From: Candidatus Woesearchaeota archaeon
Lineage (GTDB): Archaea > Nanobdellota > Nanobdellia > SCGC-AAA011-G17 > UBA489
Assembly: GCA_018302985.1 (NCBI GenBank)
Contig: JAGVZA010000015.1
Span: 1,471 to 65,470 of the forward strand
Reading direction: 5' to 3'
Length of the DNA: 64,000 nucleotides
A program made the translations under genes and the position numbers. Numbering within the stretch: the stretch's first letter is position 1; the number at the start of each line of letters is the position of its first letter. A model generated the notes under the pieces. It had not been told where the DNA came from and did no database searches. It saw only the letters and a list, made by a program, of their open reading frames with translations. Positions 1-64,000 of the stretch are shown here, piece by piece.

Positions 1-22
1 TAATACGTTCTTCCATACTCAA

Positions 23-535
23 ATGAGTTCTAAAGGGTTTATAAAGGTACTTGCCAAGCTAAATCTTTTTAACCTCTTCATCTCTTTTTCCACTATGCTT
101 GTAGATACCCATTCAACTACTCTTTTAACCTGGGAAGAATTTGATAGATCTGTACCTAATAGAGATTATAACTCTTTAGTTCAAAAGGCTCAAACTAACC
201 TCTGGACTCCAGAACCACCGATAATTATATCACCCATGCCAGCTTCTTATGCAGGTAAATATACTCATTTTCTTTATAATGGACATACACGCCTAAGTAT
301 TGCCAGAGAGTTTCAGGTCCCGTTACATGCTTTAGTAGTACATTTCGATCAAGAGATTCCCGCGATGGAAGAACTCATAGGACCTTCTTCATTGGAATCT
401 GTTTTAAGAGGCATTGTTTGTAGGAAGATGCATCCTCACCCAACCCTCAATCTTTTCTGGTATGCAAAACAGGATCTTTCTTTCTTGATGCAAGAATTCC
501 AAACATGGGAAGAACAACAATTGCAATGTGCTTGA
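23..535 (+). CDS. hypothetical protein (weak ParB/sulfiredoxin-like motif)
   Basis: 170-aa ORF. The only hint is YNGHTRLSIAREF, which loosely resembles the DGHHR core of ParB/Srx-fold proteins. Confidence 0.4.
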   Translation: MSSKGFIKVLAKLNLFNLFISFSTMLVDTHSTTLLTWEEFDRSVPNRDYNSLVQKAQTNLWTPEPPIIISPMPASYAGKYTHFLYNGHTRLSIAREFQVPLHALVVHFDQEIPAMEELIGPSSLESVLRGIVCRKMHPHPTLNLFWYAKQDLSFLMQEFQTWEEQQLQCA

Positions 536-550
536 TACTGATTCAAAAAA

Positions 551-1135
551 TTATTCAGGATTACTACGTTTGCTTCCTTGCCAGGGATCATTTTCTTGTA
601 GAGGATGGTCAAACCAAATACGAGCGCTAGTTACATCACACAAATGTGCAAATGCTGCTAAAGGACCTTGTACTCTTATTTCTGGATGATACTCTTTATT
701 TTCTCCCTCTACATATTTTAAACCGTTTCTATGCTCATCTGTAAGTTGAAATCCATACTGTTTTATTTTCCTTTCAACAAATTTTCTTATTTTATCTTTG
801 GTATCCAGACGAGGAGTATCTTTCCAGCTACCAGTCTTGGCACTGTGTTTCCATGGCTTTTCTATATCATGAAGGAAAAGGACGAGTAATGCGTCTGATA
901 AAGAAAAAGGCAATTTTCTTTGCGCATTTAGTCCATCATAAAACACTGCAGCAATATTGGAAACTTCAACCACGTGATCCAGATATCCTCCTGTCCACGC
1001 TTGATGCTTAGTTTTTGAACCTCTCGCTTGCGCAAGTAAATGTTGATTCTCCTCTACTAATCTGACACAGGCAGTTCTATTAGGTTCATCTATGAGTTCT
1101 ATTATTTCAGTTAATGATTTGTAAGGTGCTTGCAT
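551..1135 (-). CDS. HD-domain metal-dependent phosphohydrolase
   Basis: H...HD signature (YLDHVVEV ... LFLHDIEKPWKH). The true start is taken as ATG at 1135 (MQAPYKSL), because the ORF-track N-terminal extension is the translated tRNA gene. Confidence 0.75.
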   Translation of the reverse strand: MQAPYKSLTEIIELIDEPNRTACVRLVEENQHLLAQARGSKTKHQAWTGGYLDHVVEVSNIAAVFYDGLNAQRKLPFSLSDALLVLFLHDIEKPWKHSAKTGSWKDTPRLDTKDKIRKFVERKIKQYGFQLTDEHRNGLKYVEGENKEYHPEIRVQGPLAAFAHLCDVTSARIWFDHPLQENDPWQGSKRSNPE

Positions 1136-1144
1136 GATAGTGAA

Positions 1145-1217
1145 TGAGCCCGACAGGATTTGAACCTGTGACCTCCTCCATGTCATGGAGACGTCATAAC
1201 CGCTAGACTACGGGCTC
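1145..1217 (-). tRNA. tRNA-Val (anticodon GAC), 73 nt, no encoded CCA
   Basis: The reverse complement folds as a cloverleaf. Acceptor is GAGCCCG/CGGGCTC, anticodon stem TCTCC/GGAGG, loop AT-GAC-AT, T-arm ACAGG-TTCAAAT-CCTGT, discriminator A. Confidence 0.85.
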
Positions 1218-1242
1218 ACAGCTATAAGGCTAAGAATCCCCA

Positions 1243-1252
1243 TTTTTAAAGT
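1243..1252 (-). promoter_or_regulatory. TATA box for tRNA-Val
   Basis: The minus strand reads CTTTAAAAAT, centred about 30 nt upstream of the tRNA 5' end at 1217. Confidence 0.45.
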
Positions 1253-1263
1253 TACCTTTTACT

Positions 1264-1836
1264 CTATGGTAGACCAGGTTTTTTGCTTACACTACAACGT
1301 TCAACTACTAAATCAATTCTTTTCTTTCTTGTTTCTGGACGTTTCGCACGTTCAATCCAACGAATATAATATCTCTTATAGGAAGGAGCTAGATGAGTAA
1401 AATATTCGAGGGCTTTTCCATTCTGTTGCAATGCTTTAAGTAGATCTTGCTGAGGTTCTGGATTCTTCGGAATGCCTAAGTCTAAGGATGGTTTTTTCAG
1501 ACCTTCTTTATATCTCTTTAACCCCTCTGTAACTATCTTCTTTTCTTGAATCATCTTTCGTGCGTAAGATAGTGTATTGTCACTCCATCTACTTTTCTCT
1601 GTTCTTCTGATAAAACATCTTGCAAATGTATCATTATCTATACTTTTAACAATTGTATCAATCCAACCAAAACAGATTGCTTCTTCTAAGGTTTCACGAT
1701 GTGAAAGAAAATGCTTCCCAGTATGCCGTTTATGATGTATAAGCCAAATGAGTTTCTCTTTCTTATGATTCTTTCTTAGCCAGGCTCGCCAGTCTTTTCT
1801 ACTGCTTGGACAAATGCTTTTTGTTATTTCTGGCAT
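1264..1836 (-). CDS. YdeI/OmpD-associated family protein (DUF1801-like)
   Basis: WRAWLRKNH...EAICFGWIDTIVKSID...RWSDNT...YIRWIERAKRPETRKKRI matches the YdeI bacteriocin-protection family pattern as recalled. Confidence 0.6.
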   Translation of the reverse strand: MPEITKSICPSSRKDWRAWLRKNHKKEKLIWLIHHKRHTGKHFLSHRETLEEAICFGWIDTIVKSIDNDTFARCFIRRTEKSRWSDNTLSYARKMIQEKKIVTEGLKRYKEGLKKPSLDLGIPKNPEPQQDLLKALQQNGKALEYFTHLAPSYKRYYIRWIERAKRPETRKKRIDLVVERCSVSKKPGLP

Positions 1837-1911
1837 CTTTCGATAATTGAACTATGACCTATATAAATCTTTTATTGTCTTTATTCTTTACAAAATCATG
1901 GAGGATTTACT

Positions 1912-2355
1912 ATGACTAACACTTTAACTAAAATTATTTTAGCAGTAGTCTTTGTTGCCTTAGTAGGATTTAATTCCTTCTTTATTTTAGGCAATCAAGA
2001 AAAAAGCACTACGAGAGACAGTCCTGTTTCTTTGGAACGCATGAATTCTTATGCACCTATCCAACAAACAGATGACGATGAAAATGAAGAACAGGATGAA
2101 GACCTTTCTACAGAAGAATTACAGACCATTAACGGTAGACTTACTGAAGCACAGGCGAAAGCAATCGCTCTTGAGACTATAGGCAGCGGAACAGTTATAG
2201 ATTTTGAAGCTGAACGCGAAAATGGACGACTTTTATATGGAATAACTATTCTTTCTCAAGGAGACACTGTCGAAGTCGAAGTTGATGGATTAACTGGCGA
2301 CGTTCTAGAGATAGAATGGGGCGACGATGATAAGGGTGAGAAAGAGGATGATTAG
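1912..2355 (+). CDS. membrane-anchored PepSY-domain protein with acidic linker
   Basis: N-terminal TM helix. PepSY-like core LTEAQAKAIALETIGSGTVIDFEAERENGRLLYGITI...VEVDGLTGDVLEIEW. SD-like GGAGG lies upstream. Confidence 0.7.
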   Translation: MTNTLTKIILAVVFVALVGFNSFFILGNQEKSTTRDSPVSLERMNSYAPIQQTDDDENEEQDEDLSTEELQTINGRLTEAQAKAIALETIGSGTVIDFEAERENGRLLYGITILSQGDTVEVEVDGLTGDVLEIEWGDDDKGEKEDD

Positions 2356-2386
2356 TTTAATAAACTAGCGCCTCTCTTTACTACTC

Positions 2387-2737
2387 ATGAAATCTACTCC
2401 CTTTCTTTTTTTATTTTTCTTTTTATGCTCTTCTTTTGTTCTAGCAGAAGACACTGGCACAGATTTAACTATTTATAATTTAGAAGTTGAAAAACTACTT
2501 AATCTTGGCAGCGGCATTCTTGCTCTTCTCTTAGCTTTCCTTACTTGGTCTGCTTATACTAGAACTGGTAATAATCGCTTATCTTATGTCAGTTTAGCCT
2601 TCGTTCTCTTTGCCCTTAAAGGATTTCTTTTAGCTCATGAACTATTTTTCGGTGAATTGCCTTTGATTGACACTGTCACAAGTATTCTAGACTTTTTCAT
2701 ATTACTTGCTTTTTTCATTGGTATTATCAAAAAGTGA
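2387..2737 (+). CDS. small integral membrane protein
   Basis: 116-aa ORF with a signal-like N-terminus and 3 hydrophobic helices. Confidence 0.5.
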   Translation: MKSTPFLFLFFFLCSSFVLAEDTGTDLTIYNLEVEKLLNLGSGILALLLAFLTWSAYTRTGNNRLSYVSLAFVLFALKGFLLAHELFFGELPLIDTVTSILDFFILLAFFIGIIKK

Positions 2738-2744
2738 TTGTCTT

Positions 2745-3287
2745 ATGTCTGGCTTGTCTCCCTCTAAAGATTCTGAGATACTGCAGTTAGAGTCTCGGAG
2801 AAAGATCTATGACTTAGTTAAGGAATTCTCAGGATGTAATTTTCATGAACTAGAACGAAGAACTTCAATAGCACCAACTACCCTGCAATATCATTTACAC
2901 TATCTGACTAAACATGGGCTTATCACTCTTCAGAAAGACGGCAATAAAATACGTTATTTCATTCAACATCTCCAACCAGAGGATAAACGACTCTTGGTTT
3001 TTCTTCGACAGCAAAATATTAGACACCTACTTCTTTTTATTTTAACTCATAAAACTTGCAGACAAAAAGATCTTGTGGAGTTTCTTCAGCTCTCACCTTC
3101 AACTATTTCCTTGTATCTCTCGCGCCTGATTGCAAGCAAAGTTCTTCAGACTGTTACGAAAGGTAAAGAACTTTCTTATCAACTTGCTATAGTAGAGGAC
3201 GATCTTGTTACTTTGTTGATCACCTATAAAGCAAGCTTTTTTGACCAATTGGTTGACCAGACTATTGAGATGTGGAATTTTAAATAA
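2745..3287 (+). CDS. ArsR-type winged-helix transcriptional regulator (two wHTH-like halves)
   Basis: RRKIYDLVKEFSGCNFHELERRTSIAPTTLQYHLHYLTKHGLI is a typical ArsR HTH. A second half reads CRQKDLVEFLQLSPSTISLYLSRLIASKVL. The start is taken at ATG 2745 rather than the overlapping 2706. Confidence 0.65.
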   Translation: MSGLSPSKDSEILQLESRRKIYDLVKEFSGCNFHELERRTSIAPTTLQYHLHYLTKHGLITLQKDGNKIRYFIQHLQPEDKRLLVFLRQQNIRHLLLFILTHKTCRQKDLVEFLQLSPSTISLYLSRLIASKVLQTVTKGKELSYQLAIVEDDLVTLLITYKASFFDQLVDQTIEMWNFK

Positions 3288-3295
3288 GAATACCT

Positions 3296-4036
3296 TTACG
3301 GATATCCGCCATCGACAACTAGAATACTTCCAGTCATATAACTTGCATCTTCTGAAGCTAGAAAACTAACAACACTTGCCATCTCTTCAGGTTTTGCAAA
3401 GCGTTTCAGATACACATGTTCTGTTTCTTTTTTGATATAGTCCTTTGGTAACTCTTTATTCATATCAGTGTCTACCCAACCTGGTGCGACGCAGTTAACA
3501 CGAATAAATGGGGATAGTTCATGTGCTAAGCTTTTTGTTAGATTAATAACTCCTGCTTTGGTAGCACTATAATCTATGGAGTCTGGATGATATGTATGAA
3601 TACCATTGGTCGAAGCGATGTTGATAATCGTTCCTGTTTTCTTCTTTTTCATAGCATAAGCAACATATTTTGAACAGAGGAATACTCCTAAAAGATTGAC
3701 TTCCATAGTTCTTTTCCATTGCTCTACAGTTCTTTCAAAAAGGGGAACATCAAATACAATACCTGCATTATTGACTAAAATATCTATTTGACCAAAAAAA
3801 GCTAATGATTTTTCTACCATAGCCTTAACTTGCTTTTCATCAGCAACATCAGCTTGTATCGCTATAGCTTTTCTTCCTAACTTTTCAATTGTCTTAACTA
3901 CAGCATTTGCTTGTGTAACTTCTTTTATATAATTAACAACAACATGACACCCATCTTGAGCCAATCGTATTGCAATTGCTTTTCCAATACCTCTGCTTGC
4001 ACCAGTAACGAGAGCAACTTTATCTTTAAGCTTCAT
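3296..4036 (-). CDS. short-chain dehydrogenase/reductase (FabG-like)
   Basis: TGASRGIG cofactor motif, NNAG, catalytic S...YSATK. 246 aa. Confidence 0.85.
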   Translation of the reverse strand: MKLKDKVALVTGASRGIGKAIAIRLAQDGCHVVVNYIKEVTQANAVVKTIEKLGRKAIAIQADVADEKQVKAMVEKSLAFFGQIDILVNNAGIVFDVPLFERTVEQWKRTMEVNLLGVFLCSKYVAYAMKKKKTGTIINIASTNGIHTYHPDSIDYSATKAGVINLTKSLAHELSPFIRVNCVAPGWVDTDMNKELPKDYIKKETEHVYLKRFAKPEEMASVVSFLASEDASYMTGSILVVDGGYP

Positions 4037-4077
4037 AGTAATTATGGCCTCTAGAGAGTTTATATATTTTGCTTTGA

Positions 4078-4533
4078 TTAAAGCTGTTTCCTCTTTCTAT
4101 AACTCCAAATAGCCGTTGCTGGAATTGCTAGAACAACAGTTGGAATTGTAGACTTTTCTGGTCTTGGAGTTCCTTTCAAGTTATGCATTCCATAAGTTAA
4201 TAATATAGTTATTGTAGAAGGAATAGTTACAGAAGTGATTAATGCTTTTGTTCTATTATTAATTTTTGTTACAAGATATTCACAGGACTTCATAACAGCA
4301 CCCCCAAACAAAAATGTATACCCTCCTTGTTTTAAAGCAGCAGTTGTAGACCCAAGAACCTCTTGAGTTTCATAATAATTTATTCCAAAAATAATTCCCC
4401 CCATAATTCCTGCACATACTAAACCCATCTTATATTCAATATATTTGCTTCCAAGATCATAGATTTGTCTAGCCAAAGATTTTTTTGATGGAGTAGGTAG
4501 TTCACTATCTATCATATCTTCTAGGTCTTGCAT
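4078..4533 (-). CDS. integral membrane protein, unknown function
   Basis: 151-aa ORF with about 4 hydrophobic helices and no recognised motif. Confidence 0.5.
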   Translation of the reverse strand: MQDLEDMIDSELPTPSKKSLARQIYDLGSKYIEYKMGLVCAGIMGGIIFGINYYETQEVLGSTTAALKQGGYTFLFGGAVMKSCEYLVTKINNRTKALITSVTIPSTITILLTYGMHNLKGTPRPEKSTIPTVVLAIPATAIWSYRKRKQL

Positions 4534-4592
4534 GTAGATAGAAAAAAGAGAATCGTTTAAATGATTTACTCTTAATAGTTACAAATAGGATA

Positions 4593-4710
4593 AGCCACCG
4601 GAGGGATCCGAACCCACGACCTTCCGCTCCCTTGCTTTCGATACAAGGCGGATGCTCTATTACCCATATACAAGCCATAGCTTATACATTCCAGGCTGAG
4701 CTACGGTGGC
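4593..4710 (-). tRNA. tRNA-Thr (anticodon UGU) with two putative introns (D-loop about 4660-4690; canonical 37/38 about 4629-4641)
   Basis: The reverse complement gives acceptor GCCACCG/CGGTGGC with discriminator U. D-stem is GCTC...GAGC, interrupted by about 31 nt containing a 9-bp hairpin. Anticodon stem is TCCGC/GCGGA with loop CT-TGT-A, then a 13-nt insert (TCGAAAGCAAGGG) whose CAAG pairs with CTTG. T-arm is GTGGG-TTCGGAT-CCCTC. Mature length would be 74 nt. Confidence 0.7.
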
Positions 4711-4734
4711 GCTAGCTAGACAGCGTTTTAGAAT

Positions 4735-4744
4735 GTTTAAAAAG
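4735..4744 (-). promoter_or_regulatory. TATA box for tRNA-Thr
   Basis: The minus strand reads CTTTTTAAAC, centred about 30 nt upstream of the tRNA 5' end at 4710. Confidence 0.45.
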
Positions 4745-4863
4745 ATTGTGGAGTTCGAAAAATCTCCGAAAATTCCGGAAAACTTCTAAATAGAGATTCA
4801 AGTATCTGTTTACTTCTCAAAGACCCTCAGAGTATTTATAAATAAAATTAAAATATTAGCTAT

Positions 4864-5859
4864 ATGAGAGTCGGTTTTACTAATGATGAAATACGAGAAA
4901 ACTTCCTTGAAACATGTAAAAGAAAGTTAGGTGTTTCTTCTTGGAGTGGTTTAGCAAGTTATTTAAAAATACATAGAAATTTACTTTATAGATATAGAGA
5001 CGGAGATCTTCTGTTATCTGAGGAGCACTATAACTCTCTAGTAAGACTACTAAATCACAAATTCACTATCATGAATAGTTATATTTATTTTAAGGATGAT
5101 CATTGGGGTAAAGCTAAAGGAGGGAGGAATGCTTATAATAAAAATAAAGAATTTTTTAAAATAGGAAGAAAAAAAGGATTAAAAAAACTTTTAAGTATGA
5201 GTGAAAGATGTTTCACTTTTAATCTAAACCAAAATCTATCTATAGAACTGTGTGAATTTATTGGTGCTTTTATTGGTGATGGATTCACAGGAAACTATCA
5301 AAACCACTATACCACTCAGTTTACAGGTGATAGAAGATATGATTATGGCTACTATGAACAAGTTATAATTCCGATTTCTAAACAACTATTTAATAATATA
5401 AATTGCTATATCAGTGAAAAAGACAATACGCTTCGAGTAAAATACTATTCTAAAGCATTATTTCTCTTTCTGACAGAACAGTTCAATCTTCCACCAGGTT
5501 TAAAGGTTTATACTGTCAAGATCCCTTATATAATTATTGAACATGGAAAAGATTATGTTTTTCCAACACTTCGAGGTATATTTGATACTGACGGCTGTAT
5601 ATTTTATGATAAAAGACCAATCTATAAAAAACCTTATCCACGTATTGAGATAAAGCTCATTAATGAAACGTTAATATTACAAATAAGAGATTTGTTGACT
5701 CAATACGGTTTTTCTCCTGCAATAAATGGAAAAAAGACTGTAGTCTATCTCTATGGAAAACAAGTAGATTTCTTTTTTGAACAAATAGGATCTTCTAATA
5801 GCAGACATCTAAAAAGATTTGAAGAAGGATTAACTAATCCAAGAAATCTTGGTTCTTAA
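4864..5859 (+). CDS. free-standing double-motif LAGLIDADG homing-endonuclease-like protein with N-terminal HTH-like region
   Basis: Two LAGLIDADG motifs are present: CEFIGAFIGDGF and LRGIFDTDGCIF. TATA (TATTTATAAAT) lies about 25 nt upstream of the ATG. The 3' end overlaps the convergent top6A end by 26 nt. Confidence 0.75.
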   Translation: MRVGFTNDEIRENFLETCKRKLGVSSWSGLASYLKIHRNLLYRYRDGDLLLSEEHYNSLVRLLNHKFTIMNSYIYFKDDHWGKAKGGRNAYNKNKEFFKIGRKKGLKKLLSMSERCFTFNLNQNLSIELCEFIGAFIGDGFTGNYQNHYTTQFTGDRRYDYGYYEQVIIPISKQLFNNINCYISEKDNTLRVKYYSKALFLFLTEQFNLPPGLKVYTVKIPYIIIEHGKDYVFPTLRGIFDTDGCIFYDKRPIYKKPYPRIEIKLINETLILQIRDLLTQYGFSPAINGKKTVVYLYGKQVDFFFEQIGSSNSRHLKRFEEGLTNPRNLGS

Positions 5860-6919
5860 TTTTTTCTGGTAAATACTTGTTCGAAATGAAACTAATACCT
5901 TGAGCGGAAAGTGCTTGGATTTCTGCCTTAGCATTGAGCTTCTTGAACGCTTCGAACTCTTTCTGCCATTCTTTATTATCTTTGAACCAGTCGTATTCCA
6001 TGATCTGTTTGAGACGCTTAGTATCATTGTCATTCAACTGGATTAAGTTCTTTCTTAAACCATATTTATCAATGTCACCAACTCTAATACCTAAATAGCG
6101 TACACCAGGAATAGCCATGCGCTCTGAGATGTGCGCCAAGTTAATGGAACCGTACTTGATAACAGAGTAGATATAGTGACCCCACGGATCCAGGTCGGTC
6201 AAGACATAAATAGGTAATTTGTGTTCTTCATACAAGCGTTGCAATAATCTACGAATACCGCGAGTAGTCTGTCCTTGTGATGACATAATGATGCAATTTT
6301 GTTTTTCCCAGAATTTATCCTCATGCAAGCGTTCCCATACGGCAGCTTTCTCCATGTAGAGAATATATTTTACATTGACTTTCTTGAATTTCAATTCTTC
6401 AGTGTTCGAAGGAATACTCCAACCACCAGAGCCCATCTTGGACCAGTCAATCGTGTCACCGCGATCCTCAATAATTACATTGCCTGCAACAGAACCATTC
6501 TTGTTTGCATTAACATTTAAGTTTTCACGTGATAAAGTAGTAATGACTTCTAAGTCTTCAATAACATCATCAGATTCTGCTTGTTCATCAACGAGGTTTA
6601 TTTTTGTATTAGGGATTGTACGCTTAGCCATGTAGAAGACATCTCTCAGGGATGCGTGTTTTCCTTGTTCAATCAAATCTTTACTAATTTTAGCAACTTC
6701 CACTGTTTGTAAAAACTTTTTAGAATGAGCAACGTTGAAGAACGTACGTTGAGCCATTTTCTTACCTAGTATTAAAGTCTTTGACTTTTTGTCGAATTCG
6801 ACGTTTGAGAGACCACGCACTAACAGATCAATTGCTGGATTTTTACCCGCTTTGATGTCGCGGACTATTTTTTCACCAAATTCTTTCAACGCATCTGCAG
6901 ATTTTTTCTTTTCGCTCAT
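5834..6919 (-). CDS. top6A: DNA topoisomerase VI subunit A (Spo11-like)
   Basis: Toprim block IYVLTDLDPWGHYIY, CAP-like region with FYMAKRT. ATGA overlap with top6B. Confidence 0.9.
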   Translation of the reverse strand: MSEKKKSADALKEFGEKIVRDIKAGKNPAIDLLVRGLSNVEFDKKSKTLILGKKMAQRTFFNVAHSKKFLQTVEVAKISKDLIEQGKHASLRDVFYMAKRTIPNTKINLVDEQAESDDVIEDLEVITTLSRENLNVNANKNGSVAGNVIIEDRGDTIDWSKMGSGGWSIPSNTEELKFKKVNVKYILYMEKAAVWERLHEDKFWEKQNCIIMSSQGQTTRGIRRLLQRLYEEHKLPIYVLTDLDPWGHYIYSVIKYGSINLAHISERMAIPGVRYLGIRVGDIDKYGLRKNLIQLNDNDTKRLKQIMEYDWFKDNKEWQKEFEAFKKLNAKAEIQALSAQGISFISNKYLPEKIKNQDFLD

Positions 6920-8508
6920 GCTTGTTGCTCCAGAATTAATGGTAAATCTTTTTTCAAACGCTCTTTGAGCTTCTCTTCCAATTCTGTCTTTTTAGCACCA
7001 GTTAAGACTGCTAAAGTACTTGCTAATTCAGGAATATAACCGTCGAATAAGGATGCACGCTCTTTTTGTTCTCGCATACGCACAGTTTTACGTACGAATG
7101 AATAGAGCTTACGACCTACTTCTTGTACTGCTAGTTTGATTTCTTTGATGATTTCAGGATAATGAGCAATAGCTTCTTTGGATTCAGAGGTGAAAGGCAC
7201 CCAAACTGATACGATATGTACTACAATAACTGCCGGACCTGAAGGAATTGCTCCTTTACTTTGATCTAATCCATAATTTCTCCACACTGTGTTAATTACT
7301 GATCGAGTAGTTGCACATGCAGATTGCTGATATTGTAATGGAACTTTGTTAGCGAAACGAACTAGGCGGACTAATTCTTCTTTTGGTAAAGATCCTCCGT
7401 AAGCAATAGCAGCTTCCACTTGGAATGGAATACCTCTATAGACTGAAGGAGAACGAGTTGTAGAAGCAAAGAATTCTGCAGGAAATTCTTTTTTTAATGA
7501 AGCAGTTAAAATTTCTTCCCCAATAGGGCTTAAACAATCTGTTGGAGGAGCCATAATCTTTGTTTCCTGAATGGATTTGAATAATTTTTCAGATTGGTCA
7601 TGAGCCATATCAACAGGTTTTGTTTCCTGTCCTATTTGTGCTTTTGTCAAAATTTCATGAGCTACATTAGAAGAAACTCGAGAAAATTCATTAGTGAGAA
7701 ATTGCAACATAGTTTTTGCTTTGGTAGCCTTCATCATCTGCATTAAGGCACCGAGCTCAATACCGTGAGGATGTGGCTGGATTTTCTTTGCGGGTTTCGG
7801 CATTTGATTTGTTGCACGCTTGTAAGTTACACGCTCTTTTAAAGGATTAATATAAGTGAATTGTGCATGAGGATTAGAAATAGCACTTTGCTTCATATAC
7901 TCGTCAACGCTTAATTTTCCTTTTTGGTACTTTCCTTCTAATTCAATTTCTACACGAATACCATGTTCTTTGTTCAACCATTCGATTTCTTTTTCTGTAA
8001 GCACATCTGGCTCATTTTTTGCAGTGTTGATACGCAATTCTATAAAATTAGCTGGATGCTTCACATCGATTCTAGAAGTAATACGAGCTGGCTTTCCCGT
8101 GGTTAATTGACCATAGAGGATAGAGGCAGAAACACCTATACCTTGCTGTCCGCGGCCTTGCTTCATAGAATGGAATTTACTACCATAGAGCAAACGAGCA
8201 AAAACATTAGGCAATTGTTCTTTTGTAATTCCTGGGCCATTATCTTCGACTATAATAATAAACTTATTTTCTGCAGTCTGACGTAGCTCTACGAGAATTT
8301 CAGGCAAAACTGGCATTTCTTCACAGGCATCTAAAGAATTATCGACTAGTTCTTTTACTGTAGTTGACAACGCTTTGAGAGGATTATCAAAACCAAGCAA
8401 ATGTCTGTTTTTCAGAAAAAATTCAGAAACACTAACTTGTTTTTGCTCTTTAGCCAATTCTTGGGCTTTGATTTTTGTCGTTGCTGCTTTTTCTTTTGTC
8501 TGCGCCAC
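6916..8508 (-). CDS. top6B: DNA topoisomerase VI subunit B (GHKL ATPase)
   Basis: Bergerat-fold motifs ELVDNSLDA, EDNGPGI, GQQGIGVS. GTG start. 530 aa. Confidence 0.9.
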   Translation of the reverse strand: MAQTKEKAATTKIKAQELAKEQKQVSVSEFFLKNRHLLGFDNPLKALSTTVKELVDNSLDACEEMPVLPEILVELRQTAENKFIIIVEDNGPGITKEQLPNVFARLLYGSKFHSMKQGRGQQGIGVSASILYGQLTTGKPARITSRIDVKHPANFIELRINTAKNEPDVLTEKEIEWLNKEHGIRVEIELEGKYQKGKLSVDEYMKQSAISNPHAQFTYINPLKERVTYKRATNQMPKPAKKIQPHPHGIELGALMQMMKATKAKTMLQFLTNEFSRVSSNVAHEILTKAQIGQETKPVDMAHDQSEKLFKSIQETKIMAPPTDCLSPIGEEILTASLKKEFPAEFFASTTRSPSVYRGIPFQVEAAIAYGGSLPKEELVRLVRFANKVPLQYQQSACATTRSVINTVWRNYGLDQSKGAIPSGPAVIVVHIVSVWVPFTSESKEAIAHYPEIIKEIKLAVQEVGRKLYSFVRKTVRMREQKERASLFDGYIPELASTLAVLTGAKKTELEEKLKERLKKDLPLILEQQA

Positions 8509-8562
8509 GAAGCCATCTTCTTTTCATGGCTTTATAAATTTTTTGTGAGAACGTTTTTACAA

Positions 8563-9081
8563 TTAATGGTGTAAATTTTCCATTTGTGATTCAATAAAAT
8601 GATATACATTGCTGTGTGGAGAGCCACCAAGCAACTTCTCTACTGCTTGTCGTGCAATCTGTACTTCTTCAACTCCTCCAATCACTGCAGCAGTTCTCCC
8701 ATGGACAGCTAAATGACAATTAGTTAACTGTTCTAGCATTTTCCATGCTTTTCCCTGTGTTCCTATTAAACGTGCGCGAATACTTTGCATTCTTGCTTTC
8801 GAATCTTTGGAGAACGCACGCATATCAATAACTTCTAAATAAAAATTATCACGCGCTAGCATCATTGCAATTTCTGGATTAAAACCACGACCGATTGCTC
8901 TTACAATAGGCACTGCAATAAAAGTGCTAACACTTTCTTCTGCTGTGATCTCTACATCACCTTCTTTAGAAACTCTAATTTTTGTTTTAGTTCTACTTTG
9001 AATAGCTCGCTTTGTTTCTCCTTTTTTACCTATTAGTACAGCGACACGATCTTTAGGGATTTTTAGTTCTTCTTCGTACAT
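8563..9081 (-). CDS. KH-domain RNA-binding protein (archaeal Dim2/Pno1-like)
   Basis: Two KH-like GxxG segments (VLIGKKGETK; LIGTQGKAWK). Lies directly downstream of aIF-1A, as in many archaea. Confidence 0.75.
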   Translation of the reverse strand: MYEEELKIPKDRVAVLIGKKGETKRAIQSRTKTKIRVSKEGDVEITAEESVSTFIAVPIVRAIGRGFNPEIAMMLARDNFYLEVIDMRAFSKDSKARMQSIRARLIGTQGKAWKMLEQLTNCHLAVHGRTAAVIGGVEEVQIARQAVEKLLGGSPHSNVYHFIESQMENLHH

Positions 9082-9082
9082 C

Positions 9083-9427
9083 TTAGAATTCTTGGAACTC
9101 TTCCAATTGCTTTAAATAGCCATTTCTTTGCAACCAAGATACTTGCGTTTGTTTATACTTGAAAATAATGTCTCCTTTTTCATCGCCACCTAACTCCCAT
9201 GGTTCAACTAATAAGGTATCTCCTTCTTGGACCCAGATTTTTCTCTTTAAACGACCAGGAATACGACAAATACGTGTTTTTCCATCCATGCAACGAACAC
9301 GCATACGAGAAGCACCTAAACGCTGATCGAGAATACCTAAAGTTTCTTTATCCCTTGGTAAGCGAACACGCCTGATTTCTTCAGCGATTTGCTGTTGACG
9401 TTCTAATTCTACTTTCTTTCTAGACAT
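9083..9427 (-). CDS. eif1a: translation initiation factor aIF-1A
   Basis: S1/OB core [38 protein letters not shown]. 114 aa. Confidence 0.9.
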
Positions 9428-9475
9428 GAGTATTTAGGCCAGCATATAACAATTTATAAAGGTGTCTATTAAAGC

Positions 9476-11788
9476 TTATTTAAGCAATGCAAACACGTAA
9501 TAAAGTATGATTAGAACTAACAAAATAATAGCACCATTCATTAGCAAAAGACTAAAAGTCATTGTTCTTCCACATTTTCCTTCTTCACATCTTTCACTTT
9601 TACACTCGTAAGCTTGCGAACAAGATTCTCCATTTTTCTTTAGAGGAACTAAAAGACCTGCTTTGTCACAATATAAAGTGCCGACAGTAGTACCAAATGG
9701 CAAACAGCTTTTCTTTCCTTTTTCCAAGGTTTGTAAGCAACCACTGCACTCTTGCACTTGCTCTTCTTCTGCGCTACAAATTTTAGGACAAGGACCGCCA
9801 CAATCTATACCTGCCTCTCCTTGATTTTTTAGATTATCTGTGCAAGTAGGACATGCGCTACAAGAGCCACCGCAATCAATACCAGTCTCGTCAACATCTT
9901 GTTTGCCGTTTGAACATTGCGTTTCTGTTGATTGTGCTACACTCGTTGTTACTTTTGCGCCTGTGCCAGCATCAATAACTACTTTTGCAAACACTTGTGA
10001 AAGCGGATAATCAACCAGGAGAGTATCTGCTTTATCCGTGCTTGATGTTAAATCTACTTTGATTCCATAATTGGAGATACCTATAACATGATTCTCGCTT
10101 GAGGTTACTGTAGTTACACCACCTAGAGTATTTGAGATCCCTATTCTTGTAGCTTGAGATGTTTGAATTGTAAATGTTAAAGTTTCTGCAGTTGTAGATT
10201 CTTCAAACTGAGTTCCATCTGTAGTCAAAGTAAGATCATAAGGTGCTGCAGGAGCATTAGTAGCACCTACATCGAGAACTCCTCCACCCTTCACAATAAT
10301 GTCCATTTGATCGCTTGCCACATCACTGTCTCCATTGAGATCAAAAGCCAAACGATTAGGTAATGCTTCTTCAATATAAAATCTAGCACTCATGGCGCCG
10401 ATGGACAAGGTTCCTTCGCCCATTGTTCCACCATTTGATGAATTGCTGTAAGTGATTGATCTTTGTGAACCTCCCACTTCAGTAAAAATAATAGTATTTG
10501 TTTCGTTGTTTAAAGAATCATAAGTTAACACATAGGTTTTTCCATTTTTGGTGTTAGCTGTAGTTAATACAAAATAATCATATCGGTCTATGTTAAAATC
10601 AGTTGCACTTGTCCCCTCAACAACGATAAGGTCTTTTGTGCTATCCCCAAACTTGAAGCTGTTCTTATTTGAGATGAAGGGGATATTAATCAACTTGTCT
10701 TCTGGTGCCGTAAATTCCAAGCGATATTCGTCATCTGTTGTGGAAGGCAATAATTTTATTCTTGTTAATGCAACATTTTCTAAACCAGCATATCTTATGT
10801 CCCAATCTGCAAGCAATGCTTGAGGCTGACTAAGGTATCTTTTAACTCCTTCTCCAGCTTTTATATAGAGTGTTCTTGGCACAGTGAGACGATATTTTAT
10901 GTTTGAAATTTTTAATACATCACCTACTAAAGACGCTGAAATTTTAATAAATGCATTATCTAACTTTACTTTATTCAGATTTACGTCACGTGTAAAAGCA
11001 TCGTCTTCATAATTTTCATCAATTAATTCTAAAACGCTAGCCCCTAAAAATAATTTTACTGCACTTCCCTGAGGATCATTACTATTGAGGATAACATCAC
11101 TTATTCCTATAGATACATCTGTTTCTATAACTTCCATATCTCCTTTTTGCAATTGTTGTGTTTCTTTTCCGTTAACTTTGAACTTTGCCTTTTTTGTCGC
11201 TGTCTCTATATTAGTTACTTCAATCTCATAGGTCTTATCACCTATGGTGTAGATTTTCTTCTCTTCTTGTCTTAAGAGATCAATAATTGCACCTTTTGCT
11301 AATGTCAGCTTTACCTTGTGATTATCAAGTGAAGAATCTATAAATGTGTATTCTTCATTTAAAATAGAAATCTTAGCGTCTTGGAGTCCATCGAGACGTG
11401 CATCAGTAGTTTTACTTTTTAAGCCTTCATCAAAACTAATATGCCATTCAAAAAATGCATCAGTTACTGCAGTTCCTGAGTTTATGAGTAAAAAATCTCC
11501 GACTTCATCAGTATCAGATGTCTTTGTAAATTGCACTACAGAAGTGTTAAGAGCTGTTGTTGTATCTCTAAATCTGATATATTGTACATATTTTGTTGTT
11601 CCTTCCTTAGTATTAGTAGTTCCTGACTTAACATCTCCAAGATGCACTGATGTGACTGCCTCTAGAACATTCCCCATTTCTTCATTAATACTCATTTTAT
11701 CTGTTGATCCTTTGAACTCAAAAGAACCAGCAGACACTATTGCAGCTACTAAGACTAACACAAAACTAGCTAGAATTGTTTTTTTCAT
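9476..11788 (-). CDS. secreted surface (S-layer-like) protein with C-terminal Cys-rich modules and TM anchor
   Basis: Signal peptide MKKTILASFVLVLVAAIVSAG, then a long Thr/Ser/Asn-rich beta-type region. Tandem ETGIDCGGSCSACP and EAGIDCGGPCPKIC modules (about 9554-9916). C-terminal TM helix. Confidence 0.6.
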   Translation of the reverse strand: MKKTILASFVLVLVAAIVSAGSFEFKGSTDKMSINEEMGNVLEAVTSVHLGDVKSGTTNTKEGTTKYVQYIRFRDTTTALNTSVVQFTKTSDTDEVGDFLLINSGTAVTDAFFEWHISFDEGLKSKTTDARLDGLQDAKISILNEEYTFIDSSLDNHKVKLTLAKGAIIDLLRQEEKKIYTIGDKTYEIEVTNIETATKKAKFKVNGKETQQLQKGDMEVIETDVSIGISDVILNSNDPQGSAVKLFLGASVLELIDENYEDDAFTRDVNLNKVKLDNAFIKISASLVGDVLKISNIKYRLTVPRTLYIKAGEGVKRYLSQPQALLADWDIRYAGLENVALTRIKLLPSTTDDEYRLEFTAPEDKLINIPFISNKNSFKFGDSTKDLIVVEGTSATDFNIDRYDYFVLTTANTKNGKTYVLTYDSLNNETNTIIFTEVGGSQRSITYSNSSNGGTMGEGTLSIGAMSARFYIEEALPNRLAFDLNGDSDVASDQMDIIVKGGGVLDVGATNAPAAPYDLTLTTDGTQFEESTTAETLTFTIQTSQATRIGISNTLGGVTTVTSSENHVIGISNYGIKVDLTSSTDKADTLLVDYPLSQVFAKVVIDAGTGAKVTTSVAQSTETQCSNGKQDVDETGIDCGGSCSACPTCTDNLKNQGEAGIDCGGPCPKICSAEEEQVQECSGCLQTLEKGKKSCLPFGTTVGTLYCDKAGLLVPLKKNGESCSQAYECKSERCEEGKCGRTMTFSLLLMNGAIILLVLIILYYVFALLK

Positions 11789-11835
11789 ACTACCTCTTTC
11801 TTCTATTGGCAGCTTCTAATTCTTTATATAATTTG

Positions 11836-12162
11836 CTATTTCAGGCGAAATAGTACTGTTCCACGGTATAAAATAACTCCTGTCTGACGATCTAATCTAT
11901 TTATTTGTCTTGAGATTGTAAGCTTTCCGTCAAAACGTTCATTTAACTTCTTTCCTAAAGAACGCGCAAATCTTTGTGAGGAGAGAAAGATGTCTATGCC
12001 TGTTTTGAGCTCTTCTGTTTTTGCTATAAATACATCTTTTCTTTTTCCCACTTCTTCCAAAATAAATTGCAGCACCTCTTGCTTATAAGGTCTAATCTGT
12101 ATAGTTGCTTCGTAATAACTATTGTGCATAGGCTTGCGCATGAGGGACTCCAGCAATAACAA
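11836..12162 (-). CDS. NMD3-related small protein (start probably internal, ATG 12129 or 12141)
   Basis: YYEATIQIRP...GIDIFLSSQRFARSLGKKL...GTVLFRL resembles the NMD3-family domain. The maximal ORF overlaps the upstream gene by 44 nt. Confidence 0.45.
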   Translation of the reverse strand: MLLLESLMRKPMHNSYYEATIQIRPYKQEVLQFILEEVGKRKDVFIAKTEELKTGIDIFLSSQRFARSLGKKLNERFDGKLTISRQINRLDRQTGVILYRGTVLFRLK

Positions 12163-12409
12163 TGATATTTTCTTTTGTAATTATTTCTACTTTTAAACCA
12201 AGAGCAACAGCTTCTTTACCAATTAAGTTTACATTGGGAATATCTCTCAATAGAGGAGTAATAGTGAGTGCAGTTCCTTTTTGACCTTTATAAAAGTGCT
12301 CAGAGATAGTTATACAATATTTTCCTTCCTCAAATGTTTTTCCAAGAATATTTTCATCACAAACAGCGAGTACATCACTGTGTTGTCCTTTATGCACTTT
12401 AAAGTACAT
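12119..12409 (-). CDS. DUF424-family protein
   Basis: MYFKVHKGQHSDVLAVCDENILGKTFEEG...VPHAQAY matches the small archaeal DUF424 pattern. Lies immediately downstream of aIF-2beta. Confidence 0.6.
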   Translation of the reverse strand: MYFKVHKGQHSDVLAVCDENILGKTFEEGKYCITISEHFYKGQKGTALTITPLLRDIPNVNLIGKEAVALGLKVEIITKENIIVIAGVPHAQAYAQ

Positions 12410-12410
12410 A

Positions 12411-12821
12411 TTAATTTCCTTTTACTGGTTGTTTTGCACCGCATGCAGTACATTTCATAAACATAAGACGATCTTCTTTTAATAATTGTGTATCTGGTTT
12501 TCCACATTCTTTACAAATAACAAAGTCCTTACAATATTGTGTTAATTTATTATTAATGAGCTGGGCTGATATCTTTCTTCCTAAAACTAATCTTGGCCCA
12601 TCAAGAGTTGCAGGTGTTGCTAGCTCACGTTGCAAGTATTTTAATAATTCTGCAGCATCTCTTCTAATGAGGGAACAAATCTGACTAAAATTAGTTAATA
12701 TTGTTTTTACTCCCTGAATATGACCTGTGACTTTCGGGATTTCAAATCGCTCAGTACTTGTTTTTAGCTCTGGTAGATGAGCTTTCGCTTTTTTTAATAA
12801 GTCATTATAGTTGAAGTCCAT
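12411..12821 (-). CDS. eif2b: translation initiation factor aIF-2 beta subunit
   Basis: C-terminal zinc ribbon CKECGKPDT...CTACGA plus the conserved central domain. 136 aa. Confidence 0.9.
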   Translation of the reverse strand: MDFNYNDLLKKAKAHLPELKTSTERFEIPKVTGHIQGVKTILTNFSQICSLIRRDAAELLKYLQRELATPATLDGPRLVLGRKISAQLINNKLTQYCKDFVICKECGKPDTQLLKEDRLMFMKCTACGAKQPVKGN

Positions 12822-12871
12822 AACTTCAGAACGACAGTTTAGCCTATTTAAATCTTATTACTAAATTCTCA

Positions 12872-13546
12872 CTAAATGATCTTTATAACGCCTGGGCGAG
12901 ACATATAGACTTCACCTTCTTTAATAAGCTCTTCAATAATTTTTTCAGCTGTTTCCTCTTCTAAGGCTGCAGATTGAATGAGCATATCAATATCCATGCC
13001 TAACTCACCTTGTTTTTCCAAGAGATTAAGTATTTTTTGTCTGATCCCTTCATTTCCTTGCAAAGGAGAAGTATTAGCAATGAGTTCTTCCCGAGTTTCA
13101 CGAGGAGTTATTTCCTGATGGGTTGTTGGTTGTTTTTTATCAATAATACCGCGTGATTGTGTTAATTCTATTTTTCTTATTTTCATCCAAGCTGGATTCT
13201 CTAATTTTTTTACAATTTCAGGAACTAAATAAATTTCATTTTGATATTGCTTTGGTCTGCCTATGACTAACAGAGAATCTCCAATTTTCAGGCCAGTTAC
13301 CAATCTCACATCTTCTTTAAAAGCACGAACGGCAATTTTTGCAGTTCCATCTTCCAAGGTGATAGTTGCATAGTCTTCAGTGCTATTGGTAAATACTTCA
13401 GTGATGGTCCCCACAATATTAACTCTTGCTGCTTTTATGCCTTTAATATCAAGGTAATTAGGTTGCCATTCACCTTCGTCACGAATGTAGTCAGCATCAA
13501 CTATTTCTGCAATCCAAAATTTGTATGCCGTTTGGCGACTTTGCAT
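12872..13546 (-). CDS. RPA32-like OB-fold ssDNA-binding protein with C-terminal winged helix
   Basis: OB core VNIVGTITEVF...ATITLEDGTAKIAVRAF...IGDSLLVIGRPKQYQNEIYL. C-terminal wH EELIKEGEVYMSRPGVIKI. Lies immediately downstream of mcm. Confidence 0.6.
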   Translation of the reverse strand: MQSRQTAYKFWIAEIVDADYIRDEGEWQPNYLDIKGIKAARVNIVGTITEVFTNSTEDYATITLEDGTAKIAVRAFKEDVRLVTGLKIGDSLLVIGRPKQYQNEIYLVPEIVKKLENPAWMKIRKIELTQSRGIIDKKQPTTHQEITPRETREELIANTSPLQGNEGIRQKILNLLEKQGELGMDIDMLIQSAALEEETAEKIIEELIKEGEVYMSRPGVIKII

Positions 13547-13548
13547 GG

Positions 13549-15564
13549 TTATAATTTTGAGATCCAGCCACGTTTTGGTTCATATATCTCACCCTCTTTT
13601 TTTAACTTCTCTAGGATCTCTTCCACTTGTGGTTCAGTTAGATTCTTTTCTGATGCTTCTGCGAAAATATCTTCAATAGGAATGGTTTTCTTGCCTCGAG
13701 CTTCTAATTCATGGATTATTTCTTTAATGACCAAAATCTTATTTCTTGTGGATGCTGGAACTCCTGTTGCTACTCTATCCATATCAAATTGTCCTGTTTC
13801 ATAATCGAATCCTACTTGCATCATGCAGAATTTGAGAATTTTAATAGCATTACGAGCATCTTTTTTAGTTACTTGATTGGATAAACGAACACGAGCAGAT
13901 CCTTCTGCCAAACGAATTAAAGCTTCTAACTGACGTGCTGAAATAGGAATAGGTTTAATGCCTCCGTCGCCTGTTATTGCTGAATTACGAAGACCCACAT
14001 AGAATTCTTTAATTTCTTCTACAGCTCCAGGAGATAATTTTGGGAATACATTTTGATGCACATATGCAATATATTTACGCATTAAATCCACTGGTACTTC
14101 AGGCTCTTTTACACCATCAATGTTCCCTTCAAGGATATGTGTCGCGATTTTTGTATCTTTTTCTTTATCAGGAATATCACGTACTGCGAAAATGAGATCA
14201 AACCTATTGATCAATGCTGGAGGTAAATTAATTTGAGAGGCAATAGGCTGGAAAGGATCAAAACGACCTAACTTTGGGTTTGCTGCAGCTAAGACTGTAG
14301 TACGAGCAGTTAATGTCGCTTGAATGTTCGCTTTACTAATAGTAACTTGTTGTTGTGCCATAGCTTCGTGCAACGCGGACGTGTCTTCCATAGACATTTT
14401 GTCCATTTCATCGAGGCAAAGAACACCGCCTGACGCTAAAACAATAGCTCCGGCTTCTAACGCCCAACCTCGCATAAATTCGTCTTTCACTACAGAAGCA
14501 GTAATACCTGCAGCAGATGCACCGCGACCTGCAACGTATCTAGCACGAGGAGCCATTTTTGAAATATAAGTAAGCAATGTAGATTTAGCTGCACCAGGAT
14601 CACCTACTAAGAGAATATGCATATCACCCCTAACTGCAGTGCCGTCTGATCGTTCTTTGCGAACTCCACCCATTAATTGCAGAACTAAAGCACCTTTAAT
14701 TTCTTCATGACCATAGACAGATGGAGCAATAGAGCTTACTAATTTTTGATACACGTTAGGATCATTGGCTAACTCTTTAATTCTTTGTTCATCTTCTGTA
14801 GTAATACTTATATCATCATAACTTTGTTCAACAGAATCGATGGAATTTGTTTCCAAAGCAAGATCATACCGAGTTAATTGTCCTCCAGATTTGGCAGTTA
14901 GGGGAACTTCCTTGAGAATACCTACAACACGCACTTTAGAACCTGGAGTTGTTTTTTTCTCCATTTTAGGTTCAACCAGATCTTCACGAACAAAAACAGA
15001 CAAGCGTTTTGGTTGTTCTCCGCCTTGCATGGATTCTGGTGATTCTTCAATAACTAAACGTTGCGCATCTACTAATATTTTTTCAGCAACACGAAAACGA
15101 CCGCGTGCACCGCAGGAGCATCGTTGTGGTTCTTTAAACTTACTTTCTAGTTGTGGCACTGTAATAAGGTTACCACAGGAACGACATTCAAATTTTGCAG
15201 AAATGACTTGTGGACGAACGTCTGACGCCTGACGAATGATGCCGTCGATCATAATCAGATTATCTAGGTGTGTACTTCTGATATCACGCACTTTTATTTT
15301 TTGGGATTCTGGTAAATTGATAAAACGAACACGAAATTCTTCTTTAGGAAGATCAAATTGCTGTAAAGCAACTTCTGCTGCCTTGATAGTCTCTTCTGGC
15401 TCAGTTATGAGCTGTTCTGCTAGTTCAGGATCATGTTTTGCTAATTCTGGGAATTCTACCTGAATAGAGCGCTTGCCACTGCTCACTAGTTCATGGATTT
15501 TTTTCAGATATGCGGCTTCTAAAAATTCCTGAAACCTTTGAATTTGCTCTCTAGCATCGACCAA
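13549..15564 (-). CDS. mcm: MCM replicative helicase
   Basis: Zn motif CRSCGN...CSCG. Walker A GDPGAAKS, Walker B CLDEMDKM, arginine finger NRFDLIF. C-terminal wH. TTG start. Confidence 0.95.
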   Translation of the reverse strand: MVDAREQIQRFQEFLEAAYLKKIHELVSSGKRSIQVEFPELAKHDPELAEQLITEPEETIKAAEVALQQFDLPKEEFRVRFINLPESQKIKVRDIRSTHLDNLIMIDGIIRQASDVRPQVISAKFECRSCGNLITVPQLESKFKEPQRCSCGARGRFRVAEKILVDAQRLVIEESPESMQGGEQPKRLSVFVREDLVEPKMEKKTTPGSKVRVVGILKEVPLTAKSGGQLTRYDLALETNSIDSVEQSYDDISITTEDEQRIKELANDPNVYQKLVSSIAPSVYGHEEIKGALVLQLMGGVRKERSDGTAVRGDMHILLVGDPGAAKSTLLTYISKMAPRARYVAGRGASAAGITASVVKDEFMRGWALEAGAIVLASGGVLCLDEMDKMSMEDTSALHEAMAQQQVTISKANIQATLTARTTVLAAANPKLGRFDPFQPIASQINLPPALINRFDLIFAVRDIPDKEKDTKIATHILEGNIDGVKEPEVPVDLMRKYIAYVHQNVFPKLSPGAVEEIKEFYVGLRNSAITGDGGIKPIPISARQLEALIRLAEGSARVRLSNQVTKKDARNAIKILKFCMMQVGFDYETGQFDMDRVATGVPASTRNKILVIKEIIHELEARGKKTIPIEDIFAEASEKNLTEPQVEEILEKLKKEGEIYEPKRGWISKL

Positions 15565-15630
15565 TTTTTCAACCCCCGCTTCCGGAAATGGTGAGGAAGT
15601 ATAAAAAGGTTCCTAGGGTGTTTGAGAAGT

Positions 15631-16185
15631 TTACTTTTTATTGACTTTCAATAAAGTAGTAATCAATAAGTCTACAGATTCACGCAATTTTGCTTCAGAA
15701 CGTGTTCCTGTACAAACGATTTTCCCATTACTGAACAATAAGAACGTTGCTCTTGTCCCAGGCAACTTATACACTAGACCAGGAAATTGTTCTGGCTCAT
15801 ATTCAGTGTTTTCTAATTCCATGGCAAGCATATTCAAATTTAAATCCATACCGATGGAGCCTGAAGCAACCATGTTTTGTACTGTAACTTTTGGGACAAC
15901 TGTGATTTTGATCTTGATTTTTTCTATATTTTGGATGATTTTTTTAACAGCTTCTTTTACTTTAGCCATAGATTTTGCGCCTGTACAGACAATTTTTCCA
16001 GAACTAAAGATTAATGCTGATGTTTTTGGTTCTTTAATACGCATTACTAAACCAGGAAACTGCTCAGGGTTATACTCTGTATTTGGCAAAGCTTCAGCAA
16101 GCTTGATTAAAGGAATATCTTTTTCTAAAGAAGCAGATGCAACAATATTTTGGATTTTAATTTCTTTCTTTGGTCTTCTTGGCAT
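15631..16185 (-). CDS. tbp: TATA-box binding protein
   Basis: Two direct TBP repeats: QNIVASASL...FPGLVMR...SGKIVCTGAKS and QNMVASGSI...FPGLVYK...NGKIVCTGTRS. Confidence 0.95.
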   Translation of the reverse strand: MPRRPKKEIKIQNIVASASLEKDIPLIKLAEALPNTEYNPEQFPGLVMRIKEPKTSALIFSSGKIVCTGAKSMAKVKEAVKKIIQNIEKIKIKITVVPKVTVQNMVASGSIGMDLNLNMLAMELENTEYEPEQFPGLVYKLPGTRATFLLFSNGKIVCTGTRSEAKLRESVDLLITTLLKVNKK

Positions 16186-16235
16186 ATAAATCCCCCCATA
16201 TAGCTCAAATGCCTATTTTTGGAAGGTTATTTGGG

Positions 16236-16255
16236 TTTATAAAGGTATTTATAAA
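16236..16255 (-). promoter_or_regulatory. tandem TATA boxes upstream of tbp
   Basis: Two copies of the palindromic TTTATAAA lie 50-70 nt upstream of the tbp ATG. A GGGGGG Shine-Dalgarno-like run sits 7 nt before the ATG. Confidence 0.45.
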
Positions 16256-16578
16256 GGATTTAAGAAGACTTGCTGTTTTTGAAGTTTATAGCATAATAAA
16301 CAAGATTAGCACTGTTAGAACAGTCATTACACTATAGACTAAAAAAAGTTCCTTTTTTCTTGTTTGTTTTGTTTCCACTTTGAGTACCTTCCTAAACTAG
16401 AATAAAATGTGGAGGGAGTATGCATATGCATACCCCTACTCCATGGGTTTAGGTTGAGTTAAAATTACTAAGACGGTCCTTTATATATAACTTGAGAGGA
16501 CTTTTATTTCTTTTTTTCTTACCATTTTAGTCCTTTTTCTAAAAAGATCATAAAATAAGGCCCAATTTACTAAAGAAG

Positions 16579-17598
16579 TTAATTTTCTTTGTCTAAAAAC
16601 CAATTTGTTAGCTTAATCTTTTTTAATTTACCCATCGTTTCAATACTAATTATTTTTTTATTTTGCAGACTAATAAAGATACGAACCAAAGTAGTCTTAG
16701 GAATACCTGATTCATAGCGTATTTTTGCCTGTGTGGATGTGTGCTGATGGTTTAACAAAAACATAACTACTTTTTTTTCTTTTTCATTGAGTGTGTTTAG
16801 GATATCTTGTGTTCGCTTACTAATTTTTTCTTCGGATTGTTGTTCTTCTTGTTTCTTTTCTTGACTTAGAGGCATATGTACAATTTTTGGTCTCTTTTGC
16901 CAATACTTCCAGCCGAACCAGCCTGCTCCTCCTAAGAGGACAATGATAACTATACTCCAAAAGATTATCCAACCATTTCCACCCTCGGAAATCACTGCAC
17001 GATTCAATCGAATTTCTAAAGTATGTGAAACACCTTTCTCAACAGTTACTTTGCCTGAACCAACGGCACGATTAGCAGTAGCAGTAATAACACATTCACC
17101 AAGAGGAGCATAAGCCAAAGAAAATGAACCTACACGATCAGTCTCTTCTGGAAATTTTTCACCATACTCTTTACTACATTCGACTTTCAAGAGTGCTTCA
17201 CTCACTAAATTGTTTAAAGTATCATACACAACACCTTTTACAGAACCTACGGAGAATGCAATAATTTCCTGATCTAGAGATTTATCTAATGCTATTTCTT
17301 GCTCTGCGTAATAATCTTTACCCGGTGTTTTTAAGTCGTCTATCTGAAACTTAAGCAGATAGTTTCCTTGTTCAAGACGCAGAGTAATTGGGTTGCTTCG
17401 AATGAATGAAGAGATAACTCTTTCCTCCTTCGACTCTTTCTCTACAACAATAATGTTTACTAAAACGTCTTTAATCTCTTTATTTCCTTCTGCTTGTTTG
17501 AGTGTTAATTTGATGGTTTGCTCTTCTGCCTGTACTAGCATAGACATAGCTAGAGTAACTAACATTAGCAACCATATTTGTTTTTTCAGGCTTAACAT
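16579..17598 (-). CDS. membrane-tethered winged-helix protein with extracytoplasmic beta-sandwich (CarboxypepD_reg-like) domains
   Basis: Signal peptide, two regions resembling carboxypeptidase-regulatory-like folds, then a TM (WIIFWSIVIIVLLGGAGWFGW). C-terminal wHTH reads KVVMFLLNHQHTSTQAKIRYESGIPKTTLVRIFISLQNKKII. Confidence 0.55.
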   Translation of the reverse strand: MLSLKKQIWLLMLVTLAMSMLVQAEEQTIKLTLKQAEGNKEIKDVLVNIIVVEKESKEERVISSFIRSNPITLRLEQGNYLLKFQIDDLKTPGKDYYAEQEIALDKSLDQEIIAFSVGSVKGVVYDTLNNLVSEALLKVECSKEYGEKFPEETDRVGSFSLAYAPLGECVITATANRAVGSGKVTVEKGVSHTLEIRLNRAVISEGGNGWIIFWSIVIIVLLGGAGWFGWKYWQKRPKIVHMPLSQEKKQEEQQSEEKISKRTQDILNTLNEKEKKVVMFLLNHQHTSTQAKIRYESGIPKTTLVRIFISLQNKKIISIETMGKLKKIKLTNWFLDKEN

Positions 17599-20435
17599 TT
17601 TTTGAACGCTATTTCCACTTCTTTTTCTTTAATCTGCTCTTTCTTGACTAGAGAGTATCCTACTATCTTTTCTCCTTTTTTTATCCATGTTAAAGTTTTC
17701 GCTCCAACCTTTTGCTTTAATTCTTCTTCGAATGCTGTAAGGTTTTCTTCCATACTTATAACTAACTGGATACGATCATCAATATTCATGCCTTGTGCTT
17801 TACGATATCCATTTACAATTCTAATGAGCTCACGGACCATACCTTCTTTCATAAGTTCCGGAGTTATTTTAGTGTCTAATATGATTGTAAAAGTTTCTCC
17901 TTTCTTCTGGACTACTTCTTTAACATTTACTTCTTCAGCAATTAAAGGAAGATAGACCTTATCTAAGTTTATGCCTTGTATTTCTATTTTCGCAAGAATT
18001 TGACGGATGGGTATCTTTGCCTTCTCTCGAGTTTCTAATGCTTTGCTGACGATGTCACGAACTTGCTGCATTTCTTTATTTAACTGTTTGCTCATTTTTT
18101 TGATATCTGCTACAGGCCAGGACTCTAGATGAATAGACTCTGCAAGCTTCTTATTTTCTTTTCGCAAGCATTGTTGTATATCTTCAGCGATAAATGGAGC
18201 TATAGGTGCCATGAGCTTAGCTAAAGTGTGCAACACATATCCTAAAGTCTGAATAGCTTTTTGTTTTTCTTTTTTATCCTCGAATTTAAAACGATCTCTG
18301 CTTCTACGAATATACCATGTTGATATCTCATCAATAAATTGCATGAGCGTGCTTGTAGACGTTACCGTGTCATAAGATTCCATGGCTGTTGTAATCTCTG
18401 TGATAGTAGTGTTTGTTTTACTGACTATCCATTTATCCAGAATATGGTCTGATGAAGAGTTATCCAAAACTACATTTTCTTTACCATATAATTCATAGAA
18501 TGATTTAACATTTTCTGTAAGCATGATCATTTTTCTATAGACTTCTTTCAAAGTTTCTTCATTGAAATTGATATCTTCTGCTTTCATTAAAGGCGAGAGC
18601 ATTAAGTAACAACGAAGTGCATCTGCGCCGTATTTATCAAAAATAACACTTGGATCAGGATAATTTCCTTTTGATTTTGACATTTTCGAACCATCTGAAG
18701 CCAGGATAGTTCCTGTAACCACTACATGCTTAAAGGAAGGCTTATCAAAGAGAAGAACTCCTAACACGTGCATATAGTAAAACCATGTTCTTGTTTGGGC
18801 AATATATTCAGAAATAAAATCTGCTGGGAAATTTTCTTTAAACCATTCTTTATTTTCAAAGGGATAGTGCTTTGCTGCATAAGGCATACTGCCAGATTCA
18901 AACCAACAATCCATCACTTCAGGAATACGATTCATAGTTCCTTTACATTTCATACATTTCAAATGTATTTTGTCAACGACATGTTTGTGAAGATCAAGCT
19001 CCTTCGGAACTTTTTCTAGAGCTTTTTCTGCAAGCTCTTTGACACTACCTATAACGACTAGCTCTGGACATTTGGTGCATTTCCATACAGGAATAGCTGT
19101 TGCCCAGAAACGGTTTCTTGATATACACCAGTCTGGAGCGTTCTCTAGAATATATTTGAAACGTCCTTCTTTAATATGCTCTGGGTGCCAGTTAATATCT
19201 TTATTTTTTTTCAAAATCTTTTCTTTTACTTTTTGAATATCTACAAACCAGGCGTCTAATGCATTATAGAATAGGGGAGTTTCACAGCGGTAACAGAAAG
19301 GATAGGGGTGCATGTATGACTCTGATTTATATAATAAATTTCTTTTTTCCAAATCTTGCAAGACTTTTTCATCTGCTTTTTTGAACCAAAGACCTTGCCA
19401 TTCCTTTGGACCTTGATGCAATTTACCTTGTGTATTCACATGTTGAACAATGGGAAGATCATATTTTTTGATCATACGATAGTCAAATTCTCCATAGAGA
19501 GCCATATGGACTATACCTGTACCTTCAGCAGCTGTTACCTCATTACCACCATCGACAATATGATGTCCTTTTTTGTCTGAAGGAACAACATAGAGAGGCT
19601 CATATTCTTTCTTGATGAGCTTATCTCCTTTGATTTGTTCAACTATTTCATATTTTTCTTTTATCTCTTGTAGTCGATCTTTTGCAAGAATATACTGTTC
19701 TTTATTTTGTTTAATTTTTACATATTGTAATATGGGATTAATAGCTAACGCAACGTTTCCGATTAGGGTCCATGGCGTTGTCGTCCAAGCAAGGAGATAA
19801 GTATCTTTTTCATTTTTTATTTTAAATTTAGCAATTGCAGTTTTTTCAGTGATGTCTTTATAACTATTATCCATAGCTATTTCTGAGGTTGCTAAAGGAG
19901 TCTCACATCTAGGACAATACAACAATACTTTTTTTCCTTCATAGATGAGTTTGTCTTCATAGAGTTTTTTAAATAAGTACCAGATAGTTTCCATATACTC
20001 AGGATCCATGGTTTTATAGGCATTATCAAACTCAATCCATTTTCCCATTCTTGTAATTGTTTTTTTCCATTCTTTAGCGAAAGATAATACTTTAGAGCGA
20101 CAGAACTCGTTGAACTTTTCTATACCCATTTCTTCAATTTGCTTTTTTTCTTTGATGCCTAATTCTTTTTCCGCGATATTTTCAATAGGCAGACCATGAC
20201 AATCCCATCCCCAACGTCTTTCCACCCTGAAACCCTTCATAGTCCAGAATCTTGGGAAGACATCTTTACTGGTTAAACCTAGAATATGACCATAGTGAGG
20301 AGTTCCTGTTGCAAAGGGAGGACCATCATAGAATACATACTGTTTATTTTTTGGCCGTTGCTCTACAGATTTCTCAAAGATCTTGTTTTTTTCCCAAAAA
20401 GTACTGATGGTTTCTTCTCGTTCTTTGTGTCCCAT
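17592..20435 (-). CDS. ileS: isoleucyl-tRNA synthetase
   Basis: PPFATGTPHYGH (HIGH) and KMSKSKGN (KMSKS) motifs, with editing-domain and Zn-like CxxC pairs. 947 aa. Confidence 0.9.
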   Translation of the reverse strand: MGHKEREETISTFWEKNKIFEKSVEQRPKNKQYVFYDGPPFATGTPHYGHILGLTSKDVFPRFWTMKGFRVERRWGWDCHGLPIENIAEKELGIKEKKQIEEMGIEKFNEFCRSKVLSFAKEWKKTITRMGKWIEFDNAYKTMDPEYMETIWYLFKKLYEDKLIYEGKKVLLYCPRCETPLATSEIAMDNSYKDITEKTAIAKFKIKNEKDTYLLAWTTTPWTLIGNVALAINPILQYVKIKQNKEQYILAKDRLQEIKEKYEIVEQIKGDKLIKKEYEPLYVVPSDKKGHHIVDGGNEVTAAEGTGIVHMALYGEFDYRMIKKYDLPIVQHVNTQGKLHQGPKEWQGLWFKKADEKVLQDLEKRNLLYKSESYMHPYPFCYRCETPLFYNALDAWFVDIQKVKEKILKKNKDINWHPEHIKEGRFKYILENAPDWCISRNRFWATAIPVWKCTKCPELVVIGSVKELAEKALEKVPKELDLHKHVVDKIHLKCMKCKGTMNRIPEVMDCWFESGSMPYAAKHYPFENKEWFKENFPADFISEYIAQTRTWFYYMHVLGVLLFDKPSFKHVVVTGTILASDGSKMSKSKGNYPDPSVIFDKYGADALRCYLMLSPLMKAEDINFNEETLKEVYRKMIMLTENVKSFYELYGKENVVLDNSSSDHILDKWIVSKTNTTITEITTAMESYDTVTSTSTLMQFIDEISTWYIRRSRDRFKFEDKKEKQKAIQTLGYVLHTLAKLMAPIAPFIAEDIQQCLRKENKKLAESIHLESWPVADIKKMSKQLNKEMQQVRDIVSKALETREKAKIPIRQILAKIEIQGINLDKVYLPLIAEEVNVKEVVQKKGETFTIILDTKITPELMKEGMVRELIRIVNGYRKAQGMNIDDRIQLVISMEENLTAFEEELKQKVGAKTLTWIKKGEKIVGYSLVKKEQIKEKEVEIAFKKC

Positions 20436-20596
20436 GATACTGAGTTTGATACCTTTCTCCTTCGTTTAAATAGTTTATTATGAGTTTCCATAAAGCTTTT
20501 ATACCTCTTTCTGTGCTTTCTTTTAACGCTGTCAAAGAAATACATACTATTTCTGAGATAAGTGTCATTTACATACAGATAAGGAGAGTACATACA

Positions 20597-20938
20597 ATGG
20601 AAAGATATGGAGATAGTGGAGATCGAGGATATAGAAGACAACCTACAGCACCTATTAAAGTTGGTGACATAGTAGAAGTAACAATTGAAGCAGTTGGAGA
20701 AAAGGGCGATGGTCTAGCAAAGATCAGCGGTTTTGTTCTCTTTATTCCTGGAGTCAAACAGGGCGAAAAGCATATGGTCAAAATCACACGCGTCTTGCGC
20801 AGTGTCGGTTTCGCGGAAGTTGTAACTGGTGAAGCTGCAACTAAAACATCTGCAAATGATGACAACGCTGGCTCTGACGATGATTATCAAGAAGAATCAT
20901 CTGAAGAAGACACGCAAGAAGATTCTGAAGACTTCTAA
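20597..20938 (+). CDS. TRAM-domain protein with acidic C-terminal tail
   Basis: IKVGDIVEVTIEAVGEKGDGLAKISGFVLFIPGVKQGEKHMVKITRV is a TRAM fold signature. The start is taken at ATG 20597, preceded by AAGGAGAG. Confidence 0.75.
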   Translation: MERYGDSGDRGYRRQPTAPIKVGDIVEVTIEAVGEKGDGLAKISGFVLFIPGVKQGEKHMVKITRVLRSVGFAEVVTGEAATKTSANDDNAGSDDDYQEESSEEDTQEDSEDF

Positions 20939-20940
20939 AG

Positions 20941-20963
20941 TCTTCTTTTCTTTTTCTTTTTTT
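20941..20963 (+). terminator. oligo-T termination tract
   Basis: A T-rich run (TCTTCTTTTCTTTTTCTTTTTTT) lies directly after the TRAM stop codon. Confidence 0.4.
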
Positions 20964-20973
20964 ACCACATAAA

Positions 20974-20983
20974 CCTTATAAAT
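20974..20983 (+). promoter_or_regulatory. TATA box for the rfcS-rfcL operon (leaderless)
   Basis: CCTTATAAAT is centred about 25 nt upstream of ATG 21004, with no SD in between. Confidence 0.5.
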
Positions 20984-21003
20984 CGAGCTTCTCTTTTTTA
21001 TTT

Positions 21004-21972
21004 ATGACTGAACAGCAAGCAGATCATCAACTTTGGATTGAGAAATATAGACCACAAACTTTTGCCGAAGTTAAAGGACATACTGAGATTACTAAAAGAT
21101 TACAGGCTTTTGTTGAACAAAAAAACATTCCGCATCTCTTATTTTCTGGTCCTGCGGGTGTTGGAAAAACTACATTGTCTCTGATTATAGCCAAGACCTT
21201 ATTTGGAGACAATTGGCATCATAATTTTCTAGAGCTTAATGCTAGTGATTCAAGAGGTATAGAAGTTATCAGAGAAACAGTAAAAGATTTCGCTCGCACT
21301 AAAGCATTGGGCACTGAATTACCTAAGATTATTCTTCTGGATGAATGTGATGCTCTTACCAAAGAAGCACAGCAAGCATTACGCCGCACTATGGAAACTT
21401 ATACTCGAACTGCACGATTTATTTTATCGGCCAACTTCAGCAGCAAAATTATTGACCCTATTCAATCACGTTGCACTATTTTTCGTTTTAAGCCATTATC
21501 ACAAGAAGATATCAAAAACATTATCATGAATATTAGTAAACGAGAAGGCCTGAAGATTGATGACAAAACTATTGCTGCTGTAAGTACAGTTAGTAAAGGA
21601 GATGCACGTCGAGCTGAGAACATTCTCCAAAGTTGTAGTGCTATCAGTAAGACCATTACAGAAAAATTAGTCTACGAAATTGTCAGCGCTGCACATCCTG
21701 AAGAAATGAAAGAAGTTCTTCAATTAGCAGTACAAGGCTCTTTTATCCAGGCACGTGACAAATTATTAGATGTGATGTTAAAACATGGACTCTCTGGAGA
21801 AGAGATTGTCAAACAAATTCAAGAAACAGTCTGGGATCTTTCCATTACTGATCAAGCAAAGATGCAATTGATTGAAAAATGTGGAGAGATAGAATTTCGC
21901 ATGGTTGAAGGCAGTGATGAGTTCATACAACTTGAAGCACTTTTAGCCAGCTTTGTTCTTGCAAAGAAATGA
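21004..21972 (+). CDS. rfcS: replication factor C small subunit
   Basis: GPAGVGKTT, LLDECDALT and the SRC motif (QSRCTIFRF). 322 aa. Confidence 0.95.
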   Translation: MTEQQADHQLWIEKYRPQTFAEVKGHTEITKRLQAFVEQKNIPHLLFSGPAGVGKTTLSLIIAKTLFGDNWHHNFLELNASDSRGIEVIRETVKDFARTKALGTELPKIILLDECDALTKEAQQALRRTMETYTRTARFILSANFSSKIIDPIQSRCTIFRFKPLSQEDIKNIIMNISKREGLKIDDKTIAAVSTVSKGDARRAENILQSCSAISKTITEKLVYEIVSAAHPEEMKEVLQLAVQGSFIQARDKLLDVMLKHGLSGEEIVKQIQETVWDLSITDQAKMQLIEKCGEIEFRMVEGSDEFIQLEALLASFVLAKK

Positions 21973-23153
21973 CTACTGTTAATTTACCTTTTATCGACAA
22001 GTACAAACCAAAAACCTTGCAACAAATTCAGGGACAATCTCTAGCACTTCAAGAACTACGAACTGCAGTGGTCTCCAAAAAACCAGCACTTCTCTATGGC
22101 CCTGTCGGCTCTGGAAAAACTGCAAGTGTTTATGCTTTAGCCAATGATCTTGGATATGAAATTATTGAAATCAATGCCTCTGATGTTCGCAATAAAGATG
22201 CGATTAATAGTATTATAGGTTCTTCTCTCCAGCAAATGAGTCTCTTTGCCAAAGGGAAAATTATTCTTGTTGATGAAGTAGACGGCATTGCAGGCAATAG
22301 TGATCGTGGAGGAGTTCCTGCCCTCGTCGAGCTCATTAGTGCTGCGAAACAAGCTGTAGTGATGACTGCCAATGATCCCTGGGATTCCAAATTTACTCCG
22401 TTGCGTAAAGTAAGCCGCTTAATTGAATTTGTTTCTCTATCTCCCCAAGTAATAGTTTCTTTCTTACAACAGATTTGCCAACAAGAAAAGATTCAAGCTT
22501 CAGAAGATGTTTTAAAGAAGATTGCACGAAAGGCCAATGGTGACTTGCGTTCTGCTATTCTTGATCTAGAATCTTTAGGACGAGGGACATTAACAATAGC
22601 TGCAGATGATGTTGCACTGCTTGATGATCGTTTACGTGAACAGAGTATGACTGATGCTTTACGCTTAGTGTTTAAAAGTACCAAACCACAAGAGACCTTA
22701 CAAGCTTTTGAACGCGTTGATGCTGATCTTTCTGAAGTACAATTATGGGTTGAAGAGAATTTACCTCGCGAATATACTGGTCAAGATCTGTATCAAGGAT
22801 TTACTTCTTTAAGCAAGGCAGATGTCTTCAATGGAAGGATTTTACGCTGGCAACATTGGCGATTTTTAGTGTATATCAACACTTTACTGACTGCAGGCAT
22901 CTCTCTGGCAAAGCAAGAAAAAACTCCTGGATTTGTAGAATATAAGCGCAATAGCAGAATCTTAAGATATTGGATGGCAAAACAAAAAAGACTCAAACTT
23001 CAAGGCATCTTACAGCAGCTTCCTGGAACGATGCATGGCTCTTCACGACAACTCATGAAAGAAGTGCTACCTTATGTTCGCTTTATGGCTAGAAAAAATA
23101 AGCAATTCAGTTTTGGACTTGAAAAAGAAGATCTTCTTTATCTTGTGAAGTAA
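21969..23153 (+). CDS. rfcL: replication factor C large subunit
   Basis: GPVGSGKTA and LVDEVDGI. ATGA overlap with rfcS. Confidence 0.85.
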   Translation: MTTVNLPFIDKYKPKTLQQIQGQSLALQELRTAVVSKKPALLYGPVGSGKTASVYALANDLGYEIIEINASDVRNKDAINSIIGSSLQQMSLFAKGKIILVDEVDGIAGNSDRGGVPALVELISAAKQAVVMTANDPWDSKFTPLRKVSRLIEFVSLSPQVIVSFLQQICQQEKIQASEDVLKKIARKANGDLRSAILDLESLGRGTLTIAADDVALLDDRLREQSMTDALRLVFKSTKPQETLQAFERVDADLSEVQLWVEENLPREYTGQDLYQGFTSLSKADVFNGRILRWQHWRFLVYINTLLTAGISLAKQEKTPGFVEYKRNSRILRYWMAKQKRLKLQGILQQLPGTMHGSSRQLMKEVLPYVRFMARKNKQFSFGLEKEDLLYLVK

Positions 23154-23192
23154 ATTATATAGTCTAGAATAGTTTTGAACAAACAGAGCAAT

Positions 23193-23202
23193 CTTTATAA
23201 AT
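23193..23202 (+). promoter_or_regulatory. TATA box upstream of the OB-fold gene
   Basis: CTTTATAAAT. The expected TSS is around 23224, downstream of the ORF-track ATG at 23215. AAGGGGG SD at 23227-23233. Confidence 0.45.
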
Positions 23203-23214
23203 CATCTTTAGTCG

Positions 23215-23517
23215 ATGATAGCATCTAAGGGGGTATACTTACAATGCAAATTAGTGAACTCAAAGCAAGACAAGGAAGCAGAAATTACTCAGAAGGGAGA
23301 AGTCCGCACCTTCGATAAATTTGGCAAGCAAGGACGTGTTTGCAACGCAACGATCAAAGATGCTTCTGGTGAAATGAAATTAACCTTATGGAATGAAGAG
23401 ATTGATACCTATAATGTTGGTGATAAAATCAAGATCAGCAATGGTTATGTCAATGAATTCCAAGGCGAAAAACAATTGAGTGCTGGACGCTTCGGCAAAA
23501 TAGAAGTTTTGAAATAA
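23215..23517 (+). CDS. single OB-fold ssDNA-binding protein (N-terminus uncertain or disrupted)
   Basis: OB core GEVRTFDKFGKQGRVCNATIKDASGEMKLTLWNEEID...GYVNEFQGEKQLS. The SD-preceded ATG at 23244 is in a different frame (see findings). Confidence 0.6.
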   Translation: MIASKGVYLQCKLVNSKQDKEAEITQKGEVRTFDKFGKQGRVCNATIKDASGEMKLTLWNEEIDTYNVGDKIKISNGYVNEFQGEKQLSAGRFGKIEVLK

Positions 23518-24540
23518 TTATTCTTTTTCTTCTTTTGGAGTAAAGCGCTCAACTTTTGCTTTGCTGAGCAAATCCTTGACATACAGGTCGATGTTCTTCT
23601 TGTTTTGGTCTTCTATCAAGAACTTTTGAATATCTTCTCTTGCTTCTTCTAAAGAAAGTTTTCCAGCTGCCTTTTTCTCATGCACAATAATCACATGATA
23701 ACCAAACTGGGATTTAACTGGTTCTGATACTTCATCTACGGTTAAAGCAAATGCTACTTTTTCGAACTCTGGAACCATTTGTCCTTTTCCAAAAAAGCCC
23801 AAATTACCACCATTAGCTTTTGCTGAAGGATCTATAGATTTTTCTTTTGCAACTGTGGCGAAGTCTTCTCCATCTTTCAATTGTTGAAGAACTTCTTTAG
23901 CTTCTTCTTCAGTCTTTACTAAAATATGAGAAGCATTTACTTGCTCTTGTGCAATAAAATATTCTTCATTTGCTGCGTAGAAAGCCTCTATTTCCTCTTT
24001 ACTAATGCTTTCTGCTGTCTGTTGCTTATCTGCTAGCAATTGGGTAATCATTAATTGATCTTTAATTTGCGCTCTGAACTCTTCTTTAGTGAGTTGCATC
24101 TTCTCTAATAAAGGATCAATAGGTTGGCCGACTAAGGCTTGTAAATCAGTCAGATATTTATCAACTGCTGCTTCCTCGATTTGAATGTTTTGTTTTTTTG
24201 CTTCTTGAATTAATACTTTTTTAGTAATTAGTTGATCGATAACTTGTGATTGGTTAACTGGGAATCCTTGCTGCTGCGCTTGTGCATATAATTTGTCTAC
24301 TTCACTTGAAGTTATTTTTTCGCCATTTACTTTTGCTACGATTGTTTCATCCATAGTTGATGCTCCTTTATCAGAGACTAGCCATACAATACCTAGGACT
24401 ATAACAAGAAGAATGCCAAGAACAAGGAATAACTTCTTTAAAGAAGGTTTTGCTGTTTTTGCACTTTCATGTACTGTTTTAGTAGTATGATGCTCTGTTG
24501 TCTTCTTATGTATTGCACTCTTTTTCATTCGTTTAGGCAA
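23518..24540 (-). CDS. membrane-anchored parvulin-type peptidyl-prolyl isomerase (PrsA/SurA-like)
   Basis: PpiC domain NASHILVKTEEEAKEV...GGNLGFFGKGQMVPEFE...SQFGYHVIIV. N-terminal TM. The likely real start is ATG 24528 (MKKSAIH). Confidence 0.8.
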   Translation of the reverse strand: MPKRMKKSAIHKKTTEHHTTKTVHESAKTAKPSLKKLFLVLGILLVIVLGIVWLVSDKGASTMDETIVAKVNGEKITSSEVDKLYAQAQQQGFPVNQSQVIDQLITKKVLIQEAKKQNIQIEEAAVDKYLTDLQALVGQPIDPLLEKMQLTKEEFRAQIKDQLMITQLLADKQQTAESISKEEIEAFYAANEEYFIAQEQVNASHILVKTEEEAKEVLQQLKDGEDFATVAKEKSIDPSAKANGGNLGFFGKGQMVPEFEKVAFALTVDEVSEPVKSQFGYHVIIVHEKKAAGKLSLEEAREDIQKFLIEDQNKKNIDLYVKDLLSKAKVERFTPKEEKE

Positions 24541-24541
24541 A

Positions 24542-24560
24542 CCTTTATATCTTTAAAAAG
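24542..24560. promoter_or_regulatory. back-to-back TATA boxes in a 46-bp divergent intergenic gap
   Basis: TTTATAT (24544-24550) lies about 25 nt from ATG 24574 on the plus strand. TTTAAAAA (24552-24559) lies about 25 nt from ATG 24528 on the minus strand. Confidence 0.45.
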
Positions 24561-24573
24561 GTTTCCATTAACT

Positions 24574-25890
24574 ATGGGAAATAAGATCATCATAGGCAGA
24601 AATGAGGCAGACAAGAAAGAGTTTGGTGAAGCTGGCACTGTTTATATTGGAAAATTATTTGTCAATATGGGGCAGACTACTGCACTAAGCAATGAGATTT
24701 TCTTAGATGTTGTGAGAACACATGTCTTGTTGATTTCTGGCAAACGTGGGAGTGGAAAGTCCTATTCAGCTTCAGTTATCGCAGAAGAAATGTCTCGACT
24801 CCCGGCAGATGTGAAAAAGAATATTACTGTTTTGTTTTTTGATACTATGGGTGTTTTTTGGACGATGAAATATCCCAATACTCGTCAAGAAGATCTTTTA
24901 GTAGACTGGTCATTAACTGCAGAAGGATTACCTATTACTTTGTTCACTCCGCAAGGCCATTATCAACAACAGAAAGAGAGAGGCATTCCAGTAGATAAAG
25001 CATTTGCATTAAAAACTTCTGAACTTAGTGCTGGTGATTGGTGTAATGTCTTCGATATTAAATTAACAGATCCTTTAGGGATTGCCATTGAACGTGCTTT
25101 AGATGTAGCACATACACAAAAAAGAAATTATGATATTCCTGATCTTATAGCTACTGTTCAAAAAGATCAAAAAAGTACAAAAGAAGTCAAAGATGCTGTT
25201 GAAAATCGTCTTTTAGGCGCGAAAAAATGGGGACTCTTTGCTGCAGAAGGAACAACGATTGATGCATTATTACAACCCGGCAGCGTCAATGTTTTAGATA
25301 TTAGCACTTATACTAATACTTTAGGTAATTGGAGTGTCAAAGGTTTAATTATTGGATTAATTTCTAGAAAATTATTAGAAGAGCGTATGAAAGCGAGAAA
25401 AATTGAAGAAGTTGCAGAAATTCAAAAACATAAAAGTTACTTTTTTGAAGATGAAGGACAAGAAACCCCCATGGTTTGGATTATGATTGACGAAGCTCAT
25501 GAATTTTTACCCAGAGTTGGCAAAACACCGGCTACTGACGCATTAGTACAGTTATTACGAGAGGGAAGACAACCAGGTATTTCTTTATGTTTAGTTACAC
25601 AACAACCTGGAGAAATTCATCATGATGTTATGACTCAAACTGACATTGTTATTAGCCATAGATTAACTGCACAACGCGATATTGTAGCCTTGAACAGTAT
25701 GATGCAAAGTTATTTGGTGACTGATTTACAAGACTACTTGAATAATTTACCTAGAGATAAAGGAGCTGCATTATTATTGGATGATAATTCTGAAAGGATT
25801 TATCCTATGCGTGTGCATCCGAAAAGAAGTTGGCATGGCGGAGATGCTCCAAGCGCGATTAAGACAAAGAAAAAGATTTTAGAATTTTGA
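24574..25890 (+). CDS. HerA-like / DUF87 P-loop ATPase
   Basis: Walker A SGKRGSGKS, Walker B WIMIDEAHEF, then REGRQPGISLCLVTQQPGEI...ISHRL. The start is taken at ATG 24574 (MGNKIIIG). Confidence 0.75.
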   Translation: MGNKIIIGRNEADKKEFGEAGTVYIGKLFVNMGQTTALSNEIFLDVVRTHVLLISGKRGSGKSYSASVIAEEMSRLPADVKKNITVLFFDTMGVFWTMKYPNTRQEDLLVDWSLTAEGLPITLFTPQGHYQQQKERGIPVDKAFALKTSELSAGDWCNVFDIKLTDPLGIAIERALDVAHTQKRNYDIPDLIATVQKDQKSTKEVKDAVENRLLGAKKWGLFAAEGTTIDALLQPGSVNVLDISTYTNTLGNWSVKGLIIGLISRKLLEERMKARKIEEVAEIQKHKSYFFEDEGQETPMVWIMIDEAHEFLPRVGKTPATDALVQLLREGRQPGISLCLVTQQPGEIHHDVMTQTDIVISHRLTAQRDIVALNSMMQSYLVTDLQDYLNNLPRDKGAALLLDDNSERIYPMRVHPKRSWHGGDAPSAIKTKKKILEF

Positions 25891-25906
25891 AGTACTTATT
25901 GCTAGT

Positions 25907-26647
25907 CTAATTTTTAGGCGCGACCCTTCGGTCTCGCTGGACTACTTGTACCCGACCGTGAGCAACCGAAAACAAAAGCCATTGTTCTTCGCAACCCAGG
26001 ACGTTCCTGCCCCTAAAAGCCCTACGGAGACCAGATTGATCACCAGGAACAAATACTTTAACACCTTTTTCATTGTCTTGTGTTTCAACTAGTGTTCTTG
26101 TTTTAGAATCATAACGCACTCTTGTTTCTTTTGTAAGATAAGGAGCTTCAATTACTTGCTGGAGTTCAGTTTCTACAAAAGTAAATTCATCATGACCTTT
26201 GCTTGCTTTCTTTACCCCTAGACCTGTTACGAAGAAAGGAGATATAACCTGCGATCTACTTTTTCCGAGAAGATCTAATACTCTTGCTGCTAAATTTTTA
26301 TTTTTTCCTTCTTTTGAAAAAAATGTAATTGCATTTGTATCGGCAATTGTTGTGTCTCGTTCAGGAATACTATCGAAATACTGGACAACGTCTACTGGAC
26401 TAGCTACTTGAATTCTGCCGTTAGTAAGTTTGTAAAGAATTTGGTTGTAGCTTAAAGCTCTAGGGACATTTGAAAATCTAATAGGTTGATTTGGTTTATA
26501 TTCTGTAGTGTCTGCTATAGGTGTTCCTGCAAATTGTTCATTGTGAAGTCTGACTACTGCTTGACCTAATTCATCATAGAGGAGATTAAAAATTTGTGGC
26601 TTATGAAAACTATAAGTTGCAAATGGGGAGATTGATTTACGTGTCAT
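25907..26647 (-). CDS. hypothetical protein (family shared with 31739-32467?)
   Basis: 246-aa ORF, uninterrupted in an AT-rich background, with a conspicuously GC-rich 3' portion (25907-26040). No known motif. Confidence 0.5.
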   Translation of the reverse strand: MTRKSISPFATYSFHKPQIFNLLYDELGQAVVRLHNEQFAGTPIADTTEYKPNQPIRFSNVPRALSYNQILYKLTNGRIQVASPVDVVQYFDSIPERDTTIADTNAITFFSKEGKNKNLAARVLDLLGKSRSQVISPFFVTGLGVKKASKGHDEFTFVETELQQVIEAPYLTKETRVRYDSKTRTLVETQDNEKGVKVFVPGDQSGLRRAFRGRNVLGCEEQWLLFSVAHGRVQVVQRDRRVAPKN

Positions 26648-26895
26648 GGTATTCCTTATTTTTATTATGGTTTTTGATGCCTTTGCCTATTTAAAGCTTT
26701 CTATTGTAGTTACTTAAAAGTGGTATATTAATTGCGTGGATGTTTCCTATTTATCCGTTTCTTACGTCATTTTTTCGGCAGTGAGTTCTTTTTTCGCAAT
26801 AGTTGAGCAATTTTTCAGAAATTATCCGACTGGACTCTCTTTATTTTCGAGATTTTACTAGTAAAGTAGTTAACAGTTGAAACACTCATTCTATT

Positions 26896-27171
26896 ATGGA
26901 AAAGTTTATAACTAGTACATGCTTCATGCAGAATGCAATGATTGTTGAATTAAGCAAGGGTCGGCAGATCACTATTCCTGCTGAAATTAGAGAACAATTA
27001 AACCTGAAAATAGGGTCAAAATTAGAGATAACTAGAAGAAAAGATGAGATCATTTTAAAACCCTTGGGAGAAGGTCTAGAAAAATTGTTCGCTGAGGCAA
27101 AAACCTTGAAACCAAAACATAATCTTAGTCCTCAACAAATGGATGATTTGAACGAAAGGATGTTGCGATGA
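26896..27171 (+). CDS. vapB: VapB antitoxin (AbrB/SpoVT-type)
   Basis: IVELSKGRQITIPAEIREQLNLKIGSKLEI is a swapped-hairpin motif. ATGA overlap with the PIN gene. The start is possibly at 26938. Confidence 0.75.
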   Translation: MEKFITSTCFMQNAMIVELSKGRQITIPAEIREQLNLKIGSKLEITRRKDEIILKPLGEGLEKLFAEAKTLKPKHNLSPQQMDDLNERMLR

Positions 27172-27539
27172 AATTTCTTGATAGTAATGTTCTTGCTTAT
27201 GCTTTTTATAGTAATGAACATACACAACGATGTCAAGAGATTATTCGTGAAGGAGGATTAATTAATACTGCTAATCTGGTTGAAACTTACAATATTCTTC
27301 AATTTGAAACAAGTCTTGAACGTGCTGCTGCTGCTGTCAAAGAACTTCTCAAATCTAACTTAAAAGTTGTAGACTTAGATATTAATCTTGTTTTTGAAGC
27401 ACTCAAAAGAACTACAAAACATCAACAATTAAAATTTATGGATCTAATTCATTATGTTACTAGCCTTCTTTATAATTGCAGTGAAATTATAAGTTTCGAT
27501 AAAGATTTTGATAATTTAGAAATTCCTCGAACTACTTAA
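27168..27539 (+). CDS. vapC: VapC PIN-domain toxin
   Basis: MKFLDSNVL... with acidic residues spaced as in PIN domains (D5, E, D near ISFDKDF). 123 aa. Confidence 0.85.
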   Translation: MKFLDSNVLAYAFYSNEHTQRCQEIIREGGLINTANLVETYNILQFETSLERAAAAVKELLKSNLKVVDLDINLVFEALKRTTKHQQLKFMDLIHYVTSLLYNCSEIISFDKDFDNLEIPRTT

Positions 27540-28357
27540 ACAGTCAATTCCAAACAGATTCTAGAAACACCTGGGCTATATCTACCACATTCCACAAGAT
27601 TTACTTTCTTGAACCGTCGTTGATAGGCTTTCTTGACAGCTCCAAAGTCATATTCACTGACAAACATATAGAGATAGATTTTTCCCTTGGGTTTTAACTT
27701 AGCCAATGCTAAATCAAGATAGTCTTCAGCTTTTTTTGGGAGAGGCAATAAAATTTTATTAAAGGTTTCTTTTATTTTAGGCATTATTTTTTTGACATCG
27801 CCTTGTTGTACTACAACGTTTTCTAGTTTATTTATTTTAATATTTTCTAGAGCAAATGTATGTGCTTCTTTATTCACCTCTATGCCATATACTAAACTAG
27901 GTTGAGCATTTTTTGCAATGACGCAAGGAAAAGGGCCAACACCTGAAAACATGACTAATACTTTATCTCCTTTCTTGACTTGTTTTGCTACACGTAAACG
28001 CTCAGTCGCAGTTCTCGTAGAGAAATAACAGGTTTCAACGTTTAAACGTAAAGATATACTGTTTTCTTTATGGAGTGTTTCTTTAGTTTTTTCACCTGTA
28101 ATGATAGCAATCTTGGGAGTTCTGTACTTTCCAGTGTATTTACCAGTTTTTTTTGCGACTGTTTTTATATATGGGTTTAATTGCATTAAAGTTTCTGCAA
28201 TGAGCTTTTCTTTTTTCTTCAACTCTTTAGGAAATTCATTGAAAATTGCGATAGACCCAACCATGTCAAATGCTCGAGGCACTAGTTCAAGCTCTTTCTT
28301 GTTCAGTTTCTTTTCCAAAGCTTCGTAGAGTCTCATTTTCTGTTGCCTGTTAGCCAA
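27536..28357 (-). CDS. trm5: Trm5/Tyw2-family tRNA methyltransferase (Met-10+ like)
   Basis: PRAFDMVGSIAIF N-terminal motif. SAM-binding VLVMFSGVGPFPCVIA and the NLP-type region LLPLPKKA. Confidence 0.7.
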   Translation of the reverse strand: MANRQQKMRLYEALEKKLNKKELELVPRAFDMVGSIAIFNEFPKELKKKEKLIAETLMQLNPYIKTVAKKTGKYTGKYRTPKIAIITGEKTKETLHKENSISLRLNVETCYFSTRTATERLRVAKQVKKGDKVLVMFSGVGPFPCVIAKNAQPSLVYGIEVNKEAHTFALENIKINKLENVVVQQGDVKKIMPKIKETFNKILLPLPKKAEDYLDLALAKLKPKGKIYLYMFVSEYDFGAVKKAYQRRFKKVNLVECGRYSPGVSRICLELTV

Positions 28358-29237
28358 TAATCAAATAGGTGGCTAGAACCATTAATACTACTGCAATCAT
28401 CTTCTGTTTCAGTTTATGCTCATGAAAGAGCTCACCGCCAATAATAACTACTAAGAGAGTAGATAATGCAGCTATAGGTGCTACTAAAGAGACTAACCCT
28501 TCACGCAACGCTAAATAGTGACTATAGTTTGCTGCTACATTCAAGAGTGCTGTAATAATTAAAGGCAAAATTAATGTTTTTGCTGTATGCTGCATGCGTG
28601 TAAAATTATGCTGATAGAAAAGTATGAGGATAAAATTAACAGCCATGCCTGCTCGAGTTAGAAAATACAAAGAGTCTGGAGCTACTGCGGTGATGGGCAC
28701 TCTAAGAATTTCAGGGTTTAAGAGGAGTTTCTCAATGATTATGATAATGCTAGACACTCCCGTGGCCAACAAGGTATACATCAGATATTTTTGTCTAAAT
28801 CGATGAAATACTTTGTGAAGCTTCTGCAACTTGATACCTACTTCAACAATGTAAGATCCTGCCACCATCAACAGAATACCTATAAGATTTTTGAGAGAAA
28901 TTTGCTCACCAAATAAGATCATACTAAAAAAAACTACAAATAAGAGGGAAATATTCATTAAAGGCACTGCTTCTGATGATTCTAAGTGTTTGAAGGATAA
29001 TGCTATACAGACAAAAAAAATAGTTAATAATAGAGAAATAGCATACATAAGCAACCAAGCCAAAGGCTCATGACTAAAGGAAACCTCTTTGAGCAAAGGA
29101 AAAGAAAATAAAACTACTAAGATGGACATTACTCCTAAATATTCTAGAGGACGTTCTTTGTGAATATATTTATGAAAAATAAGAAAATAAATGGCAAAAA
29201 AAACTGCAGACAATAAAGAGTAGACATACCAAGTCAT
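28350..29237 (-). CDS. EamA/DMT-family transporter
   Basis: About 10 TM helices in two EamA-like halves. 295 aa. Confidence 0.75.
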   Translation of the reverse strand: MTWYVYSLLSAVFFAIYFLIFHKYIHKERPLEYLGVMSILVVLFSFPLLKEVSFSHEPLAWLLMYAISLLLTIFFVCIALSFKHLESSEAVPLMNISLLFVVFFSMILFGEQISLKNLIGILLMVAGSYIVEVGIKLQKLHKVFHRFRQKYLMYTLLATGVSSIIIIIEKLLLNPEILRVPITAVAPDSLYFLTRAGMAVNFILILFYQHNFTRMQHTAKTLILPLIITALLNVAANYSHYLALREGLVSLVAPIAALSTLLVVIIGGELFHEHKLKQKMIAVVLMVLATYLIIG

Positions 29238-30265
29238 GTGAAGAAATCTCCTAATCCTTTCTGTTCTTTTTTCTTTGTGGTAGCTTTGAGTTTTTCCAAA
29301 GTTGCATCCACGCGTTCTGGAGAGAATTCATGACGATCTACTAAGATTTCCTTTATTTTTTCTACATCTGGTTTTTTCCACTCGAGTGTATACTCTTTAG
29401 TTACAGGCATTTTCTTGAAGAGATCCATAATCTCCTTCCAGTCAAAATCTGCTTCTACTTCCCTGAATAGTTGATCTAAAGATGGATGTTGTTTGACTAG
29501 CTTTAATGCAGTTTTTGGGCCTACACGATGGATACCTGGATGATAGTCAGTTCCAACTAAGATAGCAATAGCAATCAACTGGTCATGAGTAATGCCTAAA
29601 GATTTGAGTACTTCTGGAAGTTCTACTAGTTCAGGCGTTATTTTCACATAAGTACCATTAGGCAATTTTCTTTTTTGGGACAAAGTTAGATTAGTAATAG
29701 AACGAGGACAGCCATGCAAAAGAACATCGACGTCTGAAGTTGCTGCTGCAAAGACCTCTTCTTGCTTACACATATAAGCTATTTGTGCGTCTGATTCAGA
29801 AGGAGCTTGAATTACTGGGAGACCCATTGCTTCCATAAGCTCTCTTGCTTCTGCAGTCATTTCTGAAGAGAGTCTTGTTGTTTGTTTTGCATATTTAGCC
29901 ATGGATTCAATATCTTCCTCTTGCTGTGCTTGCTTTAATTTTTCTGCAGCAAATTCTTTTCTGAGGGCACGCTGTTCTTGTTCTTTTATTTTGAGTATGG
30001 GTGCTTTTCCATCAAGAACAATAGCTAATTGGATGTTTCTTTGCATAAGGTTAGTAAATCTTGTCCAGATGCCCATGAGGTGGCTAGTTATTCTTCCTTT
30101 TGAGTCCATTAGAGGAGTACCGTCTGGTTGTCGAATAGATGAAAGAAATTGATAAGCACTATTGGAAAAATCTATTGCTATTTTTTTCCCTTCGAGGAAC
30201 TCAAATTTAATTTCCTTTCTTGGAATAATGTCTCGTAAATTAACACCCATACTTTTGTCAATCAT
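29234..30265 (-). CDS. fen: flap endonuclease 1
   Basis: XPG-N/XPG-I motifs (MGVNLRDII..., ESDAQIAYM, GTDYHPGI) and a C-terminal PIP-like QKGLGDFF. Confidence 0.95.
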   Translation of the reverse strand: MIDKSMGVNLRDIIPRKEIKFEFLEGKKIAIDFSNSAYQFLSSIRQPDGTPLMDSKGRITSHLMGIWTRFTNLMQRNIQLAIVLDGKAPILKIKEQEQRALRKEFAAEKLKQAQQEEDIESMAKYAKQTTRLSSEMTAEARELMEAMGLPVIQAPSESDAQIAYMCKQEEVFAAATSDVDVLLHGCPRSITNLTLSQKRKLPNGTYVKITPELVELPEVLKSLGITHDQLIAIAILVGTDYHPGIHRVGPKTALKLVKQHPSLDQLFREVEADFDWKEIMDLFKKMPVTKEYTLEWKKPDVEKIKEILVDRHEFSPERVDATLEKLKATTKKKEQKGLGDFFT

Positions 30266-30344
30266 TATGGTTATATAAATATACTTCTTGACTTGCTGAA
30301 TCTTTATAAGGAGCTTTAATCAATAATTTTTAGAGGTAAAAAGA

Positions 30345-30998
30345 GTGATCCATGCAACTACGATGAACCATAGTGGAGGGTTTTATTGCTATAGAGTGCA
30401 TGAGCCTAAACTTAATGGGTTATGTGCGTCCAATGGTTTTTTATCTGTCAAGAATTTTTTGCAACAAGTTTTCCATGAACGACCCGATGCATATTTTAAC
30501 AAAGGACCAAGAAGCAGCATGTTAAAATTCAAATTACCTTGTGATCCTCTCCAAGTACAGGGCCATGAAGTTTCTACTTTAGCACGGTTAGGACTAGAAT
30601 TAAATAAAGAACGCTTCAAAGATGCTCATTCTCAAGTGCAGATGTACATGCTCGAAAATGATCAAAATACTGTAGCCATGGAAGTCCCTCTCTGGCTGGA
30701 AAAAGAAGAATTAGAAAGCTACAAAAAAATTATGGAAAGCACACAACCTTTGACAGGACATATTGATGTTTTACGTGTTGAAGGAGATAAAGTCTGGATA
30801 TGGGATTATAAACCGAATGCTCATAAAGAAAAATTTGCTGCAACTCAAGTCTATTTCTATGCCTTAATGTTAAGCAGAAGAACCAACCTGTCTTTAGATC
30901 ATTTTAGATGTGGTTTTTTTGATGCTAAAACTGCTTTTGTGTTTCAACCTACACAACAACTTATTACGAAGAATATGGAACTAGCTGCCTTTACTTAA
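30345..30998 (+). CDS. PD-(D/E)XK-superfamily nuclease-like protein
   Basis: GHIDVLRVEGDKVWIWDYKP (D...D-x-K) followed by QVYFYALML (Q..Y), as in RecB/Cas4-like nuclease cores. Confidence 0.5.
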   Translation: MIHATTMNHSGGFYCYRVHEPKLNGLCASNGFLSVKNFLQQVFHERPDAYFNKGPRSSMLKFKLPCDPLQVQGHEVSTLARLGLELNKERFKDAHSQVQMYMLENDQNTVAMEVPLWLEKEELESYKKIMESTQPLTGHIDVLRVEGDKVWIWDYKPNAHKEKFAATQVYFYALMLSRRTNLSLDHFRCGFFDAKTAFVFQPTQQLITKNMELAAFT

Positions 30999-31742
30999 GA
31001 CTATTTCTTCAAGCGTCTGCATGAACTTCTGCATATGATAAGGAGTTCTGTTGTTTTGAGGAACGATACCTTTTGGATTCTCTTTAGTAGGAAAGTTTTT
31101 TTGCCATACTTGTTGCAATGCTTGATAAGTTACATCACTTAACTTACCATCGACTGCTAAAAGATTTTCAGGATTCTCTTCATTGTAGATTTCTTGAAAT
31201 TGTACTATTGCTCTTCTGGATTCTCTACCTAAATCTCCATCTAATTGTAGTGCTGTTCCAAGAAGATCATTTAATTGTTGTTGTATACGTGCATTTTTAG
31301 GTGCTAATCTGCCTGAGTTATAAGCTGCAACAGCTAAAGAAACATTTCCATAAAATGCAAAATTGTCTTGTAAGAGTCTTTCTCCATAGGCTCTATTAAT
31401 CTCTGGTTGTAATAAACTTTGTTTGATTTCTTCAGGAGTTGTTCCTAAGCGTGGTAAGTCTTCATGTTTTTTTTCTAATACTCTAGCAGTTTGTGTTAAA
31501 ATCTGCATTGATCCATAACTAGTATCATTAATGTGAGGCTCATATCTCCGTGCTTTAGGGTTACCGTGAGATTCTATTTGAATAATTGCATTGACTACAT
31601 ATTGATCTATAGTGGTAGGCATATAATTATTTTTTTGTTGCTCGACAGATGTTTTTTCAATTTGTCGTTTTCCTGGAAGATCATGGAGCAAGGTTATTCC
31701 CCCTCCGACTACCAAAGCAGCCACTAAACCATACATTTTCAT
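30981..31742 (-). CDS. membrane-anchored lytic transglycosylase (SLT domain) with C-terminal peptidoglycan-binding domain
   Basis: SLT motifs IIQIESHGNP...SYGSMQI...AYNSG. PG_binding_1-like LQLDGDLGRESRRAIVQFQ...LAVDGKLSDVTYQAL. N-terminal TM. Confidence 0.8.
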   Translation of the reverse strand: MKMYGLVAALVVGGGITLLHDLPGKRQIEKTSVEQQKNNYMPTTIDQYVVNAIIQIESHGNPKARRYEPHINDTSYGSMQILTQTARVLEKKHEDLPRLGTTPEEIKQSLLQPEINRAYGERLLQDNFAFYGNVSLAVAAYNSGRLAPKNARIQQQLNDLLGTALQLDGDLGRESRRAIVQFQEIYNEENPENLLAVDGKLSDVTYQALQQVWQKNFPTKENPKGIVPQNNRTPYHMQKFMQTLEEIVLSKGS

Positions 31743-32467
31743 TTTCTTAATCTACTCCTCTCTAATAATTCTAATGCTTTAATATGCTTATCTCCAATAG
31801 ACTCTATTTCTTTTTCTAAATTTTGTGTACCTTCGGCGCTTGCGTTACGTACCCCAGCAAATCGACCGCCGCCAAGGCCGCTGAGGCCACCGAGGCTGAG
31901 GCTGCCAACGCCCAGAAAGAGCAAACGCGCCAAAGGTGAATTTTTGTTAAGATCGTTAGCATGCCAGATGCCAATCTCATCTTTGTTATATGCTTTTGCG
32001 TGTGCTTGTAAATAGCGTGCTACACGTGCTTGACCGTCTAATATAGCAATAACTCGTGGATCTTTTTCTGCATCTTTAATGTTTATAGGATCTGATGGCA
32101 ATTCTAACAATTTACGATGAGGAATAACAAGATGTTGATGTTGTGCTGCTGCTAAAGCATATATAGTATCAAACATTATCTGAGGAAAACGACCAGCACC
32201 ATTTACTAAACCTTGCATGTTTGCTTGTTGAAGACCATAAGGCGTTGCAAAATCAGTTTGCTGATGCCAATAAATAGTGAAAGCTTCTTTTTCTCCTGTT
32301 GGTATTCCTGTAACTACAAGACTTGGTGTAGTAATAAATCTATTCCAGGGCAATTCTCCTTCTAAACGAGCATCTACTGCTTGAGGCATATAAAGTGCTG
32401 TATGCTTTTTCTGACAGTTTGCAAGAGCTTGTTCTATACGATCATGATGGAATAATTCTACTTTCAT
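31739..32467 (-). CDS. hypothetical protein, translationally coupled to the lytic transglycosylase
   Basis: 242-aa ORF whose stop overlaps the downstream start by 4 nt. GC-rich Gly/Leu/Ser tail (GVGSLSLGGLSGLGGGRFAGV). Confidence 0.5.
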   Translation of the reverse strand: MKVELFHHDRIEQALANCQKKHTALYMPQAVDARLEGELPWNRFITTPSLVVTGIPTGEKEAFTIYWHQQTDFATPYGLQQANMQGLVNGAGRFPQIMFDTIYALAAAQHQHLVIPHRKLLELPSDPINIKDAEKDPRVIAILDGQARVARYLQAHAKAYNKDEIGIWHANDLNKNSPLARLLFLGVGSLSLGGLSGLGGGRFAGVRNASAEGTQNLEKEIESIGDKHIKALELLERSRLRK

Positions 32468-32544
32468 TTTATTACTCTATAGTAGTTAATAGTATATAAG
32501 GATATTGGTTAGTTATTTAAACCCCTATCTGATTTTTAAGGATT

Positions 32545-33411
32545 ATGGAACCATGGATTCTTTCAGGCAAAATATCATCACAGGCACGAGAATATGGTAA
32601 AACACTCTGTGTTCCAGGTGCTAGGATTGTTGATATTGCTGACAAAGTAGAACAAAAAATTATAGCCTTAGGCGGCAAACCAGCATTCCCTGTTGATATT
32701 TCTTTGAACACTATGGCTGCTCATTACTGTCCTTTTGTCGATGACCCTGTCATTGTCCAGAAAGGTGATCTCTTAAAATTAGATTTAGGAACTCATATTG
32801 AAGGTCATGTCACTGATACTGCTGTAACTATTGAAGTTGGTGGCGTTGACAAATACAAAAAAATGCGAGAAGCTGTTACTGCTGCTTTGAAAGCCGCTAT
32901 AGATGTTGTAAGCCCTGGTGTTCAAGTTGGCAAAATTGGTGCTGCTGTAGAAGAAGTTATTACAGGTTATGGTTATAATCCGATTCGCAATCTCTGTGGA
33001 CATGGTGTAGGTCTATGGGAAGTACATACTAAACCTACGATTCCTAATTATGATAATAAAGATCCGACTAAACTAACAGAAGGACAAAGAATTGCTATTG
33101 AACCTTTTGTTACAGATGGTGAAGGTATGATCAAAGAAGGCAAACCCTCTGGCATTTATGCTTTAATTAATCCTAAACCTGTTCGTCTTGATGGAGCAAG
33201 AAAAATGATTCAGCATATCATGAAAGAATGGAAGACCCTACCTTTTACTGTACGTTGGCTTAAACAATTTCCTAATTATCAATTTCTCTTAAACTATTTA
33301 GAAAAAGAACAAGTGATTTCACAATATGGACAATTACCAGAAAAAAGCGGTGGCCTAGTCACGCAAGAAGAACACACAATCATGGTTGGCACTGGTGTGT
33401 TGACAAAATAG
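32545..33411 (+). CDS. map: methionine aminopeptidase, type 2
   Basis: AAHYCP, DLGTHIEGH, GHGVG, AIEPF and QEEHT metal-ligand blocks. Confidence 0.9.
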   Translation: MEPWILSGKISSQAREYGKTLCVPGARIVDIADKVEQKIIALGGKPAFPVDISLNTMAAHYCPFVDDPVIVQKGDLLKLDLGTHIEGHVTDTAVTIEVGGVDKYKKMREAVTAALKAAIDVVSPGVQVGKIGAAVEEVITGYGYNPIRNLCGHGVGLWEVHTKPTIPNYDNKDPTKLTEGQRIAIEPFVTDGEGMIKEGKPSGIYALINPKPVRLDGARKMIQHIMKEWKTLPFTVRWLKQFPNYQFLLNYLEKEQVISQYGQLPEKSGGLVTQEEHTIMVGTGVLTK

Positions 33412-33909
33412 TTATCTCAATATACCCTCATAGGGTCTTGGAGCTGGAAATTCTTTTGCAAAAACAGTATCTTGATTATGCTGTGAGTATAATGCTGTTG
33501 TAAACAAAGCTCTATAGCCAGTAACTGTTAGAAAATTAATCATAGTCGTTACTCTTGTATCAGCATCCACCATAATTCTTGCAAATGAGTGAGGGTCAGT
33601 TTCTTCTACTTGCCTTAGTAAAAAATGTGCTAGATCTCTTCTTCGCCATCGTGGATGAATACGAATATTTTTTATTTCTCTTGTCTGAGGTAATTGTTTA
33701 TGAGGCTGAAAAATGATATCTCCTACTACATGACCATTACTATAAGCTACAAATGCAGTCTTCCATTGTGTTTGAATATCAGGGAGACAGACTTGCTCTA
33801 CCCAACGTTCATAGTCAGGATACCATAAAGCTTGTGATAATAGAAAACCACGAAGTTTTTTTAATTCTCTTTCATCCGTTACTGCTCTAACTAATAAATC
33901 GAGAACCAT
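33412..33909 (-). CDS. GNAT-family N-acetyltransferase
   Basis: Acetyl-CoA motif A region IRIHPRWRRRDLAHFLLRQVEE. Confidence 0.75.
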   Translation of the reverse strand: MVLDLLVRAVTDERELKKLRGFLLSQALWYPDYERWVEQVCLPDIQTQWKTAFVAYSNGHVVGDIIFQPHKQLPQTREIKNIRIHPRWRRRDLAHFLLRQVEETDPHSFARIMVDADTRVTTMINFLTVTGYRALFTTALYSQHNQDTVFAKEFPAPRPYEGILR

Positions 33910-33971
33910 AGAGACTTTTTTCTTATCAGGTTATAAAAAAGTATCGGAAACTATTTGTCCTAGGAAAGAGA

Positions 33972-36674
33972 CTAACCTAAATAACTTGGTCTTTGTGCAA
34001 CGACAGAAGCAATCTTTGCCTTTCTCAAGTATTTTTCTTCCACATCTTTATATCTCTTGAGATCTTCTTCTTTTAATGATGGAGAAACTTTCTTGAGCGC
34101 TTCTTCGAAATCTGCAGCAGTTACTTCATTAGCTTCTGCATTCTTACGCAGGGCATGCATAGCTGCTTCCCTAACTAAACCATAAATATCTGCACCAGAA
34201 TAACCTTCTGTTTTTTCTGCCAACTTGTCAATGTCAACATCTTTAGTTAGAGGCATTTTTCCTATATGTACTTTTAAGATTGCTAGACGAGAGTCTTTAC
34301 CAGGCATAGGCGCTGCAATAACGCGATCGAAACGACCAGGACGCAATAAACTAGGATCTACTAGATCTGGGCGATTAGTTGCTGCAATAACAACAACGTC
34401 TGCTAATTCTTCTAGACCATCCATTTCTACCAACATGGTGTTGACTATTCTTTCTGTGACATTTGAACCTGAATCTGTACCTCTTCGCGGAGCAACAGCA
34501 TCAATTTCATCAAAGAAAATAATTGTCGGAGCAGTTTGACGAGCTTTCTCGAAAATCTTTCTGACTGCTTTTTCTGATTCTCCTACCCATTTACTTAAGA
34601 CTTCTGGACCTTTGACTGAAATAAAATTAGCTTCAGATTCATGAGCAACAGCCCTTGCTAACATAGTCTTACCAGTACCTGGAGGACCGTAGATAAGAAT
34701 ACCACGAGGAGGCTTGATACCTAAGCGTGAGAACATTTTTGGATTTTTTAGAGGCCATTCTACAGCTTCTTTCAATTGTTGTTTTAGTTCTTGTAAGCCG
34801 CCAACATCTTCCCACGTAGTGGTTGGTCTTTCAATAAGGACTTCACGTAATGCAGAGGGACGAACTATTTTTAATGCTGCTCTAAAATCTTCTGCAGTGA
34901 TGACTAACTTAGCCAATACTTCTGGAGAAATTTTTTCACTTTCACCCTTTAAATCTGGCAGTACTCGACGGATAACATTCATAGCAGCTTCTTTGCATAA
35001 TGCCTGCAAGTCTGCACCTACAAACCCGTGTGTGATATCTGCCAATCTCTCAAGATCTTTCTTTGCACTCTTATCTCTTATTTTATTAAAAAAGTTTGAG
35101 TTTATGATTTTGAATTCCTTTAAATCTTTTATAATAATTTCATAATTTTCAGAAAGTTTTGCCTTTTTCTTTTCTAAGAGGATACTCCTTGCTTCTCCTT
35201 CTTCTATTTTTACTTTATTTGTTTCTATTTGTGAAATTTCTGTAATGAGTTCGTTTAACTTGTCTTTTTTTATAAATAATTCATGGTAGCCTTCTATTTT
35301 TTCTATTTTTGAGATCAAGCCTGTAATAACATTAGTTAGCTTATCTAATAGGGATTTCTCTCCTGCTTTTTTTAATTTTAAATCATTAAGTTGTTGTTCT
35401 GTTTTTTCTCTTTCTATTTTATTTTCTTTTAGATAACTCTCTAATTCATGCAATAATTCCTTTCCCATTATTTCTTTATCTAGTTGCCCTTCGATAGGCA
35501 TATTTCTAGTGTGGATCTTTAAAACATTTAGTCTACCAGCTTTGTTTGGGACACCAATAGATATTTCTCGATCAAATCTACCTGGACGTCTGAGTGCGGG
35601 ATCAATAGAATTAGGACGATTGGTTGCTCCGATAACGACGACACGACCACGACTTTTTAGTCCGTCCATAACCGTTAAAAGCTGCGAAACCATACGACGT
35701 TCTACTTCGCCATAAGTTTCATCGCGCTTTGGTGCGAGAGCATCTATTTCATCAATGAATATAATGGAAGGAGCATTTTTTTCTGCCTCTTCGAAGAGAT
35801 CGCGAATTCTTTTTTCTGTTTCACCGTAGAATTTGGAAGTTAATTCTGGACCATTGACTAGTAAGAAATTTGCTTCAGATTCATTAGCGACTGCTTTTGC
35901 CAATAAGGTTTTACCAGTACCTGGAGGACCATAAAGCAATACTCCTTTTGGAGGTTCGACGCCGAGACGTTCGAAAATTTCTGGATTCTTAATAGGAAGT
36001 TCAACCATTTCTCGAAGTTTTTTAATTTCTTCTTCTAGACCACCAATATCTTCATAAGTTACATCAGGAACACGTTCTTCAGTTACTTGCACAGCTTTGG
36101 ATGAAACTTTGACTTCAGTATTTTCTGTGATGATTACTGCAGTTTTTGGCGTTGTCTCTGCAACAATAAATTTCAGACTACCAAAACCAAAATTGCCCAT
36201 GAATCCTTCTTCGAATACATTAAAAATATCATCGAAATTAGAGCCAGATAAGGTTCTTCTTCTTCGACGTGCACCGCCTAAAGAAATAATATCTCCTTTG
36301 ACTACTGCTCGCCCTAATAATCCTTGCTTGAATAATTCATTATTGGCCTGGATCATAACTCCTTGTTGTGCTGGAGCTATAGTAATGGATTTTGCTTCAC
36401 GAACTTCTAATTTTCTTACTTTAACAGTTTCTCCAATACCAGTTTTAGCATTACGTCTGAGAATACCATCCATACGAATAATAGTTTGACCAATGTCTGA
36501 GGGATAAGAACGATCTACAATACCAACTGTTTTACGACCACCTTCAATTTCAATAATATCTCCTGCTCGAACATCAATTTGGCGCATAGTTTGCGCATCA
36601 ATACGCACAATACCTTTATACGCTTCTTCTTGCAAAGCTTCTTGTACTTTGAGCGAGATTTCTTGTTGTGTCAT
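33972..36674 (-). CDS. cdc48: CDC48/VCP AAA+ ATPase with a roughly 145-aa coiled-coil insertion in D1
   Basis: N-domain, two GPPGTGKT Walker A motifs and two DEID Walker B motifs. 900 aa. The insertion lies between KIHTRNMPI and [13 protein letters not shown] (nt about 35055-35492). Confidence 0.95.
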
Positions 36675-36679
36675 TGTAG

Positions 36680-37054
36680 TTACTTCGTAAAATCATCCTT
36701 CATAAATCTTTTCAATTTTCCTGAGAAAAAGAGGCTTAATTTTTCTGGACCTTCCAGTGACATGCGAATGAAGTCGTTCATTTCTCTTTGCATTTCCTCT
36801 TCAAAGTCAATAATCTCTCTTGGAATGGAGACAGTATAAGAATTACCTACTAAACGGAGTTTGACTTTGAATTCTTTGTTTTGAAGCAGTTTGAAGCTTT
36901 CATATTCCTGCTGATCTAAGGGATGGGGCCAAAGCTTTTGGCATTCGTTACAACGCCAAGCACGTATTTGAAAACCTTCTTTAGTCAGAATGATTTTGTT
37001 AGTCTTCTGATTACAGTCTTCACATACCATTGTCGTTTCGAATATATCTTTCAT
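36680..37054 (-). CDS. zinc-ribbon plus AbrB-like small protein, immediately upstream of cdc48
   Basis: CEDCN...CNEC zinc ribbon, then VKLRLVGNSYTVSIPREIIDF (swapped-hairpin-like). There is a 5-nt gap to the cdc48 start. Confidence 0.5.
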   Translation of the reverse strand: MKDIFETTMVCEDCNQKTNKIILTKEGFQIRAWRCNECQKLWPHPLDQQEYESFKLLQNKEFKVKLRLVGNSYTVSIPREIIDFEEEMQREMNDFIRMSLEGPEKLSLFFSGKLKRFMKDDFTK

Positions 37055-37138
37055 GTGTATACGGATGAGTGTATACTATTTAAAGATTTCGCTTGGGAGA
37101 ACTAAATAGTTTTAAAGAGTACTTTCTTTGCTTTTCTT

Positions 37139-37753
37139 ATGGACCTTATTCCTGATTTTTTGGCTAATTTATCAAAAGAGTTAACTGTAGTCTATGGTGG
37201 ACCAGCAACTGGAAAAACCTTACTCTGTCTGACTGCTGTAGCACAAGTTGTCAAGCAAGGCAAGAAAGTTATTTTTATAGATACAGAAAAAGGATTTTTC
37301 ATTGAACGTTTTCAACAAGTCTTGGGAAGTACAGAGAGCAAATATTTGGACAATGTTATTGTTATGAGGCCAACTAGCTTTAAAGGAGAGCATGTAATGA
37401 TTGTAAAGCTTAAACAATTTTTACAGCAACCGAAAATAGGACTCATAGTTGTTGATACTTTGAGCTATTTTTATCGACGACTACAAAAAAATAAATTATT
37501 ATTAGCTAATCGTATGTTAATCAACCAGATCAATACTTTACGCAGTTATGCTACTCAAGTACCAGTCATTGTCACCAATCAAGTCTATATGGATATTGAA
37601 ACACAACAACAAAAAATCGTAGGCGGAGAGATTCTTTCCAAATCTGCACAAAGATTTATTGAAATGCAAAAAGAACCGAGAAAGATTATTCTCAAACAAC
37701 CAGAGAAAAAAGAATCACTCTTCACTATCGACGCTAGTGGCTTTCACTTTTGA
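37139..37753 (+). CDS. radB: RadB recombinase paralog
   Basis: Walker A GGPATGKT, IFIDTEKGF and Walker B LIVVDTLS. 204 aa. Confidence 0.8.
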   Translation: MDLIPDFLANLSKELTVVYGGPATGKTLLCLTAVAQVVKQGKKVIFIDTEKGFFIERFQQVLGSTESKYLDNVIVMRPTSFKGEHVMIVKLKQFLQQPKIGLIVVDTLSYFYRRLQKNKLLLANRMLINQINTLRSYATQVPVIVTNQVYMDIETQQQKIVGGEILSKSAQRFIEMQKEPRKIILKQPEKKESLFTIDASGFHF

Positions 37754-39823
37754 CTGCTTTTCCTGCTGCTTCTTTAACCATTCTTCTTTGAGCTTGCATT
37801 GTTTGTTAATACAATAGTTGAAAGGTCGTTTTCCTTGACGAATAATCAATACTTCTGGAAAATTACACTCTTTACAGAAATTTTTTGTTGGTTTTGGAAG
37901 TCCTTGCGGCAATCCGAACGTAGCTTTACAATTGGGATATGCTGAACATCCTATAAAGTTACTTTTAAATCTTGGAGAATATCTAATCTGTAGATCTCCT
38001 TTTTTACAGAGAGGACAAGGAGCGATGGCGCTCAACTCAGTTCGTGTTTCTTTAGTCGCTAGCAACAATCCCTGGCCAATTTCTTTCTCATGCTTCTTGA
38101 AATTAGCTAATATTTTTGTCAGCTCTTTTTTAGCTTCCTCGATAATTTCTTCTGGTTTTCTTTTTTCTTCACGAATTAATTCAGTTTCCTCCTCAAAGTG
38201 ACGAGTTAACCGCTCATCAATAATTTCCGGACAATATTTTTCCAAAGTTTCAATAGCCGCAACACCTAATTTTGTAGCTTCAATAGATTTTTCATGCACA
38301 TATTGCCGCTGATATAAGGTATCCACAATTGAACTTCTTGTTGATTTTGTTCCAAGATTTCTTTTCTCGAGCTCCTTGATAATGGAGGCAGGAGTATATC
38401 TCTTTGGAGGCTTGGTTTGATCTTCTAGTTGTTCTATCTTAGGATTTTTAATCTCTGTTCCTTCATTCATAGGTGGAAGCTCTTCGTCTTTTTCTTTAGC
38501 ATAAGCGCCATAAAATGTATACCAACCAGAGACTTTGGTAACTGAACCGCGAGCAATAAAATTTTCTCCATTGACGTCAATCTCCGCTTTCATCAACTCA
38601 TTGACCGCAGGATCCGCGAAAGTAGCCAATGTTCTTCTAGCAATGAGATCATACACCTTCGCTTCCCTCTCCGCCATCTTCTTAGGAAGTTCTCCTGTAG
38701 CGTGAACAGCTGGGTGCGCAGGATCTACTTTAGGACCTTCATTTGGTTTCAACATTTTTTTCTTTAAGAGCTCCGCGCTTAATGCCTTGTAATCACTTTG
38801 TTTTCCTAGATCTTGAATAATTTTTTTGTAGTCTAGAGCTACTGGTAATTTATTTGAACTGGAACGAGGATAAGAAATATATCCGTTGAGGTATAATCCT
38901 TGTGTAATGGACATCGTTTCCTTAGGGCTGATACCAAAACAGCGATAAGCTTCAGTTTGCAAGGTGGTTAAATCAAATGGAAATGGCGGCAGTACAGTCA
39001 TTTCTTTTTTCTTGACTGAGGAGACTATAGCTTTTTTTCCCTGTGTTTTTTTAAAAATTGTTTCTGCTTTTTGTTTTTCCCAGAATTTTCCCTCTTCATG
39101 CCACGCGAGCACTGGCTCTTTATCTACTTCACCTTGTAATTTTATTTGCCAGAATGTTTCCGCTTTGAATTTATTAATTTCCCGATCTTTATCTACAATA
39201 ATCTTTAATGCTGGACCTTGGACACGACCAGTAGACAATATTTTGAACATACCCGCAGTCTTTAACGCTAGGGTTAACGCGCGCGAATTATTAATACCAT
39301 AAATCCAATCCAATTCGTGACGAGTCAATCCAGCGTTCGCCTGCCCCCAGTCCATATGCTTCATTTTATTTTGATAAGAGGCTATCAAGTCTTTCTTTGT
39401 CAGTGTCGAGAACTTCATGCGATGAGCGTCTTTTTGACCACAGGCAAAACGAATAGCGTTCAACCCCAGAACAGTTCCCTCGTCATCGAAATCTGTACAG
39501 ACCGTGAAATCATCCGCGTTTTTCGCTAATTTTTTGAGCGTGTCAATAAAGTCTTTGGTCTGGCTAGCACGTTTTTGCACCTCATAGATGGGCTTCCATT
39601 CATAACTAAACGTTGGATATTTCCAGCCATTCTTCTCTTTCTCGACTAGACCATAGAGATGCCCTAAACAACTGGCAATAACAATTTCTTTTCCGTTATG
39701 AGTAAATGCAAAATAGGTTACTTTCTTGTTTTTTTCTTGTGAAACTTTTCCCTCCGCCAAAGCTTCCGCTATCTTCTTCGCGCTTGTTGGCTTTTCCGCG
39801 ATAAGCAGCTCGTATTTTTTCAT
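37715..39823 (-). CDS. topA: type IA DNA topoisomerase (TopA/Topo III-like) with C-terminal zinc ribbons
   Basis: Toprim start LLIAEKPTSAKKI, DDEG, active-site region GYISYPRSSS. C-terminal CPLC...CSAYPNC and CKEC...CINKQC. Confidence 0.9.
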   Translation of the reverse strand: MKKYELLIAEKPTSAKKIAEALAEGKVSQEKNKKVTYFAFTHNGKEIVIASCLGHLYGLVEKEKNGWKYPTFSYEWKPIYEVQKRASQTKDFIDTLKKLAKNADDFTVCTDFDDEGTVLGLNAIRFACGQKDAHRMKFSTLTKKDLIASYQNKMKHMDWGQANAGLTRHELDWIYGINNSRALTLALKTAGMFKILSTGRVQGPALKIIVDKDREINKFKAETFWQIKLQGEVDKEPVLAWHEEGKFWEKQKAETIFKKTQGKKAIVSSVKKKEMTVLPPFPFDLTTLQTEAYRCFGISPKETMSITQGLYLNGYISYPRSSSNKLPVALDYKKIIQDLGKQSDYKALSAELLKKKMLKPNEGPKVDPAHPAVHATGELPKKMAEREAKVYDLIARRTLATFADPAVNELMKAEIDVNGENFIARGSVTKVSGWYTFYGAYAKEKDEELPPMNEGTEIKNPKIEQLEDQTKPPKRYTPASIIKELEKRNLGTKSTRSSIVDTLYQRQYVHEKSIEATKLGVAAIETLEKYCPEIIDERLTRHFEEETELIREEKRKPEEIIEEAKKELTKILANFKKHEKEIGQGLLLATKETRTELSAIAPCPLCKKGDLQIRYSPRFKSNFIGCSAYPNCKATFGLPQGLPKPTKNFCKECNFPEVLIIRQGKRPFNYCINKQCKLKEEWLKKQQEKQSKVKATSVDSEE

Positions 39824-40443
39824 GAAGCCCGCATCTTCTTACTTTTCTTCGAAGAAGCAGTTGTATTTTCTGACAAAACACCATCAGTAAGGTCCAAAAG
39901 AAGGTTGTTTAAACACTTGTCTTTTCCAGCTTCTCGAGAGATGATAATCGCCGGAATATCCTCCTTTCTGATCTTGCTAAAAAAGTTATAGACAAATCTG
40001 TCCACGATATTGCGCTCATTGTCTAAGAACAAAGTGTCAATATTATCAAAAATAAGAAGCAGACTTTTTAGCTGTTTATTATTCTTTGCCAGAAATTTCA
40101 TTGCTAGAGAAAATCCAGTAACAATCCCATTTAAATCTGCAGGAGAATCGACGAAGTAACAATTATCGAGCGGCTTATTGCGTGTCATCTTCTTACTTTT
40201 CGTATCGATAATATAAAATCTGTCATCAATCTTCGCTCTAGAATCTTTTATGGCACCGCATAGCTCCTCGGCAAGCTTTATTGTTGAAATATAGATTATA
40301 CCTACATTTTTATTTTGTAAATATGAAAGATATTTATAGAGGGACTCTTCGTAGCCTTCAGACCCAACTAAACATATCTTGATGTATTTGTTTGCTAAAA
40401 TACTTTGTGTGTCATCTTCATTAATCATCTTCTCGTTCTCCAC
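39820..40443 (-). CDS. degenerate KaiC/RecA-like protein lacking a Walker A motif
   Basis: RecA-like strand order (ICLVGSEGY..., IIYISTIK, LLLIFDNIDTLFL as a Walker-B-like strand, PAIIISRE) but no GK[ST]. It looks paralogous to 52911-53438. 4-nt overlap with topA. Confidence 0.45.
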   Translation of the reverse strand: MENEKMINEDDTQSILANKYIKICLVGSEGYEESLYKYLSYLQNKNVGIIYISTIKLAEELCGAIKDSRAKIDDRFYIIDTKSKKMTRNKPLDNCYFVDSPADLNGIVTGFSLAMKFLAKNNKQLKSLLLIFDNIDTLFLDNERNIVDRFVYNFFSKIRKEDIPAIIISREAGKDKCLNNLLLDLTDGVLSENTTASSKKSKKMRAS

Positions 40444-40478
40444 TCTCCAATTTATAAGCTTTCTGCGTACTAAGATTA

Positions 40479-41066
40479 TTACTCTTCATATTTATATTTT
40501 AGAATAAATGGATATGTTCTCAGATAGAACCAAAGCAAGAACGCTAATGAGGCCCCTAAAAAAGCCAATAATCCGTCAAGAAAAACCAGATTGAGAACTT
40601 GTATTATTTTCAACTTTGTGAGATAAAGAGATAACATCAGACCAGTCCATAAAGGCATGGTTGCGAATGCTGTACTTGCCGCAAGTATAACTCTTAGAGG
40701 ATCCATGTTTATTGCTTTAGTAAACAACCAATGTATTATTTCAAAACAAAGTCCTACAAGACCCATAATAATATATCTTTTTACTCCTAATCCCGCAAGA
40801 TCTGGCAGAGAAGGGATTAATGTTACAGCTATAAGACTCACAATACCTACAGCTCCAAATTTGTTTATGAAAAAAGCAGTGAAGGTCGCAAAAACCACCA
40901 TTAAAATAAATAGAAGAGCATATCCTGTAAGACCTGGAATCGCTGATCCTAAGGCATGAGCAGTAGCCCATAGAATGACTATGAACAGAAATGCGAAGAG
41001 ATCCTTAATACTATATTTAAAATAATTTTCCTCAGATACTTCATCAGAGTTATTAGACTCCTTCAT
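40479..41066 (-). CDS. polytopic membrane protein (about 6 TM)
   Basis: 195-aa hydrophobic ORF. 14-nt overlap with the upstream 524-aa gene. Confidence 0.55.
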   Translation of the reverse strand: MKESNNSDEVSEENYFKYSIKDLFAFLFIVILWATAHALGSAIPGLTGYALLFILMVVFATFTAFFINKFGAVGIVSLIAVTLIPSLPDLAGLGVKRYIIMGLVGLCFEIIHWLFTKAINMDPLRVILAASTAFATMPLWTGLMLSLYLTKLKIIQVLNLVFLDGLLAFLGASLAFLLWFYLRTYPFILKYKYEE

Positions 41067-42627
41067 TCTTATCCCTCTTTATGTTGAACTTAGATATGAC
41101 TTGCTTATAAACTTTCTCTATTTTTGTAGGAACTTCATAACGCACTTTAAGATTTTCCAAGACTGGCAGAGTTCTCTTTATTGCTGAAATTTTTTCCATA
41201 TATTTATCTAATTTAATGTGGTATGTAGGATCATCAATAGATCCTGTTGAAAAGCGATCATCTTGTGATTTTTTAATAAGATCTATTAACACTTTATTTT
41301 CTAACTCAAGGTCTTCTATTTTTCTTGTTACTCTTAGGAGCCTCATTCTTCTGAAAAGAACAGGCCCGAAAACGATGCTACAAATAATTAGGAAAGATAA
41401 AGAGAACTTATGTTTTCTTATAAATCCAGTACTCTCTTTTGCTAGGACTCCGGTCACTGCCAAACGAGCCAAACCAAGCTCCAAGGATGAATCTGCCTTG
41501 CTCAACAGCGTTTCTGCCTCATCGTAACGCTCTTCTGAGAATGACTTCAAAGCATCATTATATGCATTTGTTGATTCTGAAGTGTTAACTCCACGCTCAT
41601 TATAAAACCCTAGTTTTTTGTAGACATTCTCAAATGTAGCATTGATTCTATAAATCTGTATAGTAGTATAATTTATCTGAGAGATAATCCCTTTTATGGA
41701 GACAAAATCAATCCCAACATATTCATCTCCTGGCTTCCTTTCTACATTTCTTTTAATATTTTTTATAAACTTGATATAGTCTGTGTCATTCTGAATCTCA
41801 TCCCATTCTAGAATGTCTTCAAAATAAGCAACATATATCTCCTCTTCAGCTGAGACATAGACGTCAGTCAAGAAGTCTGTTGAAAAATTATTTGATCTTA
41901 TCTCCTCCAAGATCTTATACCCTTCATATACTTTATCTACACTCTTAATGTCCATTTTTACCTTTATCTTTATTGCTGTCTCCCTCGCAAGATCATATTT
42001 CCAAAACTCATAAAATGCGGCCATCTGTTCTGATAGTTTTTTGATGTCTTCTGTCACGACTTCTGTGTCGTTGAATTGTTTGTTTACTTCTTCAAAAATA
42101 AACTCATAAAGAGATCTAATCTCATAAAGCTCGTCTTTTCTTTTTTCAAAATCACTCGAGATATTCTTTAATAAGTTATAGTCTTTGCCAAACAATGATT
42201 TCTTGCCATTTGTCGGAAGAATATATTCTATCATTCTCATTCTTCTCTCATCTGTTGACTTTCTGTACTTTATACTGATATCGAGCATAATATCAGAAAA
42301 ACTCTTTTGGAGGATCATAGATCTCATTTCAGCAACATAATTCTCTATAAGCACATCTGTAAAATTCTCTCGCTTAAGATACTTCAATTCATTTTCTGCT
42401 GTGAGCAGCAATTCGATCATTTCCAACTGCTTTTCATTAGGAACACTTGCTACATCAAGAAGACCCTCTTCCTTAGATTCTTGCATGATTTGTTCTTGAT
42501 CTGCTAGCACTATAGAACTTGCAACCAAGATAATGAAAAAGACAAAGACAAAACTTTTTTTTAATAGAACTACTCTTTTAGATGTTGTCTTCTTTTCTTC
42601 CGAAAAACTCTTCATTTTCCCCTCCAC
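41053..42627 (-). CDS. bitopic membrane protein; helical ectodomain, TM, cytoplasmic tail paralogous to the giant protein tail
   Basis: N-terminal TM/signal FVFVFFIILVASSIVLA, a long helical region, then TM FSLSFLIICSIVFGPVLF. The tail motif is QDDRFSTGSIDDPTYHIKLDKYMEKISAIK. 16-nt overlap with the giant gene. Confidence 0.55.
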   Translation of the reverse strand: MEGKMKSFSEEKKTTSKRVVLLKKSFVFVFFIILVASSIVLADQEQIMQESKEEGLLDVASVPNEKQLEMIELLLTAENELKYLKRENFTDVLIENYVAEMRSMILQKSFSDIMLDISIKYRKSTDERRMRMIEYILPTNGKKSLFGKDYNLLKNISSDFEKRKDELYEIRSLYEFIFEEVNKQFNDTEVVTEDIKKLSEQMAAFYEFWKYDLARETAIKIKVKMDIKSVDKVYEGYKILEEIRSNNFSTDFLTDVYVSAEEEIYVAYFEDILEWDEIQNDTDYIKFIKNIKRNVERKPGDEYVGIDFVSIKGIISQINYTTIQIYRINATFENVYKKLGFYNERGVNTSESTNAYNDALKSFSEERYDEAETLLSKADSSLELGLARLAVTGVLAKESTGFIRKHKFSLSFLIICSIVFGPVLFRRMRLLRVTRKIEDLELENKVLIDLIKKSQDDRFSTGSIDDPTYHIKLDKYMEKISAIKRTLPVLENLKVRYEVPTKIEKVYKQVISKFNIKRDKNEGV

Positions 42628-45600
42628 TTAGGAGGCAGATTTTTCCTAACTGCATCAACTTCTTTTGCTGTCTCTGGGAAGTAGGCTTTCAACTCTGCTT
42701 CAGATAATCTTCTTACATCTGCTCTCTTTTTGATATTCTCCTTGTTCTGTTGTTGGTTCTTTATAGACTGATCTGGTTTCTCAGGCAATCGCTTAGGTGG
42801 CAAACACATACTTTCAGGTTCTTGTTTTTTGAAGACGTTCCTCTCTCTTTGAGGCTGATCTTTTGTCACAAAAATACTTCTTTCTTGTTTCAGCGATTCT
42901 TGCTTCTTCTTTCTAAAGATTATCGACTTTATCCTCTCAACTAGGTTTCTTATAAAAAATCCCTTCTTTCTCTGATCAGCCCATGTTTGCTGAGGCATAC
43001 TAGAGGATATTTCTTTTCTTTCAGACTTAACTCTCCTTATAAGATTAATTCCTTTTTGTATACCTATCAGACTTACTCTCTTTATAAAAACAGTAAAATC
43101 AATTGTCTTCTGCACTATCTTTCCTTTAGTCGTTGTTTTTCTAGTTATATTCTTCTTCTGTATTTTGGCTTCAAGAATTGCACTCTCTTCTTCTATTTCT
43201 ACAAGGCTTCTTCTAATAATTCTCATTTCATTTTCAAAATCTGTCTTGGTAATATCCTTACGAACATAATACCTCTCCTGAAGCGCCTTGAGATTATTAG
43301 AAACGATTTCTTTCTCTTTCTGCACCTTCGCCAACTCTTTAGTAATGCTAACTACATATCCTACTCTTTGTGTTCTTAATTTTCCTTTCAATTGTTGAAT
43401 AGCACTCAATCTTCTTTCATAGTGCTCCTTATCCCTATGGAACTCATAATCACTAATATCTTTGGTTACATAATATCTATCTTGATTCTCCTTCAAGAGC
43501 TTGTGGATTGTCTCCTCCTCCTTTTCATAATTCTTTTTCCTGAATTCAATAATCAAAGTAATAATCTCCACATAGCCCATATAAGAACCAGCACATAAGA
43601 GAGCAAGGAAGAATAGTATCGCCCACCAATAATTTATAACAAATTTAATAATGTTAATTCTGCTCTTGGTCTCCAAAATATAAGTAAGCTGGGCTTCATT
43701 CAATGATTGCAAAGCAACATCGAAATCTTCTCTTGCAAAAGCTTCTTTGGCTACATTAGCAAGCTGTCTTGTTCCTGCTATAACTATTCCTTTCTTATCA
43801 GCCTCTTTTATTTTAAGATCTAAGTCTTTTAGAAGTTCTAAAGACTTGAAAGATTTCTCTTTCTTATCAAGAATTTGCTTTGCTAATTGCCCTGCCAGCT
43901 TAAATTTTCCATCTCGATAAGCTTTTTTAGCTTGTTCTAAGATTACAATACTTCTACTTACGGGTATTTGCTGCTGATCCATCTCGACAATTGCTTTTTC
44001 TGCCTTGTCTATAGCTTCCTTAATCTCTTCTTCAGATTCTTCTTTAATCAATAAAGTTATAATTCTTTTATCTGTAAGTGTTCCTTTTTGTCCATTCGCT
44101 GTAACTTCTGCTGTAATCAATGCTTCGAGCGTGTAAGTACTTTCTTCAAGATATCTTGGAGCGTCTACTTGAATTCTGAATGCTTTTGTTTCTTTATATC
44201 CTATATTAGTTAATGTTCTTGACAATACTTTAATATATTTTGTCAAAAATCCAGTAATCTGTATATTAGCCTCATTAATTACAGATCCTGGTTGAATATT
44301 GTTAACCTCTAATATGAATTCATTACTTCTTCCTCTTTCCAAGGTTATAGTCTTAGAACTTTCAGATCTAAAGAGGGATTGAGAACTAATAATTCCTCCA
44401 CCACCGCCTCCACCACCGCCTCCACCTCCACCTCCACCTCCACCGCTGCTACTAGCTCCACTACTCGCTACTTCATTAGAACAATCTGCATCTACAGCTC
44501 TAAAACATCCAGAACCGCAAACACCATCTGCACCATTACAGTCTACGCTTAAATTATAAGACAAAGTATCATTATTTGATTCAGACAAACCAGTAATATT
44601 CAAGAAAGTATCTGTTCCATTTTGATCGTAAGTAGTAGTTGTACCTACAATCACTGTGATATTATTATATAACAAGTCATTAACGCCTAAAGTATCATTT
44701 GATACTGATAGATTTCCAGAACTAATTGAAAATCCTGTAGGCAAGACCCATGCAACAGACACATTATCTACAGTATCATTTCCGACATTTTTCGCATATA
44801 CTTTGTAAGTTTCTACAGATGATTGTTGCACGCCAAATGATCCTTCTTCAAAAGTTAAGTCTATGTAAGGTCCTGGAGAAATTGAAGTCAAAGCCGCAGT
44901 AACATTCTCAGATTCAGGAGAGGTTGTTTGATTTTCATTTGTCGCATTAACCATAATATTAATAGTGTCAGATTGAGATGTTGAAGCTCCTGTCGCATTT
45001 ATCTCGACAGTAAGCGTCTCTCCTGGCTGCAATTCCACAGGCATAGTCTCATTAAAAAAGATCAAAGCATAATCCGCAATAATTGATGTGAAATTGATAG
45101 GAACATCTCCAGTCACATTGAATATGAATATTCCTAAAGAAGTATTCTCACTGAATTGAGCAAAACTTTCCCCCAAATCAGTAGGCGTTACGTTCCATGT
45201 ATAATCATAATCGATAACTACATTTTGTATAGTCCCTACATTCTCATTTCCCGCAGTATCATTAGCGAAAACAGTATAGTTAATAGTCCCATTTCTGTCT
45301 GGAGTAAATGAAACATTCTCGAATAAAGAAGCCCCGCTATTAAACACTAGAGTTGTATTTGTAAATTCAGTTTCATTGTCATATTTCCAAGAAAAGATCG
45401 CTGTATCTACAAGAAGCGTAGCATCAGAAACATTCGCAGTTATATTAATAATTAATCCAGGATCTAGATATTCTACATCGCTCGGACTTAAAGTAATCTC
45501 ATTGATTACTGGTCCTGCAGTATCGACATTAAAATTTGTTGTTATTGACTGATTTTCATTGGCCGCATCGTCATTACAAAGAATATAACCCGTGTGCCCC

Positions 45601-48600
45601 CCATTAGCGACACTAGTTGCTGCAAGTGATGTTGATGTTCCGTTGTCTACAGAGCTATTCGTAGTGGTGATAGTATTATCTATAAAAAATGTACAGTTCA
45701 GCAGTGTGTCTAGAGCATCAGTAACAATATATGTGAAAGTGACTGTACTGGAAGTTATATTATCGAGATTATTAGGATTACTAATGACTATATTAGGTTC
45801 TACAGTATCTACAGTGAAGATAATATACTCACTTTGTAAGTTTCCTGTTGTGTCATTGGCATAGACTGTAATATTATTTTCACCCTCTATACTTGTGAGA
45901 GATACATTTGTACAACCATTTACAGTCGTGTTTACAGCAGCGCTATTCAAATCATAAAAACACTGATCTACTTCTAAGTCATCTGAAACGCTGATATTTA
46001 ATTCTACTGTTGAAATATTAAAAAAACTTCCATTGGTTGGGTTGACAACACTAAGAAATGGGACAACGACATCTCCGATTTCTAAAAATGCCTGAAAAAA
46101 ACCAGAAATTCCGGAAAAATCAAAGTAAACTATTCCTCCTCCTGCTGATGCCCTGTCTACACTGATAGAAACATTTCCTGAATAGTTGAGACCTTGCTGA
46201 ACTACTAACCCTTGACTAAATGTATTGTCATTATTAGGCGTAGTATCATATCCGAATACAGATGCTGATGAACCTGAGGAGAGGACTCGAGTTATAGCAT
46301 CTACAGAAGCAAAATAAATTCGTGAAACATTATCAAACCACACTATCGCGAAATCTGAATTTGTGACACTTTCTACTTGAGTGACGCGAAGAGTTGTATT
46401 ACTTAAGTTAGCTGAATAGACATTGATAAGGTCTGCGTCGCTACTTGTACCTATCTGTGTACTAGTCAGAGTACCGTCATTTCCTGTGGTGCTGCTAGAA
46501 ACATCCATAGAACCTGCAGTGCTGGTGAACTCTACAGTAACTCCAGATACATAATCTCCAATGACTAGATGTGCATCGACGCTTGCAGTTGTAAGAGTTG
46601 TAGCGATTGCAATTTTATCGCCTTTTGCTTCAGTATGTGGTACTATTATCTGAACACCTTCAGTAGTGTTTGTCTGTAATAATGCACCTATAGCAGTTAT
46701 GACAACACCACTCTCTGGCGTAGTATCGCGAAGAGTTGTAGTATATATTGAAGAATTAGTCAGTGTATTTGTCGTACGATTGACTGTTACCATGCGAACA
46801 CGCTGCTGTGAACGGTCATACCAAGCATAAGAAATATCAGTTGCACCAACATCATCTTCTTCAGTGATAATTTTTCTTATTCCTAGAGCGCCACTTTCTA
46901 CAGTAATAGTATTACCGAGAGCACCGCCAGTCTGGATGCTTGTTACTACACCATCAGGACCAGTGTAACCAGTTGTAACGCTCATGGATCCAGCAGACGC
47001 AGAAAAGTTGACTTCTATACCTTCGAGACCAGTACCATCAGCATCTGTGACTACTGCAGTCACATTAGGATTTACATCACCGTCAGCATATGCAAAAAAA
47101 CGATTTAAAGAATTTTCTGTAAATATACTCAGACCGTCATTTCCTGGTGTTGTAGTAGTGATACCTATCTGAATAAAATCATCACTAGTTACTGTTCCCC
47201 GAGGAATATAGATGCTTGCGGCAGAAGTATTTGTCTGAGGTTCTACTGAACTGACACTGACACAGGTTTGCAATGCAACTGCACAGTTCTTCGGAGTCCT
47301 ATCGAAGACTGTTGCACTTACTGTATTTGCCGTTACCAATACATTGTAAGTATCATCTCGTGTTTTTGAAACTGTTGCACTATAAAGTACAGATTCGACT
47401 GGATCATACCACTGGAATGCCCGCGCATTCGCATCAACAACTAGTGAGAGATTAGTGTAGATGTAGACAGACTGATTGATATCTGTAGCATTCACTACAA
47501 TAACATCGCCTACAGCGCCTCCGCTTTGTGTGCTTGTCACAGTACCATTATATTCAGTAACTCCAGAATCAATACTCATGGATCCAGCAGACGCAGAAAA
47601 AGAAATAGCAGCATTTTGCACAGCCGTACCATTCTCATCAGTCACCACAGCCGTCACTATAGGATTAGCATCGCTTGTAGCGAATGCAAATAAATACTGC
47701 TTTGATGATGGGTCTGTTCGCAGTCGAATAAAATTGTCTGGAGAGAAAGTTGTTGTACCTACATCTACGCGGACACGATCATTATCGCGGTAACTTCTTG
47801 GCGTCAGAGTAATATTACTTGGAGTACCTTGTGTCGCATTTTGTTCATATGCTGGTTCTCCTGAAATTGTTGCTGAAAATAAGGGGTATGTTGCAAAGCT
47901 ATCCAGAGTATATGTTGTGGTGGTAGCTCCAGCGAGCACTTTTGTTGTTGTATTTACTGTTACAGTATAGGCTACCATCAGATTACTGTCAAACCATGTA
48001 TAAACTGTATCTGGAGCAGCGACATTTATTGATTCATTAGTTATAACAGCAATATCTGTCAAGTTATCTGAACTAACAGTAATAGTATCCCCCAATGTAC
48101 CTCCAGATTGTGTTGAGGAAACTGTACCATCTAGACTAGTTACTCCTGACGTCGGAGACATTGTACCTACACTTGAGCTGAAACTAACTGTTATATCTGG
48201 AATACCATAACCATCACTATCAGTCACCACAGCAGTCACTATAGGATTAGTACCATTTGTTGCAAAAGCAAAAAAATTCGTGGCATTATTTTGAGCAGCT
48301 ACAGTATTGATATCCGTTAGCGCTGATTGATTAATAACTATAGCAGCATCAAGGACTGGTGTAGTCGTACCGTAGAATATGTTCACAATATCTCCAGAAG
48401 AAAAATTAACTGGTGTAATATTCGCTGAAAAATTATTAGACTGCTGAAAAATGTCAGTAAAGAAACCAGTTGTATTATTAGGAGTATTATCTGATAAAAT
48501 AAATGCTGCTGCTGATGTAGTCACTATTGTCTTTGTCAATCGAGTGATTGGTATTGTCAATAAATTATTTGTACTGACATCATACCATGCTACTGCAGTG

Positions 48601-48752
48601 TCTGCTGCTGCAAGTGCTGCAAATGCGCTTGAGAGTACTGTAATGTTACTTAAATTTGCTGCATAGACATGAATAAGGTCTCCTATACTTCCATCTATCT
48701 GTGTACTAGTCAGAGTACCGTCATTTCCTGTGGTGCTGCTAGAAACATCCAT
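42612..48752 (-). CDS. giant surface adhesin, C-terminal 2046-aa portion (Big_1/invasin-like repeats, Ig-like N-glycosylation-rich domains, Gly17 linker, TM, 311-aa cytoplasmic coiled-coil tail)
   Basis: Repeats of NP.VTAVVTD..G.....I.FS.S.GSMS...G.T...G.V.S.Q.GG.(L/V)G. Many NxS/T sequons. CNGADGVCGSGC. TM VINYWWAILFFLALLCAGSYMGY. The ORF begins mid-domain with no signal peptide. Confidence 0.8.
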   Translation of the reverse strand: MDVSSSTTGNDGTLTSTQIDGSIGDLIHVYAANLSNITVLSSAFAALAAADTAVAWYDVSTNNLLTIPITRLTKTIVTTSAAAFILSDNTPNNTTGFFTDIFQQSNNFSANITPVNFSSGDIVNIFYGTTTPVLDAAIVINQSALTDINTVAAQNNATNFFAFATNGTNPIVTAVVTDSDGYGIPDITVSFSSSVGTMSPTSGVTSLDGTVSSTQSGGTLGDTITVSSDNLTDIAVITNESINVAAPDTVYTWFDSNLMVAYTVTVNTTTKVLAGATTTTYTLDSFATYPLFSATISGEPAYEQNATQGTPSNITLTPRSYRDNDRVRVDVGTTTFSPDNFIRLRTDPSSKQYLFAFATSDANPIVTAVVTDENGTAVQNAAISFSASAGSMSIDSGVTEYNGTVTSTQSGGAVGDVIVVNATDINQSVYIYTNLSLVVDANARAFQWYDPVESVLYSATVSKTRDDTYNVLVTANTVSATVFDRTPKNCAVALQTCVSVSSVEPQTNTSAASIYIPRGTVTSDDFIQIGITTTTPGNDGLSIFTENSLNRFFAYADGDVNPNVTAVVTDADGTGLEGIEVNFSASAGSMSVTTGYTGPDGVVTSIQTGGALGNTITVESGALGIRKIITEEDDVGATDISYAWYDRSQQRVRMVTVNRTTNTLTNSSIYTTTLRDTTPESGVVITAIGALLQTNTTEGVQIIVPHTEAKGDKIAIATTLTTASVDAHLVIGDYVSGVTVEFTSTAGSMDVSSSTTGNDGTLTSTQIGTSSDADLINVYSANLSNTTLRVTQVESVTNSDFAIVWFDNVSRIYFASVDAITRVLSSGSSASVFGYDTTPNNDNTFSQGLVVQQGLNYSGNVSISVDRASAGGGIVYFDFSGISGFFQAFLEIGDVVVPFLSVVNPTNGSFFNISTVELNISVSDDLEVDQCFYDLNSAAVNTTVNGCTNVSLTSIEGENNITVYANDTTGNLQSEYIIFTVDTVEPNIVISNPNNLDNITSSTVTFTYIVTDALDTLLNCTFFIDNTITTTNSSVDNGTSTSLAATSVANGGHTGYILCNDDAANENQSITTNFNVDTAGPVINEITLSPSDVEYLDPGLIINITANVSDATLLVDTAIFSWKYDNETEFTNTTLVFNSGASLFENVSFTPDRNGTINYTVFANDTAGNENVGTIQNVVIDYDYTWNVTPTDLGESFAQFSENTSLGIFIFNVTGDVPINFTSIIADYALIFFNETMPVELQPGETLTVEINATGASTSQSDTINIMVNATNENQTTSPESENVTAALTSISPGPYIDLTFEEGSFGVQQSSVETYKVYAKNVGNDTVDNVSVAWVLPTGFSISSGNLSVSNDTLGVNDLLYNNITVIVGTTTTYDQNGTDTFLNITGLSESNNDTLSYNLSVDCNGADGVCGSGCFRAVDADCSNEVASSGASSSGGGGGGGGGGGGGGGGGIISSQSLFRSESSKTITLERGRSNEFILEVNNIQPGSVINEANIQITGFLTKYIKVLSRTLTNIGYKETKAFRIQVDAPRYLEESTYTLEALITAEVTANGQKGTLTDKRIITLLIKEESEEEIKEAIDKAEKAIVEMDQQQIPVSRSIVILEQAKKAYRDGKFKLAGQLAKQILDKKEKSFKSLELLKDLDLKIKEADKKGIVIAGTRQLANVAKEAFAREDFDVALQSLNEAQLTYILETKSRINIIKFVINYWWAILFFLALLCAGSYMGYVEIITLIIEFRKKNYEKEEETIHKLLKENQDRYYVTKDISDYEFHRDKEHYERRLSAIQQLKGKLRTQRVGYVVSITKELAKVQKEKEIVSNNLKALQERYYVRKDITKTDFENEMRIIRRSLVEIEEESAILEAKIQKKNITRKTTTKGKIVQKTIDFTVFIKRVSLIGIQKGINLIRRVKSERKEISSSMPQQTWADQRKKGFFIRNLVERIKSIIFRKKKQESLKQERSIFVTKDQPQRERNVFKKQEPESMCLPPKRLPEKPDQSIKNQQQNKENIKKRADVRRLSEAELKAYFPETAKEVDAVRKNLPPKWRGK
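44394..44444 (-). repeat. (GGN)17 coding tract = Gly17 linker
   Basis: Plus strand is TCC/ACC/GCC x17, in frame within the giant ORF (SSSG17IISS). Confidence 0.9.
46451..46549. repeat. 99-bp perfect repeat, copy 1 (in-frame, internal to the 2046-aa ORF)
   Basis: Identical to 48695-48793 by manual alignment. Encodes (V)SGVTVEFTSTAGSMDVSSSTTGNDGTLTSTQI. Confidence 0.9.
46874..47072. repeat. 199-bp repeat (6 mismatches) with 49128-49326
   Basis: Manual alignment. Both copies encode NPNVTAVVTDADGTGLEGIEVNFSASAGSMSV.TGYTGPDGVVTSIQTGGALGNTITVESGALGIR. Confidence 0.85.
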
Positions 48753-48793
48753 AGAACCTGCAGTGCTGGTGAACTCTACAGTAACTCCAGATA
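48695..48793. repeat. 99-bp perfect repeat, copy 2 (spans the junction of the two giant ORFs)
   Basis: Identical to 46451-46549. Identity ends at 48793, exactly where the reading frame changes. Confidence 0.9.
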
Positions 48794-51297
48794 AGGTTTG
48801 ATGGCGCTGGCAGATTAATAATTAGATCTATGGAAGGTGTTGTTGTTGTTGTTCCAATAGATAATCTATCACCTTGTCCATAAGTACCTGGTGAAACAAT
48901 AATATCTGCAGGTGTTGCGTTGTTCTGTGTGGTTGCAGAACCTGTAGTGAGGAGGACTCCGTTATTTAGAGTTCTATCTAGAGCTGTTGCAGTAATTGTG
49001 CCTGCATTTGCTAGAACATTTGTTGTTCTATTCACTGTGGCAACATTCACAGTTCTCCTTATTTTATCAAACCAGCCATAGGATCTATCTATTGCATTGA
49101 CATCATAAGAGTCATCAACAAATACTGTTCTTATTCCTAGAGCTCCGCTTTCTACAGTGATAGTATTGCCGAGAGCACCGCCAGTCTGGATGCTTGTTAC
49201 TACACCATCTGGACCAGTGTAACCAGTTGCAACGCTCATGGATCCAGCAGACGCAGAAAAGTTGACTTCTATACCTTCGAGACCAGTACCATCAGCATCT
49301 GTGACTACTGCAGTCACATTAGGATTAGGTCCTCCACTTGCGAAAGCAAAAAATTCATTAGAGCCACTTCGCGCAAGAATAAGTTCTCCATCAGTACCTG
49401 ATGTTGTTGCCACTGCTATTTCTATCCAGTCATCCGATAGATATGCATTCTGCGCTGCATAGGAGGTTGCTGGAGATATATTTGTTTGTTCCAGTAAACC
49501 ACCTATACCAAGACTCGTGATTGATGCAGTAGCCCCATTATAAGGAGTCCTATCATAAGCTGTAAATGTTGTAACTGTTGATTCTGCAAGAACATTATAG
49601 GTATCACTTGGATTTTTTATGACTGTAGCGCTATAAATCACAGATTCAACAGGATCAAACCACACAATAGCACGAGCATTTGCATTGACTGCCTGAGAAT
49701 TATTTACATAAATCAGTACAGTCTGATTGAGGTCTGGCGCAGAGATTACAATAGAATCTCCAATACTTCCGCCACTTTGCACACTTGTTGTTGTACCATT
49801 ATAACTAGTCAAACTATCAGCAATGCTCATGGATCCAGCAGATGAACTAAACGTGAGATTTACTCCTTGTACAGCTGTGCCATTATTATCAGTTACTACT
49901 CCTGTTACTGTAGGATTAGGACCAGCAGTTGCAAAAGCAAAAAGGTGATTTGTTTCTCTATTTCTCATAAAGACATATCCATCAAGATCGCCCGTTGGAG
50001 TTCCAGCAGTACGAACACGATCATTCTCGCCATATGTTCTTCTGATTAAAGGAAAGTATGCGGGCTCTGTATCAGACTGAGCATATGTTGAGTCTGTAGA
50101 AAAAGCTACTAAATTATTTGGATAACCATTGGTGTCTTCAGCAGTAAATGTAATAGTGTTAGCAGCATTTGCAATTATATTACTGACAGTATGAACAGAG
50201 TAAACTGTTTGATTATATTCATTGAACCATGTAACTAATTTACTGTTTGCTGCTGTTGCAGTAGTTGCATCTGCTGTGACTATGGTGACTGAGCTCAGAT
50301 TATCTGCACTAATAGTAATACCATTTCCTAAACCACCTCCGGATTGTGTGCTTGTAGCGATACCTCCTTCGTTTGTGGCACTAGTACTTTGGGACATAGA
50401 TCCAGAATTTACACTGAAACTAACTGTTTTTCCAGGAACACCGTGGCCAAAGGCATCGACAACTATTGCTGTGACAGTGGGATTAGTACCTCCATTTGCA
50501 TAGGCATAAAGAGTTGTCGGTCTTTGCTCTAGCAACTCGCCGAAAGCCGGATCATTTTGTGTAATACTGAGAGAGTATTCTTCTCCAGGATGAATATCCA
50601 TAATTTTCTTCCATTCACCAAAACACCTTCTAGAATCAAAGTCCCATTCCTTACATTTGTATACTACAGATCCTTCAGCAAGAATAGTAAGTGTTGCTTC
50701 TTCGAAATCTGCAGCTGTTGGATCAATAGCGTATACTCTTTCCCAGTTTCCTATTCTTGGTTGATCTGGAATATCTGCCGGAGGATTATCTATTCTAAAT
50801 ATTGCATCTTTTTGTTCTACTTTGAGTCCTTTTATTGCTATATTTTTTATTGATTGTTTTGAATCATCTAAACTTATATTCGCATCATAAGTATCTTTCT
50901 TAACCTTTGTTCTAGTTCCTGACTCCAACTCTTGCACAACTTTTTCTTGATCATTATATAACTCAACATCTCCAAAGATTGTCTTTCCAGTTTTATCTTC
51001 GATCTCAATTTTAAAATTCGCTATTTTTGAACTCTCAGCAGCAGAATCTCCCGACCTAAAAATAATCAAAAATAAAAGAAGTATGATGAAACTAGTGAAG
51101 AATGTACTAAAGAACACCCTCCCTTTTTTATCTTTTTTAGTAAGTATAATATCTTTTCTCTCTTGGATAATAAGAGAATCTTTTGTATGTTCTTTAAACA
51201 GTACTTCAGTGCCGTTGTCCCAATTCTTAAATTCTGCAATTTTTTTCGGTAGGGTCAGAATAAGCTGACCATTAGATAACTTTTGTATTTTAACCAA
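48739..51297 (-). CDS. giant surface adhesin, N-terminal 852-aa portion (AbrB-like N-domain, TM anchor, Big_1 repeats)
   Basis: TTG start. MVKIQKLSNGQLILTLPKKIAEFKNWDNGTEVLF (SpoVT/AbrB-like), TM FFSTFFTSFIILLLFLIIF, and three Big_1 super-repeats. The last 17 aa are out-of-frame nonsense (IWSYCRVHQHCRFYGCF). Confidence 0.8.
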   Translation of the reverse strand: MVKIQKLSNGQLILTLPKKIAEFKNWDNGTEVLFKEHTKDSLIIQERKDIILTKKDKKGRVFFSTFFTSFIILLLFLIIFRSGDSAAESSKIANFKIEIEDKTGKTIFGDVELYNDQEKVVQELESGTRTKVKKDTYDANISLDDSKQSIKNIAIKGLKVEQKDAIFRIDNPPADIPDQPRIGNWERVYAIDPTAADFEEATLTILAEGSVVYKCKEWDFDSRRCFGEWKKIMDIHPGEEYSLSITQNDPAFGELLEQRPTTLYAYANGGTNPTVTAIVVDAFGHGVPGKTVSFSVNSGSMSQSTSATNEGGIATSTQSGGGLGNGITISADNLSSVTIVTADATTATAANSKLVTWFNEYNQTVYSVHTVSNIIANAANTITFTAEDTNGYPNNLVAFSTDSTYAQSDTEPAYFPLIRRTYGENDRVRTAGTPTGDLDGYVFMRNRETNHLFAFATAGPNPTVTGVVTDNNGTAVQGVNLTFSSSAGSMSIADSLTSYNGTTTSVQSGGSIGDSIVISAPDLNQTVLIYVNNSQAVNANARAIVWFDPVESVIYSATVIKNPSDTYNVLAESTVTTFTAYDRTPYNGATASITSLGIGGLLEQTNISPATSYAAQNAYLSDDWIEIAVATTSGTDGELILARSGSNEFFAFASGGPNPNVTAVVTDADGTGLEGIEVNFSASAGSMSVATGYTGPDGVVTSIQTGGALGNTITVESGALGIRTVFVDDSYDVNAIDRSYGWFDKIRRTVNVATVNRTTNVLANAGTITATALDRTLNNGVLLTTGSATTQNNATPADIIVSPGTYGQGDRLSIGTTTTTPSIDLIINLPAPSNLIWSYCRVHQHCRFYGCF
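49128..49326. repeat. 199-bp repeat partner of 46874-47072
   Basis: See partner. The last 96 nt are identical. Confidence 0.85.
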
Positions 51298-51456
51298 GGA
51301 GAACCTTCTTTAGACTATTAGAAAAAATACTATTATAATTAATATTATAAATACTATTAAAAGAGATATTTTTATTCATGTCTTTTTCAATATTAACCAT
51401 TTATAAGAACTATATAAAGATTATGTTTTTTGGGCTGTTAATAAAAGGAAATAGTA

Positions 51457-52485
51457 TTAGATTTCCTTAACAAAAACTTCTTGGTCTGGGAAAATTTCAA
51501 CACCGACTCCTTTTACTATGCGCATTGCAACTACTTTTCTTTGATGTGCTACGCCCCTCATTTTTAGAACTTCAATTGCACGTTCTCTGATATTTTGTCT
51601 TTGAATAGAATAAAGAATAATCACACCATCTGCAAGAAATTCTTCAGTACCTGTAGGACTAAATTGTTTTGGAATCTGTGCTGTTTCAGTGATCAGGAAT
51701 GTTGTTGCTCCAATTTCCTCGAAATAACGAAATAATTTTTCAATATAAACTCTGTAAGTATCTTTTCTTCCAATAAATGCCGCAGAAATGGCAGTTAAGG
51801 AATCTACGAAAATAAACTCAGGAGTATAATCTTTTGGTAAAATAACAGGTTTGATATCAATTAAAAGTTCTCCTTTTTCTTTAGCTAACAACGCATCAAC
51901 ACTTCTCATAATATCAAAAGGGTTTAATCTTAAAAAAGCTAATTTCTCTTCTCTAATATATCTTTTCGCATCCCATCCAAAATCATTCATGTGTGAAATT
52001 AATCTCAGTTCTGATTCTTCGAGAGTTAGATACAAACATTTCTTTCCTTGCATACATGCATTCGCCATTATCTGTAAATTAAGAATTGTTTTTCCACTTC
52101 CAGTTCCACCACAGACAATAACTGCTGCACCTTTAGGAATTCCCTCTACAAGCAAACTATCCAAACCAGGGATTAGGGTCTTGTTAAATATATTTCCTGT
52201 TTCAGGCATTTTTCTATTTTTTATTATGGGATTAACATCTATTTGTGGATTAGTGAGTATTTCTTTTTTATCCTTTGGATCTTCACTAGTATCTGAATTT
52301 AATGCTGCACGCATAACTTTGATAATCTTTTGAAAGTTGAACTGTTTATTTTCTTTATTGATTTTTGTTGTTTTTTCATTGATTATGATAGGTTTAGGCT
52401 TATTTTCGACTTTTCTTTTAGAAAGATTTACATGTTTATGCTTAGAATTATCCTTTTTTAAGCCTTTTTTTTTCGTCGACATCAT
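51457..52485 (-). CDS. KaiC-like RecA-superfamily ATPase (intact motifs) with Lys-rich N-terminal extension
   Basis: Walker A CGGTGSGKT, catalytic LTLEESE, Walker B FIFVDSL, and C-terminal EVLKMRGVAHQRK. There is a disordered N-terminus of about 100 aa. Confidence 0.8.
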   Translation of the reverse strand: MMSTKKKGLKKDNSKHKHVNLSKRKVENKPKPIIINEKTTKINKENKQFNFQKIIKVMRAALNSDTSEDPKDKKEILTNPQIDVNPIIKNRKMPETGNIFNKTLIPGLDSLLVEGIPKGAAVIVCGGTGSGKTILNLQIMANACMQGKKCLYLTLEESELRLISHMNDFGWDAKRYIREEKLAFLRLNPFDIMRSVDALLAKEKGELLIDIKPVILPKDYTPEFIFVDSLTAISAAFIGRKDTYRVYIEKLFRYFEEIGATTFLITETAQIPKQFSPTGTEEFLADGVIILYSIQRQNIRERAIEVLKMRGVAHQRKVVAMRIVKGVGVEIFPDQEVFVKEI

Positions 52486-52651
52486 AAAACTACGAATATA
52501 CTAGTATAAAAAATTATCCTTAATGCAGGGTGTGGGACAGAAAAGACCTGACAGAGTAGACACAGCCAACATGTTGACACATGTGTGGCATAATCTCTAT
52601 TGGTTAGGCTGAGATAAGTTTATTCTGTCCCACACCCTAGAGCACCGAAAA

Positions 52652-52661
52652 GTATATAAAG
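52652..52661 (+). promoter_or_regulatory. TATA box inside the element driving the 54-aa ORF (leaderless)
   Basis: GTATATAAAG is centred about 28 nt upstream of ATG 52684. Confidence 0.45.
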
Positions 52662-52683
52662 CTATCTATAGATAACTATACTT

Positions 52684-52848
52684 ATGCCGAGAAAAATCGA
52701 ACTCGATCATGGTAAGCTTCAACTTACTGAAACAAAAGTAGAGGGATTCCTCGAAAGAACAGTCACCCCGATAGGCACATCCGCTAAAGCAGACGTGCCA
52801 AAAAGATACATCGGAAGAAGAGCATATGTGATAATAATCAAATATTAG
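52684..52848 (+). CDS. 54-aa AbrB-like small protein resembling archaeal 'putative transposon-encoded protein' (DUF2080)
   Basis: MPRKIELDHGKLQLTETKVEGFLERTVTPIGTSAKADVPKRYIGRRAYVIIIKY. Below the 60-aa ORF-track cutoff. Visibly higher GC than its surroundings. Confidence 0.5.
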   Translation: MPRKIELDHGKLQLTETKVEGFLERTVTPIGTSAKADVPKRYIGRRAYVIIIKY

Positions 52849-52910
52849 TTATTTCTGTCCCACACCCCTTAATGCAAACTTAAATAAACAAGAGAAATAG
52901 AGGTTATTAT

Positions 52911-53438
52911 ATGGTTCAGGAACTAGAAAAGATGGGGAAAGAAATTATAAATGTCTTAATGATTGTAGATGCTTCGCAATTACATCAAGTTTTAGCTGAT
53001 ACTATTGCTCATTTTTCCAGAAATGGAATGCCCGGTTTATTTTTTTCAACCACTAAACCAACAAGATTTTTTCAGGAAGAACTCATTAAGAAAAAAGTTG
53101 ATGTTGAAAAGATTATTTTTTTGGAAAGTATGGTTGATGAATCGAACATTTATAAAAATGTTGTTTTTGTTCAGACCTTGGAAGATCTTACAGGAATTAG
53201 TATAGTTTTAGAAGCTTTTATACAAGAACCCTCTCAAGAAAAATATGTATTAATAGATTCTTTAGATCTTTTAAAGATGTATAATAATCAAGAAATTGTT
53301 TTCAATTTTGTTGAACAGATCACTCAACTTTGTACGCTCAATAAAACTAATTGTATTATGATGACTAGTAAAAAAGACGAAGATGGTTTTGTTACTAAGA
53401 TTAAACCTTTTTTTAAAAAAGTTTTATTTAAAGTATAA
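52911..53438 (+). CDS. degenerate KaiC/RecA-like protein lacking Walker A
   Basis: VLMIVDAS..., GLFFSTTKP, YVLIDSLDLL (Walker-B-like) and NCIMMTSKK. It looks paralogous to 39820-40443. Confidence 0.45.
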   Translation: MVQELEKMGKEIINVLMIVDASQLHQVLADTIAHFSRNGMPGLFFSTTKPTRFFQEELIKKKVDVEKIIFLESMVDESNIYKNVVFVQTLEDLTGISIVLEAFIQEPSQEKYVLIDSLDLLKMYNNQEIVFNFVEQITQLCTLNKTNCIMMTSKKDEDGFVTKIKPFFKKVLFKV

Positions 53439-53439
53439 C

Positions 53440-54099
53440 ATGATCAACTTAGGAATTCCTGCATTGGATAAGGCATTTAAAGGAGGTTTAGATAATGGAA
53501 AGATTATTTTAATTAAATCTAAACCTAGAGCTGGAAAAATAGTTTTTGGCTACAAATTTCTAGAACAAGGACTAAAACAAGAAGAAAATTGTTTTTATTT
53601 TTTTCACAAAGCTAATACACAAGAGGCGATAGAAGAAACAGAAAATTACGGTCTTTCTACTAAAAAGCTCAAATTTATTAATAGTAATATGATTTATGGA
53701 AGAACTACTTCTCCAAATGTCGTTATTTGTGATCTTAATAGCCCTTCAGCCATAGATGTTCTTGATGGGTTGTTTCTAGATAAAGGGAGTGTCCGTGGAG
53801 TAATTACAGTTATTAGTGTGCTTTTTAGCAAAGGATTATTTTCCATTGCTTATTACTTGTTGAATCATCTCAGAAGATTAGTAGATCAAAACCCTCATTG
53901 GACTTTTCTGCTTACCATAGAACAAGGAGCGATTTCAGAAGAAGAGATGCAAGAAGCTGAAAAATTGGTTGATGTTGGTATAGAGCTCGTCGAAAAAAAA
54001 CCTGGAGAAGGAGATTTACTAATTTATAAGAGCTATAAACCTGTTACGAAAAAATCATTTAATTATAAAGTAAAGACTAATGAATTTATTGTTACTTGA
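53440..54099 (+). CDS. KaiC/RecA-like protein with degenerate P-loop
   Basis: KaiC-type N-terminus GIPALDKAFKGGLDNGKIILIKSKPRAGKIVF. The P-loop is SKPRAGKI instead of GxxxxGK[ST]. Start at ATG 53440, 1 nt after the upstream stop. Confidence 0.55.
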   Translation: MINLGIPALDKAFKGGLDNGKIILIKSKPRAGKIVFGYKFLEQGLKQEENCFYFFHKANTQEAIEETENYGLSTKKLKFINSNMIYGRTTSPNVVICDLNSPSAIDVLDGLFLDKGSVRGVITVISVLFSKGLFSIAYYLLNHLRRLVDQNPHWTFLLTIEQGAISEEEMQEAEKLVDVGIELVEKKPGEGDLLIYKSYKPVTKKSFNYKVKTNEFIVT

Positions 54100-55378
54100 T
54101 TCTTTCAATTTTTTTCAAGCCAAACATATATTTTTGCAAGACTATTGGAATCTTGATGGAACCATCTTTTTGTTGATAGTTCTCTAAAATTGCTACCATG
54201 GCTCTTGATGTGGCAACCATTGTATTATTAAGAATATGTACATTTTGTTTTTCATTCTTCTTTGTAGTGTACTTAATATTAAGTGCACGTGCTTGATAGT
54301 CTGTACAACTGCCTGCAGAAGTTACTTCTCGATAAGCTTTTTGTCTTGGGAACCAAGCCTCTATATCCCACTGCTTTGCAAACTTGGCACCTATATCACC
54401 AGAACAAATTTCTAAGACACGATAGGGAATCTTCAGACTTTGGAAGAATTTTTCAGTTACTTTTTGCATATATTCTAATTGCTTGTAGGAATCTTCTGGT
54501 CTAGAGAAAACAACTTGCTCTACTTTGTTAAACTGATGCATACGGAAGATACCTTTCATATCTACACCGTGACCACCAATCTCTTTTCTGAAACAAGGTG
54601 TAACAGCACAGAATCTTAAAGGAAGCTCTTCTTCCTTCATTATCTTGTCGCGTTGCATAGTCACTAGAGCGTGTTCTGCAGTACCAATAAGATACAAATC
54701 TTCTTTTTCAACTTTGTAAATCACTTCTTCGAAATCCTTAAGGCCGTTTAAAGCCCCTAATAAGGCTTCATGATGTAAAACCATAGGAGGTATAACTGGA
54801 ATAAATTTGTTCTTAACTGCAAATTCAATACCATACCTTTGTAAGGCTAAATCAAGCATAGCCAAAGGACCTAGAAGATAATTGAATCCTTGTCCACTGT
54901 TTTTTCTTGCAGTGTCGAAATCTGCTAGACTCAATTTTTCTAACAACTCAGCATGATTCACTAACTCAAATTTAGGCTTGGTAACTTTTCCCCAGCGTTT
55001 AATTACTTTATTTTCAGTTTCATCTTTTCCTACAGGAACTGACTTGTGAAGAATATTAGGGATTCCTCTTAACTTCATCTCTATAGCTTTTTGCAATTCT
55101 TCTTGTCTAACTTCCATTTTTTTAATAAAATCTGGAATTTCACGAACTTCTTTTACTTTTGCTTGAATATCTTTACCTTCTTTTTGCAATTTATTGATTT
55201 CTTGAGAAATAATATTGCGTTTATGACGTAATTCTTCGACTTCTTGCTTAATATCCAAAGACTCTTTATACTCTTGGATGACTTGATCAACCCAAGGGAT
55301 TCTTTCAAGCTTATTGCGCTTCTTAAGGTCATCTTTGACTACTTGCGGATTATCACGAATAAATTTTATGTCTAACAT
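54092..55378 (-). CDS. serS: seryl-tRNA synthetase
   Basis: N-terminal coiled-coil arm MLDIKFIRDNP.... Class II motifs FRKEIGGHGVDMKGIFRMHQFNKVEQ and GSCTDYQARAL. Confidence 0.95.
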   Translation of the reverse strand: MLDIKFIRDNPQVVKDDLKKRNKLERIPWVDQVIQEYKESLDIKQEVEELRHKRNIISQEINKLQKEGKDIQAKVKEVREIPDFIKKMEVRQEELQKAIEMKLRGIPNILHKSVPVGKDETENKVIKRWGKVTKPKFELVNHAELLEKLSLADFDTARKNSGQGFNYLLGPLAMLDLALQRYGIEFAVKNKFIPVIPPMVLHHEALLGALNGLKDFEEVIYKVEKEDLYLIGTAEHALVTMQRDKIMKEEELPLRFCAVTPCFRKEIGGHGVDMKGIFRMHQFNKVEQVVFSRPEDSYKQLEYMQKVTEKFFQSLKIPYRVLEICSGDIGAKFAKQWDIEAWFPRQKAYREVTSAGSCTDYQARALNIKYTTKKNEKQNVHILNNTMVATSRAMVAILENYQQKDGSIKIPIVLQKYMFGLKKIERIK

Positions 55379-55561
55379 AGTCCCTTGGAGATAATGAATT
55401 TATATAAAGCTTGTGTCGTCGAAAAGTATTAAGCAATAGTCATGAACTTTGATGTGTTTGTATATCTATGTTAGGATATATATGCTCAAATGCAAAAGTT
55501 TAAATAGCTCATCTGCTGCATTTTCATATCTTAAAATAAAATCAACCGTGGGGGGTTATGT

Positions 55562-55837
55562 ATGAAGAAGAAAGATAAGGATATTTTTGAAGTTTTCTTT
55601 CGAAGAAAGCCTGCCATGATGCTTGTTGCTTTACGTACTGGCACTAAAAATCGCTATGGTTCAGTCCTTGCCAAAGAAGTTGATTGCACTTACTCTCACG
55701 CTGTCAAAATTCTCCAACAGATGCAAGACGCTAATTTAGTGGGCTTTGAAAAACAAGGTCGCATTAAAACTATCAAGCTGACTGATAATGGTCAAAGAAT
55801 AGCAGAACATATTGAAAAGATCCGCGATCTTCTTTAA
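55562..55837 (+). CDS. small winged-helix transcriptional regulator
   Basis: YGSVLAKEVDCTYSHAVKILQQMQDANLVGFEKQGRIKTIKLTDNG. GGGGGG SD-like run before the ATG. Confidence 0.65.
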   Translation: MKKKDKDIFEVFFRRKPAMMLVALRTGTKNRYGSVLAKEVDCTYSHAVKILQQMQDANLVGFEKQGRIKTIKLTDNGQRIAEHIEKIRDLL

Positions 55838-55856
55838 TTTTTTTATTTTTTTATCA
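55838..55856 (+). terminator. oligo-T termination tracts
   Basis: TTTTTTTATTTTTTTAT lies directly after the stop codon. Confidence 0.4.
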
Positions 55857-55966
55857 TCGTTTATATAAGAGCTAGATTAATTCTTTATAAGTTCTAGAGA
55901 TTCTAAATATCTTTTAGAGAGAGTTTTTCCCAAACTTATTTAAAGCAGTTTTAACTTGCCTGACCT

Positions 55967-57754
55967 ATGGTCTTGTTTGGCTGGGAAAATCCCTTTGGAT
56001 GGTTGGCATTACTTAGCTTGATACCTTTTATTCTCCTCTATTTTGTCCGCCCAAAACCTGTTGAACTAGAAGTACCTTCACTCATGTTTTTTATGAGATC
56101 ACAACATATAGACAAAGAACGCTCTTTTTTGAAACGCTTTCGCTTTGATCTTTTCTTCCTCTTACAATTGCTTATCTTACTTTTTTTATCTTTGTATTTT
56201 ATAGACCCATTCACTAGTGTGGGTGGGAATGTCCTTGTAGATCATGCTGTATTTGTCCTTGATGTAAGTGCAAGTATGCAAGTAGACGATCGCTTTGCAA
56301 AAGCACTAGATTATACTCAAGATCATTTAGCTAGATCTAATACTTTTATTCTGATAAGCAATCTTCCCAGAGTTATTGCAGAAGATATCTCACATCGTGA
56401 TGCTGAACACTTGTTGAGTCAACTCCAGCCAACAGCAGGAAGATCTAACATAGGAGATGCTTTAATGCTCGCCAATCAATATGTCAAGGGGAAAGACAGT
56501 TATGTTTATGTCATTAGCGACTTTATTCCGACAGAAGGCGTTAGTATTGAAGCTGCAAAAAATGCTTTACAAGGCAAAAATATAGTTCCTGAATTTTATA
56601 GTGTAAAAGACAAAAAACAACATACTAATCGAGGCATTGTTGATCTTCGCATCGAAGATGATTCGACTACAGTTTATTTAAAAAACTATAATACTCAAGA
56701 AGAAACTGTTGAATTTACTGTGAATGATGAAAAAAAGAGCTTGACTATTAAACCTTATTTTGTTGAACCTTATTCTTTCAAAACACCCTTAGGATTAACT
56801 GAAATTCGTATACTTGGTAAAGATGATTTCTCCCTGGATGATTTAGCTTATGTGAGCGTTCCAGAACAAAATCGTGCCTCTGTTCTCTTAATTACTGATA
56901 AAGAATCTAAATATCTTAAAGCGGCTCTCCAATCATCAGGTAAGGTAGATATAACAGTTACGCCAACAACTCAACTGCCAGAAAAAAATTTTGATGTTTA
57001 TATTTTGCATGAAGTTAATGAAAAAATTAGTAAATCACTCTTAGCTACACTTACAGAAGAAGTACAGAATGGAAAAGGACTTGTGATTCATGCTGAATCT
57101 TCTTCTAACGCTTTAGATTATGGATCACTTTTACCTCTGGAGCTAGGAACTTATGAATCAGAAGCTGTTGTTGAAATAACAGAACTGACTAAATTAACAC
57201 AAGATATTAGTTTTGGAGATGTTAGCCATCACTTCTCTACTACTAATGAACAAGGCATTACTCTTGCGACAACACAAAATGATTCGATTTTAACTGTACA
57301 AGCATTAGGCGGTGGAAAAGTTATTTATTATGGCATTGTTGAAGAAGAAACAACATTCCCTTTACAACCTTCTTATCCTATTTTTTGGACTAATGTAATC
57401 AAATATTTATCTGGACAAGGAGATCTCAGCGCATTTAATCTTGATAGCGGAACTACACTGCCTCTCCCCGTTAAAAAATCAATCAAAACACCTTCTGGAC
57501 AGATCACTGCTAATGCTATTTTGTTTGATGAAATCGGAGTTTACAGCTATGACAACAAATTGCTTACTAGTGTTCTTGCAGATGAACATGAGTCTAATAT
57601 TGATGCTATTAGTGTAGCTGCTACTGATATTTCAGCTCCTTTGAATGACGTCTCCGAGGATAAAAAATATAGTTTGGAAAAATTATTATTACTTATGGCT
57701 GGAGCTTTACTTCTCTTAGAGCTTTTCTTTATGAAATTAAGAGGTGAAATTTAA
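55967..57754 (+). CDS. BatA-like membrane protein with vWA domain
   Basis: The aerotolerance-regulator N-terminal pattern FGWENPFGWLALLSLIPFILLYF. vWA MIDAS VFVLDVSASM. C-terminal TM. Confidence 0.75.
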   Translation: MVLFGWENPFGWLALLSLIPFILLYFVRPKPVELEVPSLMFFMRSQHIDKERSFLKRFRFDLFFLLQLLILLFLSLYFIDPFTSVGGNVLVDHAVFVLDVSASMQVDDRFAKALDYTQDHLARSNTFILISNLPRVIAEDISHRDAEHLLSQLQPTAGRSNIGDALMLANQYVKGKDSYVYVISDFIPTEGVSIEAAKNALQGKNIVPEFYSVKDKKQHTNRGIVDLRIEDDSTTVYLKNYNTQEETVEFTVNDEKKSLTIKPYFVEPYSFKTPLGLTEIRILGKDDFSLDDLAYVSVPEQNRASVLLITDKESKYLKAALQSSGKVDITVTPTTQLPEKNFDVYILHEVNEKISKSLLATLTEEVQNGKGLVIHAESSSNALDYGSLLPLELGTYESEAVVEITELTKLTQDISFGDVSHHFSTTNEQGITLATTQNDSILTVQALGGGKVIYYGIVEEETTFPLQPSYPIFWTNVIKYLSGQGDLSAFNLDSGTTLPLPVKKSIKTPSGQITANAILFDEIGVYSYDNKLLTSVLADEHESNIDAISVAATDISAPLNDVSEDKKYSLEKLLLLMAGALLLLELFFMKLRGEI

Positions 57755-60195
57755 TGGAGTTTACTCTTCTCGCTAATTATTTTGAAAATCCAACAATTTT
57801 ATGGTGGATCATTCCTGCTCTACTTATTATTTTTCTCTTAATAAAATTAGGTAGACTACCTTCGCACACAGACTTACAGCATTTGAAACGTCGACGAAGA
57901 ACTATTTTCTTTACACGATCCTTAATGATTTTTTGTATAATTCTAGCTATGGCTTCGCCCTTTATCATGCAACATCGAGTTGTGAAGGGAGACTATTCTT
58001 TAACACTTCTTGTAGATAATTCTACTTCGTTTAAAGTCTACGACACCAAAACTGCAGAACGTTTAGAAGATACTCTTTCAGATTATATTAAAATCGACAA
58101 AGTTATTATTGGTGACGAAAGTAAAACTCCTTTAAGTGACGCCTTAGTAGAACAATTGCAAGAAGGAAAGAATGTCTTAGTAGTTAGTGATGGTTATAAT
58201 ACTGTTGGCCCAGATCTCAACAGCGTTGTTTTACAAGCGACTAAAGTAAATAGCTCCATTCATGCTTTACGTGTAGAAACACAACAACTAGACTCTTCCA
58301 TTACTGTTACTGGACCAGATAAACTCTCTCCAGGCATCAAAAATCTTTTTACAGCATCTATTCGCGGCACAGATTCTAGTTCTGCCAAGCATGTTATTGT
58401 AGATGTTGATGGTAGAAAAGTCATTGATAAGCACACTAGTGAACAAGAAATTGTCTTCTATGAGACTTTTTCCGAGGGCAACCATCGCATTACAGCAACT
58501 CTTGACACTCAAGATTATTTTACTGAAAATAATAAATATTTCAAGTCAGTTAGAGTTATTCCGAAGCCAGAAATTCTTTTTGTGACACAACAAGAATCAC
58601 CCTTGCTACCTTTATTGAAACAATTGTATGAAGTTAAAGTTACTTCAGACCTTACACCTTTAGATAAAAAGAGATATTATGCTGTTATTATCAATAATCT
58701 TCCTTTCCCAGCTTTAGAGAAAGACTTAGTCAGATTACGAGACTACCTTTCTGATGATAATGGTGTTCTCTTTATTGGTGGAAGTTCCTCTTTTGATAAA
58801 GGAGACTATAAAGGCACACGACTTGAAGAAATGCTGCCTTCTTTTGTTGCTGTAGCAGATGAAAAAGAAGAAGGCATTGTGAATATTGTTATTTCCATGG
58901 ACCTTTCCAAAAGCACTACACTAGGTTATGGATCTGGCAGCGTATCACAAGTAGAAAAAGCCATCGCATTAAGTATTATAGAAAATATCAAAGATAGTAG
59001 CCAGGTCGGTTTTATCGGATTTGATAGTCAAGCATATGTGGTTTCACCTATTTCACCTTTAGGAAACAAGCGAGAAGAGCTTATGCAGCAAGTTCGTAGT
59101 TTAGAAAAAGAAAGTAGTGATTCTTATATCCCTATTGGGTTGGAGTCTGCTATCGAAATGCTAGGAGGAGTATCTGGTGGTAAAAATATTATTTTTATTT
59201 CTGATGGGCGTTCAGGAGGCATAGGCCAAGCAAAATCCTTAGCAGCAACTGCACAAGAAGCAGGCATTAAAATTTATGGAGTAGGAGTAGGAGAAAGAAA
59301 TGCTTGCATTCGTTACAATGCTCTTGGAGATTGTATCCTAAGACCTTCTGAAATTTATGGCATTGATGCAATTAAAAATATCGCATTAGCTGGTGGTGGA
59401 GCTTACTTTACAGGAGATAAAACACCACAAAAAGTTAAAGTATTATTCGGTGGTGGACAGAATGAAAACAATAAAGATGCTTATACTGTAACTATTTTGG
59501 ACGAAGGACACTTTATTACTCAAGATTTAGAACTGAATGCTCATGTAACTGGTTTCAACAATGTTATTCCTAAATCCAATGCTTATCAATTAGTCGCTAC
59601 TGATTCTGGTGAGCCTTTATTAACTGTCTGGCGTTATGGTGTTGGACGCGTTGGTATTTTGTCTACAGATGACGGCGTTCAATGGAGTAGTGAACTTCTT
59701 ACTGGAGAAAATTCTTTGATTTATACTAAAACAATTAACTGGTTGATCGGAGATCCTGAACGCAAAAGTGATTATTATGTTTCTGTACAAGATACTAATA
59801 TCAAGAGACCTACAGAAGTCATAGTAAAAGCACAACAACAACCTGTATTTTCAGAATTAACTTTCTATAAACGTGATGATCAGATTTATGCTGCAACAGT
59901 CACGCCTTTAGAATTAGGTTTTCAAACTATTCTTAATACAGAGTTTGCTGTCAATTACAATAAAGAATTAGAAGGCATAGGATTTAACCCTCAACTTGAA
60001 GAAACTACTGCTGCAACGAATGGTCAGATGTTTACTGAACATCAAATAGAAGAGATTATAGCTGCAGTTAAGACACAAACAGAACGACCCGTGTTTAAAC
60101 GATGGTATTACCGCTGGCCTTTCATCTTACTAACATTAGTCATTTTCCTCTTTGAAATTTATCTTCGAAGAGCTGGTGGAAGAAAAACTATTTAA
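57754..60195 (+). CDS. BatA/BatB-like membrane protein with vWA domains
   Basis: N-terminal FENPTILWWIIPALLIIFL, degenerate vWA (LLVDNSTS), a second vWA (VISMDLSKST...IIFISDGRSG) and a C-terminal TM. Confidence 0.7.
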   Translation: MEFTLLANYFENPTILWWIIPALLIIFLLIKLGRLPSHTDLQHLKRRRRTIFFTRSLMIFCIILAMASPFIMQHRVVKGDYSLTLLVDNSTSFKVYDTKTAERLEDTLSDYIKIDKVIIGDESKTPLSDALVEQLQEGKNVLVVSDGYNTVGPDLNSVVLQATKVNSSIHALRVETQQLDSSITVTGPDKLSPGIKNLFTASIRGTDSSSAKHVIVDVDGRKVIDKHTSEQEIVFYETFSEGNHRITATLDTQDYFTENNKYFKSVRVIPKPEILFVTQQESPLLPLLKQLYEVKVTSDLTPLDKKRYYAVIINNLPFPALEKDLVRLRDYLSDDNGVLFIGGSSSFDKGDYKGTRLEEMLPSFVAVADEKEEGIVNIVISMDLSKSTTLGYGSGSVSQVEKAIALSIIENIKDSSQVGFIGFDSQAYVVSPISPLGNKREELMQQVRSLEKESSDSYIPIGLESAIEMLGGVSGGKNIIFISDGRSGGIGQAKSLAATAQEAGIKIYGVGVGERNACIRYNALGDCILRPSEIYGIDAIKNIALAGGGAYFTGDKTPQKVKVLFGGGQNENNKDAYTVTILDEGHFITQDLELNAHVTGFNNVIPKSNAYQLVATDSGEPLLTVWRYGVGRVGILSTDDGVQWSSELLTGENSLIYTKTINWLIGDPERKSDYYVSVQDTNIKRPTEVIVKAQQQPVFSELTFYKRDDQIYAATVTPLELGFQTILNTEFAVNYNKELEGIGFNPQLEETTAATNGQMFTEHQIEEIIAAVKTQTERPVFKRWYYRWPFILLTLVIFLFEIYLRRAGGRKTI

Positions 60196-60218
60196 ATAAG
60201 AACCGTCGTTTTGCTCTT

Positions 60219-60794
60219 ATGAGCCTTATTAAAGACTATATATCTGACCGTCGGCATAAGAAATTAGAGGAGATTAATAGGGCTTTAGAACAACTTAAAC
60301 ATGAAAATGTTGCAACTGACGCGCTCAAACCGAAAAGCACTTTAACTACCCCTGTATCTCATCCACCTATGCGCACAGGCAAAGATTTACTATTTATAGG
60401 TATTCTTCTTGTTTGTGTGATTGTATTAATTGTTACAAGCTTTTACTATAGAAGCCAATATGCTACTCTCAATGACAATTACCAAGAGAAAGTAAATGCT
60501 CTTAGCAAGTTAGAAGCAGATCTTCAAAAGAAAATCGGTGATCTTGAAACTACCCAGGAAGAACGGGATAGACTTGAAGCTTCTGAAGAAACACTCCAGG
60601 AAGAACGGGATAGACTTGAATCAGATGTTGAAGACTTAGAATTAGAAATAGAGACATTAGAGGATGATATCACAGTTAAACGCGCTGAAGTTGATAATCT
60701 TACACGAACTATAAATCAACAACGCAATGAAATAGATCGCTGGAAAGATTGTATTGAAGACGAACTAGATCAAAATTTAAGTGTGTGCGATTAA
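60219..60794 (+). CDS. bitopic coiled-coil membrane protein
   Basis: One TM (LLFIGILLVCVIVLIVTSF), then heptad-rich repeats (QEERDRLEASEE / QEERDRLESDVE). Confidence 0.5.
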   Translation: MSLIKDYISDRRHKKLEEINRALEQLKHENVATDALKPKSTLTTPVSHPPMRTGKDLLFIGILLVCVIVLIVTSFYYRSQYATLNDNYQEKVNALSKLEADLQKKIGDLETTQEERDRLEASEETLQEERDRLESDVEDLELEIETLEDDITVKRAEVDNLTRTINQQRNEIDRWKDCIEDELDQNLSVCD

Positions 60795-60802
60795 CATGAG
60801 CT

Positions 60803-61594
60803 ATGGACATCCTTAAACAAGCACTAAAACAAGTAAAGCACATTTTATTTTTTGTGAGCTTCTTCAATAGCTTTGTCAATTCTGTTATTGTCCTTCTTAT
60901 TTTTACGCTTCTCTTTTTCTTTTTCAATATCTCTTGGATCTATGCCTTGATTCCCTTTCTTCTTTTCTTGACTTTTAATACAGCTAAGGGCATGAAAAAA
61001 ATTGGTTATTATGACATTGAAAAGAAAATTCCTGATTTAGAATGGCGCTTGCGTACTTCAGCAGATAATGCAGACAGAAATGATGATGTTGCTTTAGACT
61101 TGCATCATGATGTTTTAGAAAAATTACATCAAGTAAGCGCTACCCGCATTATGAATAAAAAACAAACTATTTCAAAAATGGCAGCAATTTTAGGACTCTG
61201 CTTTCTTTTAGGATTTGTTTCTTTGAATAGCATCCAATTTGATGATGTTCTTCCTGCTTTACAGAGAAGCATGAATCCTGTTACTGGATTTTTTGTAAAG
61301 GCAGCTAATTTAACTGACGTTTCTTTTTTAGACACTGAAAAAAATAGGGACATTTATGGAGAGGAAGAGGACATCAAATATAGCAACAAAGAAGAGGTTG
61401 TTGAGCTGAATCAAATGTTAGGGTTAGTGGATATCAACAATTACAATCGCAATGGAGAAGGAAAAACATTTAAAGGAACAATAACAGGCACAGGCAATCG
61501 AGAAGCACTCGGTAGCGAGAATTCAAAAGAAAAAATTGGTGACGAAGACAAACAGATTGTCAATAACTATTTCCGCAGCATCAACCAACCATGA
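60803..61594 (+). CDS. membrane protein of the MoxR/vWA operon
   Basis: 3-4 TM helices. ATGA overlap with the MoxR gene. Confidence 0.5.
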   Translation: MDILKQALKQVKHILFFVSFFNSFVNSVIVLLIFTLLFFFFNISWIYALIPFLLFLTFNTAKGMKKIGYYDIEKKIPDLEWRLRTSADNADRNDDVALDLHHDVLEKLHQVSATRIMNKKQTISKMAAILGLCFLLGFVSLNSIQFDDVLPALQRSMNPVTGFFVKAANLTDVSFLDTEKNRDIYGEEEDIKYSNKEEVVELNQMLGLVDINNYNRNGEGKTFKGTITGTGNREALGSENSKEKIGDEDKQIVNNYFRSINQP

Positions 61595-62538
61595 CTACAG
61601 ACTCTATCAAAAAAGCAAAAGACGCCTTTGAATTTATCTTTGCTGAGACAGCTAAAGTAGTTGTAGGACAACAACAAGTCATTAAACAAATTATTATTGC
61701 TATTCTTACAGAAAGTAATGCTTTACTTGAAGGTTATCCTGGCTTAGCAAAAACTTTGACTGTAAGCACTTTAGCTAAACTCATGGATCTTAAATTTTCT
61801 CGCATTCAAGGAACTCCAGATCTAATGCCTTCAGATATTACTGGAACTTATGTCTTAGAAGAGACTAAAAATGGCAGAGAGTTTAAATTCCAACCAGGTC
61901 CTTTATTCTCCAATGTAGTACTTATGGATGAAATTAACAGAGCTACACCTAAAACACAATCAGCATTATTAGAAGCAATGCAGGAACGTCAAGTTACTGT
62001 TGGCAATCACACCTATAAACTAGAAAGACCTTTCTTTGTCTTAGCGACACAAAATCCTATTGAACAGGAAGGAACCTATCCATTGCCTGAAGCACAGAGT
62101 GATCGTTTCCTCTTCAAAATCAAAACAGATTATCCTACTTTTAATGATGAATTAGAAATTGTTTCTAGATACACAGAATTCAATGAAAAGGGCGGACCAG
62201 AACTTAAACCCCTTTTAAAAAAAGAAACCATCTTTCAATTACAACAACTTGTTCGCCAAATTCCTATTGCACAGGATGTTCGCAAATATGCAGTTGAACT
62301 AGTGAAGAAGACTAGAGAGCGTAAAGAATTAATAGAATATGGAGCTTCACCTCGTGCTTCCATAGGTTTAGTTTTAGCAGCTAAAGCAAATGCATTACTA
62401 GATGGAAGAAACTATGTAACCAAAAACGACGTACGTGAAATGGTTTATCCAGTTCTTCGTCATCGCATTATTATTAATTTTGAAGCTGAACGTAATAACT
62501 TTAACGAAGATGATGTCATTGGTTATTTACTAAAATGA
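61591..62538 (+). CDS. moxR: MoxR-family AAA+ ATPase
   Basis: GYPGLAKT, LMDEINRATPKTQSALLEAMQERQVT, ATQNPIEQEGTYPLPEAQSDRF. Confidence 0.9.
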   Translation: MTTDSIKKAKDAFEFIFAETAKVVVGQQQVIKQIIIAILTESNALLEGYPGLAKTLTVSTLAKLMDLKFSRIQGTPDLMPSDITGTYVLEETKNGREFKFQPGPLFSNVVLMDEINRATPKTQSALLEAMQERQVTVGNHTYKLERPFFVLATQNPIEQEGTYPLPEAQSDRFLFKIKTDYPTFNDELEIVSRYTEFNEKGGPELKPLLKKETIFQLQQLVRQIPIAQDVRKYAVELVKKTRERKELIEYGASPRASIGLVLAAKANALLDGRNYVTKNDVREMVYPVLRHRIIINFEAERNNFNEDDVIGYLLK

Positions 62539-63389
62539 TTGAGACTGATTTTTTGCGTCATCTCCATCGTCTCAGTTTGATTATCAACAAGCGTGTAGCC
62601 TCTAATTACATAGGACAACGAGGAAGCATTCACGGTGGTCAAGGATTAATTTTTAAAGATCATAGGAGTTATACTCCTGGAGATGATTTTCGCGCTATTG
62701 ATTGGAAAGTTTATGGAAGAACAGACAGACTGCATGTTAAACGTCGTGAAGAAGAACGCAATTTAACAGTTCATGTTATTTTAGATTTCAGTAGCAGTAT
62801 GAATTTCGGCAGCAAAGCTTTAAAAAAATTCGAATATGCTTCCATGTTAGGGATTGGTTTTGCTTATATGGCTTTAAAAAATAATGAACGTTTTGTGTTA
62901 TCTACTTTCTCCGATACTTTAGACAGATTTAAACCTAGAAGAGGAAAAAAACAATTAGTCACTATTCTTGATTATCTTCGCACTAAAAAGCCAGAAGGAG
63001 AATCTAAATTTGAGGAATCTTTGAAACAGTACGCTAAGTTTATTGATTCTAGATCTATGATTGTTATTATTTCTGATTTTCTCTATGAACCTGAACAAGT
63101 CAGAAGAGCTTTATTTGGCTTCAAAAATAATACTATTAAATTAATCCAAGTTTTAGATGAAATTGAAATAGGCATGGATCTGAATGGAGAATTTAATCTT
63201 AAAGACAGTGAAACGAATAATACTTTACGAACATTCATCAGCCCTTTCTTACGAAAAAATTATTTATCAAAATTACAAGATCATAATCTTCGCATGAAGC
63301 GTTTAGCTGAGGGATTAGGAGCGACGTTTCACACTTGCTGCATCGAAGACAATGTCTTTGACACGATGTTTCGTATTTTGCGTCAATAG
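62535..63389 (+). CDS. DUF58 (vWA-like) protein
   Basis: GDDFRAIDWKVYGRTDRLHVKRREEE, then VILDFSSSM. Confidence 0.85.
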   Translation: MIETDFLRHLHRLSLIINKRVASNYIGQRGSIHGGQGLIFKDHRSYTPGDDFRAIDWKVYGRTDRLHVKRREEERNLTVHVILDFSSSMNFGSKALKKFEYASMLGIGFAYMALKNNERFVLSTFSDTLDRFKPRRGKKQLVTILDYLRTKKPEGESKFEESLKQYAKFIDSRSMIVIISDFLYEPEQVRRALFGFKNNTIKLIQVLDEIEIGMDLNGEFNLKDSETNNTLRTFISPFLRKNYLSKLQDHNLRMKRLAEGLGATFHTCCIEDNVFDTMFRILRQ

Positions 63390-63713
63390 ATATTGCGGAA
63401 GACCTTCAATTTGCGTTAGTGTTGTATGCTTAAACAAGAATTCTCTTGGCTTGTCATCTACTTTAATGCCGTGTTGCTGACAATACTGATTCAATTTTGC
63501 ATAGAGCTTTTTTCCTTCTGCATCTAAATCTGTAAGGATAATAATTTCTTTTTCTTGTATTGATTCTACTATTTTATAGAATGGCTGTTGTGCGATTGCT
63601 TGTATATTTTTAATTCCTAATGATTGGAGAGCTGCTAGATCTTTTTTTCCTTCAACTAAAATCAATGTTTTTTTCTTTTTCAAATAATGCAACCATTCAG
63701 CTAAATATTCCAT
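63315..63713 (-). CDS. small Toprim-domain protein
   Basis: LILVEGKKD ... IIILTDLDAEGKKL. The 3' end overlaps the convergent DUF58 gene by 75 nt. Confidence 0.65.
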   Translation of the reverse strand: MEYLAEWLHYLKKKKTLILVEGKKDLAALQSLGIKNIQAIAQQPFYKIVESIQEKEIIILTDLDAEGKKLYAKLNQYCQQHGIKVDDKPREFLFKHTTLTQIEGLPQYLLTQNTKHRVKDIVFDAASVKRRS

Positions 63714-63715
63714 AG

Positions 63716-64000
63716 TTAAGGTATGATTTCTGGACCAAAATATTTTTCATAAGCAAAGTCACACAAAGAGATAACTTTTGAGTCCATTAATTTCTGCATT
63801 ATTAGTTGTTTTTCTTTTACTGCATCAATTAAATATCTTACACTTGTGCATATTAAAGCATTGCCTATTTTAGGCCATAACTGCGCATAATTCTGGTATA
63901 GGCATCGCCCACCACACAGATTCAGATAAGAGCATTTTAGACACTCTCCTTGCACTTTCATATCTTTTATCTTTTCAGGAGTATTGAGGTCTCCTACATA
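63716..64000 (-). CDS. C-terminal part of a SPASM/radical-SAM-type protein (truncated by window edge)
   Basis: CLKCSYLNLCGGRCLYQNY Cys cluster. The frame stays open upstream to position 64000. Confidence 0.5.
   Translation of the reverse strand, partial: YVGDLNTPEKIKDMKVQGECLKCSYLNLCGGRCLYQNYAQLWPKIGNALICTSVRYLIDAVKEKQLIMQKLMDSKVISLCDFAYEKYFGPEIIP

Follow-up and report, generated by a model that had tools for sequence, protein, structure and literature searches.

AvpA (PDB 5IOO) is the variable protein of a Nanoarchaeota DGR (Handa et al., 2016, PMC5006420; Paul et al., 2015, PMC4372165). According to the paper on its crystal structure (PMC5006420), lectins of this type have no known function. 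DGRs are abundant in DPANN archaea, and they mainly target AvpA-type lectins. Murein transglycosylases have been published for Woesearchaeota (AR20; Lake A MAGs, PMC9723730), and a survey has described peptidoglycan hydrolases across archaea (PMC12352652). We did not find a published link between a DGR lectin and a wall hydrolase in the literature.

The locus described here places the two side by side. We propose that it is a two-gene operon made up of a native lytic transglycosylase and a retired AvpA lectin that belongs to a hydrolase-linked subfamily, and we put the probability of this whole account slightly above even, at about 0.55. A sequence-only reading of the same DNA had singled out a murein hydrolase in an archaeon. 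Such enzymes are already published (PMC9723730, PMC12352652), and the transglycosylase alone is one more case of that pattern. The value of the locus lies in the lectin neighbour.

The gene pair and its upstream lectin

The window, i.e., the whole 64-kb stretch of DNA that was analysed, carries both genes on the same strand (Table 1). The host is a tiny groundwater archaeon of the Woesearchaeota (DPANN). The two ORFs and the overlap between them, as first reported from the sequence, are real, and both genes are base-for-base identical in six independent assemblies, which excludes an assembly artefact. The pair had also been called translationally coupled. The term carries less weight than was assumed: 7/29 same-strand junctions in the window overlap by exactly 4 nt, including functionally unrelated pairs, e.g., FEN1/EamA. 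The 4-nt overlap between the lectin and its downstream gene is also found in the relatives L001, L041, L042 and L043.

Table 1. Positions of the features discussed in the text, counted from the first letter of the window.
Feature	Position	Strand	Basis or remark
Lytic transglycosylase gene, 253 aa	30981..31742	(-)	NCBI MBS3144822.1, labelled 'DUF1615 family protein'; exact protein match
C-terminal motif ENPKGIxPxNxxTPxHxxKF of the DPANN SLT family	31008..31079	(-)	Invariant residues; pLDDT 95-98
PG_binding_1-type three-helix module, residues 153-209	31116..31286	(-)	Pfam score, family profile, AF2 helices
SLT/GH23 catalytic domain, residues 44-152	31287..31613	(-)	Pfam, conserved motifs, Foldseek
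Catalytic Glu57 codon	31572-31574	(-)	E57-S58 motif
N-terminal hydrophobic signal/anchor, residues 1-22, MKMYGLVAALVVGGGITLLHDL	31677..31742	(-)	Hydropathy, homologues
Strain-variable segment: AvpA-like ORF and first ~53 SLT codons (anchor, linker)	31584..32461	(-)	L028 comparison
ATGA stop/start overlap of the lectin and SLT genes	31739..31742	(-)	4 nt
AvpA-family C-type-lectin-fold gene, 242 aa	31739..32467	(-)	NCBI MBS3144823.1, labelled 'hypothetical protein'
'Type-B' C-terminal helical tail, residues 214-242	31742..31828	(-)	Tail HMM; predicted helix 217-241
Degraded homing hairpin AGCGCC-GAA-GGTACA (intact: GCGCC-GAA-GGCGC)	31826..31840	(-)	Cassette comparison
DGR VR with IMH-like end, residues 179-213	31829..31933	(-)	Base composition, codons, flanks
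Variable codons 187-202	31862-31909	(-)	15/16 NNY
Intergenic region between the lectin gene and the divergent MetAP gene	32468..32544	(.)	Sequence

The only plausible promoter for the two genes would be the intergenic region upstream of the lectin. It contains the sequence TTATATA approximately 35 nt upstream of the ATG, and in the nearest relative MAG (L028) the homologous region precedes the SLT gene alone. L028 has 156 nt in place of the strain-variable segment, and its SLT gene directly follows the shared putative promoter and start codon. The two genomes are 98.7% identical up to 31583 and 92.5% identical from 32462 onward.

The 242-aa protein had been described as having no recognisable domain. 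This is correct for Pfam, NCBIfam and PHROGs, in which we found no domain match, but not for solved structures. The family profile matches AvpA (5IOO) over its full length with an E-value of 1.2e-73; profile positions 4-249 align with residues 4-250 and cover 246/255 residues of 5IOO. Foldseek of the AF2 model, which is of moderate quality (pLDDT 69), returned a single strong match, 5IOO_A (E = 8e-11, TM 0.65/0.74), with an rmsd of 2.4 A over 187 columns. The AvpA-like family comprises 441 related clusters. The VR of the 242-aa protein is near the C-terminus and ends in the IMH-encoded RFxGV strand (beta5), here RFAGV at residues 202-206. The protein is almost certainly an AvpA-family DGR variable protein with the C-type-lectin fold. 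Neither a signal peptide nor a TM segment is present, and the N-terminus belongs to the fold (beta1 in 5IOO). A TM reading of the Gly/Leu-rich residues 182-200 was rejected, as this stretch forms the VR loop within the lectin fold. No further AvpA-like paralogues were found in the window.

The VR is distinct in composition. Its A content is 8% vs 35% elsewhere (p = 3e-5), its GC content is 60-77% within a 36% GC genome, and 15 of the 16 codons at 187-202 are NNY (p = 1.7e-4). The flanks have exact 21-35-nt matches to VRs of other MAGs. These MAGs carry canonical cassettes with an AvpA-like gene, RT-16 RNA, TR and RT, and every mismatch between their VRs and TRs is at a TR adenine (L005, L011 and L019). 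The cassette RTs contain poly-G tracts, which could reflect phase variation or assembly error. AvpA-family proteins are the ligand-binding scaffolds that adenine mutagenesis by archaeal DGRs rewrites. In the window lectin, a DGR probably wrote the loop of the binding site (residues 187-202) in the past, with the copy later uncoupled and frozen. The homing hairpin is intact in L004, L005, L006, L009, L010 and L011, and has compensatory variants in L016 and L019. In the window copy its 3′ half is destroyed.

A lectin subfamily at a wall-hydrolase slot

The type-B tail occurs in 5/157 AvpA-family representatives. A tail HMM gives these five copies 58-78 bits, and none of the remaining 152 exceeds 8.5 bits. 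In all five, the gene immediately downstream encodes an exported wall hydrolase (a candidate one in L001 and L041), with a catalytic domain that differs between members. The five are orthologous at one syntenic slot (MetAP...PDDEXK-FEN1-EamA-TYW2), and so are not five independent associations. An SLT gene follows the lectin in the window and in L042, and an NlpC/P60 gene (38.7 bits) in L003. L001 and L041 encode a 225-aa, putatively NlpC/P60-like protein at this position. It matches phrog_329 (E = 7e-5) in the profile region also hit by the L003 NlpC/P60, has conserved residues C74, H177 and H194, and matches CHAP weakly (E = 0.14). The 225-aa protein had no match to PDB sequences, and hhalign of it with the L003 NlpC/P60 was negative. 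The L042 SLT and the 225-aa proteins have a common anchor (MNRLAK...), and a recombination boundary lies at SLT codon ~53. It is quite likely that these lectins form a subfamily with its own C-terminal helix at one hydrolase slot, where recombination would exchange the catalytic domain of the hydrolase behind a retained anchor.

The lectin may be a passenger relic, i.e., a decaying former DGR target that recombination dropped between the promoter and the hydrolase, and which is co-transcribed and contributes nothing, with the hydrolase alone under selection. The lectin is missing in L028 and L029 and is internally deleted in L043, where a 45-codon remnant is left, while all three keep an intact SLT gene; the lectin is thus dispensable. 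AvpA-like genes are also absent next to the more distant SLT loci. The hairpin is broken in 5/5 hydrolase-linked copies, and constraint on the lectins (dN/dS about 0.5) is weaker than on the hydrolases (about 0.2). The lack of an export signal and the frequency of gene overlaps in this genome also speak for a passenger. AvpA-like genes are found in strain-variable islands elsewhere too (L015). A relic does not readily account for the five lineages that keep an intact ORF of 242-255 codons at 37-55% identity (dN/dS 0.35-0.77), with a conserved core and the subfamily-specific tail, nor for an adjacency that outlived at least two catalytic-domain exchanges with the gene junction and anchor kept. 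We consider the passenger relic possible, at odds well short of even.

We tentatively favour a contribution of the lectin, although we would not give it even odds. Co-expressed with the hydrolase, it may provide recognition or regulation as the fixed product of a DGR specificity search. Such cooperation is plausible but unproven, as the lectin is dispensable, has no export signal and 4-nt overlaps are common. The lectin would be non-essential, and in the process of being lost in some lineages. More speculative, and rather unlikely in our estimation, is a 'lectin plus lysin' attack module, in which a DGR would first have searched for a lectin that recognises the envelope of the bacterial partner, and the successful variant would then have been frozen, with the DGR uncoupled and the hairpin lost, and tied by gene overlap to a swappable exported wall hydrolase. 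The hydrolase cassette (glycosidase or peptidase) would then be exchanged to match the wall of the host.

Our account also holds that the lectin copy is retired, i.e., now uncoupled from its DGR and effectively frozen, which is probable. This is argued from the absence of TR, RT and RT-16 RNA in 64 kb, the broken hairpin and the VR shared by six assemblies. An ungapped, adenine-aware scan of the window for a TR, using three VR lengths, gave nothing above background, and a general repeat search gave nothing at the locus. No RT was found in the window by a YxDD motif scan or by phmmer with the RT of an intact cassette. The Rfam gathering scan of the window returned one tRNA only, and no RT-16 RNA (RF03019). 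A TR-specific pattern scan of JGI metagenomes found no fitting TR; its results were L011-type and L019-type TRs plus one chance match. None of the best 120 of 1087 RT homologues is on a 147,062-bp contig. The closest RT from the same sample series among the matches listed (P0192) is from a different species, with about 80% nt identity; the syntenic site of its cassette, flanked by TRAM and RFC, is vacant in the window. Every TR found is two codons longer than the window VR, which is identical in six consensus assemblies from different samples.

Other observations weaken the term 'retired'. The window searches for TR, RT and RT-16 RNA covered, of the whole MAG, 64 kb of a 147-kb contig. Recent homing is indicated by VR flanks that are perfectly conserved, and one read-level protein has S189I, a variant at a VR codon, as well as W67C outside the VR. 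A TR and RT outside the 64 kb could still rewrite the VR in trans. Active-looking cassettes have VR flanks and an IMH with exactly the bases seen here, related MAGs (L006, L009, L010) carry several VR paralogues without an adjacent TR, related DGRs occur in the same sample series, and the S189I variant lies inside the VR. We nevertheless think this unlikely given the identity of the VR across samples, the destroyed 3′ half of the hairpin, the two missing codons, the vacant TRAM/RFC site and the searches for a fitting TR in the JGI metagenomes and for a same-contig RT among the 120 listed.

With neither a signal peptide nor a TM segment, the lectin would need another route of export for an extracellular role. 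It could alternatively be a cytoplasmic sensor or adaptor that binds a small ligand, such as imported muropeptides released by whichever hydrolase the downstream gene encodes, or a protein client, and couples wall digestion to uptake or regulation. The missing export signal is consistent with this, as is a link that holds whichever bond the hydrolase cuts (glycosidase or peptidase). One AvpA-family member has two AvpA-like domains fused to a ClpX-like AAA+ ATPase, and its clients would therefore be inside the cell. However, the slot has no conserved transporter or regulator, and a cytoplasmic sensor seems improbable.

The lytic transglycosylase

The downstream protein had been read as a TM anchor, an SLT domain and a PG_binding_1-type repeat. 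The first two parts stand. Pfam SLT (PF01464) scores 55.6 bits vs a cut-off of 21.3 over residues 44-152. The KD(19) of residues 1-19 is 1.69, and homologues have either a TM segment or, in many cases, an RRxFL Tat-type signal at this position. The anchor has low pLDDT, as expected. The third part is supported at the family level. The 253-aa protein alone scores 20.2 bits for PG_binding_1 (PF01471), which is under the cut-off of 23, but the SLT-family profile matches the PG-binding modules of 4LPQ, 1LBU and phiKZ gp144 (3BKH) with E-values of 4e-7 to 3e-5, and most SLT homologues have a precomputed PF01471 match. The AF2 model has helices at 147-161, 173-189 and 203-216 with a pLDDT of 98.

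Family-1 lytic transglycosylases are marked by a catalytic Glu in an E-S motif, by GLMQ and by AYNxG. E57-S58, G(S)MQI and AYNSG are all present in the 253-aa protein. In an alignment of 22 homologues Glu57 is kept in 21, and S58, Q80, Y141, N142 and G144 are invariant. The C-terminal residues P228, H236, K239 and F240 are invariant in 22 SLT-family sequences. The top Foldseek PDB matches of the AF2 model (pLDDT 89.7) are Slt70 (5MPQ), Slt (6FBT) and MltF (4OXV), with Cj0843 and then c-type lysozymes following. These matches (prob 0.98-1.0, E = 4e-3 to 2e-2) indicate a lysozyme-like fold. The single sequence had no match to PDB sequences; a match required the family profile.

The gene very likely encodes a native, exported GH23/SLT transglycosylase that is held on murein and cuts the wall of a bacterial neighbour. 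The enzyme would be exported with its N-terminal anchor, the PG_binding_1-type module would hold it on murein, and Glu57 would act as the catalytic acid in cutting the MurNAc-GlcNAc bond of the neighbour's wall at the archaeal surface. A bacterial wall, as proposed from the sequence, is kept as the reasonable substrate. Woesearchaeota partners are not established, and lysozyme-fold enzymes can be promiscuous. The enzyme might instead act on methanogen pseudomurein, on chitin-like glycans or on the archaeon's own envelope during the assembly of surface structures, and it does weakly resemble secretion-system LTs (NCBIfam IagB, E = 3e-4, 20 bits, far below the cut-off of 208). We consider these substrates very unlikely. 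Both the PG_binding_1 module and the motifs of family-1 LTs are specific to murein, and the alternative genes in the slot encode murein peptidases of the NlpC/P60 or NlpC/P60-like type. In pseudomurein, N-acetyltalosaminuronic acid is joined through beta-1,3 links, which GH23 enzymes are not known to cleave.

The SLT family is DPANN-wide, with about 30 DPANN homologues, and all homologues detectable by sequence are in DPANN contexts with conserved synteny. The composition of the SLT gene is native (GC z = -0.2; codon-usage distance 0.90 vs 1.11 +/- 0.27). The genes that flank the locus (FEN1, MetAP, CDC48, RFC, MCM with an archaeal WH domain, and TYW2) are archaeal, in agreement with the earlier view that the contig is not chimeric. 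A viral origin was rejected: we found no AvpA-like relatives on IMG/VR viral contigs, and the IMG/VR search for SLT gave only three distant phage SLT domains. A recent bacterial transfer, which the sequence-only reading had offered, or a chimeric contig has in its favour domain types typical of bacteria and phages, and can practically be set aside given the native GC and codon use, the exclusively DPANN homologues, the identical locus in six assemblies and at least seven related genomes in which the locus is syntenic with archaeal housekeeping genes.

The locus among known systems

As far as the searchable literature shows, this is the first concrete genomic context for AvpA-type lectins, with one AvpA subfamily tied to exported murein hydrolases of interchangeable type. 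The vague idea that such lectins may aid symbiosis becomes testable as binding to envelopes or muropeptides, binding to the hydrolase, and location in the cell. The locus would also document a DGR target leaving its retroelement, with the tail replaced right at the hairpin and decay thereafter. As to the partners or prey of this Woesearchaeota lineage, it points to bacteria and not to archaea. If the 'lectin plus lysin' module were true, it would be the cellular counterpart of a phage receptor-binding protein with its tail lysin, and would give AvpA-type lectins a function for the first time.

IagB, IpgF and VirB1 are, like the enzyme here, small SLT-domain enzymes that open murein locally, but they cut the producer's own wall, and the window slot has no secretion-system genes. 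Phages combine a receptor-binding protein, e.g., Mtd of Bordetella phage BPP-1, the founding DGR lectin, with a tail lysin, so that a CLec specificity protein shaped by a DGR is paired with a wall-breaching enzyme. The analogy is one of working principle only, as the window locus is cellular and chromosomal, its two proteins are putative partners, and no relatives were found on viral contigs. Endolysins of the phiKZ gp144 type (3BKH) have the same two modules, PG_binding_1 and SLT, in reversed order, with the binding module N-terminal in gp144. In contrast to the Woesearchaeota enzyme, they are soluble and phage-encoded, and have neither an anchor nor the ENPKG...HxxKF motif.

The published DPANN murein hydrolases (AR20, PMC9723730, PMC12352652) are likewise GH23-type enzymes in a murein-less Woesearchaeota genome, with bacteria as the presumed target. 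Those enzymes were treated singly, however, and no lectin partner, conserved slot or domain swapping was described. For the lectin, the closest known protein is AvpA itself. Homology is full-length, and both have the CLec fold, an IMH-encoded RFxGV beta5 and no signal peptide. The VR occupies the same position in the two proteins, some 40 residues from the C-terminus. The window copy differs from AvpA in having no nearby TR/RT, a broken hairpin and a VR two codons shorter. Two of three motifs are variant in it (IYWH for VVYAH; DPRVIAILDG for HPxxxPFxG), and it carries the type-B tail, while its stop codon overlaps the start of a wall hydrolase gene.

The lytic transglycosylase gene and its archaeal setting

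The two overlapping minus-strand ORFs, which share an ATGA, are real genes; their exact proteins are present in NCBI and are assigned to one Candidatus Woesearchaeota MAG. The 1,487-nt gene pair recurs unchanged in five independent assemblies that span several samples; that of a sixth assembly is one base off, at the start codon. Archaeal genes are found throughout the window (FEN1, MetAP, CDC48, GNAT, TYW2, the small and large RFC subunits, MCM with an archaeal WH domain, topoisomerase, and IleRS), and this gene content bears out an archaeal host. A contig chimeric with bacterial DNA can be dismissed, since the window is archaeal throughout and the pair recurs in independent assemblies. The CDC48 ortholog of the nearest relative (locus L028; 1085 aa) contains an intein with Intein_splicing and LAGLIDADG domains, and the window CDC48 (900 aa) has none.

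The 253-aa protein contains a Pfam SLT domain at residues 44-152 (55.6 bits, cut-off 21.3). Its NCBI name derives from a hit to DUF1615 (30.8 bits), a related lysozyme-clan family. Across an alignment of 22 SLT homologs, Glu57 is conserved in 21, and Ser58, the glutamine of GxMQ, and the AYNxG residues show no variation. The AF2 model built from this alignment is confident (pLDDT 89.7), with top PDB fold matches to Slt70, Pseudomonas Slt, MltF, and Cj0843, followed by c-type lysozymes. The family profile also matches the Slt catalytic domain (E = 4e-3). The catalytic domain proposed in the sequence-only reading from ES, GSMQI, and AYNSG motifs is thus confirmed. The accompanying PG_binding_1 repeat fell slightly below the cut-off for the single protein (20.2 bits vs. 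23), but the family profile matches the PG-binding modules of solved structures, i.e., L,D-transpeptidase 4LPQ (E = 4e-7), 1LBU (E = 1.9e-6), and phiKZ gp144 (E = 3e-5). The proposed N-terminal membrane anchor agrees with hydrophobic residues 1-19 (KD 1.69), and in many homologs this position carries a twin-arginine RRxFL motif. The protein is thus exported or anchored with its catalytic part outside. After the PG-binding module, a C-terminal motif, ENPKGIxPxNxxTPxHxxKF, is family-wide in DPANN SLT proteins; P228, H236, K239, and F240 are invariant, and the motif is a high-confidence helix in the model.

A recent bacterial transfer had been suggested for this gene, with deviating GC and codon usage as a check. 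Neither its GC (0.352, z = -0.2) nor its GC3 or codon usage departs from what is typical in the window, the 30 sequence-detectable homologs have DPANN names only, and each fetched context is archaeal. The gene therefore belongs to a resident DPANN family and was not recently imported from bacteria. Its novelty was also overstated. Lytic murein transglycosylases encoded by Woesearchaeota have been taken as a sign of attack on bacteria (PMC9723730), an article that also cites the earlier AR20 genome. Peptidoglycan hydrolases have been reported across archaea, with Nanoarchaeota prominent and activity in one case (PMC12352652). An SLT enzyme in Woesearchaeota is correct but already known. Overall, a murein-directed enzyme in an archaeal host appears to have been the right interpretation; novelty, transfer, and the identity of the upstream gene were not.

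Coordinates of features in the window and in related loci (L handles) of other genomes or MAGs
Feature	Locus and coordinates	Strand	Details
253-aa ORF	window 30981..31742	-	MBS3144822.1, 'DUF1615 family protein'
242-aa ORF	window 31739..32467	-	MBS3144823.1, 'hypothetical protein'
SLT C-terminal motif	window 31008-31079	-	
Variable region (VR)	window about 31838-31927		gene positions 541-630
CDC48	window 33972-36674		
CDC48 with intein	L028:22-3279		
Two giant ORFs	window 42612-51297	-	2046 and 852 aa
MazE-PIN and 246-aa ORF	window 25893-27543		
AvpA-like gene	L015:1837-2568		
RT-16 RNA	L005:8008-8153, L011:10038-10194, L014:10793-10945, L019:1008-1179		between AvpA-like gene and TR
Poly-G RT frame breaks	L005:8796-8838, L011:10822-10882, L019:1824-1903, L021:11554-11639, L013:11764-11815		
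Degenerate TR-like copy	L008:1039-1190 (= L004)		
AvpA-like remnant	L043:2200-2337		45 codons, in frame
AbiEii, ~196-201-aa gene, AvpA-like gene	L033:7586-9702, L011:7889-10005		canonical cassettes
AbiEii and ~196-201-aa gene before remnant	L043:916-2337		
Similar AbiEii pair adjoining SLT	L029:1291-2589		

The upstream protein and its retroelement history

The identity of the upstream gene is the interesting part of the locus. It had been described as lacking a recognizable domain, and indeed the 242-aa protein has no match in Pfam, NCBIfam, or PHROGs. A word-indexed homolog search gave 8 relatives; a full profile search gave 441 clusters, 133 of them below 1e-30. Among PDB structures, a single one strongly matches the AF2 model (pLDDT 69), namely 5IOO chain A (E = 8e-11, TM 0.65/0.74, 31% identity), and the family profile aligns with this structure, 'AvpA', over residues 4 to 250 (E = 1.2e-73). 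We consider the sequence alone decisive for membership in the AvpA family, a lectin identity that the sequence-only reading missed. AvpA has a C-type-lectin fold and is the protein varied by a diversity-generating retroelement (DGR) of Nanoarchaeota; its function is given as unknown (PMC5006420). Its binding site, residues 181-203, is rewritten from a template repeat (TR) by adenine-mutagenic retrohoming; the IMH encodes an RFxGV strand, ~46 residues follow the VR, and a DNA hairpin lies just past the IMH (PMC5006420).

The VR of the window copy holds 1-6 adenines per 30 nt and is 57-77% GC in a genome of 36% GC. NNY codons make up 15/16 of codons 187-202 vs. 106/226 elsewhere in the gene (Fisher p = 1.7e-4), and adenine falls to 8% there vs. 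35% elsewhere (p = 3e-5), as AAY codons would appear after adenine mutagenesis. The VR flanks, GGCGCGTTTGCTCTTTCTGGGC on the 5′ side and GGGGTACGTAACGCAAGCGCCGAAGG on the 3′ side, are exact matches, 21-35 nt long, to those of homologs from other MAGs, although the proteins are a mere 45-66% identical. Canonical cassettes occur in relatives (L005, L011, L013, L014, L019, and L021), in the order AvpA-like gene, structured RNA, TR, and reverse transcriptase (RT; RVT_1 80.5 bits in L014). The RNA is Rfam RF03019 'RT-16' (69-92 bits in the four loci scanned), with covariation in 14/31 predicted pairs. All VR/TR mismatches in L005, L011, and L019, across about 95 nt, are at TR adenines. The AvpA-like family thus comprises genuine DGR targets, and the window copy bears the scar of adenine mutagenesis.

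Several features of these cassettes are worth recording. RT-16, an RT-associated motif, sits immediately 5′ of the TR in four DPANN DGR cassettes. In five related loci the RT gene breaks, precisely at a poly-G tract (G7-G10), into two frames that overlap; in 4/5 the tract lies just upstream of a GxPLGNLTSQ motif. These genomes are AT-rich where measured (window 36% GC). The L014 RT is unbroken (358 aa), and most RT homologs among the 120 matches listed of 1087 are ~190-260 aa. Either slipped-strand switching that turns the retroelement on and off or an assembly error in the homopolymer could account for the breaks. A TR-like copy ~440 nt downstream of the L008 VR has many non-adenine mismatches and no nearby RT. 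This is apparently what is left of a cassette after decay, and its MAG has at least five AvpA-like paralogs (L006-L010).

The window copy itself is probably retired from its DGR, with TR and RT searches covering a minor part of the genome. An adenine-aware scan of the 64 kb found no TR, and neither an RT nor RT-16 RNA was found in the window. No RT homolog on a 147,062-bp contig is among the 120 matches listed of 1087, and a metagenome scan with a TR-specific pattern gave no TR fitting the window VR. In a related species, sampled in the same series, a cassette lies between TRAM and RFC-S; the equivalent window site is empty. The homing hairpin GCGCC-GAA-GGCGC is present in the L004, L005, L006, L009, L010, and L011 copies, with compensatory variants in L016 and L019; the window reads GCGCC-GAA-GGTAC. 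The window VR is two codons short of every TR seen and does not vary in six assemblies. The perfect VR flanks point to recent homing and, like one read-level variant at VR codon 189, speak against retirement.

Exchange of genes at the hydrolase slot

The pair occupies a slot in a conserved block: MetAP (-), slot, PDDEXK (-), FEN1, EamA, TYW2. The window and L042 (a 1.2-kb contig, too short to show the block) have an AvpA-like gene and SLT, and L003 has an AvpA-like gene and NlpC/P60 (38.7 bits). In L001/L002 and L041, the AvpA-like gene is followed by a 225-aa exported protein with conserved Cys74, His177, and His194. It matches phrog_329 (E = 7e-5) in a profile region that the L003 enzyme also hits; its match to CHAP has E = 0.14. 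The 225-aa protein is probably NlpC/P60-like. L028 and L029 have SLT alone. In L043, an AvpA-like remnant (AvpA HMM E = 5e-6) precedes SLT; it still has the N-terminus, ~9 residues from the end of the tail described below, and a stop with a 4-nt overlap to the start of SLT, as if coupling to SLT translation was what had been retained.

The five intact slot copies share a type-B tail, (T/S)LE(E/D)(S/T)(I/L)E.I(G/A)..., found in none other of 157 representatives (tail HMM 58-78 bits vs. at most 8.5). The hairpin is broken in all five, and the tail starts exactly where its 3′ half is expected. The subfamily was probably born by recombination at this point, an origin that would account for its new tail as well as for the lost homing competence. 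An anchor, MNRLAK(A/S)(I/M/L)LGISL..., is common to the L042 SLT and to the 225-aa protein in both L001 and L041, so the catalytic domain was exchanged behind a retained anchor. Identity between the window and L028 is 98.7% beginning at SLT codon ~53, and 92.5% over the stretch that comprises MetAP, the intergenic region, and the first codons; between these stretches the window has ~880 nt (the lectin ORF and a different anchor) vs. 156 nt in L028. Lectin plus anchor is thus a unit that comes and goes, and one promoter would serve either arrangement.

AvpA-like genes also occur at other strain-variable spots. In the L015 MAG of the nearest relative (95.9% identical over EamA-TYW2), another AvpA-like gene stands in place of the window's MazE-PIN and 246-aa ORF, marking a strain-variable island. 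In canonical cassettes the AvpA-like gene is preceded by AbiEii and a ~196-201-aa gene; the two also stand before the L043 remnant, and a similar pair adjoins SLT in L029. The AbiEii-196aa-AvpA block may move as a unit.

A possible lectin-hydrolase partnership and comparison with known systems

Our leading but tentative reading (about 0.4) is that the lectin cooperates with the hydrolase, in recognition or regulation. Their adjacency and gene junction have outlived at least two catalytic-domain replacements, the lectin ORFs remain intact at 37-55% identity, and the hydrolase-linked subfamily has its own tail. A passenger relic is only slightly less probable. Several points speak against cooperation. 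The five linked copies are orthologs of one locus and hence not independent, and synteny extends over the entire block, where unrelated genes have 4-nt overlaps as well (7/29 same-strand junctions in the window have exactly this overlap). Moreover, three lineages with SLT have lost the lectin or keep it only in gutted form, the dN/dS of the lectin is 0.35-0.77 vs. 0.16-0.36 for the hydrolases, and it has no export signal, its N-terminus being the first strand of the fold. Other variants, e.g., a still-active remote DGR target or a cytoplasmic muropeptide sensor, are less probable than cooperation and together account for the rest.

A related protein, P0040 (925 aa), has two tandem AvpA-like domains fused to a ClpX-like AAA+ ATPase (AAA 59.8 bits, AAA_2 53.3 bits), which hints at cytoplasmic clients, some AvpA-type lectins perhaps selecting intracellular clients for an unfoldase. 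The window also has two giant ORFs next to each other, with Big_1 Ig-like repeats and, at the DNA level, repeat families of ~590 nt (D1-D4). They probably encode adhesin-like proteins of the cell surface, which may likewise matter for contact with a partner.

Each gene alone is an addition to a known group, the AvpA family and the DPANN GH23 enzymes. What appears new is their combination, in which an AvpA subfamily, probably orphaned from its DGR, is hard-wired to exported murein hydrolases whose catalytic cassettes are interchangeable; we did not find it described in the searchable literature. No AvpA-like relatives were found on viral contigs. The window pair would function like a phage receptor-binding protein plus lysin by analogy only.

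Follow-up and report, generated by a model that had tools for sequence, protein, structure and literature searches.

The locus analysed here raises the question whether a KaiC-type ATPase, its inactivated copies and a giant surface protein, encoded side by side in a tiny groundwater archaeon (Woesearchaeota, DPANN), belong together functionally and, if so, whether they form an ATPase-controlled host-attachment apparatus, as the original prediction had proposed. Within the window, i.e., the whole 64,000-nucleotide stretch of DNA under analysis, every open reading frame of the block was found with the coordinates and overlaps given in that prediction. The number of ten genes had to be corrected, since the block comprises eight open reading frames corresponding to seven genes, plus one 54-aa DUF2080 gene. 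The block is composed of a KaiC-type ATPase and three dead copies flanking a giant surface protein, a bitopic protein of 524 aa and a small polytopic protein.

The presumed intact ATPase (51457-52485, minus strand, 342 aa) is indeed a KaiC-like protein. It matches Pfam KaiC at 3.2e-48 with a single KaiC domain and has a Walker A motif (GGTGSGKT), a Walker B motif (FIFVDS) and a catalytic EE pair; its N-terminus is a K-rich extension of about 100 aa. The ATPase core is highly conserved, with 49-84 % identity to orthologs across DPANN, and the protein scores under all NCBIfam equivalog cut-offs, those of ArlH and clock KaiC included. With KaiC of the cyanobacterial KaiABC clock it has in common the RecA-fold KaiC domain, Walker A and B and the catalytic glutamates. 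It differs, however, in having one domain where the clock protein has the CI and CII pair, and it misses the equivalog cut-off of the latter (117 vs 408 bits); nor was any homolog of KaiA or KaiB noticed among the proteins analysed.

The three remaining KaiC-like proteins are degenerate to different extents. The 238-aa protein (53383-54099, plus strand) still exceeds the gathering score of Pfam KaiC (4.7e-10), and it carries SKPRAGKI at the Walker A position, as had been predicted; in addition another residue stands in place of the Walker B Asp, and the two catalytic Glu have been lost. Its homologs are degenerate in close relatives too, and more distant KaiC-like neighbours of 222-230 aa retain GGPGTGKT and the Asp. 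The 175-aa protein (52911-53438, plus strand, divergent from the KaiC gene) and the 207-aa protein (39820-40443, minus strand, 202 aa in other gene calls), the stop codon of which overlaps the topA start by 4 nt, both lack Walker A and belong to one family (A3). Individually their Pfam matches are weak (DUF835, DUF7090 and KaiC for the former; DUF7504 at 1.4e-4 and KaiC at 0.06 for the latter). On the family level, 45 of 55 members match Pfam KaiC, and the family profile finds KaiC at 4e-5 and FlaH at 9e-4 in the PDB. An AF2 model of the 207-aa protein (pLDDT 80, pTM 0.81) has PH0284, KaiC, SSO2452 and PH0321 as its top Foldseek matches in the PDB with TM scores of about 0.6. Pfam, profile and structure comparisons thus uphold the RecA/KaiC fold of these inactivated proteins (iKaiC). 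A gene of family A3 adjoins the KaiC ortholog in 42 of 80 loci, and the position of the 207-aa gene after the partner gene is repeated in L005, L007, L009 and L054. A fifth RecA-like gene (37139-37753, plus strand) was rejected as a block member; it lies outside the block and encodes RadB (Pfam Rad51 above gathering; 137 bits, just under the curated cut-off of 172 bits).

The giant protein had been described as two open reading frames (48739-51297, 852 aa, and 42612-48752, 2046 aa, both on the minus strand). The JGI contig Ga0209542_10000618 (L001), which is 99.97 % identical, contains a single open reading frame of 2,948 aa. In comparison with this contig the window is shorter by 77 nt at one of the two D4 repeat copies and by 84 nt at the other, and the split at 48739-48752 coincides with the 77-nt deficit; other assemblies also break within the giant gene. 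Because the near-identical contig has the missing segments and an intact frame, the split is most likely an assembly artefact caused by repeat collapse, and we treat the two frames as one gene (42612..51297); its product of about 2,948 aa is a giant, N-glycosylated protein of the cell surface.

Two transmembrane helices are found in this protein, at residues 61-79 (51061-51117) and about 2603-2632 (43563-43652). Between them lie 84 of the 86 N-x-S/T sequons, with one past the second helix, and both termini are therefore predicted to be cytoplasmic, in line with the original prediction. An AbrB/SpoVT-like domain (51148..51297, Pfam MazE_antitoxin at 7.6e-4, under the gathering score) precedes the first helix at the cytoplasmic N-terminus; it occurs only in the window and in the close relative L008, and the other giant proteins begin with ordinary signal anchors. 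The variable ectodomain contains an array of Big_1 repeats (46400..50500) with units of about 195 aa. Big_1 is recognised in both reading frames (Pfam 5e-17 and 5e-11), the repeat families D2 and D3 are spaced by 567-594 nt, and no matches to the array were found beyond close relatives. The Big_1 array and the AbrB-like domain are hence lineage-specific, being confined to the window and its closest relative, and a Big_1 adhesin is not the defining feature of the locus. Tandem Big_1 Ig-like domains forming an extended extracellular stalk are reminiscent of the bacterial intimin and invasin adhesins. Unlike these, the giant protein is anchored by two transmembrane helices with both ends predicted to be cytoplasmic, Pfam scans of its reading frames gave neither a beta-barrel nor a LysM anchor, and Big_1 is the non-conserved part of its family.

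What is conserved is the C-terminal part of about 1,000 aa (43053..46205), and residues from about 850 to 1900 of the 2046-aa frame match giant proteins in 30-34 loci. This module comprises Ig-like and NPCBM_assoc-type domains, a Gly linker (44385-44444), a juxtamembrane helical domain, the second transmembrane helix and two helical-hairpin motifs in tandem, the first extending through the helix (43392-43625) and the second at 43161-43349. Among the giant proteins NPCBM_assoc is present in 24 of 29 and Big_13 in 10 of 29. The K/R-rich cytoplasmic tail (42615..43562, 316 aa) gave nothing significant in Pfam at E<=10.

The 524-aa protein (41053-42627, minus strand; 520 aa in other gene calls), the gene of which overlaps the giant gene by 16 nt, carries a signal anchor at its N-terminus (42502-42555), followed by an ectodomain that is all-alpha, a transmembrane helix (41353-41409) and, in the cytoplasm, a hairpin tail (41056-41352). 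By sequence this partner is a paralog of the C-terminus of the giant protein. The hairpin motif, which follows directly after the transmembrane helix, is found in two copies in the giant protein and once in the partner. It reads E..VL..L.KK.Q..RF....I....Y.IR..KY.ER..EIK..LPVLE (alignment A4), spans about 60-80 aa and has one L, one Q and two Y as invariant residues; it matches no Pfam family and is an undescribed motif common to both proteins. A tail HMM matches 33 giant proteins, usually with two copies, and 26 partners. The partner itself has no Pfam match and its family 933 representatives at E<=1e-3. Giant protein and partner are also found fused, in proteins of about 1,390 aa. The AF2 model of the partner is all-helical (pLDDT 77).

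Between the partner gene and the 207-aa gene lies the gene of the polytopic protein (40479-41066, minus strand, 195 aa, overlapping the 524-aa gene by 14 nt), with 5-6 predicted transmembrane helices. Homologs adjoin the partner in nine loci and in some lineages only, and in L055 the two are fused into a protein of 898 aa. YkoE is the sole match to PDB profiles (E=0.014) and one of eight family members matches Pfam ABC_cobalt, so that the fold is possibly similar to that of an ECF-transporter S-component.

Synteny statistics show that the block is real and more than a chance neighbourhood. A survey anchored on KaiC covered 80 species-level DPANN loci, of which 37 contain a recognisable homolog of the giant protein or the partner; the record labels of the cluster-bearing archaea include Woese-, Pace-, Nano- and Aenigmatarchaeota. 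In 25 of the 37 loci KaiC precedes the giant gene, in nine the order is reversed and in three the genes are on opposite strands. In 27 loci the sequence reaches 6 kb or more beyond the KaiC ortholog in each direction; among these, the pair lies within 10 kb in 16 recognised to about 20 loci (59-74 %, with inherited gene order among related loci adding to the count), the chance value being about 2-4 % by our own estimate, which takes one pair per genome of about 1 Mb. The four extra loci have a sequon-rich giant reading frame next to KaiC which is cut by the locus end or unrecognised. The window's flanking genes are rare elsewhere (serS in four loci, topA in three), and a contig with a 63 %-identical KaiC keeps KaiC, giant protein and partner with wholly different outer flanks. 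Reciprocally, a search of metagenome contigs anchored on the partner gave a giant reading frame with the tail motif immediately upstream in each of the 16 loci that are 6 kb or longer, and KaiC in 11 of these, the remainder being mostly truncated. The gene association predicted from this single locus thus recurs in distant DPANN genomes with differing flanks and gene orders. The conserved core consists of KaiC with one or more inactivated copies, of the giant protein and of the partner, and the combination of one active with three inactivated copies, which had been taken as characteristic, widens to KaiC with one to three inactivated copies.

In most relatives the cluster also includes a hemerythrin, a Cache-HAMP histidine kinase and two receiver proteins, in the order REC, REC, iKaiC, histidine kinase, hemerythrin, KaiC, giant protein, partner. 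These genes point to signalling over a mechanical apparatus, and an attachment machine driven by an ATPase matches the cluster less well than the idea of a KaiC signalling hub does. In archaea, KaiC-like ATPases accompanied by inactivated paralogs have been proposed to be signalling hubs (Makarova, Galperin and Koonin 2017, as cited in PMC5847659). As these hubs are summarised there, they resemble the present cluster in the single-domain KaiC with dead paralogs and in the two-component sensors, receivers and small sensor domains found beside KaiC in the window's relatives, and they differ in that KaiC here has as its conserved neighbours a giant surface protein and its paralogous partner, which have a new cytoplasmic motif in common. 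As the original prediction had stated, we found no description of such a cluster, or of this giant/partner class as a KaiC neighbour, in the searchable literature.

A further comparison is offered by ArlH (FlaH), the KaiC-like subunit of the archaellum motor, which binds ATP and acts with ArlI and ArlJ. Here, too, a small KaiC-fold protein would dock on a membrane-associated surface machine, and both the iKaiC profile and the 175-aa protein give weak FlaH matches. At 57 bits against a cut-off of 215 bits, the scores are, however, far too low for ArlH, the small block proteins lack a P-loop and no homolog of ArlI or ArlJ was found among the part of the window's open reading frames that was scanned. 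Giant surface proteins as such are known from other DPANN archaea, for instance SPEARE in Nanohaloarchaeum antarcticus. Great size, variability, an extracellular location and a presumed role in cell-cell contact, all in archaea with small genomes, are common to both; to our knowledge neither a KaiC/iKaiC neighbourhood nor a partner with a hairpin tail has been reported for proteins of the SPEARE type.

Among other explanations, the giant protein and its partner could be the main S-layer-like envelope proteins, forming canopy and stalk, with KaiC regulating their expression or glycosylation indirectly and without contacting the tails. The heavy sequon load, the two membrane anchors, the Ig-like and NPCBM_assoc domains typical of archaeal surface proteins, the large and small genes overlapping at stop and start and the single such pair per locus all fit, as does an AT-rich, TATA-like spacer preceding the giant gene, which suggests that this gene has its own promoter. 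In Sulfolobales the genes of SlaA, which is large and lies at the surface, and of its small helical, membrane-anchored partner SlaB are likewise adjacent. This likeness is one of analogy only, as known S-layer proteins show no sequence or fold similarity, and both proteins here are membrane-anchored with a conserved cytoplasmic domain. A structural anchor would not need a conserved cytoplasmic motif, let alone one duplicated in the giant protein, and the linkage to KaiC and iKaiC outlasts rearrangements; we consider such an envelope role conceivable but rather doubtful.

The linkage could also mean that the ATPase, with iKaiC adaptors, is a motor for assembly, insertion or turnover of a two-anchor protein of about 3,000 aa, in which ATP would help to integrate this protein into the membrane, to control its quality or to extract it. 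In 25 loci the gene immediately upstream of the giant gene encodes a RecA-fold ring ATPase whose motifs are intact, several lineages have an iKaiC gene after the partner gene, and the 195-aa polytopic protein could belong to such a machine. We judge this improbable, since the 195-aa protein is present in just nine loci, the recurring hemerythrin, histidine kinase and receivers point to signalling, and we know of no KaiC-family protein acting as a protein translocase. That the neighbourhood is merely inherited gene order in compact genomes, without functional coupling, seems very improbable. In the closest relatives the region is indeed conserved in full, with topA, RadB, serS and the MoxR/Bat operon, and in the dense DPANN genomes overlapping genes such as iKaiC/topA are common. 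Yet the core is conserved past close relatives while the outer flanks are not, the genes stay together in three arrangements, even in L009, a relative at 72 % identity, the order is permuted and topA is missing, the reciprocal search confirms the link, and the observed rate lies far above the chance value.

We favour, with slightly better than even confidence, the reading that the window contains a local, reduced version of a DPANN-conserved cluster in which a KaiC hub is coupled to a surface pair via the hairpin tails. Several observations count against it: a giant neighbour is missing from roughly one in four of the KaiC loci that are well sampled, no sensor kinase, receiver or hemerythrin is encoded within the 64-kb window, Foldseek found no structural relative of the partner model in the PDB (best E 0.27), and no fusion of KaiC with the tail was found among 151 partner-family representatives. 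According to this coupled-hub reading the giant protein, heavily N-glycosylated and with a fast-evolving outer part (here the Big_1 array), would form a membrane complex with the partner, both being type-I-like. A KaiC/iKaiC hetero-oligomer would dock on the hairpin tails, and the state of KaiC, as given by bound ATP or by phosphorylation, may link intracellular signalling with what happens at the cell surface, for instance when the cell touches a substrate or another cell; a direction for this signalling and a role in host attachment are likewise inferred. In most relatives the hub would be wired to hemerythrin, the Cache-HAMP histidine kinase and the two receiver proteins. In the source genome these signalling genes may have been lost or relocated, with extra dead KaiC subunits carried instead. 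The recurrence of the cluster across DPANN phyla suggests that the cell surface and an archaeal signalling hub are connected in a way not described before.

The ORF scan of the window reproduced all coordinates and overlaps of the original prediction. On the minus strand the gene of a 342-aa KaiC-like ATPase (51457-52485) is followed by two long adhesin ORFs of 852 aa (48739-51297) and 2046 aa (42612-48752), by a 524-aa ORF (41053-42627) overlapping the 2046-aa ORF by 16 nt, by a 195-aa ORF (40479-41066) overlapping the 524-aa ORF by 14 nt and by a 207-aa ORF (39820-40443) whose stop overlaps the start of topA by 4 nt. ORFs of 175 aa and 238 aa are divergent from the 342-aa gene. Elsewhere the window encodes housekeeping proteins (MCM, topoisomerase VI, an RFC-like AAA+ protein, FEN1, HerA, CDC48, RadB, topA and serS) and a class I tRNA synthetase which judged by its size is IleRS-like. 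At NCBI a protein identical to the 524-aa product is annotated as hypothetical protein of Candidatus Woesearchaeota archaeon, and the samples in which identical genes occur are Rifle-type groundwater metagenomes.

The RecA-like gene at 37139-37753 (plus strand) most likely encodes RadB: it matches the NCBIfam RadB model at 7.8e-40 (137 bits vs a curated cut-off of 172 bits) and Pfam Rad51 above gathering, and its position is syntenic in the related loci L005 and L007. Its 3' end overlaps that of topA (37715-39823, minus strand) by 39 nt. This makes five RecA-fold genes in and around the block, of which this one belongs to housekeeping. Between the KaiC gene and the 175-aa gene, in their divergent promoter region, sits a miniature mobile element (52528-52867). 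It is bounded by 16-nt inverted repeats that match perfectly (GGGTGTGGGACAGAAA / TTTCTGTCCCACACCC), and a third repeat copy of 21 nt lies at 52618-52638. The repeats enclose the gene of a 54-aa DUF2080 'transposase-associated' protein (52684-52848, plus strand); no transposase gene was found inside the element or its intergenic region, and the close relative L008 does not carry the insertion. Beyond serS there is a MoxR/BatA/VWA operon (55967-63389, plus strand), kept in L008, in the order BatA-VWA with DUF7406/7407/7408 (595 aa), VWA (813 aa), a 191-aa coiled-coil protein, DUF7502 (263 aa) and MoxR AAA+ (315 aa); in the relative it also includes DUF58.

Among the four KaiC-like proteins, the 342-aa and the 238-aa protein match Pfam KaiC (PF06745) above the gathering score (3.2e-48 and 4.7e-10, respectively). 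Taken singly, the 175-aa and 207-aa proteins stay below the threshold, with weak matches to KaiC, DUF7504, DUF7090 and DUF835. Both cluster in one family with small neighbours of KaiC orthologs in other genomes, and 45 of the 55 family members match Pfam KaiC at E<=0.01, many also matching DUF7504, DUF835 or DUF7090. The top PDB sequences found with the family profile are KaiC (4e-5), FlaH/ArlH (9e-4), PH0284 and SSO2452, and hhalign aligned the family with the KaiC alignment in the correct register at a probability of 5 % (E=0.0075). AF2 modelling covered the 207-aa protein, from a 7-sequence alignment (pLDDT 80, pTM 0.81); the best PDB matches of this model in Foldseek were PH0284, KaiC, SSO2452 and PH0321 with a probability of 1.0 and a TM of about 0.6. 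The 342-aa protein has an intact Walker A (GGTGSGKT), Walker B (FVDS) and catalytic EE. The 238-aa protein reads SKPRAGKI at Walker A and has lost the Walker B Asp, and the consensus of the 175-aa/207-aa family (alignment A3) is devoid of a P-loop. Since the catalytic Walker/Glu motifs are kept by the 342-aa protein only, the 175-, 207- and 238-aa proteins are, as judged from their sequences, inactivated KaiC-like members (iKaiC), and the label already given to them in the original prediction stands for all three, on the family's Pfam and PDB profile matches, the fold of the 207-aa model and the lost motifs.

The NCBIfam curated cut-offs for clock KaiC or ArlH were reached by none of the four proteins. 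Whereas circadian KaiC has duplicated CI and CII domains and about 500 aa, the 342-aa protein has one domain of ~240 aa and scores 117 bits vs a cut-off of 408 bits; KaiA and KaiB families are absent from the Pfam hits of the scanned ORFs and from the gene calls of the nearly identical JGI contig Ga0209542_10000618 (L001). With the ArlH/FlaH model the 342-aa protein reaches 57 bits vs a cut-off of 215 bits and the 238-aa protein 27 bits, and no ArlI/ArlJ homologs were found among those window ORFs that were covered by a partial scan. A type IV pilus or archaellum had been considered on account of genes upstream of the relatives' KaiC which resembled ArlH/I/J by size; it was rejected, these genes being receivers, Cache-HAMP histidine kinases and hemerythrins according to Pfam. 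An anti-phage defence island was also rejected, as PADLOC gave only a P-loop-level match of KaiC to mad8 (4.9e-6) and none for the other six proteins. As a separate observation, Aenigmatarchaeota-type loci (L020, e.g. 347-1371, L029, L051, L056, L057, L061, L064, L067, L082 and similar ones) carry, besides the main KaiC and divergent from it, another KaiC-like gene (222-230 aa) whose P-loop is intact and which is co-transcribed with a conserved protein of ~110 aa. Four of ten such ~110-aa proteins weakly match MazE/AbrB-like domains (best 2.9e-3).

The adhesin had been described as two ORFs. Their junction coincides exactly with the edge of a 108-nt repeat whose second copy lies 2,244 nt away. 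In L001, which is 99.97 % identical over the region, there is a single ORF of 2,948 aa, and compared with it the window is short of 84 nt at 46440-46550 and of 77 nt at 48686-48793, one stretch per repeat copy. Each missing stretch codes for the start of a Big_1 unit (…GPNPNVTAVVTDSGGNGV…) and is found nowhere else in the window. The deleted segments both start with CTAC, and the two deletions share their end point in the repeated Big_1 unit, before TATCTGGAGTTAC. Several independent assemblies break off within the giant gene, and look-ups gave no identical gene call elsewhere for the split products of 852 aa and 2046 aa. Because of the junction at the repeat edge, the intact ORF of L001, the missing segments and the assemblies ending within the gene, we treat the split as an assembly collapse, so that the two ORFs probably represent one gene (42612-51297, minus strand); alternatively the split and the missing 77 and 84 nt could reflect a real frameshift, recombination or a phase variant.

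The full-length giant protein starts with a weak AbrB/SpoVT-like domain (MazE_antitoxin 7.6e-4), followed by a TM helix at residues 61-79. A second TM helix is located at about residues 2603-2632, and the protein ends in a K/R-rich tail of 316 aa. With 84 of 86 N-x-S/T sequons falling in the ~2,500 extracellular residues between the helices, both termini are predicted to be cytoplasmic, in agreement with the original prediction. Pfam finds Big_1 domains in both long ORFs. Homologs beyond the closest relatives were found only for residues ~850-1900 of the 2046-aa ORF, and none for the Big_1 array and the AbrB-like N-domain; in most other giants an ordinary signal anchor forms the N-terminus. 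In the region that is conserved among the giants, Ig-like and NPCBM_assoc-type domains (NPCBM_assoc in 24/29 giants, Big_13 in 10/29, Laminin_G_3 in 6/29) precede a Gly linker, a helical juxtamembrane domain, the TM helix and the tail. Big_1 repeats are shared with the intimin/invasin adhesins, but their outer-membrane beta-barrel anchor is missing from the window giant in Pfam scans and two alpha-helical TM anchors are present instead; membership in this group is ruled out, as there is no N-terminal barrel anchor. A PDB sequence search with the 2,948-aa protein for known S-layer proteins (SlaA/SlaB and others) gave linker artefacts only. The AbrB-like N-domain may be akin to the ~110-aa Aenigmatarchaeota-type proteins, both weakly matching MazE_antitoxin, but hhalign does not connect them (probability 3 %). 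In L005, a relative with 43-74 % identity, a second giant gene (L005:13363-20549, minus strand) lies beyond RadB; its product of 2,928 aa has no Pfam hit and is unmatched by the window adhesin. Its place in the window is taken by a 124-aa gene and CDC48.

The 524-aa protein turned out to be a paralog of the membrane-proximal end of the giant, with which it shares helical ectodomain motifs, the TM helix and a cytoplasmic motif (E..VL..L.KK.Q..RF....I....Y.IR..KY.ER..EIK..LPVLE) in which L, Q and two Y are invariant. An HMM built from the TM helix together with the tail matches 33 giants, usually in two tandem copies, and 26 of these small partners in 37 loci. In an exhaustive HMMER search of 1.84 billion clusters at 50 % identity the partner family counts 933 representatives (E<=1e-3), typically of 300-350 aa; a word-index search with the partner alignment gave 4 proteins. 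Pfam has no model for the family, and a SHOCT-like identity of the tail motif found no support, Pfam giving no significant match even at E<=10. In the all-helical AF2 model of the partner (pLDDT 77) the TM helix continues as a long cytoplasmic helix which pairs with a second helix. Foldseek with this model against the PDB retrieved non-specific helical proteins only (best E 0.27) and no likeness to S-layer proteins.

Fusions of these proteins were also observed. Proteins of ~1,390 aa in Aenigmatarchaeota-type loci (e.g. L020:2365-6591; L087:10732-14910) join giant and partner: behind the giant C-terminal module comes a second module, of the partner type, and four membrane passes are implied. 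An 898-aa protein (L055:1109-3805, minus strand) is a fusion of a partner with a homolog of the 195-aa protein. The TM helix plus tail motif alone occurs in short proteins of 100-210 aa from marine and other metagenomes (L120, L128, L129, L140, L141, L143) with no giant, partner ectodomain or KaiC nearby, and the motif therefore exists outside the cluster.

Homologs of the polytopic 195-aa membrane protein were found in nine loci only, and FE, N and W residues are kept across eight aligned homologs. Its sole PDB profile match is the ECF-transporter S-component YkoE (PDB 5edl, E=0.014 over 150 residues), and Pfam ABC_cobalt matches one of eight homologs (6.5e-4).

Close relatives (KaiC 74 % and 207-aa homolog 43 % identical) keep the region in full, with topA, RadB, serS and the MoxR operon, which by itself proves little. 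More can be learnt from the three results that follow. A contig of 294 kb with a KaiC of 63 % identity keeps KaiC together with an iKaiC-sized gene, a giant of 2,538 aa and a partner of 494 aa; its outer flanks are completely different (TFIIB, tRNA-splicing endonuclease). In a wider survey the KaiC alignment was scanned against one genome per GTDB species, and the loci were translated and searched with the window proteins. It gave 80 loci of DPANN archaea, which bear the labels Woese-, Pace-, Nano- and Aenigmatarchaeota and show an identity of 49-84 % in the KaiC core. Giant or partner homologs are present in 37 of them, in the arrangements KaiC -> giant (25), giant -> KaiC (9) and opposite strands (3), and in 16 loci the giant gene is less than 500 nt from KaiC. 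Where at least 6 kb are available on each side of KaiC, 16 of 27 loci have a recognised pair, and four further loci show, adjoining KaiC, a sequon-rich giant ORF which either runs off the locus or has diverged too far to be recognised. The surrounding genes are rarely retained (serS in 4 loci, topA in 3), and in a 72 %-identical Woesearchaeota locus (L009) the order is permuted, a 207-aa homolog being followed by two divergent KaiC-like genes and KaiC, with no topA.

The reciprocal, partner-anchored test on metagenome contigs found a giant ORF with tail motif directly upstream of the partner in 16/16 loci of at least 6 kb; KaiC is present in 11 of the 16, and most others are truncated. If each ~1-Mb genome has one such gene pair, we estimate a chance expectation within 10 kb of a few per cent. 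Compared with this expectation the observed rates lead us to conclude that the linkage is not random, and the gene association put forward in the original prediction thus recurs in other DPANN genomes.

BLAST clustering of the neighbours of the 80 KaiC orthologs gave as recurrent families the giant/partner family (55 loci), the iKaiC family (46 loci), a family of ~550-1,100 aa (34 loci) and one of ~120 aa (32 loci). By Pfam the latter two are Cache-HAMP histidine kinases or Cache-HAMP proteins, and receiver domains. Hemerythrin is found as a separate gene or fused to KaiC, and in other genomes KaiC is fused to HTH domains; linkage of KaiC to REC, Cache-HAMP histidine kinase and hemerythrin extends to 32-34 related loci. 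The typical Pacearchaeota order, repeated in independent metagenome contigs, is Zn-ribbon, REC, REC, iKaiC, dCache-HAMP histidine kinase, hemerythrin, Cache-HAMP, hemerythrin, KaiC, giant, partner, and the run upstream of KaiC is fixed in many Pace- and Woesearchaeota relatives (L028:2649-9732, L096, L097, L100). Within the 64-kb window there are no receiver, Cache-HAMP histidine kinase or hemerythrin genes. Compared with the archaeal KaiC-like signalling hub (Makarova et al. 2017) the window thus has the pairing of active and inactive KaiC, whereas the two-component linkage is seen in relatives only. That KaiC-like ATPases with inactivated paralogs are signalling hubs of archaea is a published proposal, as cited in PMC5847659.

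These data show a genetic coupling, kept across DPANN phyla, between the KaiC/iKaiC module and a membrane unit of two proteins, which is variable and glycosylated on the outside and carries a conserved motif on the inside. Mere inherited synteny would account for the close relatives, but the conserved and duplicated cytoplasmic motif and a linkage surviving rearrangements argue against it. The same observations speak against an S-layer-like structural pair under merely indirect KaiC control. KaiC might also act as a motor for assembly or turnover of the membrane proteins. An ATP-driven mechanical attachment apparatus fits less well than the signalling-hub idea with the frequent sensor kinases, receivers and hemerythrins.

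The hairpin tails may be the meeting point of the soluble KaiC/iKaiC proteins and the membrane unit, although no fusion of KaiC with the tail occurs among 151 partner-family proteins, and the system could couple surface events to signalling in either direction. By analogy with integrins we tentatively propose a DPANN contact receptor, a reading which we consider rather less probable than not in its entirety. In it, the giant, a variable adhesin, would join with the small partner that is its paralog into a heterocomplex in the membrane, and the cytoplasmic helical-hairpin tails of this complex, a kind not described before, would recruit a KaiC/iKaiC hetero-oligomer. Binding of a host cell would be turned into an ATPase or phosphorylation state of KaiC, or the reverse, and in most lineages the KaiC state would feed hemerythrin, Cache-kinase and receiver pathways.

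In the literature on DPANN KaiC, on KaiC with hemerythrin and on giant surface proteins of Woesearchaeota we found the cluster undescribed; the supplements of the 2017 KaiC-hub work may hold a mention. We rate the archaeal KaiC hub as already known and regard as new the family of its membrane partners, the motif in their tails and the wide spread of the association.

KaiC-like ATPases have been proposed as main signalling hubs of archaea, and to our knowledge few membrane inputs or outputs are known for them. The locus also bears on the question how DPANN archaea recognize other cells and stay attached to them. It serves to define an uncharacterised family of membrane proteins that is large (933 clusters at 50 % identity), has a conserved cytoplasmic motif and is genetically tied to one of the most conserved DPANN proteins, and the surface-exposed part of the giant is its fast-evolving part. 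Docking of KaiC/iKaiC to the tails of surface proteins thereby becomes a testable hypothesis. Should the link prove purely regulatory, giant and partner would remain strong candidates for the envelope or adhesion proteins of Woese-, Pace- and Aenigmatarchaeota. If the integrin-like reading is true, the pair would be the first transmembrane input/output device of the archaeal KaiC hub and would give a molecular handle on host sensing by episymbiotic archaea.

What the first reader, a model, noticed from the sequence alone, without database searches (positions are those of the whole stretch)
48695..48793. Giant adhesin is split by a frame change exactly at the edge of a 99-bp perfect repeat
The 852-aa ORF ends in 17 nonsense residues. 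The 2046-aa ORF starts mid-domain (MDVSSSTTGNDG...), with no signal peptide or TM. Upstream of its ATG the same frame reads L-SGVTVEFTSTAGS, which is the canonical start of the repeat unit seen in frame at 46451-46549 (GDYV-SGVTVEFTSTAGSMDVSSS). The 852-aa frame up to APSNL parallels the preceding unit (TTTTTPSIDLIINLPAPSNL versus TTLTTASVDAHLVIGDYV). Skipping one nucleotide near 48792 restores a single ORF of about 2,894 aa. The 99-bp identity with copy 1 stops at 48793, the same position. This points to one of three causes: an assembler jump between repeats, an out-of-register gene-conversion or recombination tract, or a real (possibly phase-variable) frameshift.
Basis: seen in the sequence. 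Interest (0 to 1): 0.8.

Follow-up and report, generated by a model that had tools for sequence, protein, structure and literature searches.

The report
Assembly gap splits giant archaeal adhesin
The apparent frameshift that splits this giant surface-protein gene of a groundwater Woesearchaeota archaeon is almost certainly an assembly error: other assemblies of the same DNA carry 77 extra bases at that spot and read as one intact 2,948-residue gene.

Summary
On the minus strand, an 852-aa ORF with 17 nonsense residues at its end abuts a 2046-aa ORF that starts mid-domain. The frame break sits at the edge of an exact 99-bp repeat (46451-46549 = 48695-48793).

The frameshift is not a real feature. 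A JGI Rifle-aquifer contig is 100% identical to the window over the whole locus, except for 77 extra nt at 48793/48794 and 84 extra nt at 46549/46550. With those segments the gene is one 2948-aa ORF with eight regular Big_1 Ig-like modules. At least two contigs, and probably four, from different samples and assemblers show this 2948-aa product. No indexed contig has an 852-aa or 2046-aa product.

In the intact sequence the exact repeat is 153 bp. The window keeps exactly its last 99 nt in both copies. That is k-1 for IDBA-UD run at maxk 100, the published setting for Rifle DPANN genomes. MEGAHIT k141 contigs start with exactly the last 141 nt of the same repeat.

The window therefore contains two scaffold joins that lost sequence. 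A third window-only deletion, 14 nt at 23277/23278, breaks another gene. Interest is low.

The parts
42612..51297 (-). The single giant surface-protein gene as it should be read. It is 2948 aa once the two lost segments are restored. Layout: N-terminal membrane anchor (hydrophobic residues 61-80), eight ~195-aa modules each with a Big_1 Ig-like domain, further beta-rich domains, a Gly17 linker, a second hydrophobic segment near residue 2601, and a coiled-coil, basic tail.
   Evidence: Inserting L001 13693-13769 and 16013-16096 into the window gene reproduces the L001 gene base for base. Pfam Big_1 gives 8 stretches, E = 1.4e-30. Module starts are at residues 272, 461, 658, 846, 1043, 1237, 1435 and 1622.
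48739..51297 (-). 852-aa ORF. This is the 5' fragment of the gene (true residues 1-835) plus 17 out-of-frame residues. NCBI annotates it as MBS3144834.1, 'Ig-like domain-containing protein [Candidatus Woesearchaeota archaeon]'.
42612..48752 (-). 2046-aa ORF. This is the 3' remainder of the gene. It starts at an internal Met of module 4 and carries the in-frame 84-nt loss in module 8.
48793..48794 (-). Join J1. Here 77 nt are missing relative to the intact contigs (L001 13693-13769, CTACCTTGATG...GGAATGGAG, encoding YLDVYASAGPNPNVTAVVTDSGGNG). This loss breaks the frame.
   Evidence: blastn blocks; sequence
46549..46551 (-). Join J2. Here 84 nt are missing (L001 16013-16096, encoding ATNYLYAFASPGPNPNVTAVVTDSGGNG). 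The loss is in frame, so it is invisible without a reference. Placement is ambiguous by 1 nt.
   Evidence: The independent MEGAHIT contig L006 carries the 42 nt immediately 5' (gene sense) of this join exactly as in L001, not as in the window.
48695..48793 (-). 99-bp exact repeat, copy in module 4. It is exactly the last 99 nt of the true 153-bp exact repeat R (L001 13716-13868).
46451..46549 (-). 99-bp exact repeat, copy in module 8. It is exactly the last 99 nt of R copy 2 (L001 16044-16196).

Best explanation
The split is an assembly or scaffolding artefact in the deposited Woesearchaeota MAG contig.

Shown: the real gene is one 2948-aa ORF with eight tandem Big_1-containing modules. Modules 4 and 8 share a 153-bp exact repeat R, which is longer than the 150-bp reads.

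Inferred: in a de Bruijn graph at k = 100, R collapses into one node, and each contig that leaves R begins with the last k-1 = 99 nt of R. The scaffolder linked the upstream contigs, which end 23 and 31 nt before R, directly to these downstream contigs without a gap. That dropped 77 nt at 48793/48794 and 84 nt at 46549/46550. The first loss is not a multiple of three, so it creates the apparent frameshift, the 17 nonsense residues and the 'mid-domain' start. The second loss is in frame and silently truncates module 8.

No biological frameshift, phase variation or gene split needs to be invoked.
For: 1. JGI contig Ga0209542_10000618 (L001, L005, L015) matches the window with no mismatches from 11969 to 62485. 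The only differences are three window-specific deletions of 77, 84 and 14 nt. The remaining flanks are 100% identical to other Rifle contigs (L020 for 1-15859; L023-L025 for 52535-64000).
2. With the extra segments the gene is one 2948-aa ORF. Both restored segments encode the conserved module start (..Y.FA..GPNPNVTAVVTD..G) that the other six modules have. Pfam Big_1 stretches rise from 3+3 to 8.
3. In the census of indexed contigs, two contigs are listed with a 2948-aa product: JGI 3300025323 and the ANAN16 IDBA-UD scaffold_141 of SAMN03842437. Each has one further similar place not shown. No contig has an 852-aa or 2046-aa product.
4. R is 153 bp in the intact contig, and the window retains exactly R[55..153], which is 99 nt, in both copies. 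Rifle DPANN genomes were assembled with IDBA-UD -maxk 100 from 150-bp reads (PMC8204110), so k-1 = 99.
5. Other assemblers break at the same repeat with their own k signature. The MEGAHIT k141 contig L006 starts with exactly the last 141 nt of R copy 2. A second k141 contig (L034) has the same 1325-aa partial product, with 7 similar places not shown. Two older JGI contigs start 98 and 101 nt before the end of R copy 2, and one ends 101 nt into R copy 1.
6. The exact 96-bp repeat in modules 3 and 7 is shorter than 99 bp and was assembled undamaged.
7. The joins show 0 nt (J1) and 1 nt (J2) of microhomology and no simple-sequence tract.
Against: - No raw reads could be examined, so the artefact is inferred from comparison of assemblies.
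- The link between this NCBI record (MBS3144834.1) and the IDBA-UD maxk-100 Rifle pipeline is circumstantial. It rests on 100% identity to Rifle contigs and a 2021-type accession.
- The upstream contigs stop 23 and 31 nt before R rather than 99 nt into it, as a textbook unitig would. The exact software step that trimmed or joined them is therefore not explained.
- The 14-nt deletion at 23277/23278 is not next to any repeat and has no mechanistic explanation.
Confidence: 0.93

Rival explanations
1. The deletions are real. A sub-population of this archaeon carries a degraded or split allele of the surface-protein gene, with 77-nt and 84-nt deletions, and the MAG sampled that allele.
For: Strain variation exists in these samples: L004, L016, L018 and L026 differ from the window by a few SNPs, and there is a 22-nt indel polymorphism in tRNA-Val. 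Repeat-rich surface genes are common deletion hot spots (general knowledge).
Against: - Two independent deletions would have to end at the same repeat coordinate (R[55]) in both copies, exactly 99 nt from the end of identity, which equals the assembler's k-1.
- Their left ends lie in different unique sequence, so conversion cannot have copied one onto the other.
- There are zero SNPs against the intact contig over about 50 kb, yet three deletions.
- No indexed contig has the 852-aa or 2046-aa product.
- The in-frame loss removes the first beta-strands of an Ig fold.
Confidence: 0.04
2. It is a programmed +1 ribosomal frameshift or a phase-variable (contingency) frameshift, so that full-length adhesin is made only sometimes.
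For: Skipping one base between 48789 and 48799 gives a continuous 2894-aa ORF.
Against: - There is no homopolymer or simple-sequence tract and no recognisable slippery motif at ...CCATCAAACCTTATCTGGAG....
- The 'restored' protein would still lack 25 conserved residues of module 4.
- Identical-population assemblies have 77 nt there, not a 1-nt difference.
- The nearest homologues (36-37% identity, 2405 and 2407 aa) and more distant ones (1716-4283 aa) are long proteins, none of them short fragments like the 852-aa ORF.
Confidence: 0.01
3. It is an out-of-register gene-conversion or recombination tract between modules 8 and 4 that pasted 99 bp one base out of frame.
For: The 99-bp identity ends exactly at the frame break. 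Modules 1-4 and 5-8 form a duplicated super-repeat: offset 2244-2254 in the window, 2328 in the intact contig.
Against: The intact contig shows that the true identity tract is 153 bp and in frame in both copies. The 99-bp edge exists only because the preceding 54 nt of the repeat are missing from the window. The donor copy shows the same truncation.
Confidence: 0.01

Closest known systems
Repeat-collapse and scaffold-join misassembly in short-read de Bruijn graph metagenome assemblies (IDBA-UD at k = 100)
   Same: The breakpoints sit at an exact repeat longer than k. The retained repeat length equals k-1 in both copies. Other assemblers break at the same repeat with their own k (141). Assemblies that resolve the repeat give an intact ORF. 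A spurious frameshift and a split gene call follow in the deposited MAG.
   Different: The upstream contigs end 23 and 31 nt before the repeat instead of inside it, and no N gap was left. The exact software step is not identified.
Big_1 (PF02369) Ig-like repeat adhesins of the invasin/intimin type
   Same: The intact protein has eight Big_1 matches well above Pfam's gathering score, weak Invasin_D3 similarity, tandem modular architecture, a membrane anchor and giant size.
   Different: The host is an archaeon (Woesearchaeota, DPANN). There is no beta-barrel outer-membrane anchor and no LysM or C-type-lectin tip. Each ~195-aa module contains a second, unassigned beta-rich half. The protein has two hydrophobic segments and a long coiled-coil tail. 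The adhesive function is inferred, not shown.
Phase-variable (contingency-locus) surface proteins switched by simple-sequence repeats
   Same: A large surface-protein gene is interrupted by a frame change.
   Different: There is no simple-sequence tract at the break, and the difference from the intact allele is 77 nt of unique plus repeat sequence. This does not work like a contingency locus.

Membership tests
De Bruijn-graph scaffold-join artefact | Independent assemblies of the same population lack the lesion and give an intact reading frame. | tested here: met
   L001/L005 are 100% identical apart from +77 and +84 nt, giving one 2948-aa ORF. Two contigs are listed with a 2948-aa product, each with one further similar place not shown. 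None has 852 or 2046 aa.
De Bruijn-graph scaffold-join artefact | The breakpoint lies at an exact repeat longer than k, and the retained overlap equals the assembler's k or k-1. | tested here: met
   R is 153 bp, and the window keeps the last 99 nt in both copies. Published IDBA-UD maxk is 100 for Rifle DPANN MAGs. MEGAHIT k141 contigs keep the last 141 nt.
De Bruijn-graph scaffold-join artefact | No sequencing reads support the junction. | not testable with these tools
Programmed ribosomal frameshift | A slippery or shift-prone motif at the frame change, conserved in orthologues. | tested here: not met
   No such motif is present at 48780-48800. Same-population contigs have 77 extra nt and no frame change. 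All seven homologues are long proteins of 1716-4283 aa.
Phase-variable contingency locus | A homopolymer or short tandem repeat tract at the frameshift site whose length varies between isolates. | tested here: not met
   The longest homopolymer run at the junction is AAA. The difference between assemblies is a 77-nt block.
Big_1 Ig-like repeat surface proteins (PF02369) | Sequence match to the Big_1 profile above the curated gathering score. | tested here: met
   The intact protein scores 105.7 bits against a cut-off of 34.9, with 8 stretches. The window fragments score 62.2 and 43.0 bits.
Big_1 Ig-like repeat surface proteins (PF02369) | Demonstrated adhesive function or surface location. | not testable with these tools
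   This is inferred only, from the N-terminal hydrophobic anchor, 86 N-x-S/T sequons and the Ig-like modules.

The most novel reading that the evidence does not exclude
The three short deletions (77, 84 and 14 nt) are real and mark a clonal sub-population in which the giant surface protein has been inactivated or split, for example after loss of a host-attachment requirement. The match of the breakpoints to k-1 = 99 would then be a coincidence.
Probability: 0.03. Interest if true: 0.3.

Novelty: not a real feature. Interest (0 to 1): 0.06.

Why it matters
As biology it does not matter. There is no frameshift, no phase variation and no two-part adhesin.

It matters for data quality:
- A public MAG record carries at least three short deletions in 64 kb.
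- Two of them create false split or truncated genes: MBS3144834.1 plus its 2046-aa neighbour, and a 95-aa OB-fold gene.
- One deletion is in frame and therefore undetectable without a reference.

An exact repeat of length k-1 that ends at a frame break is a useful signature for flagging scaffold joins in repeat-rich surface-protein genes of MAGs. The underlying intact 2948-aa Big_1 protein is a typical, if large, DPANN surface protein.

Tried and rejected
- Exact-product look-ups of the 852-aa ORF, the 2046-aa ORF and P0001 found nothing on record. The neighbouring genes had to be used as anchors instead.
- Exact DNA scans of genome contigs and metagenome contigs with the 40-nt unique left flank of J1 found nothing. 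Those collections evidently do not hold these Rifle contigs, so the second scans were not spent.
- An exact cluster look-up of the 2948-aa and 2046-aa sequences found neither in the collection.
- The homology search with the 852-aa ORF returned only itself.
- I could not retrieve the DNA of the ANAN16 scaffold_141 gene, because similar places are collapsed at large flank. Only its 2948-aa product length is known.
- Programmed frameshift, phase variation and gene conversion were considered and rejected on the evidence above.
- I did not pursue structure prediction. It would not bear on the question.

Full report
**Observation**

The feature lies on the minus strand.
- ORF 48739..51297 (852 aa) ends ...TTTTTPSIDLIINLPAPSNL followed by 17 residues (IWSYCRVHQHCRFYGCF) that are an out-of-frame reading of the next module.
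- ORF 42612..48752 (2046 aa) begins MDVSSSTTGNDG. Its frame upstream reads ...TLSGVTVEFTSTAGS.
- An exact 99-bp direct repeat links 46451-46549 and 48695-48793. Identity stops abruptly at 48793/48794. It is the longest exact repeat in the window; the next is 96 bp.
- Removing any one base between 48789 and 48799 gives a 2894-aa ORF.

**What the same DNA looks like in other assemblies**

I used the neighbouring KaiC-like gene as an anchor. This retrieved a JGI Rifle-aquifer contig, 3300025323 Ga0209542_10000618 (85 kb), in which the gene downstream of KaiC is a single 2948-aa ORF. blastn of the window against that contig gives three 100%-identical blocks separated by two segments present only in the JGI contig:
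- 77 nt at window 48793/48794.
- 84 nt at window 46549/46550, with 1 nt of placement ambiguity.

Inserting these two segments into the window gene reproduces the JGI gene base for base.

The 77-nt segment encodes YLDVYASAGPNPNVTAVVTDSGGNG. The 84-nt segment encodes ATNYLYAFASPGPNPNVTAVVTDSGGNG. Both are the conserved N-terminal strands (..[FY].[FY]A..G.NP.VTAVVTD..G) found in the six other modules. With them, module starts fall at a regular 187-197-aa spacing (residues 272, 461, 658, 846, 1043, 1237, 1435, 1622). Pfam finds eight Big_1 stretches instead of 3+3.

The 'canonical' copy-1 boundary GDYV|SGVTVEF is a second, in-frame deletion junction.

**Why this is an artefact rather than a real allele**

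1. In the intact contig the exact repeat R is 153 bp (L001 13716-13868 and 16044-16196). The window retains exactly the last 99 nt of R in both copies.
2. Two independent biological deletions would not both end at the same repeat coordinate. Their left ends lie in different unique sequence, 23 and 31 nt upstream of R, so conversion cannot have copied one onto the other. Microhomology at the joins is 0 and 1 nt.
3. 99 equals k-1 for IDBA-UD at -maxk 100, which a paper states was used with 150-bp reads for the Rifle DPANN genomes (PMC8204110). The window's 852-aa protein is NCBI MBS3144834.1, 'Candidatus Woesearchaeota archaeon', on a 70,835-bp contig. In a k = 100 vertex-centred graph, a contig leaving a repeat starts with the last 99 nt of that repeat. 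This point rests on established knowledge of de Bruijn assemblers.
4. Other assemblers leave their own k signature at the same repeat:
   - The MEGAHIT k141 contig L006 starts with exactly the last 141 nt of R copy 2.
   - Contig L034 has the same 1325-aa partial product, with 7 similar places not shown.
   - Two older JGI contigs start 98 and 101 nt before the end of R copy 2.
   - One older JGI contig ends 101 nt into R copy 1.
5. In the census of indexed contigs, two are listed with the 2948-aa product: JGI 3300025323 and the ANAN16 IDBA-UD scaffold_141 of SAMN03842437. Each has one further similar place not shown. None carries an 852-aa or 2046-aa product.
6. L006 independently confirms that the 42 nt immediately 5' (gene sense) of the J2 breakpoint are R sequence, as in L001, and not the window's sequence.
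7. Across the whole 64-kb window I found no mismatch to at least one other assembly. There were only three window-specific deletions (77, 84 and 14 nt). Real divergence would be expected to include substitutions.
8. The 96-bp exact repeat in modules 3 and 7 is shorter than k-1 and was assembled without damage.

**What remains unexplained**

The upstream contigs stop 23 and 31 nt before R instead of 99 nt into it, and no N gap was left. I cannot name the exact software step that caused this (end trimming, gap estimate of zero, or later curation). The 14-nt loss at 23277/23278 is not next to a repeat. I could not examine reads. The assignment of this NCBI record to the IDBA-UD Rifle pipeline is circumstantial.

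**What is really there**

The locus holds one gene, 42612-51297 on the minus strand, for a 2948-aa surface protein of a Rifle-groundwater Woesearchaeota (DPANN) archaeon. Its layout:
- A short N-terminal cytoplasmic segment and a hydrophobic anchor (residues 61-80).
- Eight ~195-aa modules, each with a Big_1 Ig-like domain and an unassigned beta-rich half. They are arranged as a duplicated four-module super-repeat.
- Further Ig-like domains, including a weak Glucodextran_B-like match.
- A Gly17 linker.
- A second hydrophobic segment near residue 2601.
- A coiled-coil, basic C-terminal tail.
- 86 N-x-S/T sequons.

The nearest homologues (36-37% identity) are single proteins of 2405 and 2407 aa. 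More distant ones range from 1716 to 4283 aa. None is a short fragment like the 852-aa ORF. A role in cell-surface adhesion, for instance to a host cell, is inferred from domain content only.

**Rivals**

| Reading | Confidence | Main reason against |
|---|---|---|
| Real deleted allele | about 0.04 | Needs the k-1 coincidence twice |
| Programmed or phase-variable frameshift | about 0.01 | No slippery or simple-sequence tract; would still lack 25 conserved residues |
| Out-of-register gene conversion | about 0.01 | The 99-bp edge exists only because 54 nt of the true 153-bp in-frame repeat are missing |

**Verdict**

The biological interpretations are not supported, and the 'assembler' option is supported in modified form. 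This is not a real feature and interest is low. Its practical value is as a data-quality flag for this record, and as an illustration that an exact repeat of length k-1 ending at a frame break marks a scaffold join.

Noticed in passing
window 23277/23278: 14 nt (AAGTAGAACTAGAG) present in four other assemblies (L015, L016, L017, L018) are missing from the window. The loss breaks a 95-aa OB-fold/SSB-like ORF (MQISELKARQGKVELEAEITQKGEV...) that is intact elsewhere. There is no repeat nearby. This is probably another local assembly error in the same record.
   Followed up: partly
window 1144-1218 (tRNA-Val GAC, minus strand); L019 around 6278-6340: A MEGAHIT contig (L019, with 11 similar places not shown) carries a 22-nt insertion (AGTCTTGATAAAAGGCGGATAA in tRNA sense) in the D-loop region of this tRNA-Val gene, after about position 16. 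The window and two JGI contigs (L020, L021) lack it. ARAGORN no longer calls a tRNA in the inserted version. It may be a non-canonical archaeal tRNA intron that is polymorphic in the population, or a strain difference.
   Followed up: partly
window 46977-47072 and 49231-49326: A second exact repeat of 96 bp lies in modules 3 and 7 (GPNPNVTAVVTDADGTGLEGIEVNFSASAGSMSV), inside a 226-nt, 92%-identical tract. Modules 1-4 and 5-8 form a duplicated four-module super-repeat with signs of recent homogenisation between copies.
   Followed up: partly
window 41053-42627 (-), 51457-52485 (-), 52911-54099 (+): The giant gene is flanked upstream by a KaiC-like ATPase, with a second KaiC-like ORF and a DUF2080 gene nearby. 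Downstream, overlapping its stop codon, is a 520-aa protein with no Pfam match. These may form a conserved surface-structure operon. Not examined.
   Followed up: no
window 55967-63389 (+): This is a BatA/VWA, VWA, DUF7502, MoxR-like AAA and DUF58 gene cluster (Bat/MoxR-type operon) in a DPANN archaeon. It is annotated from the Pfam hits listed for the related loci.
   Followed up: no
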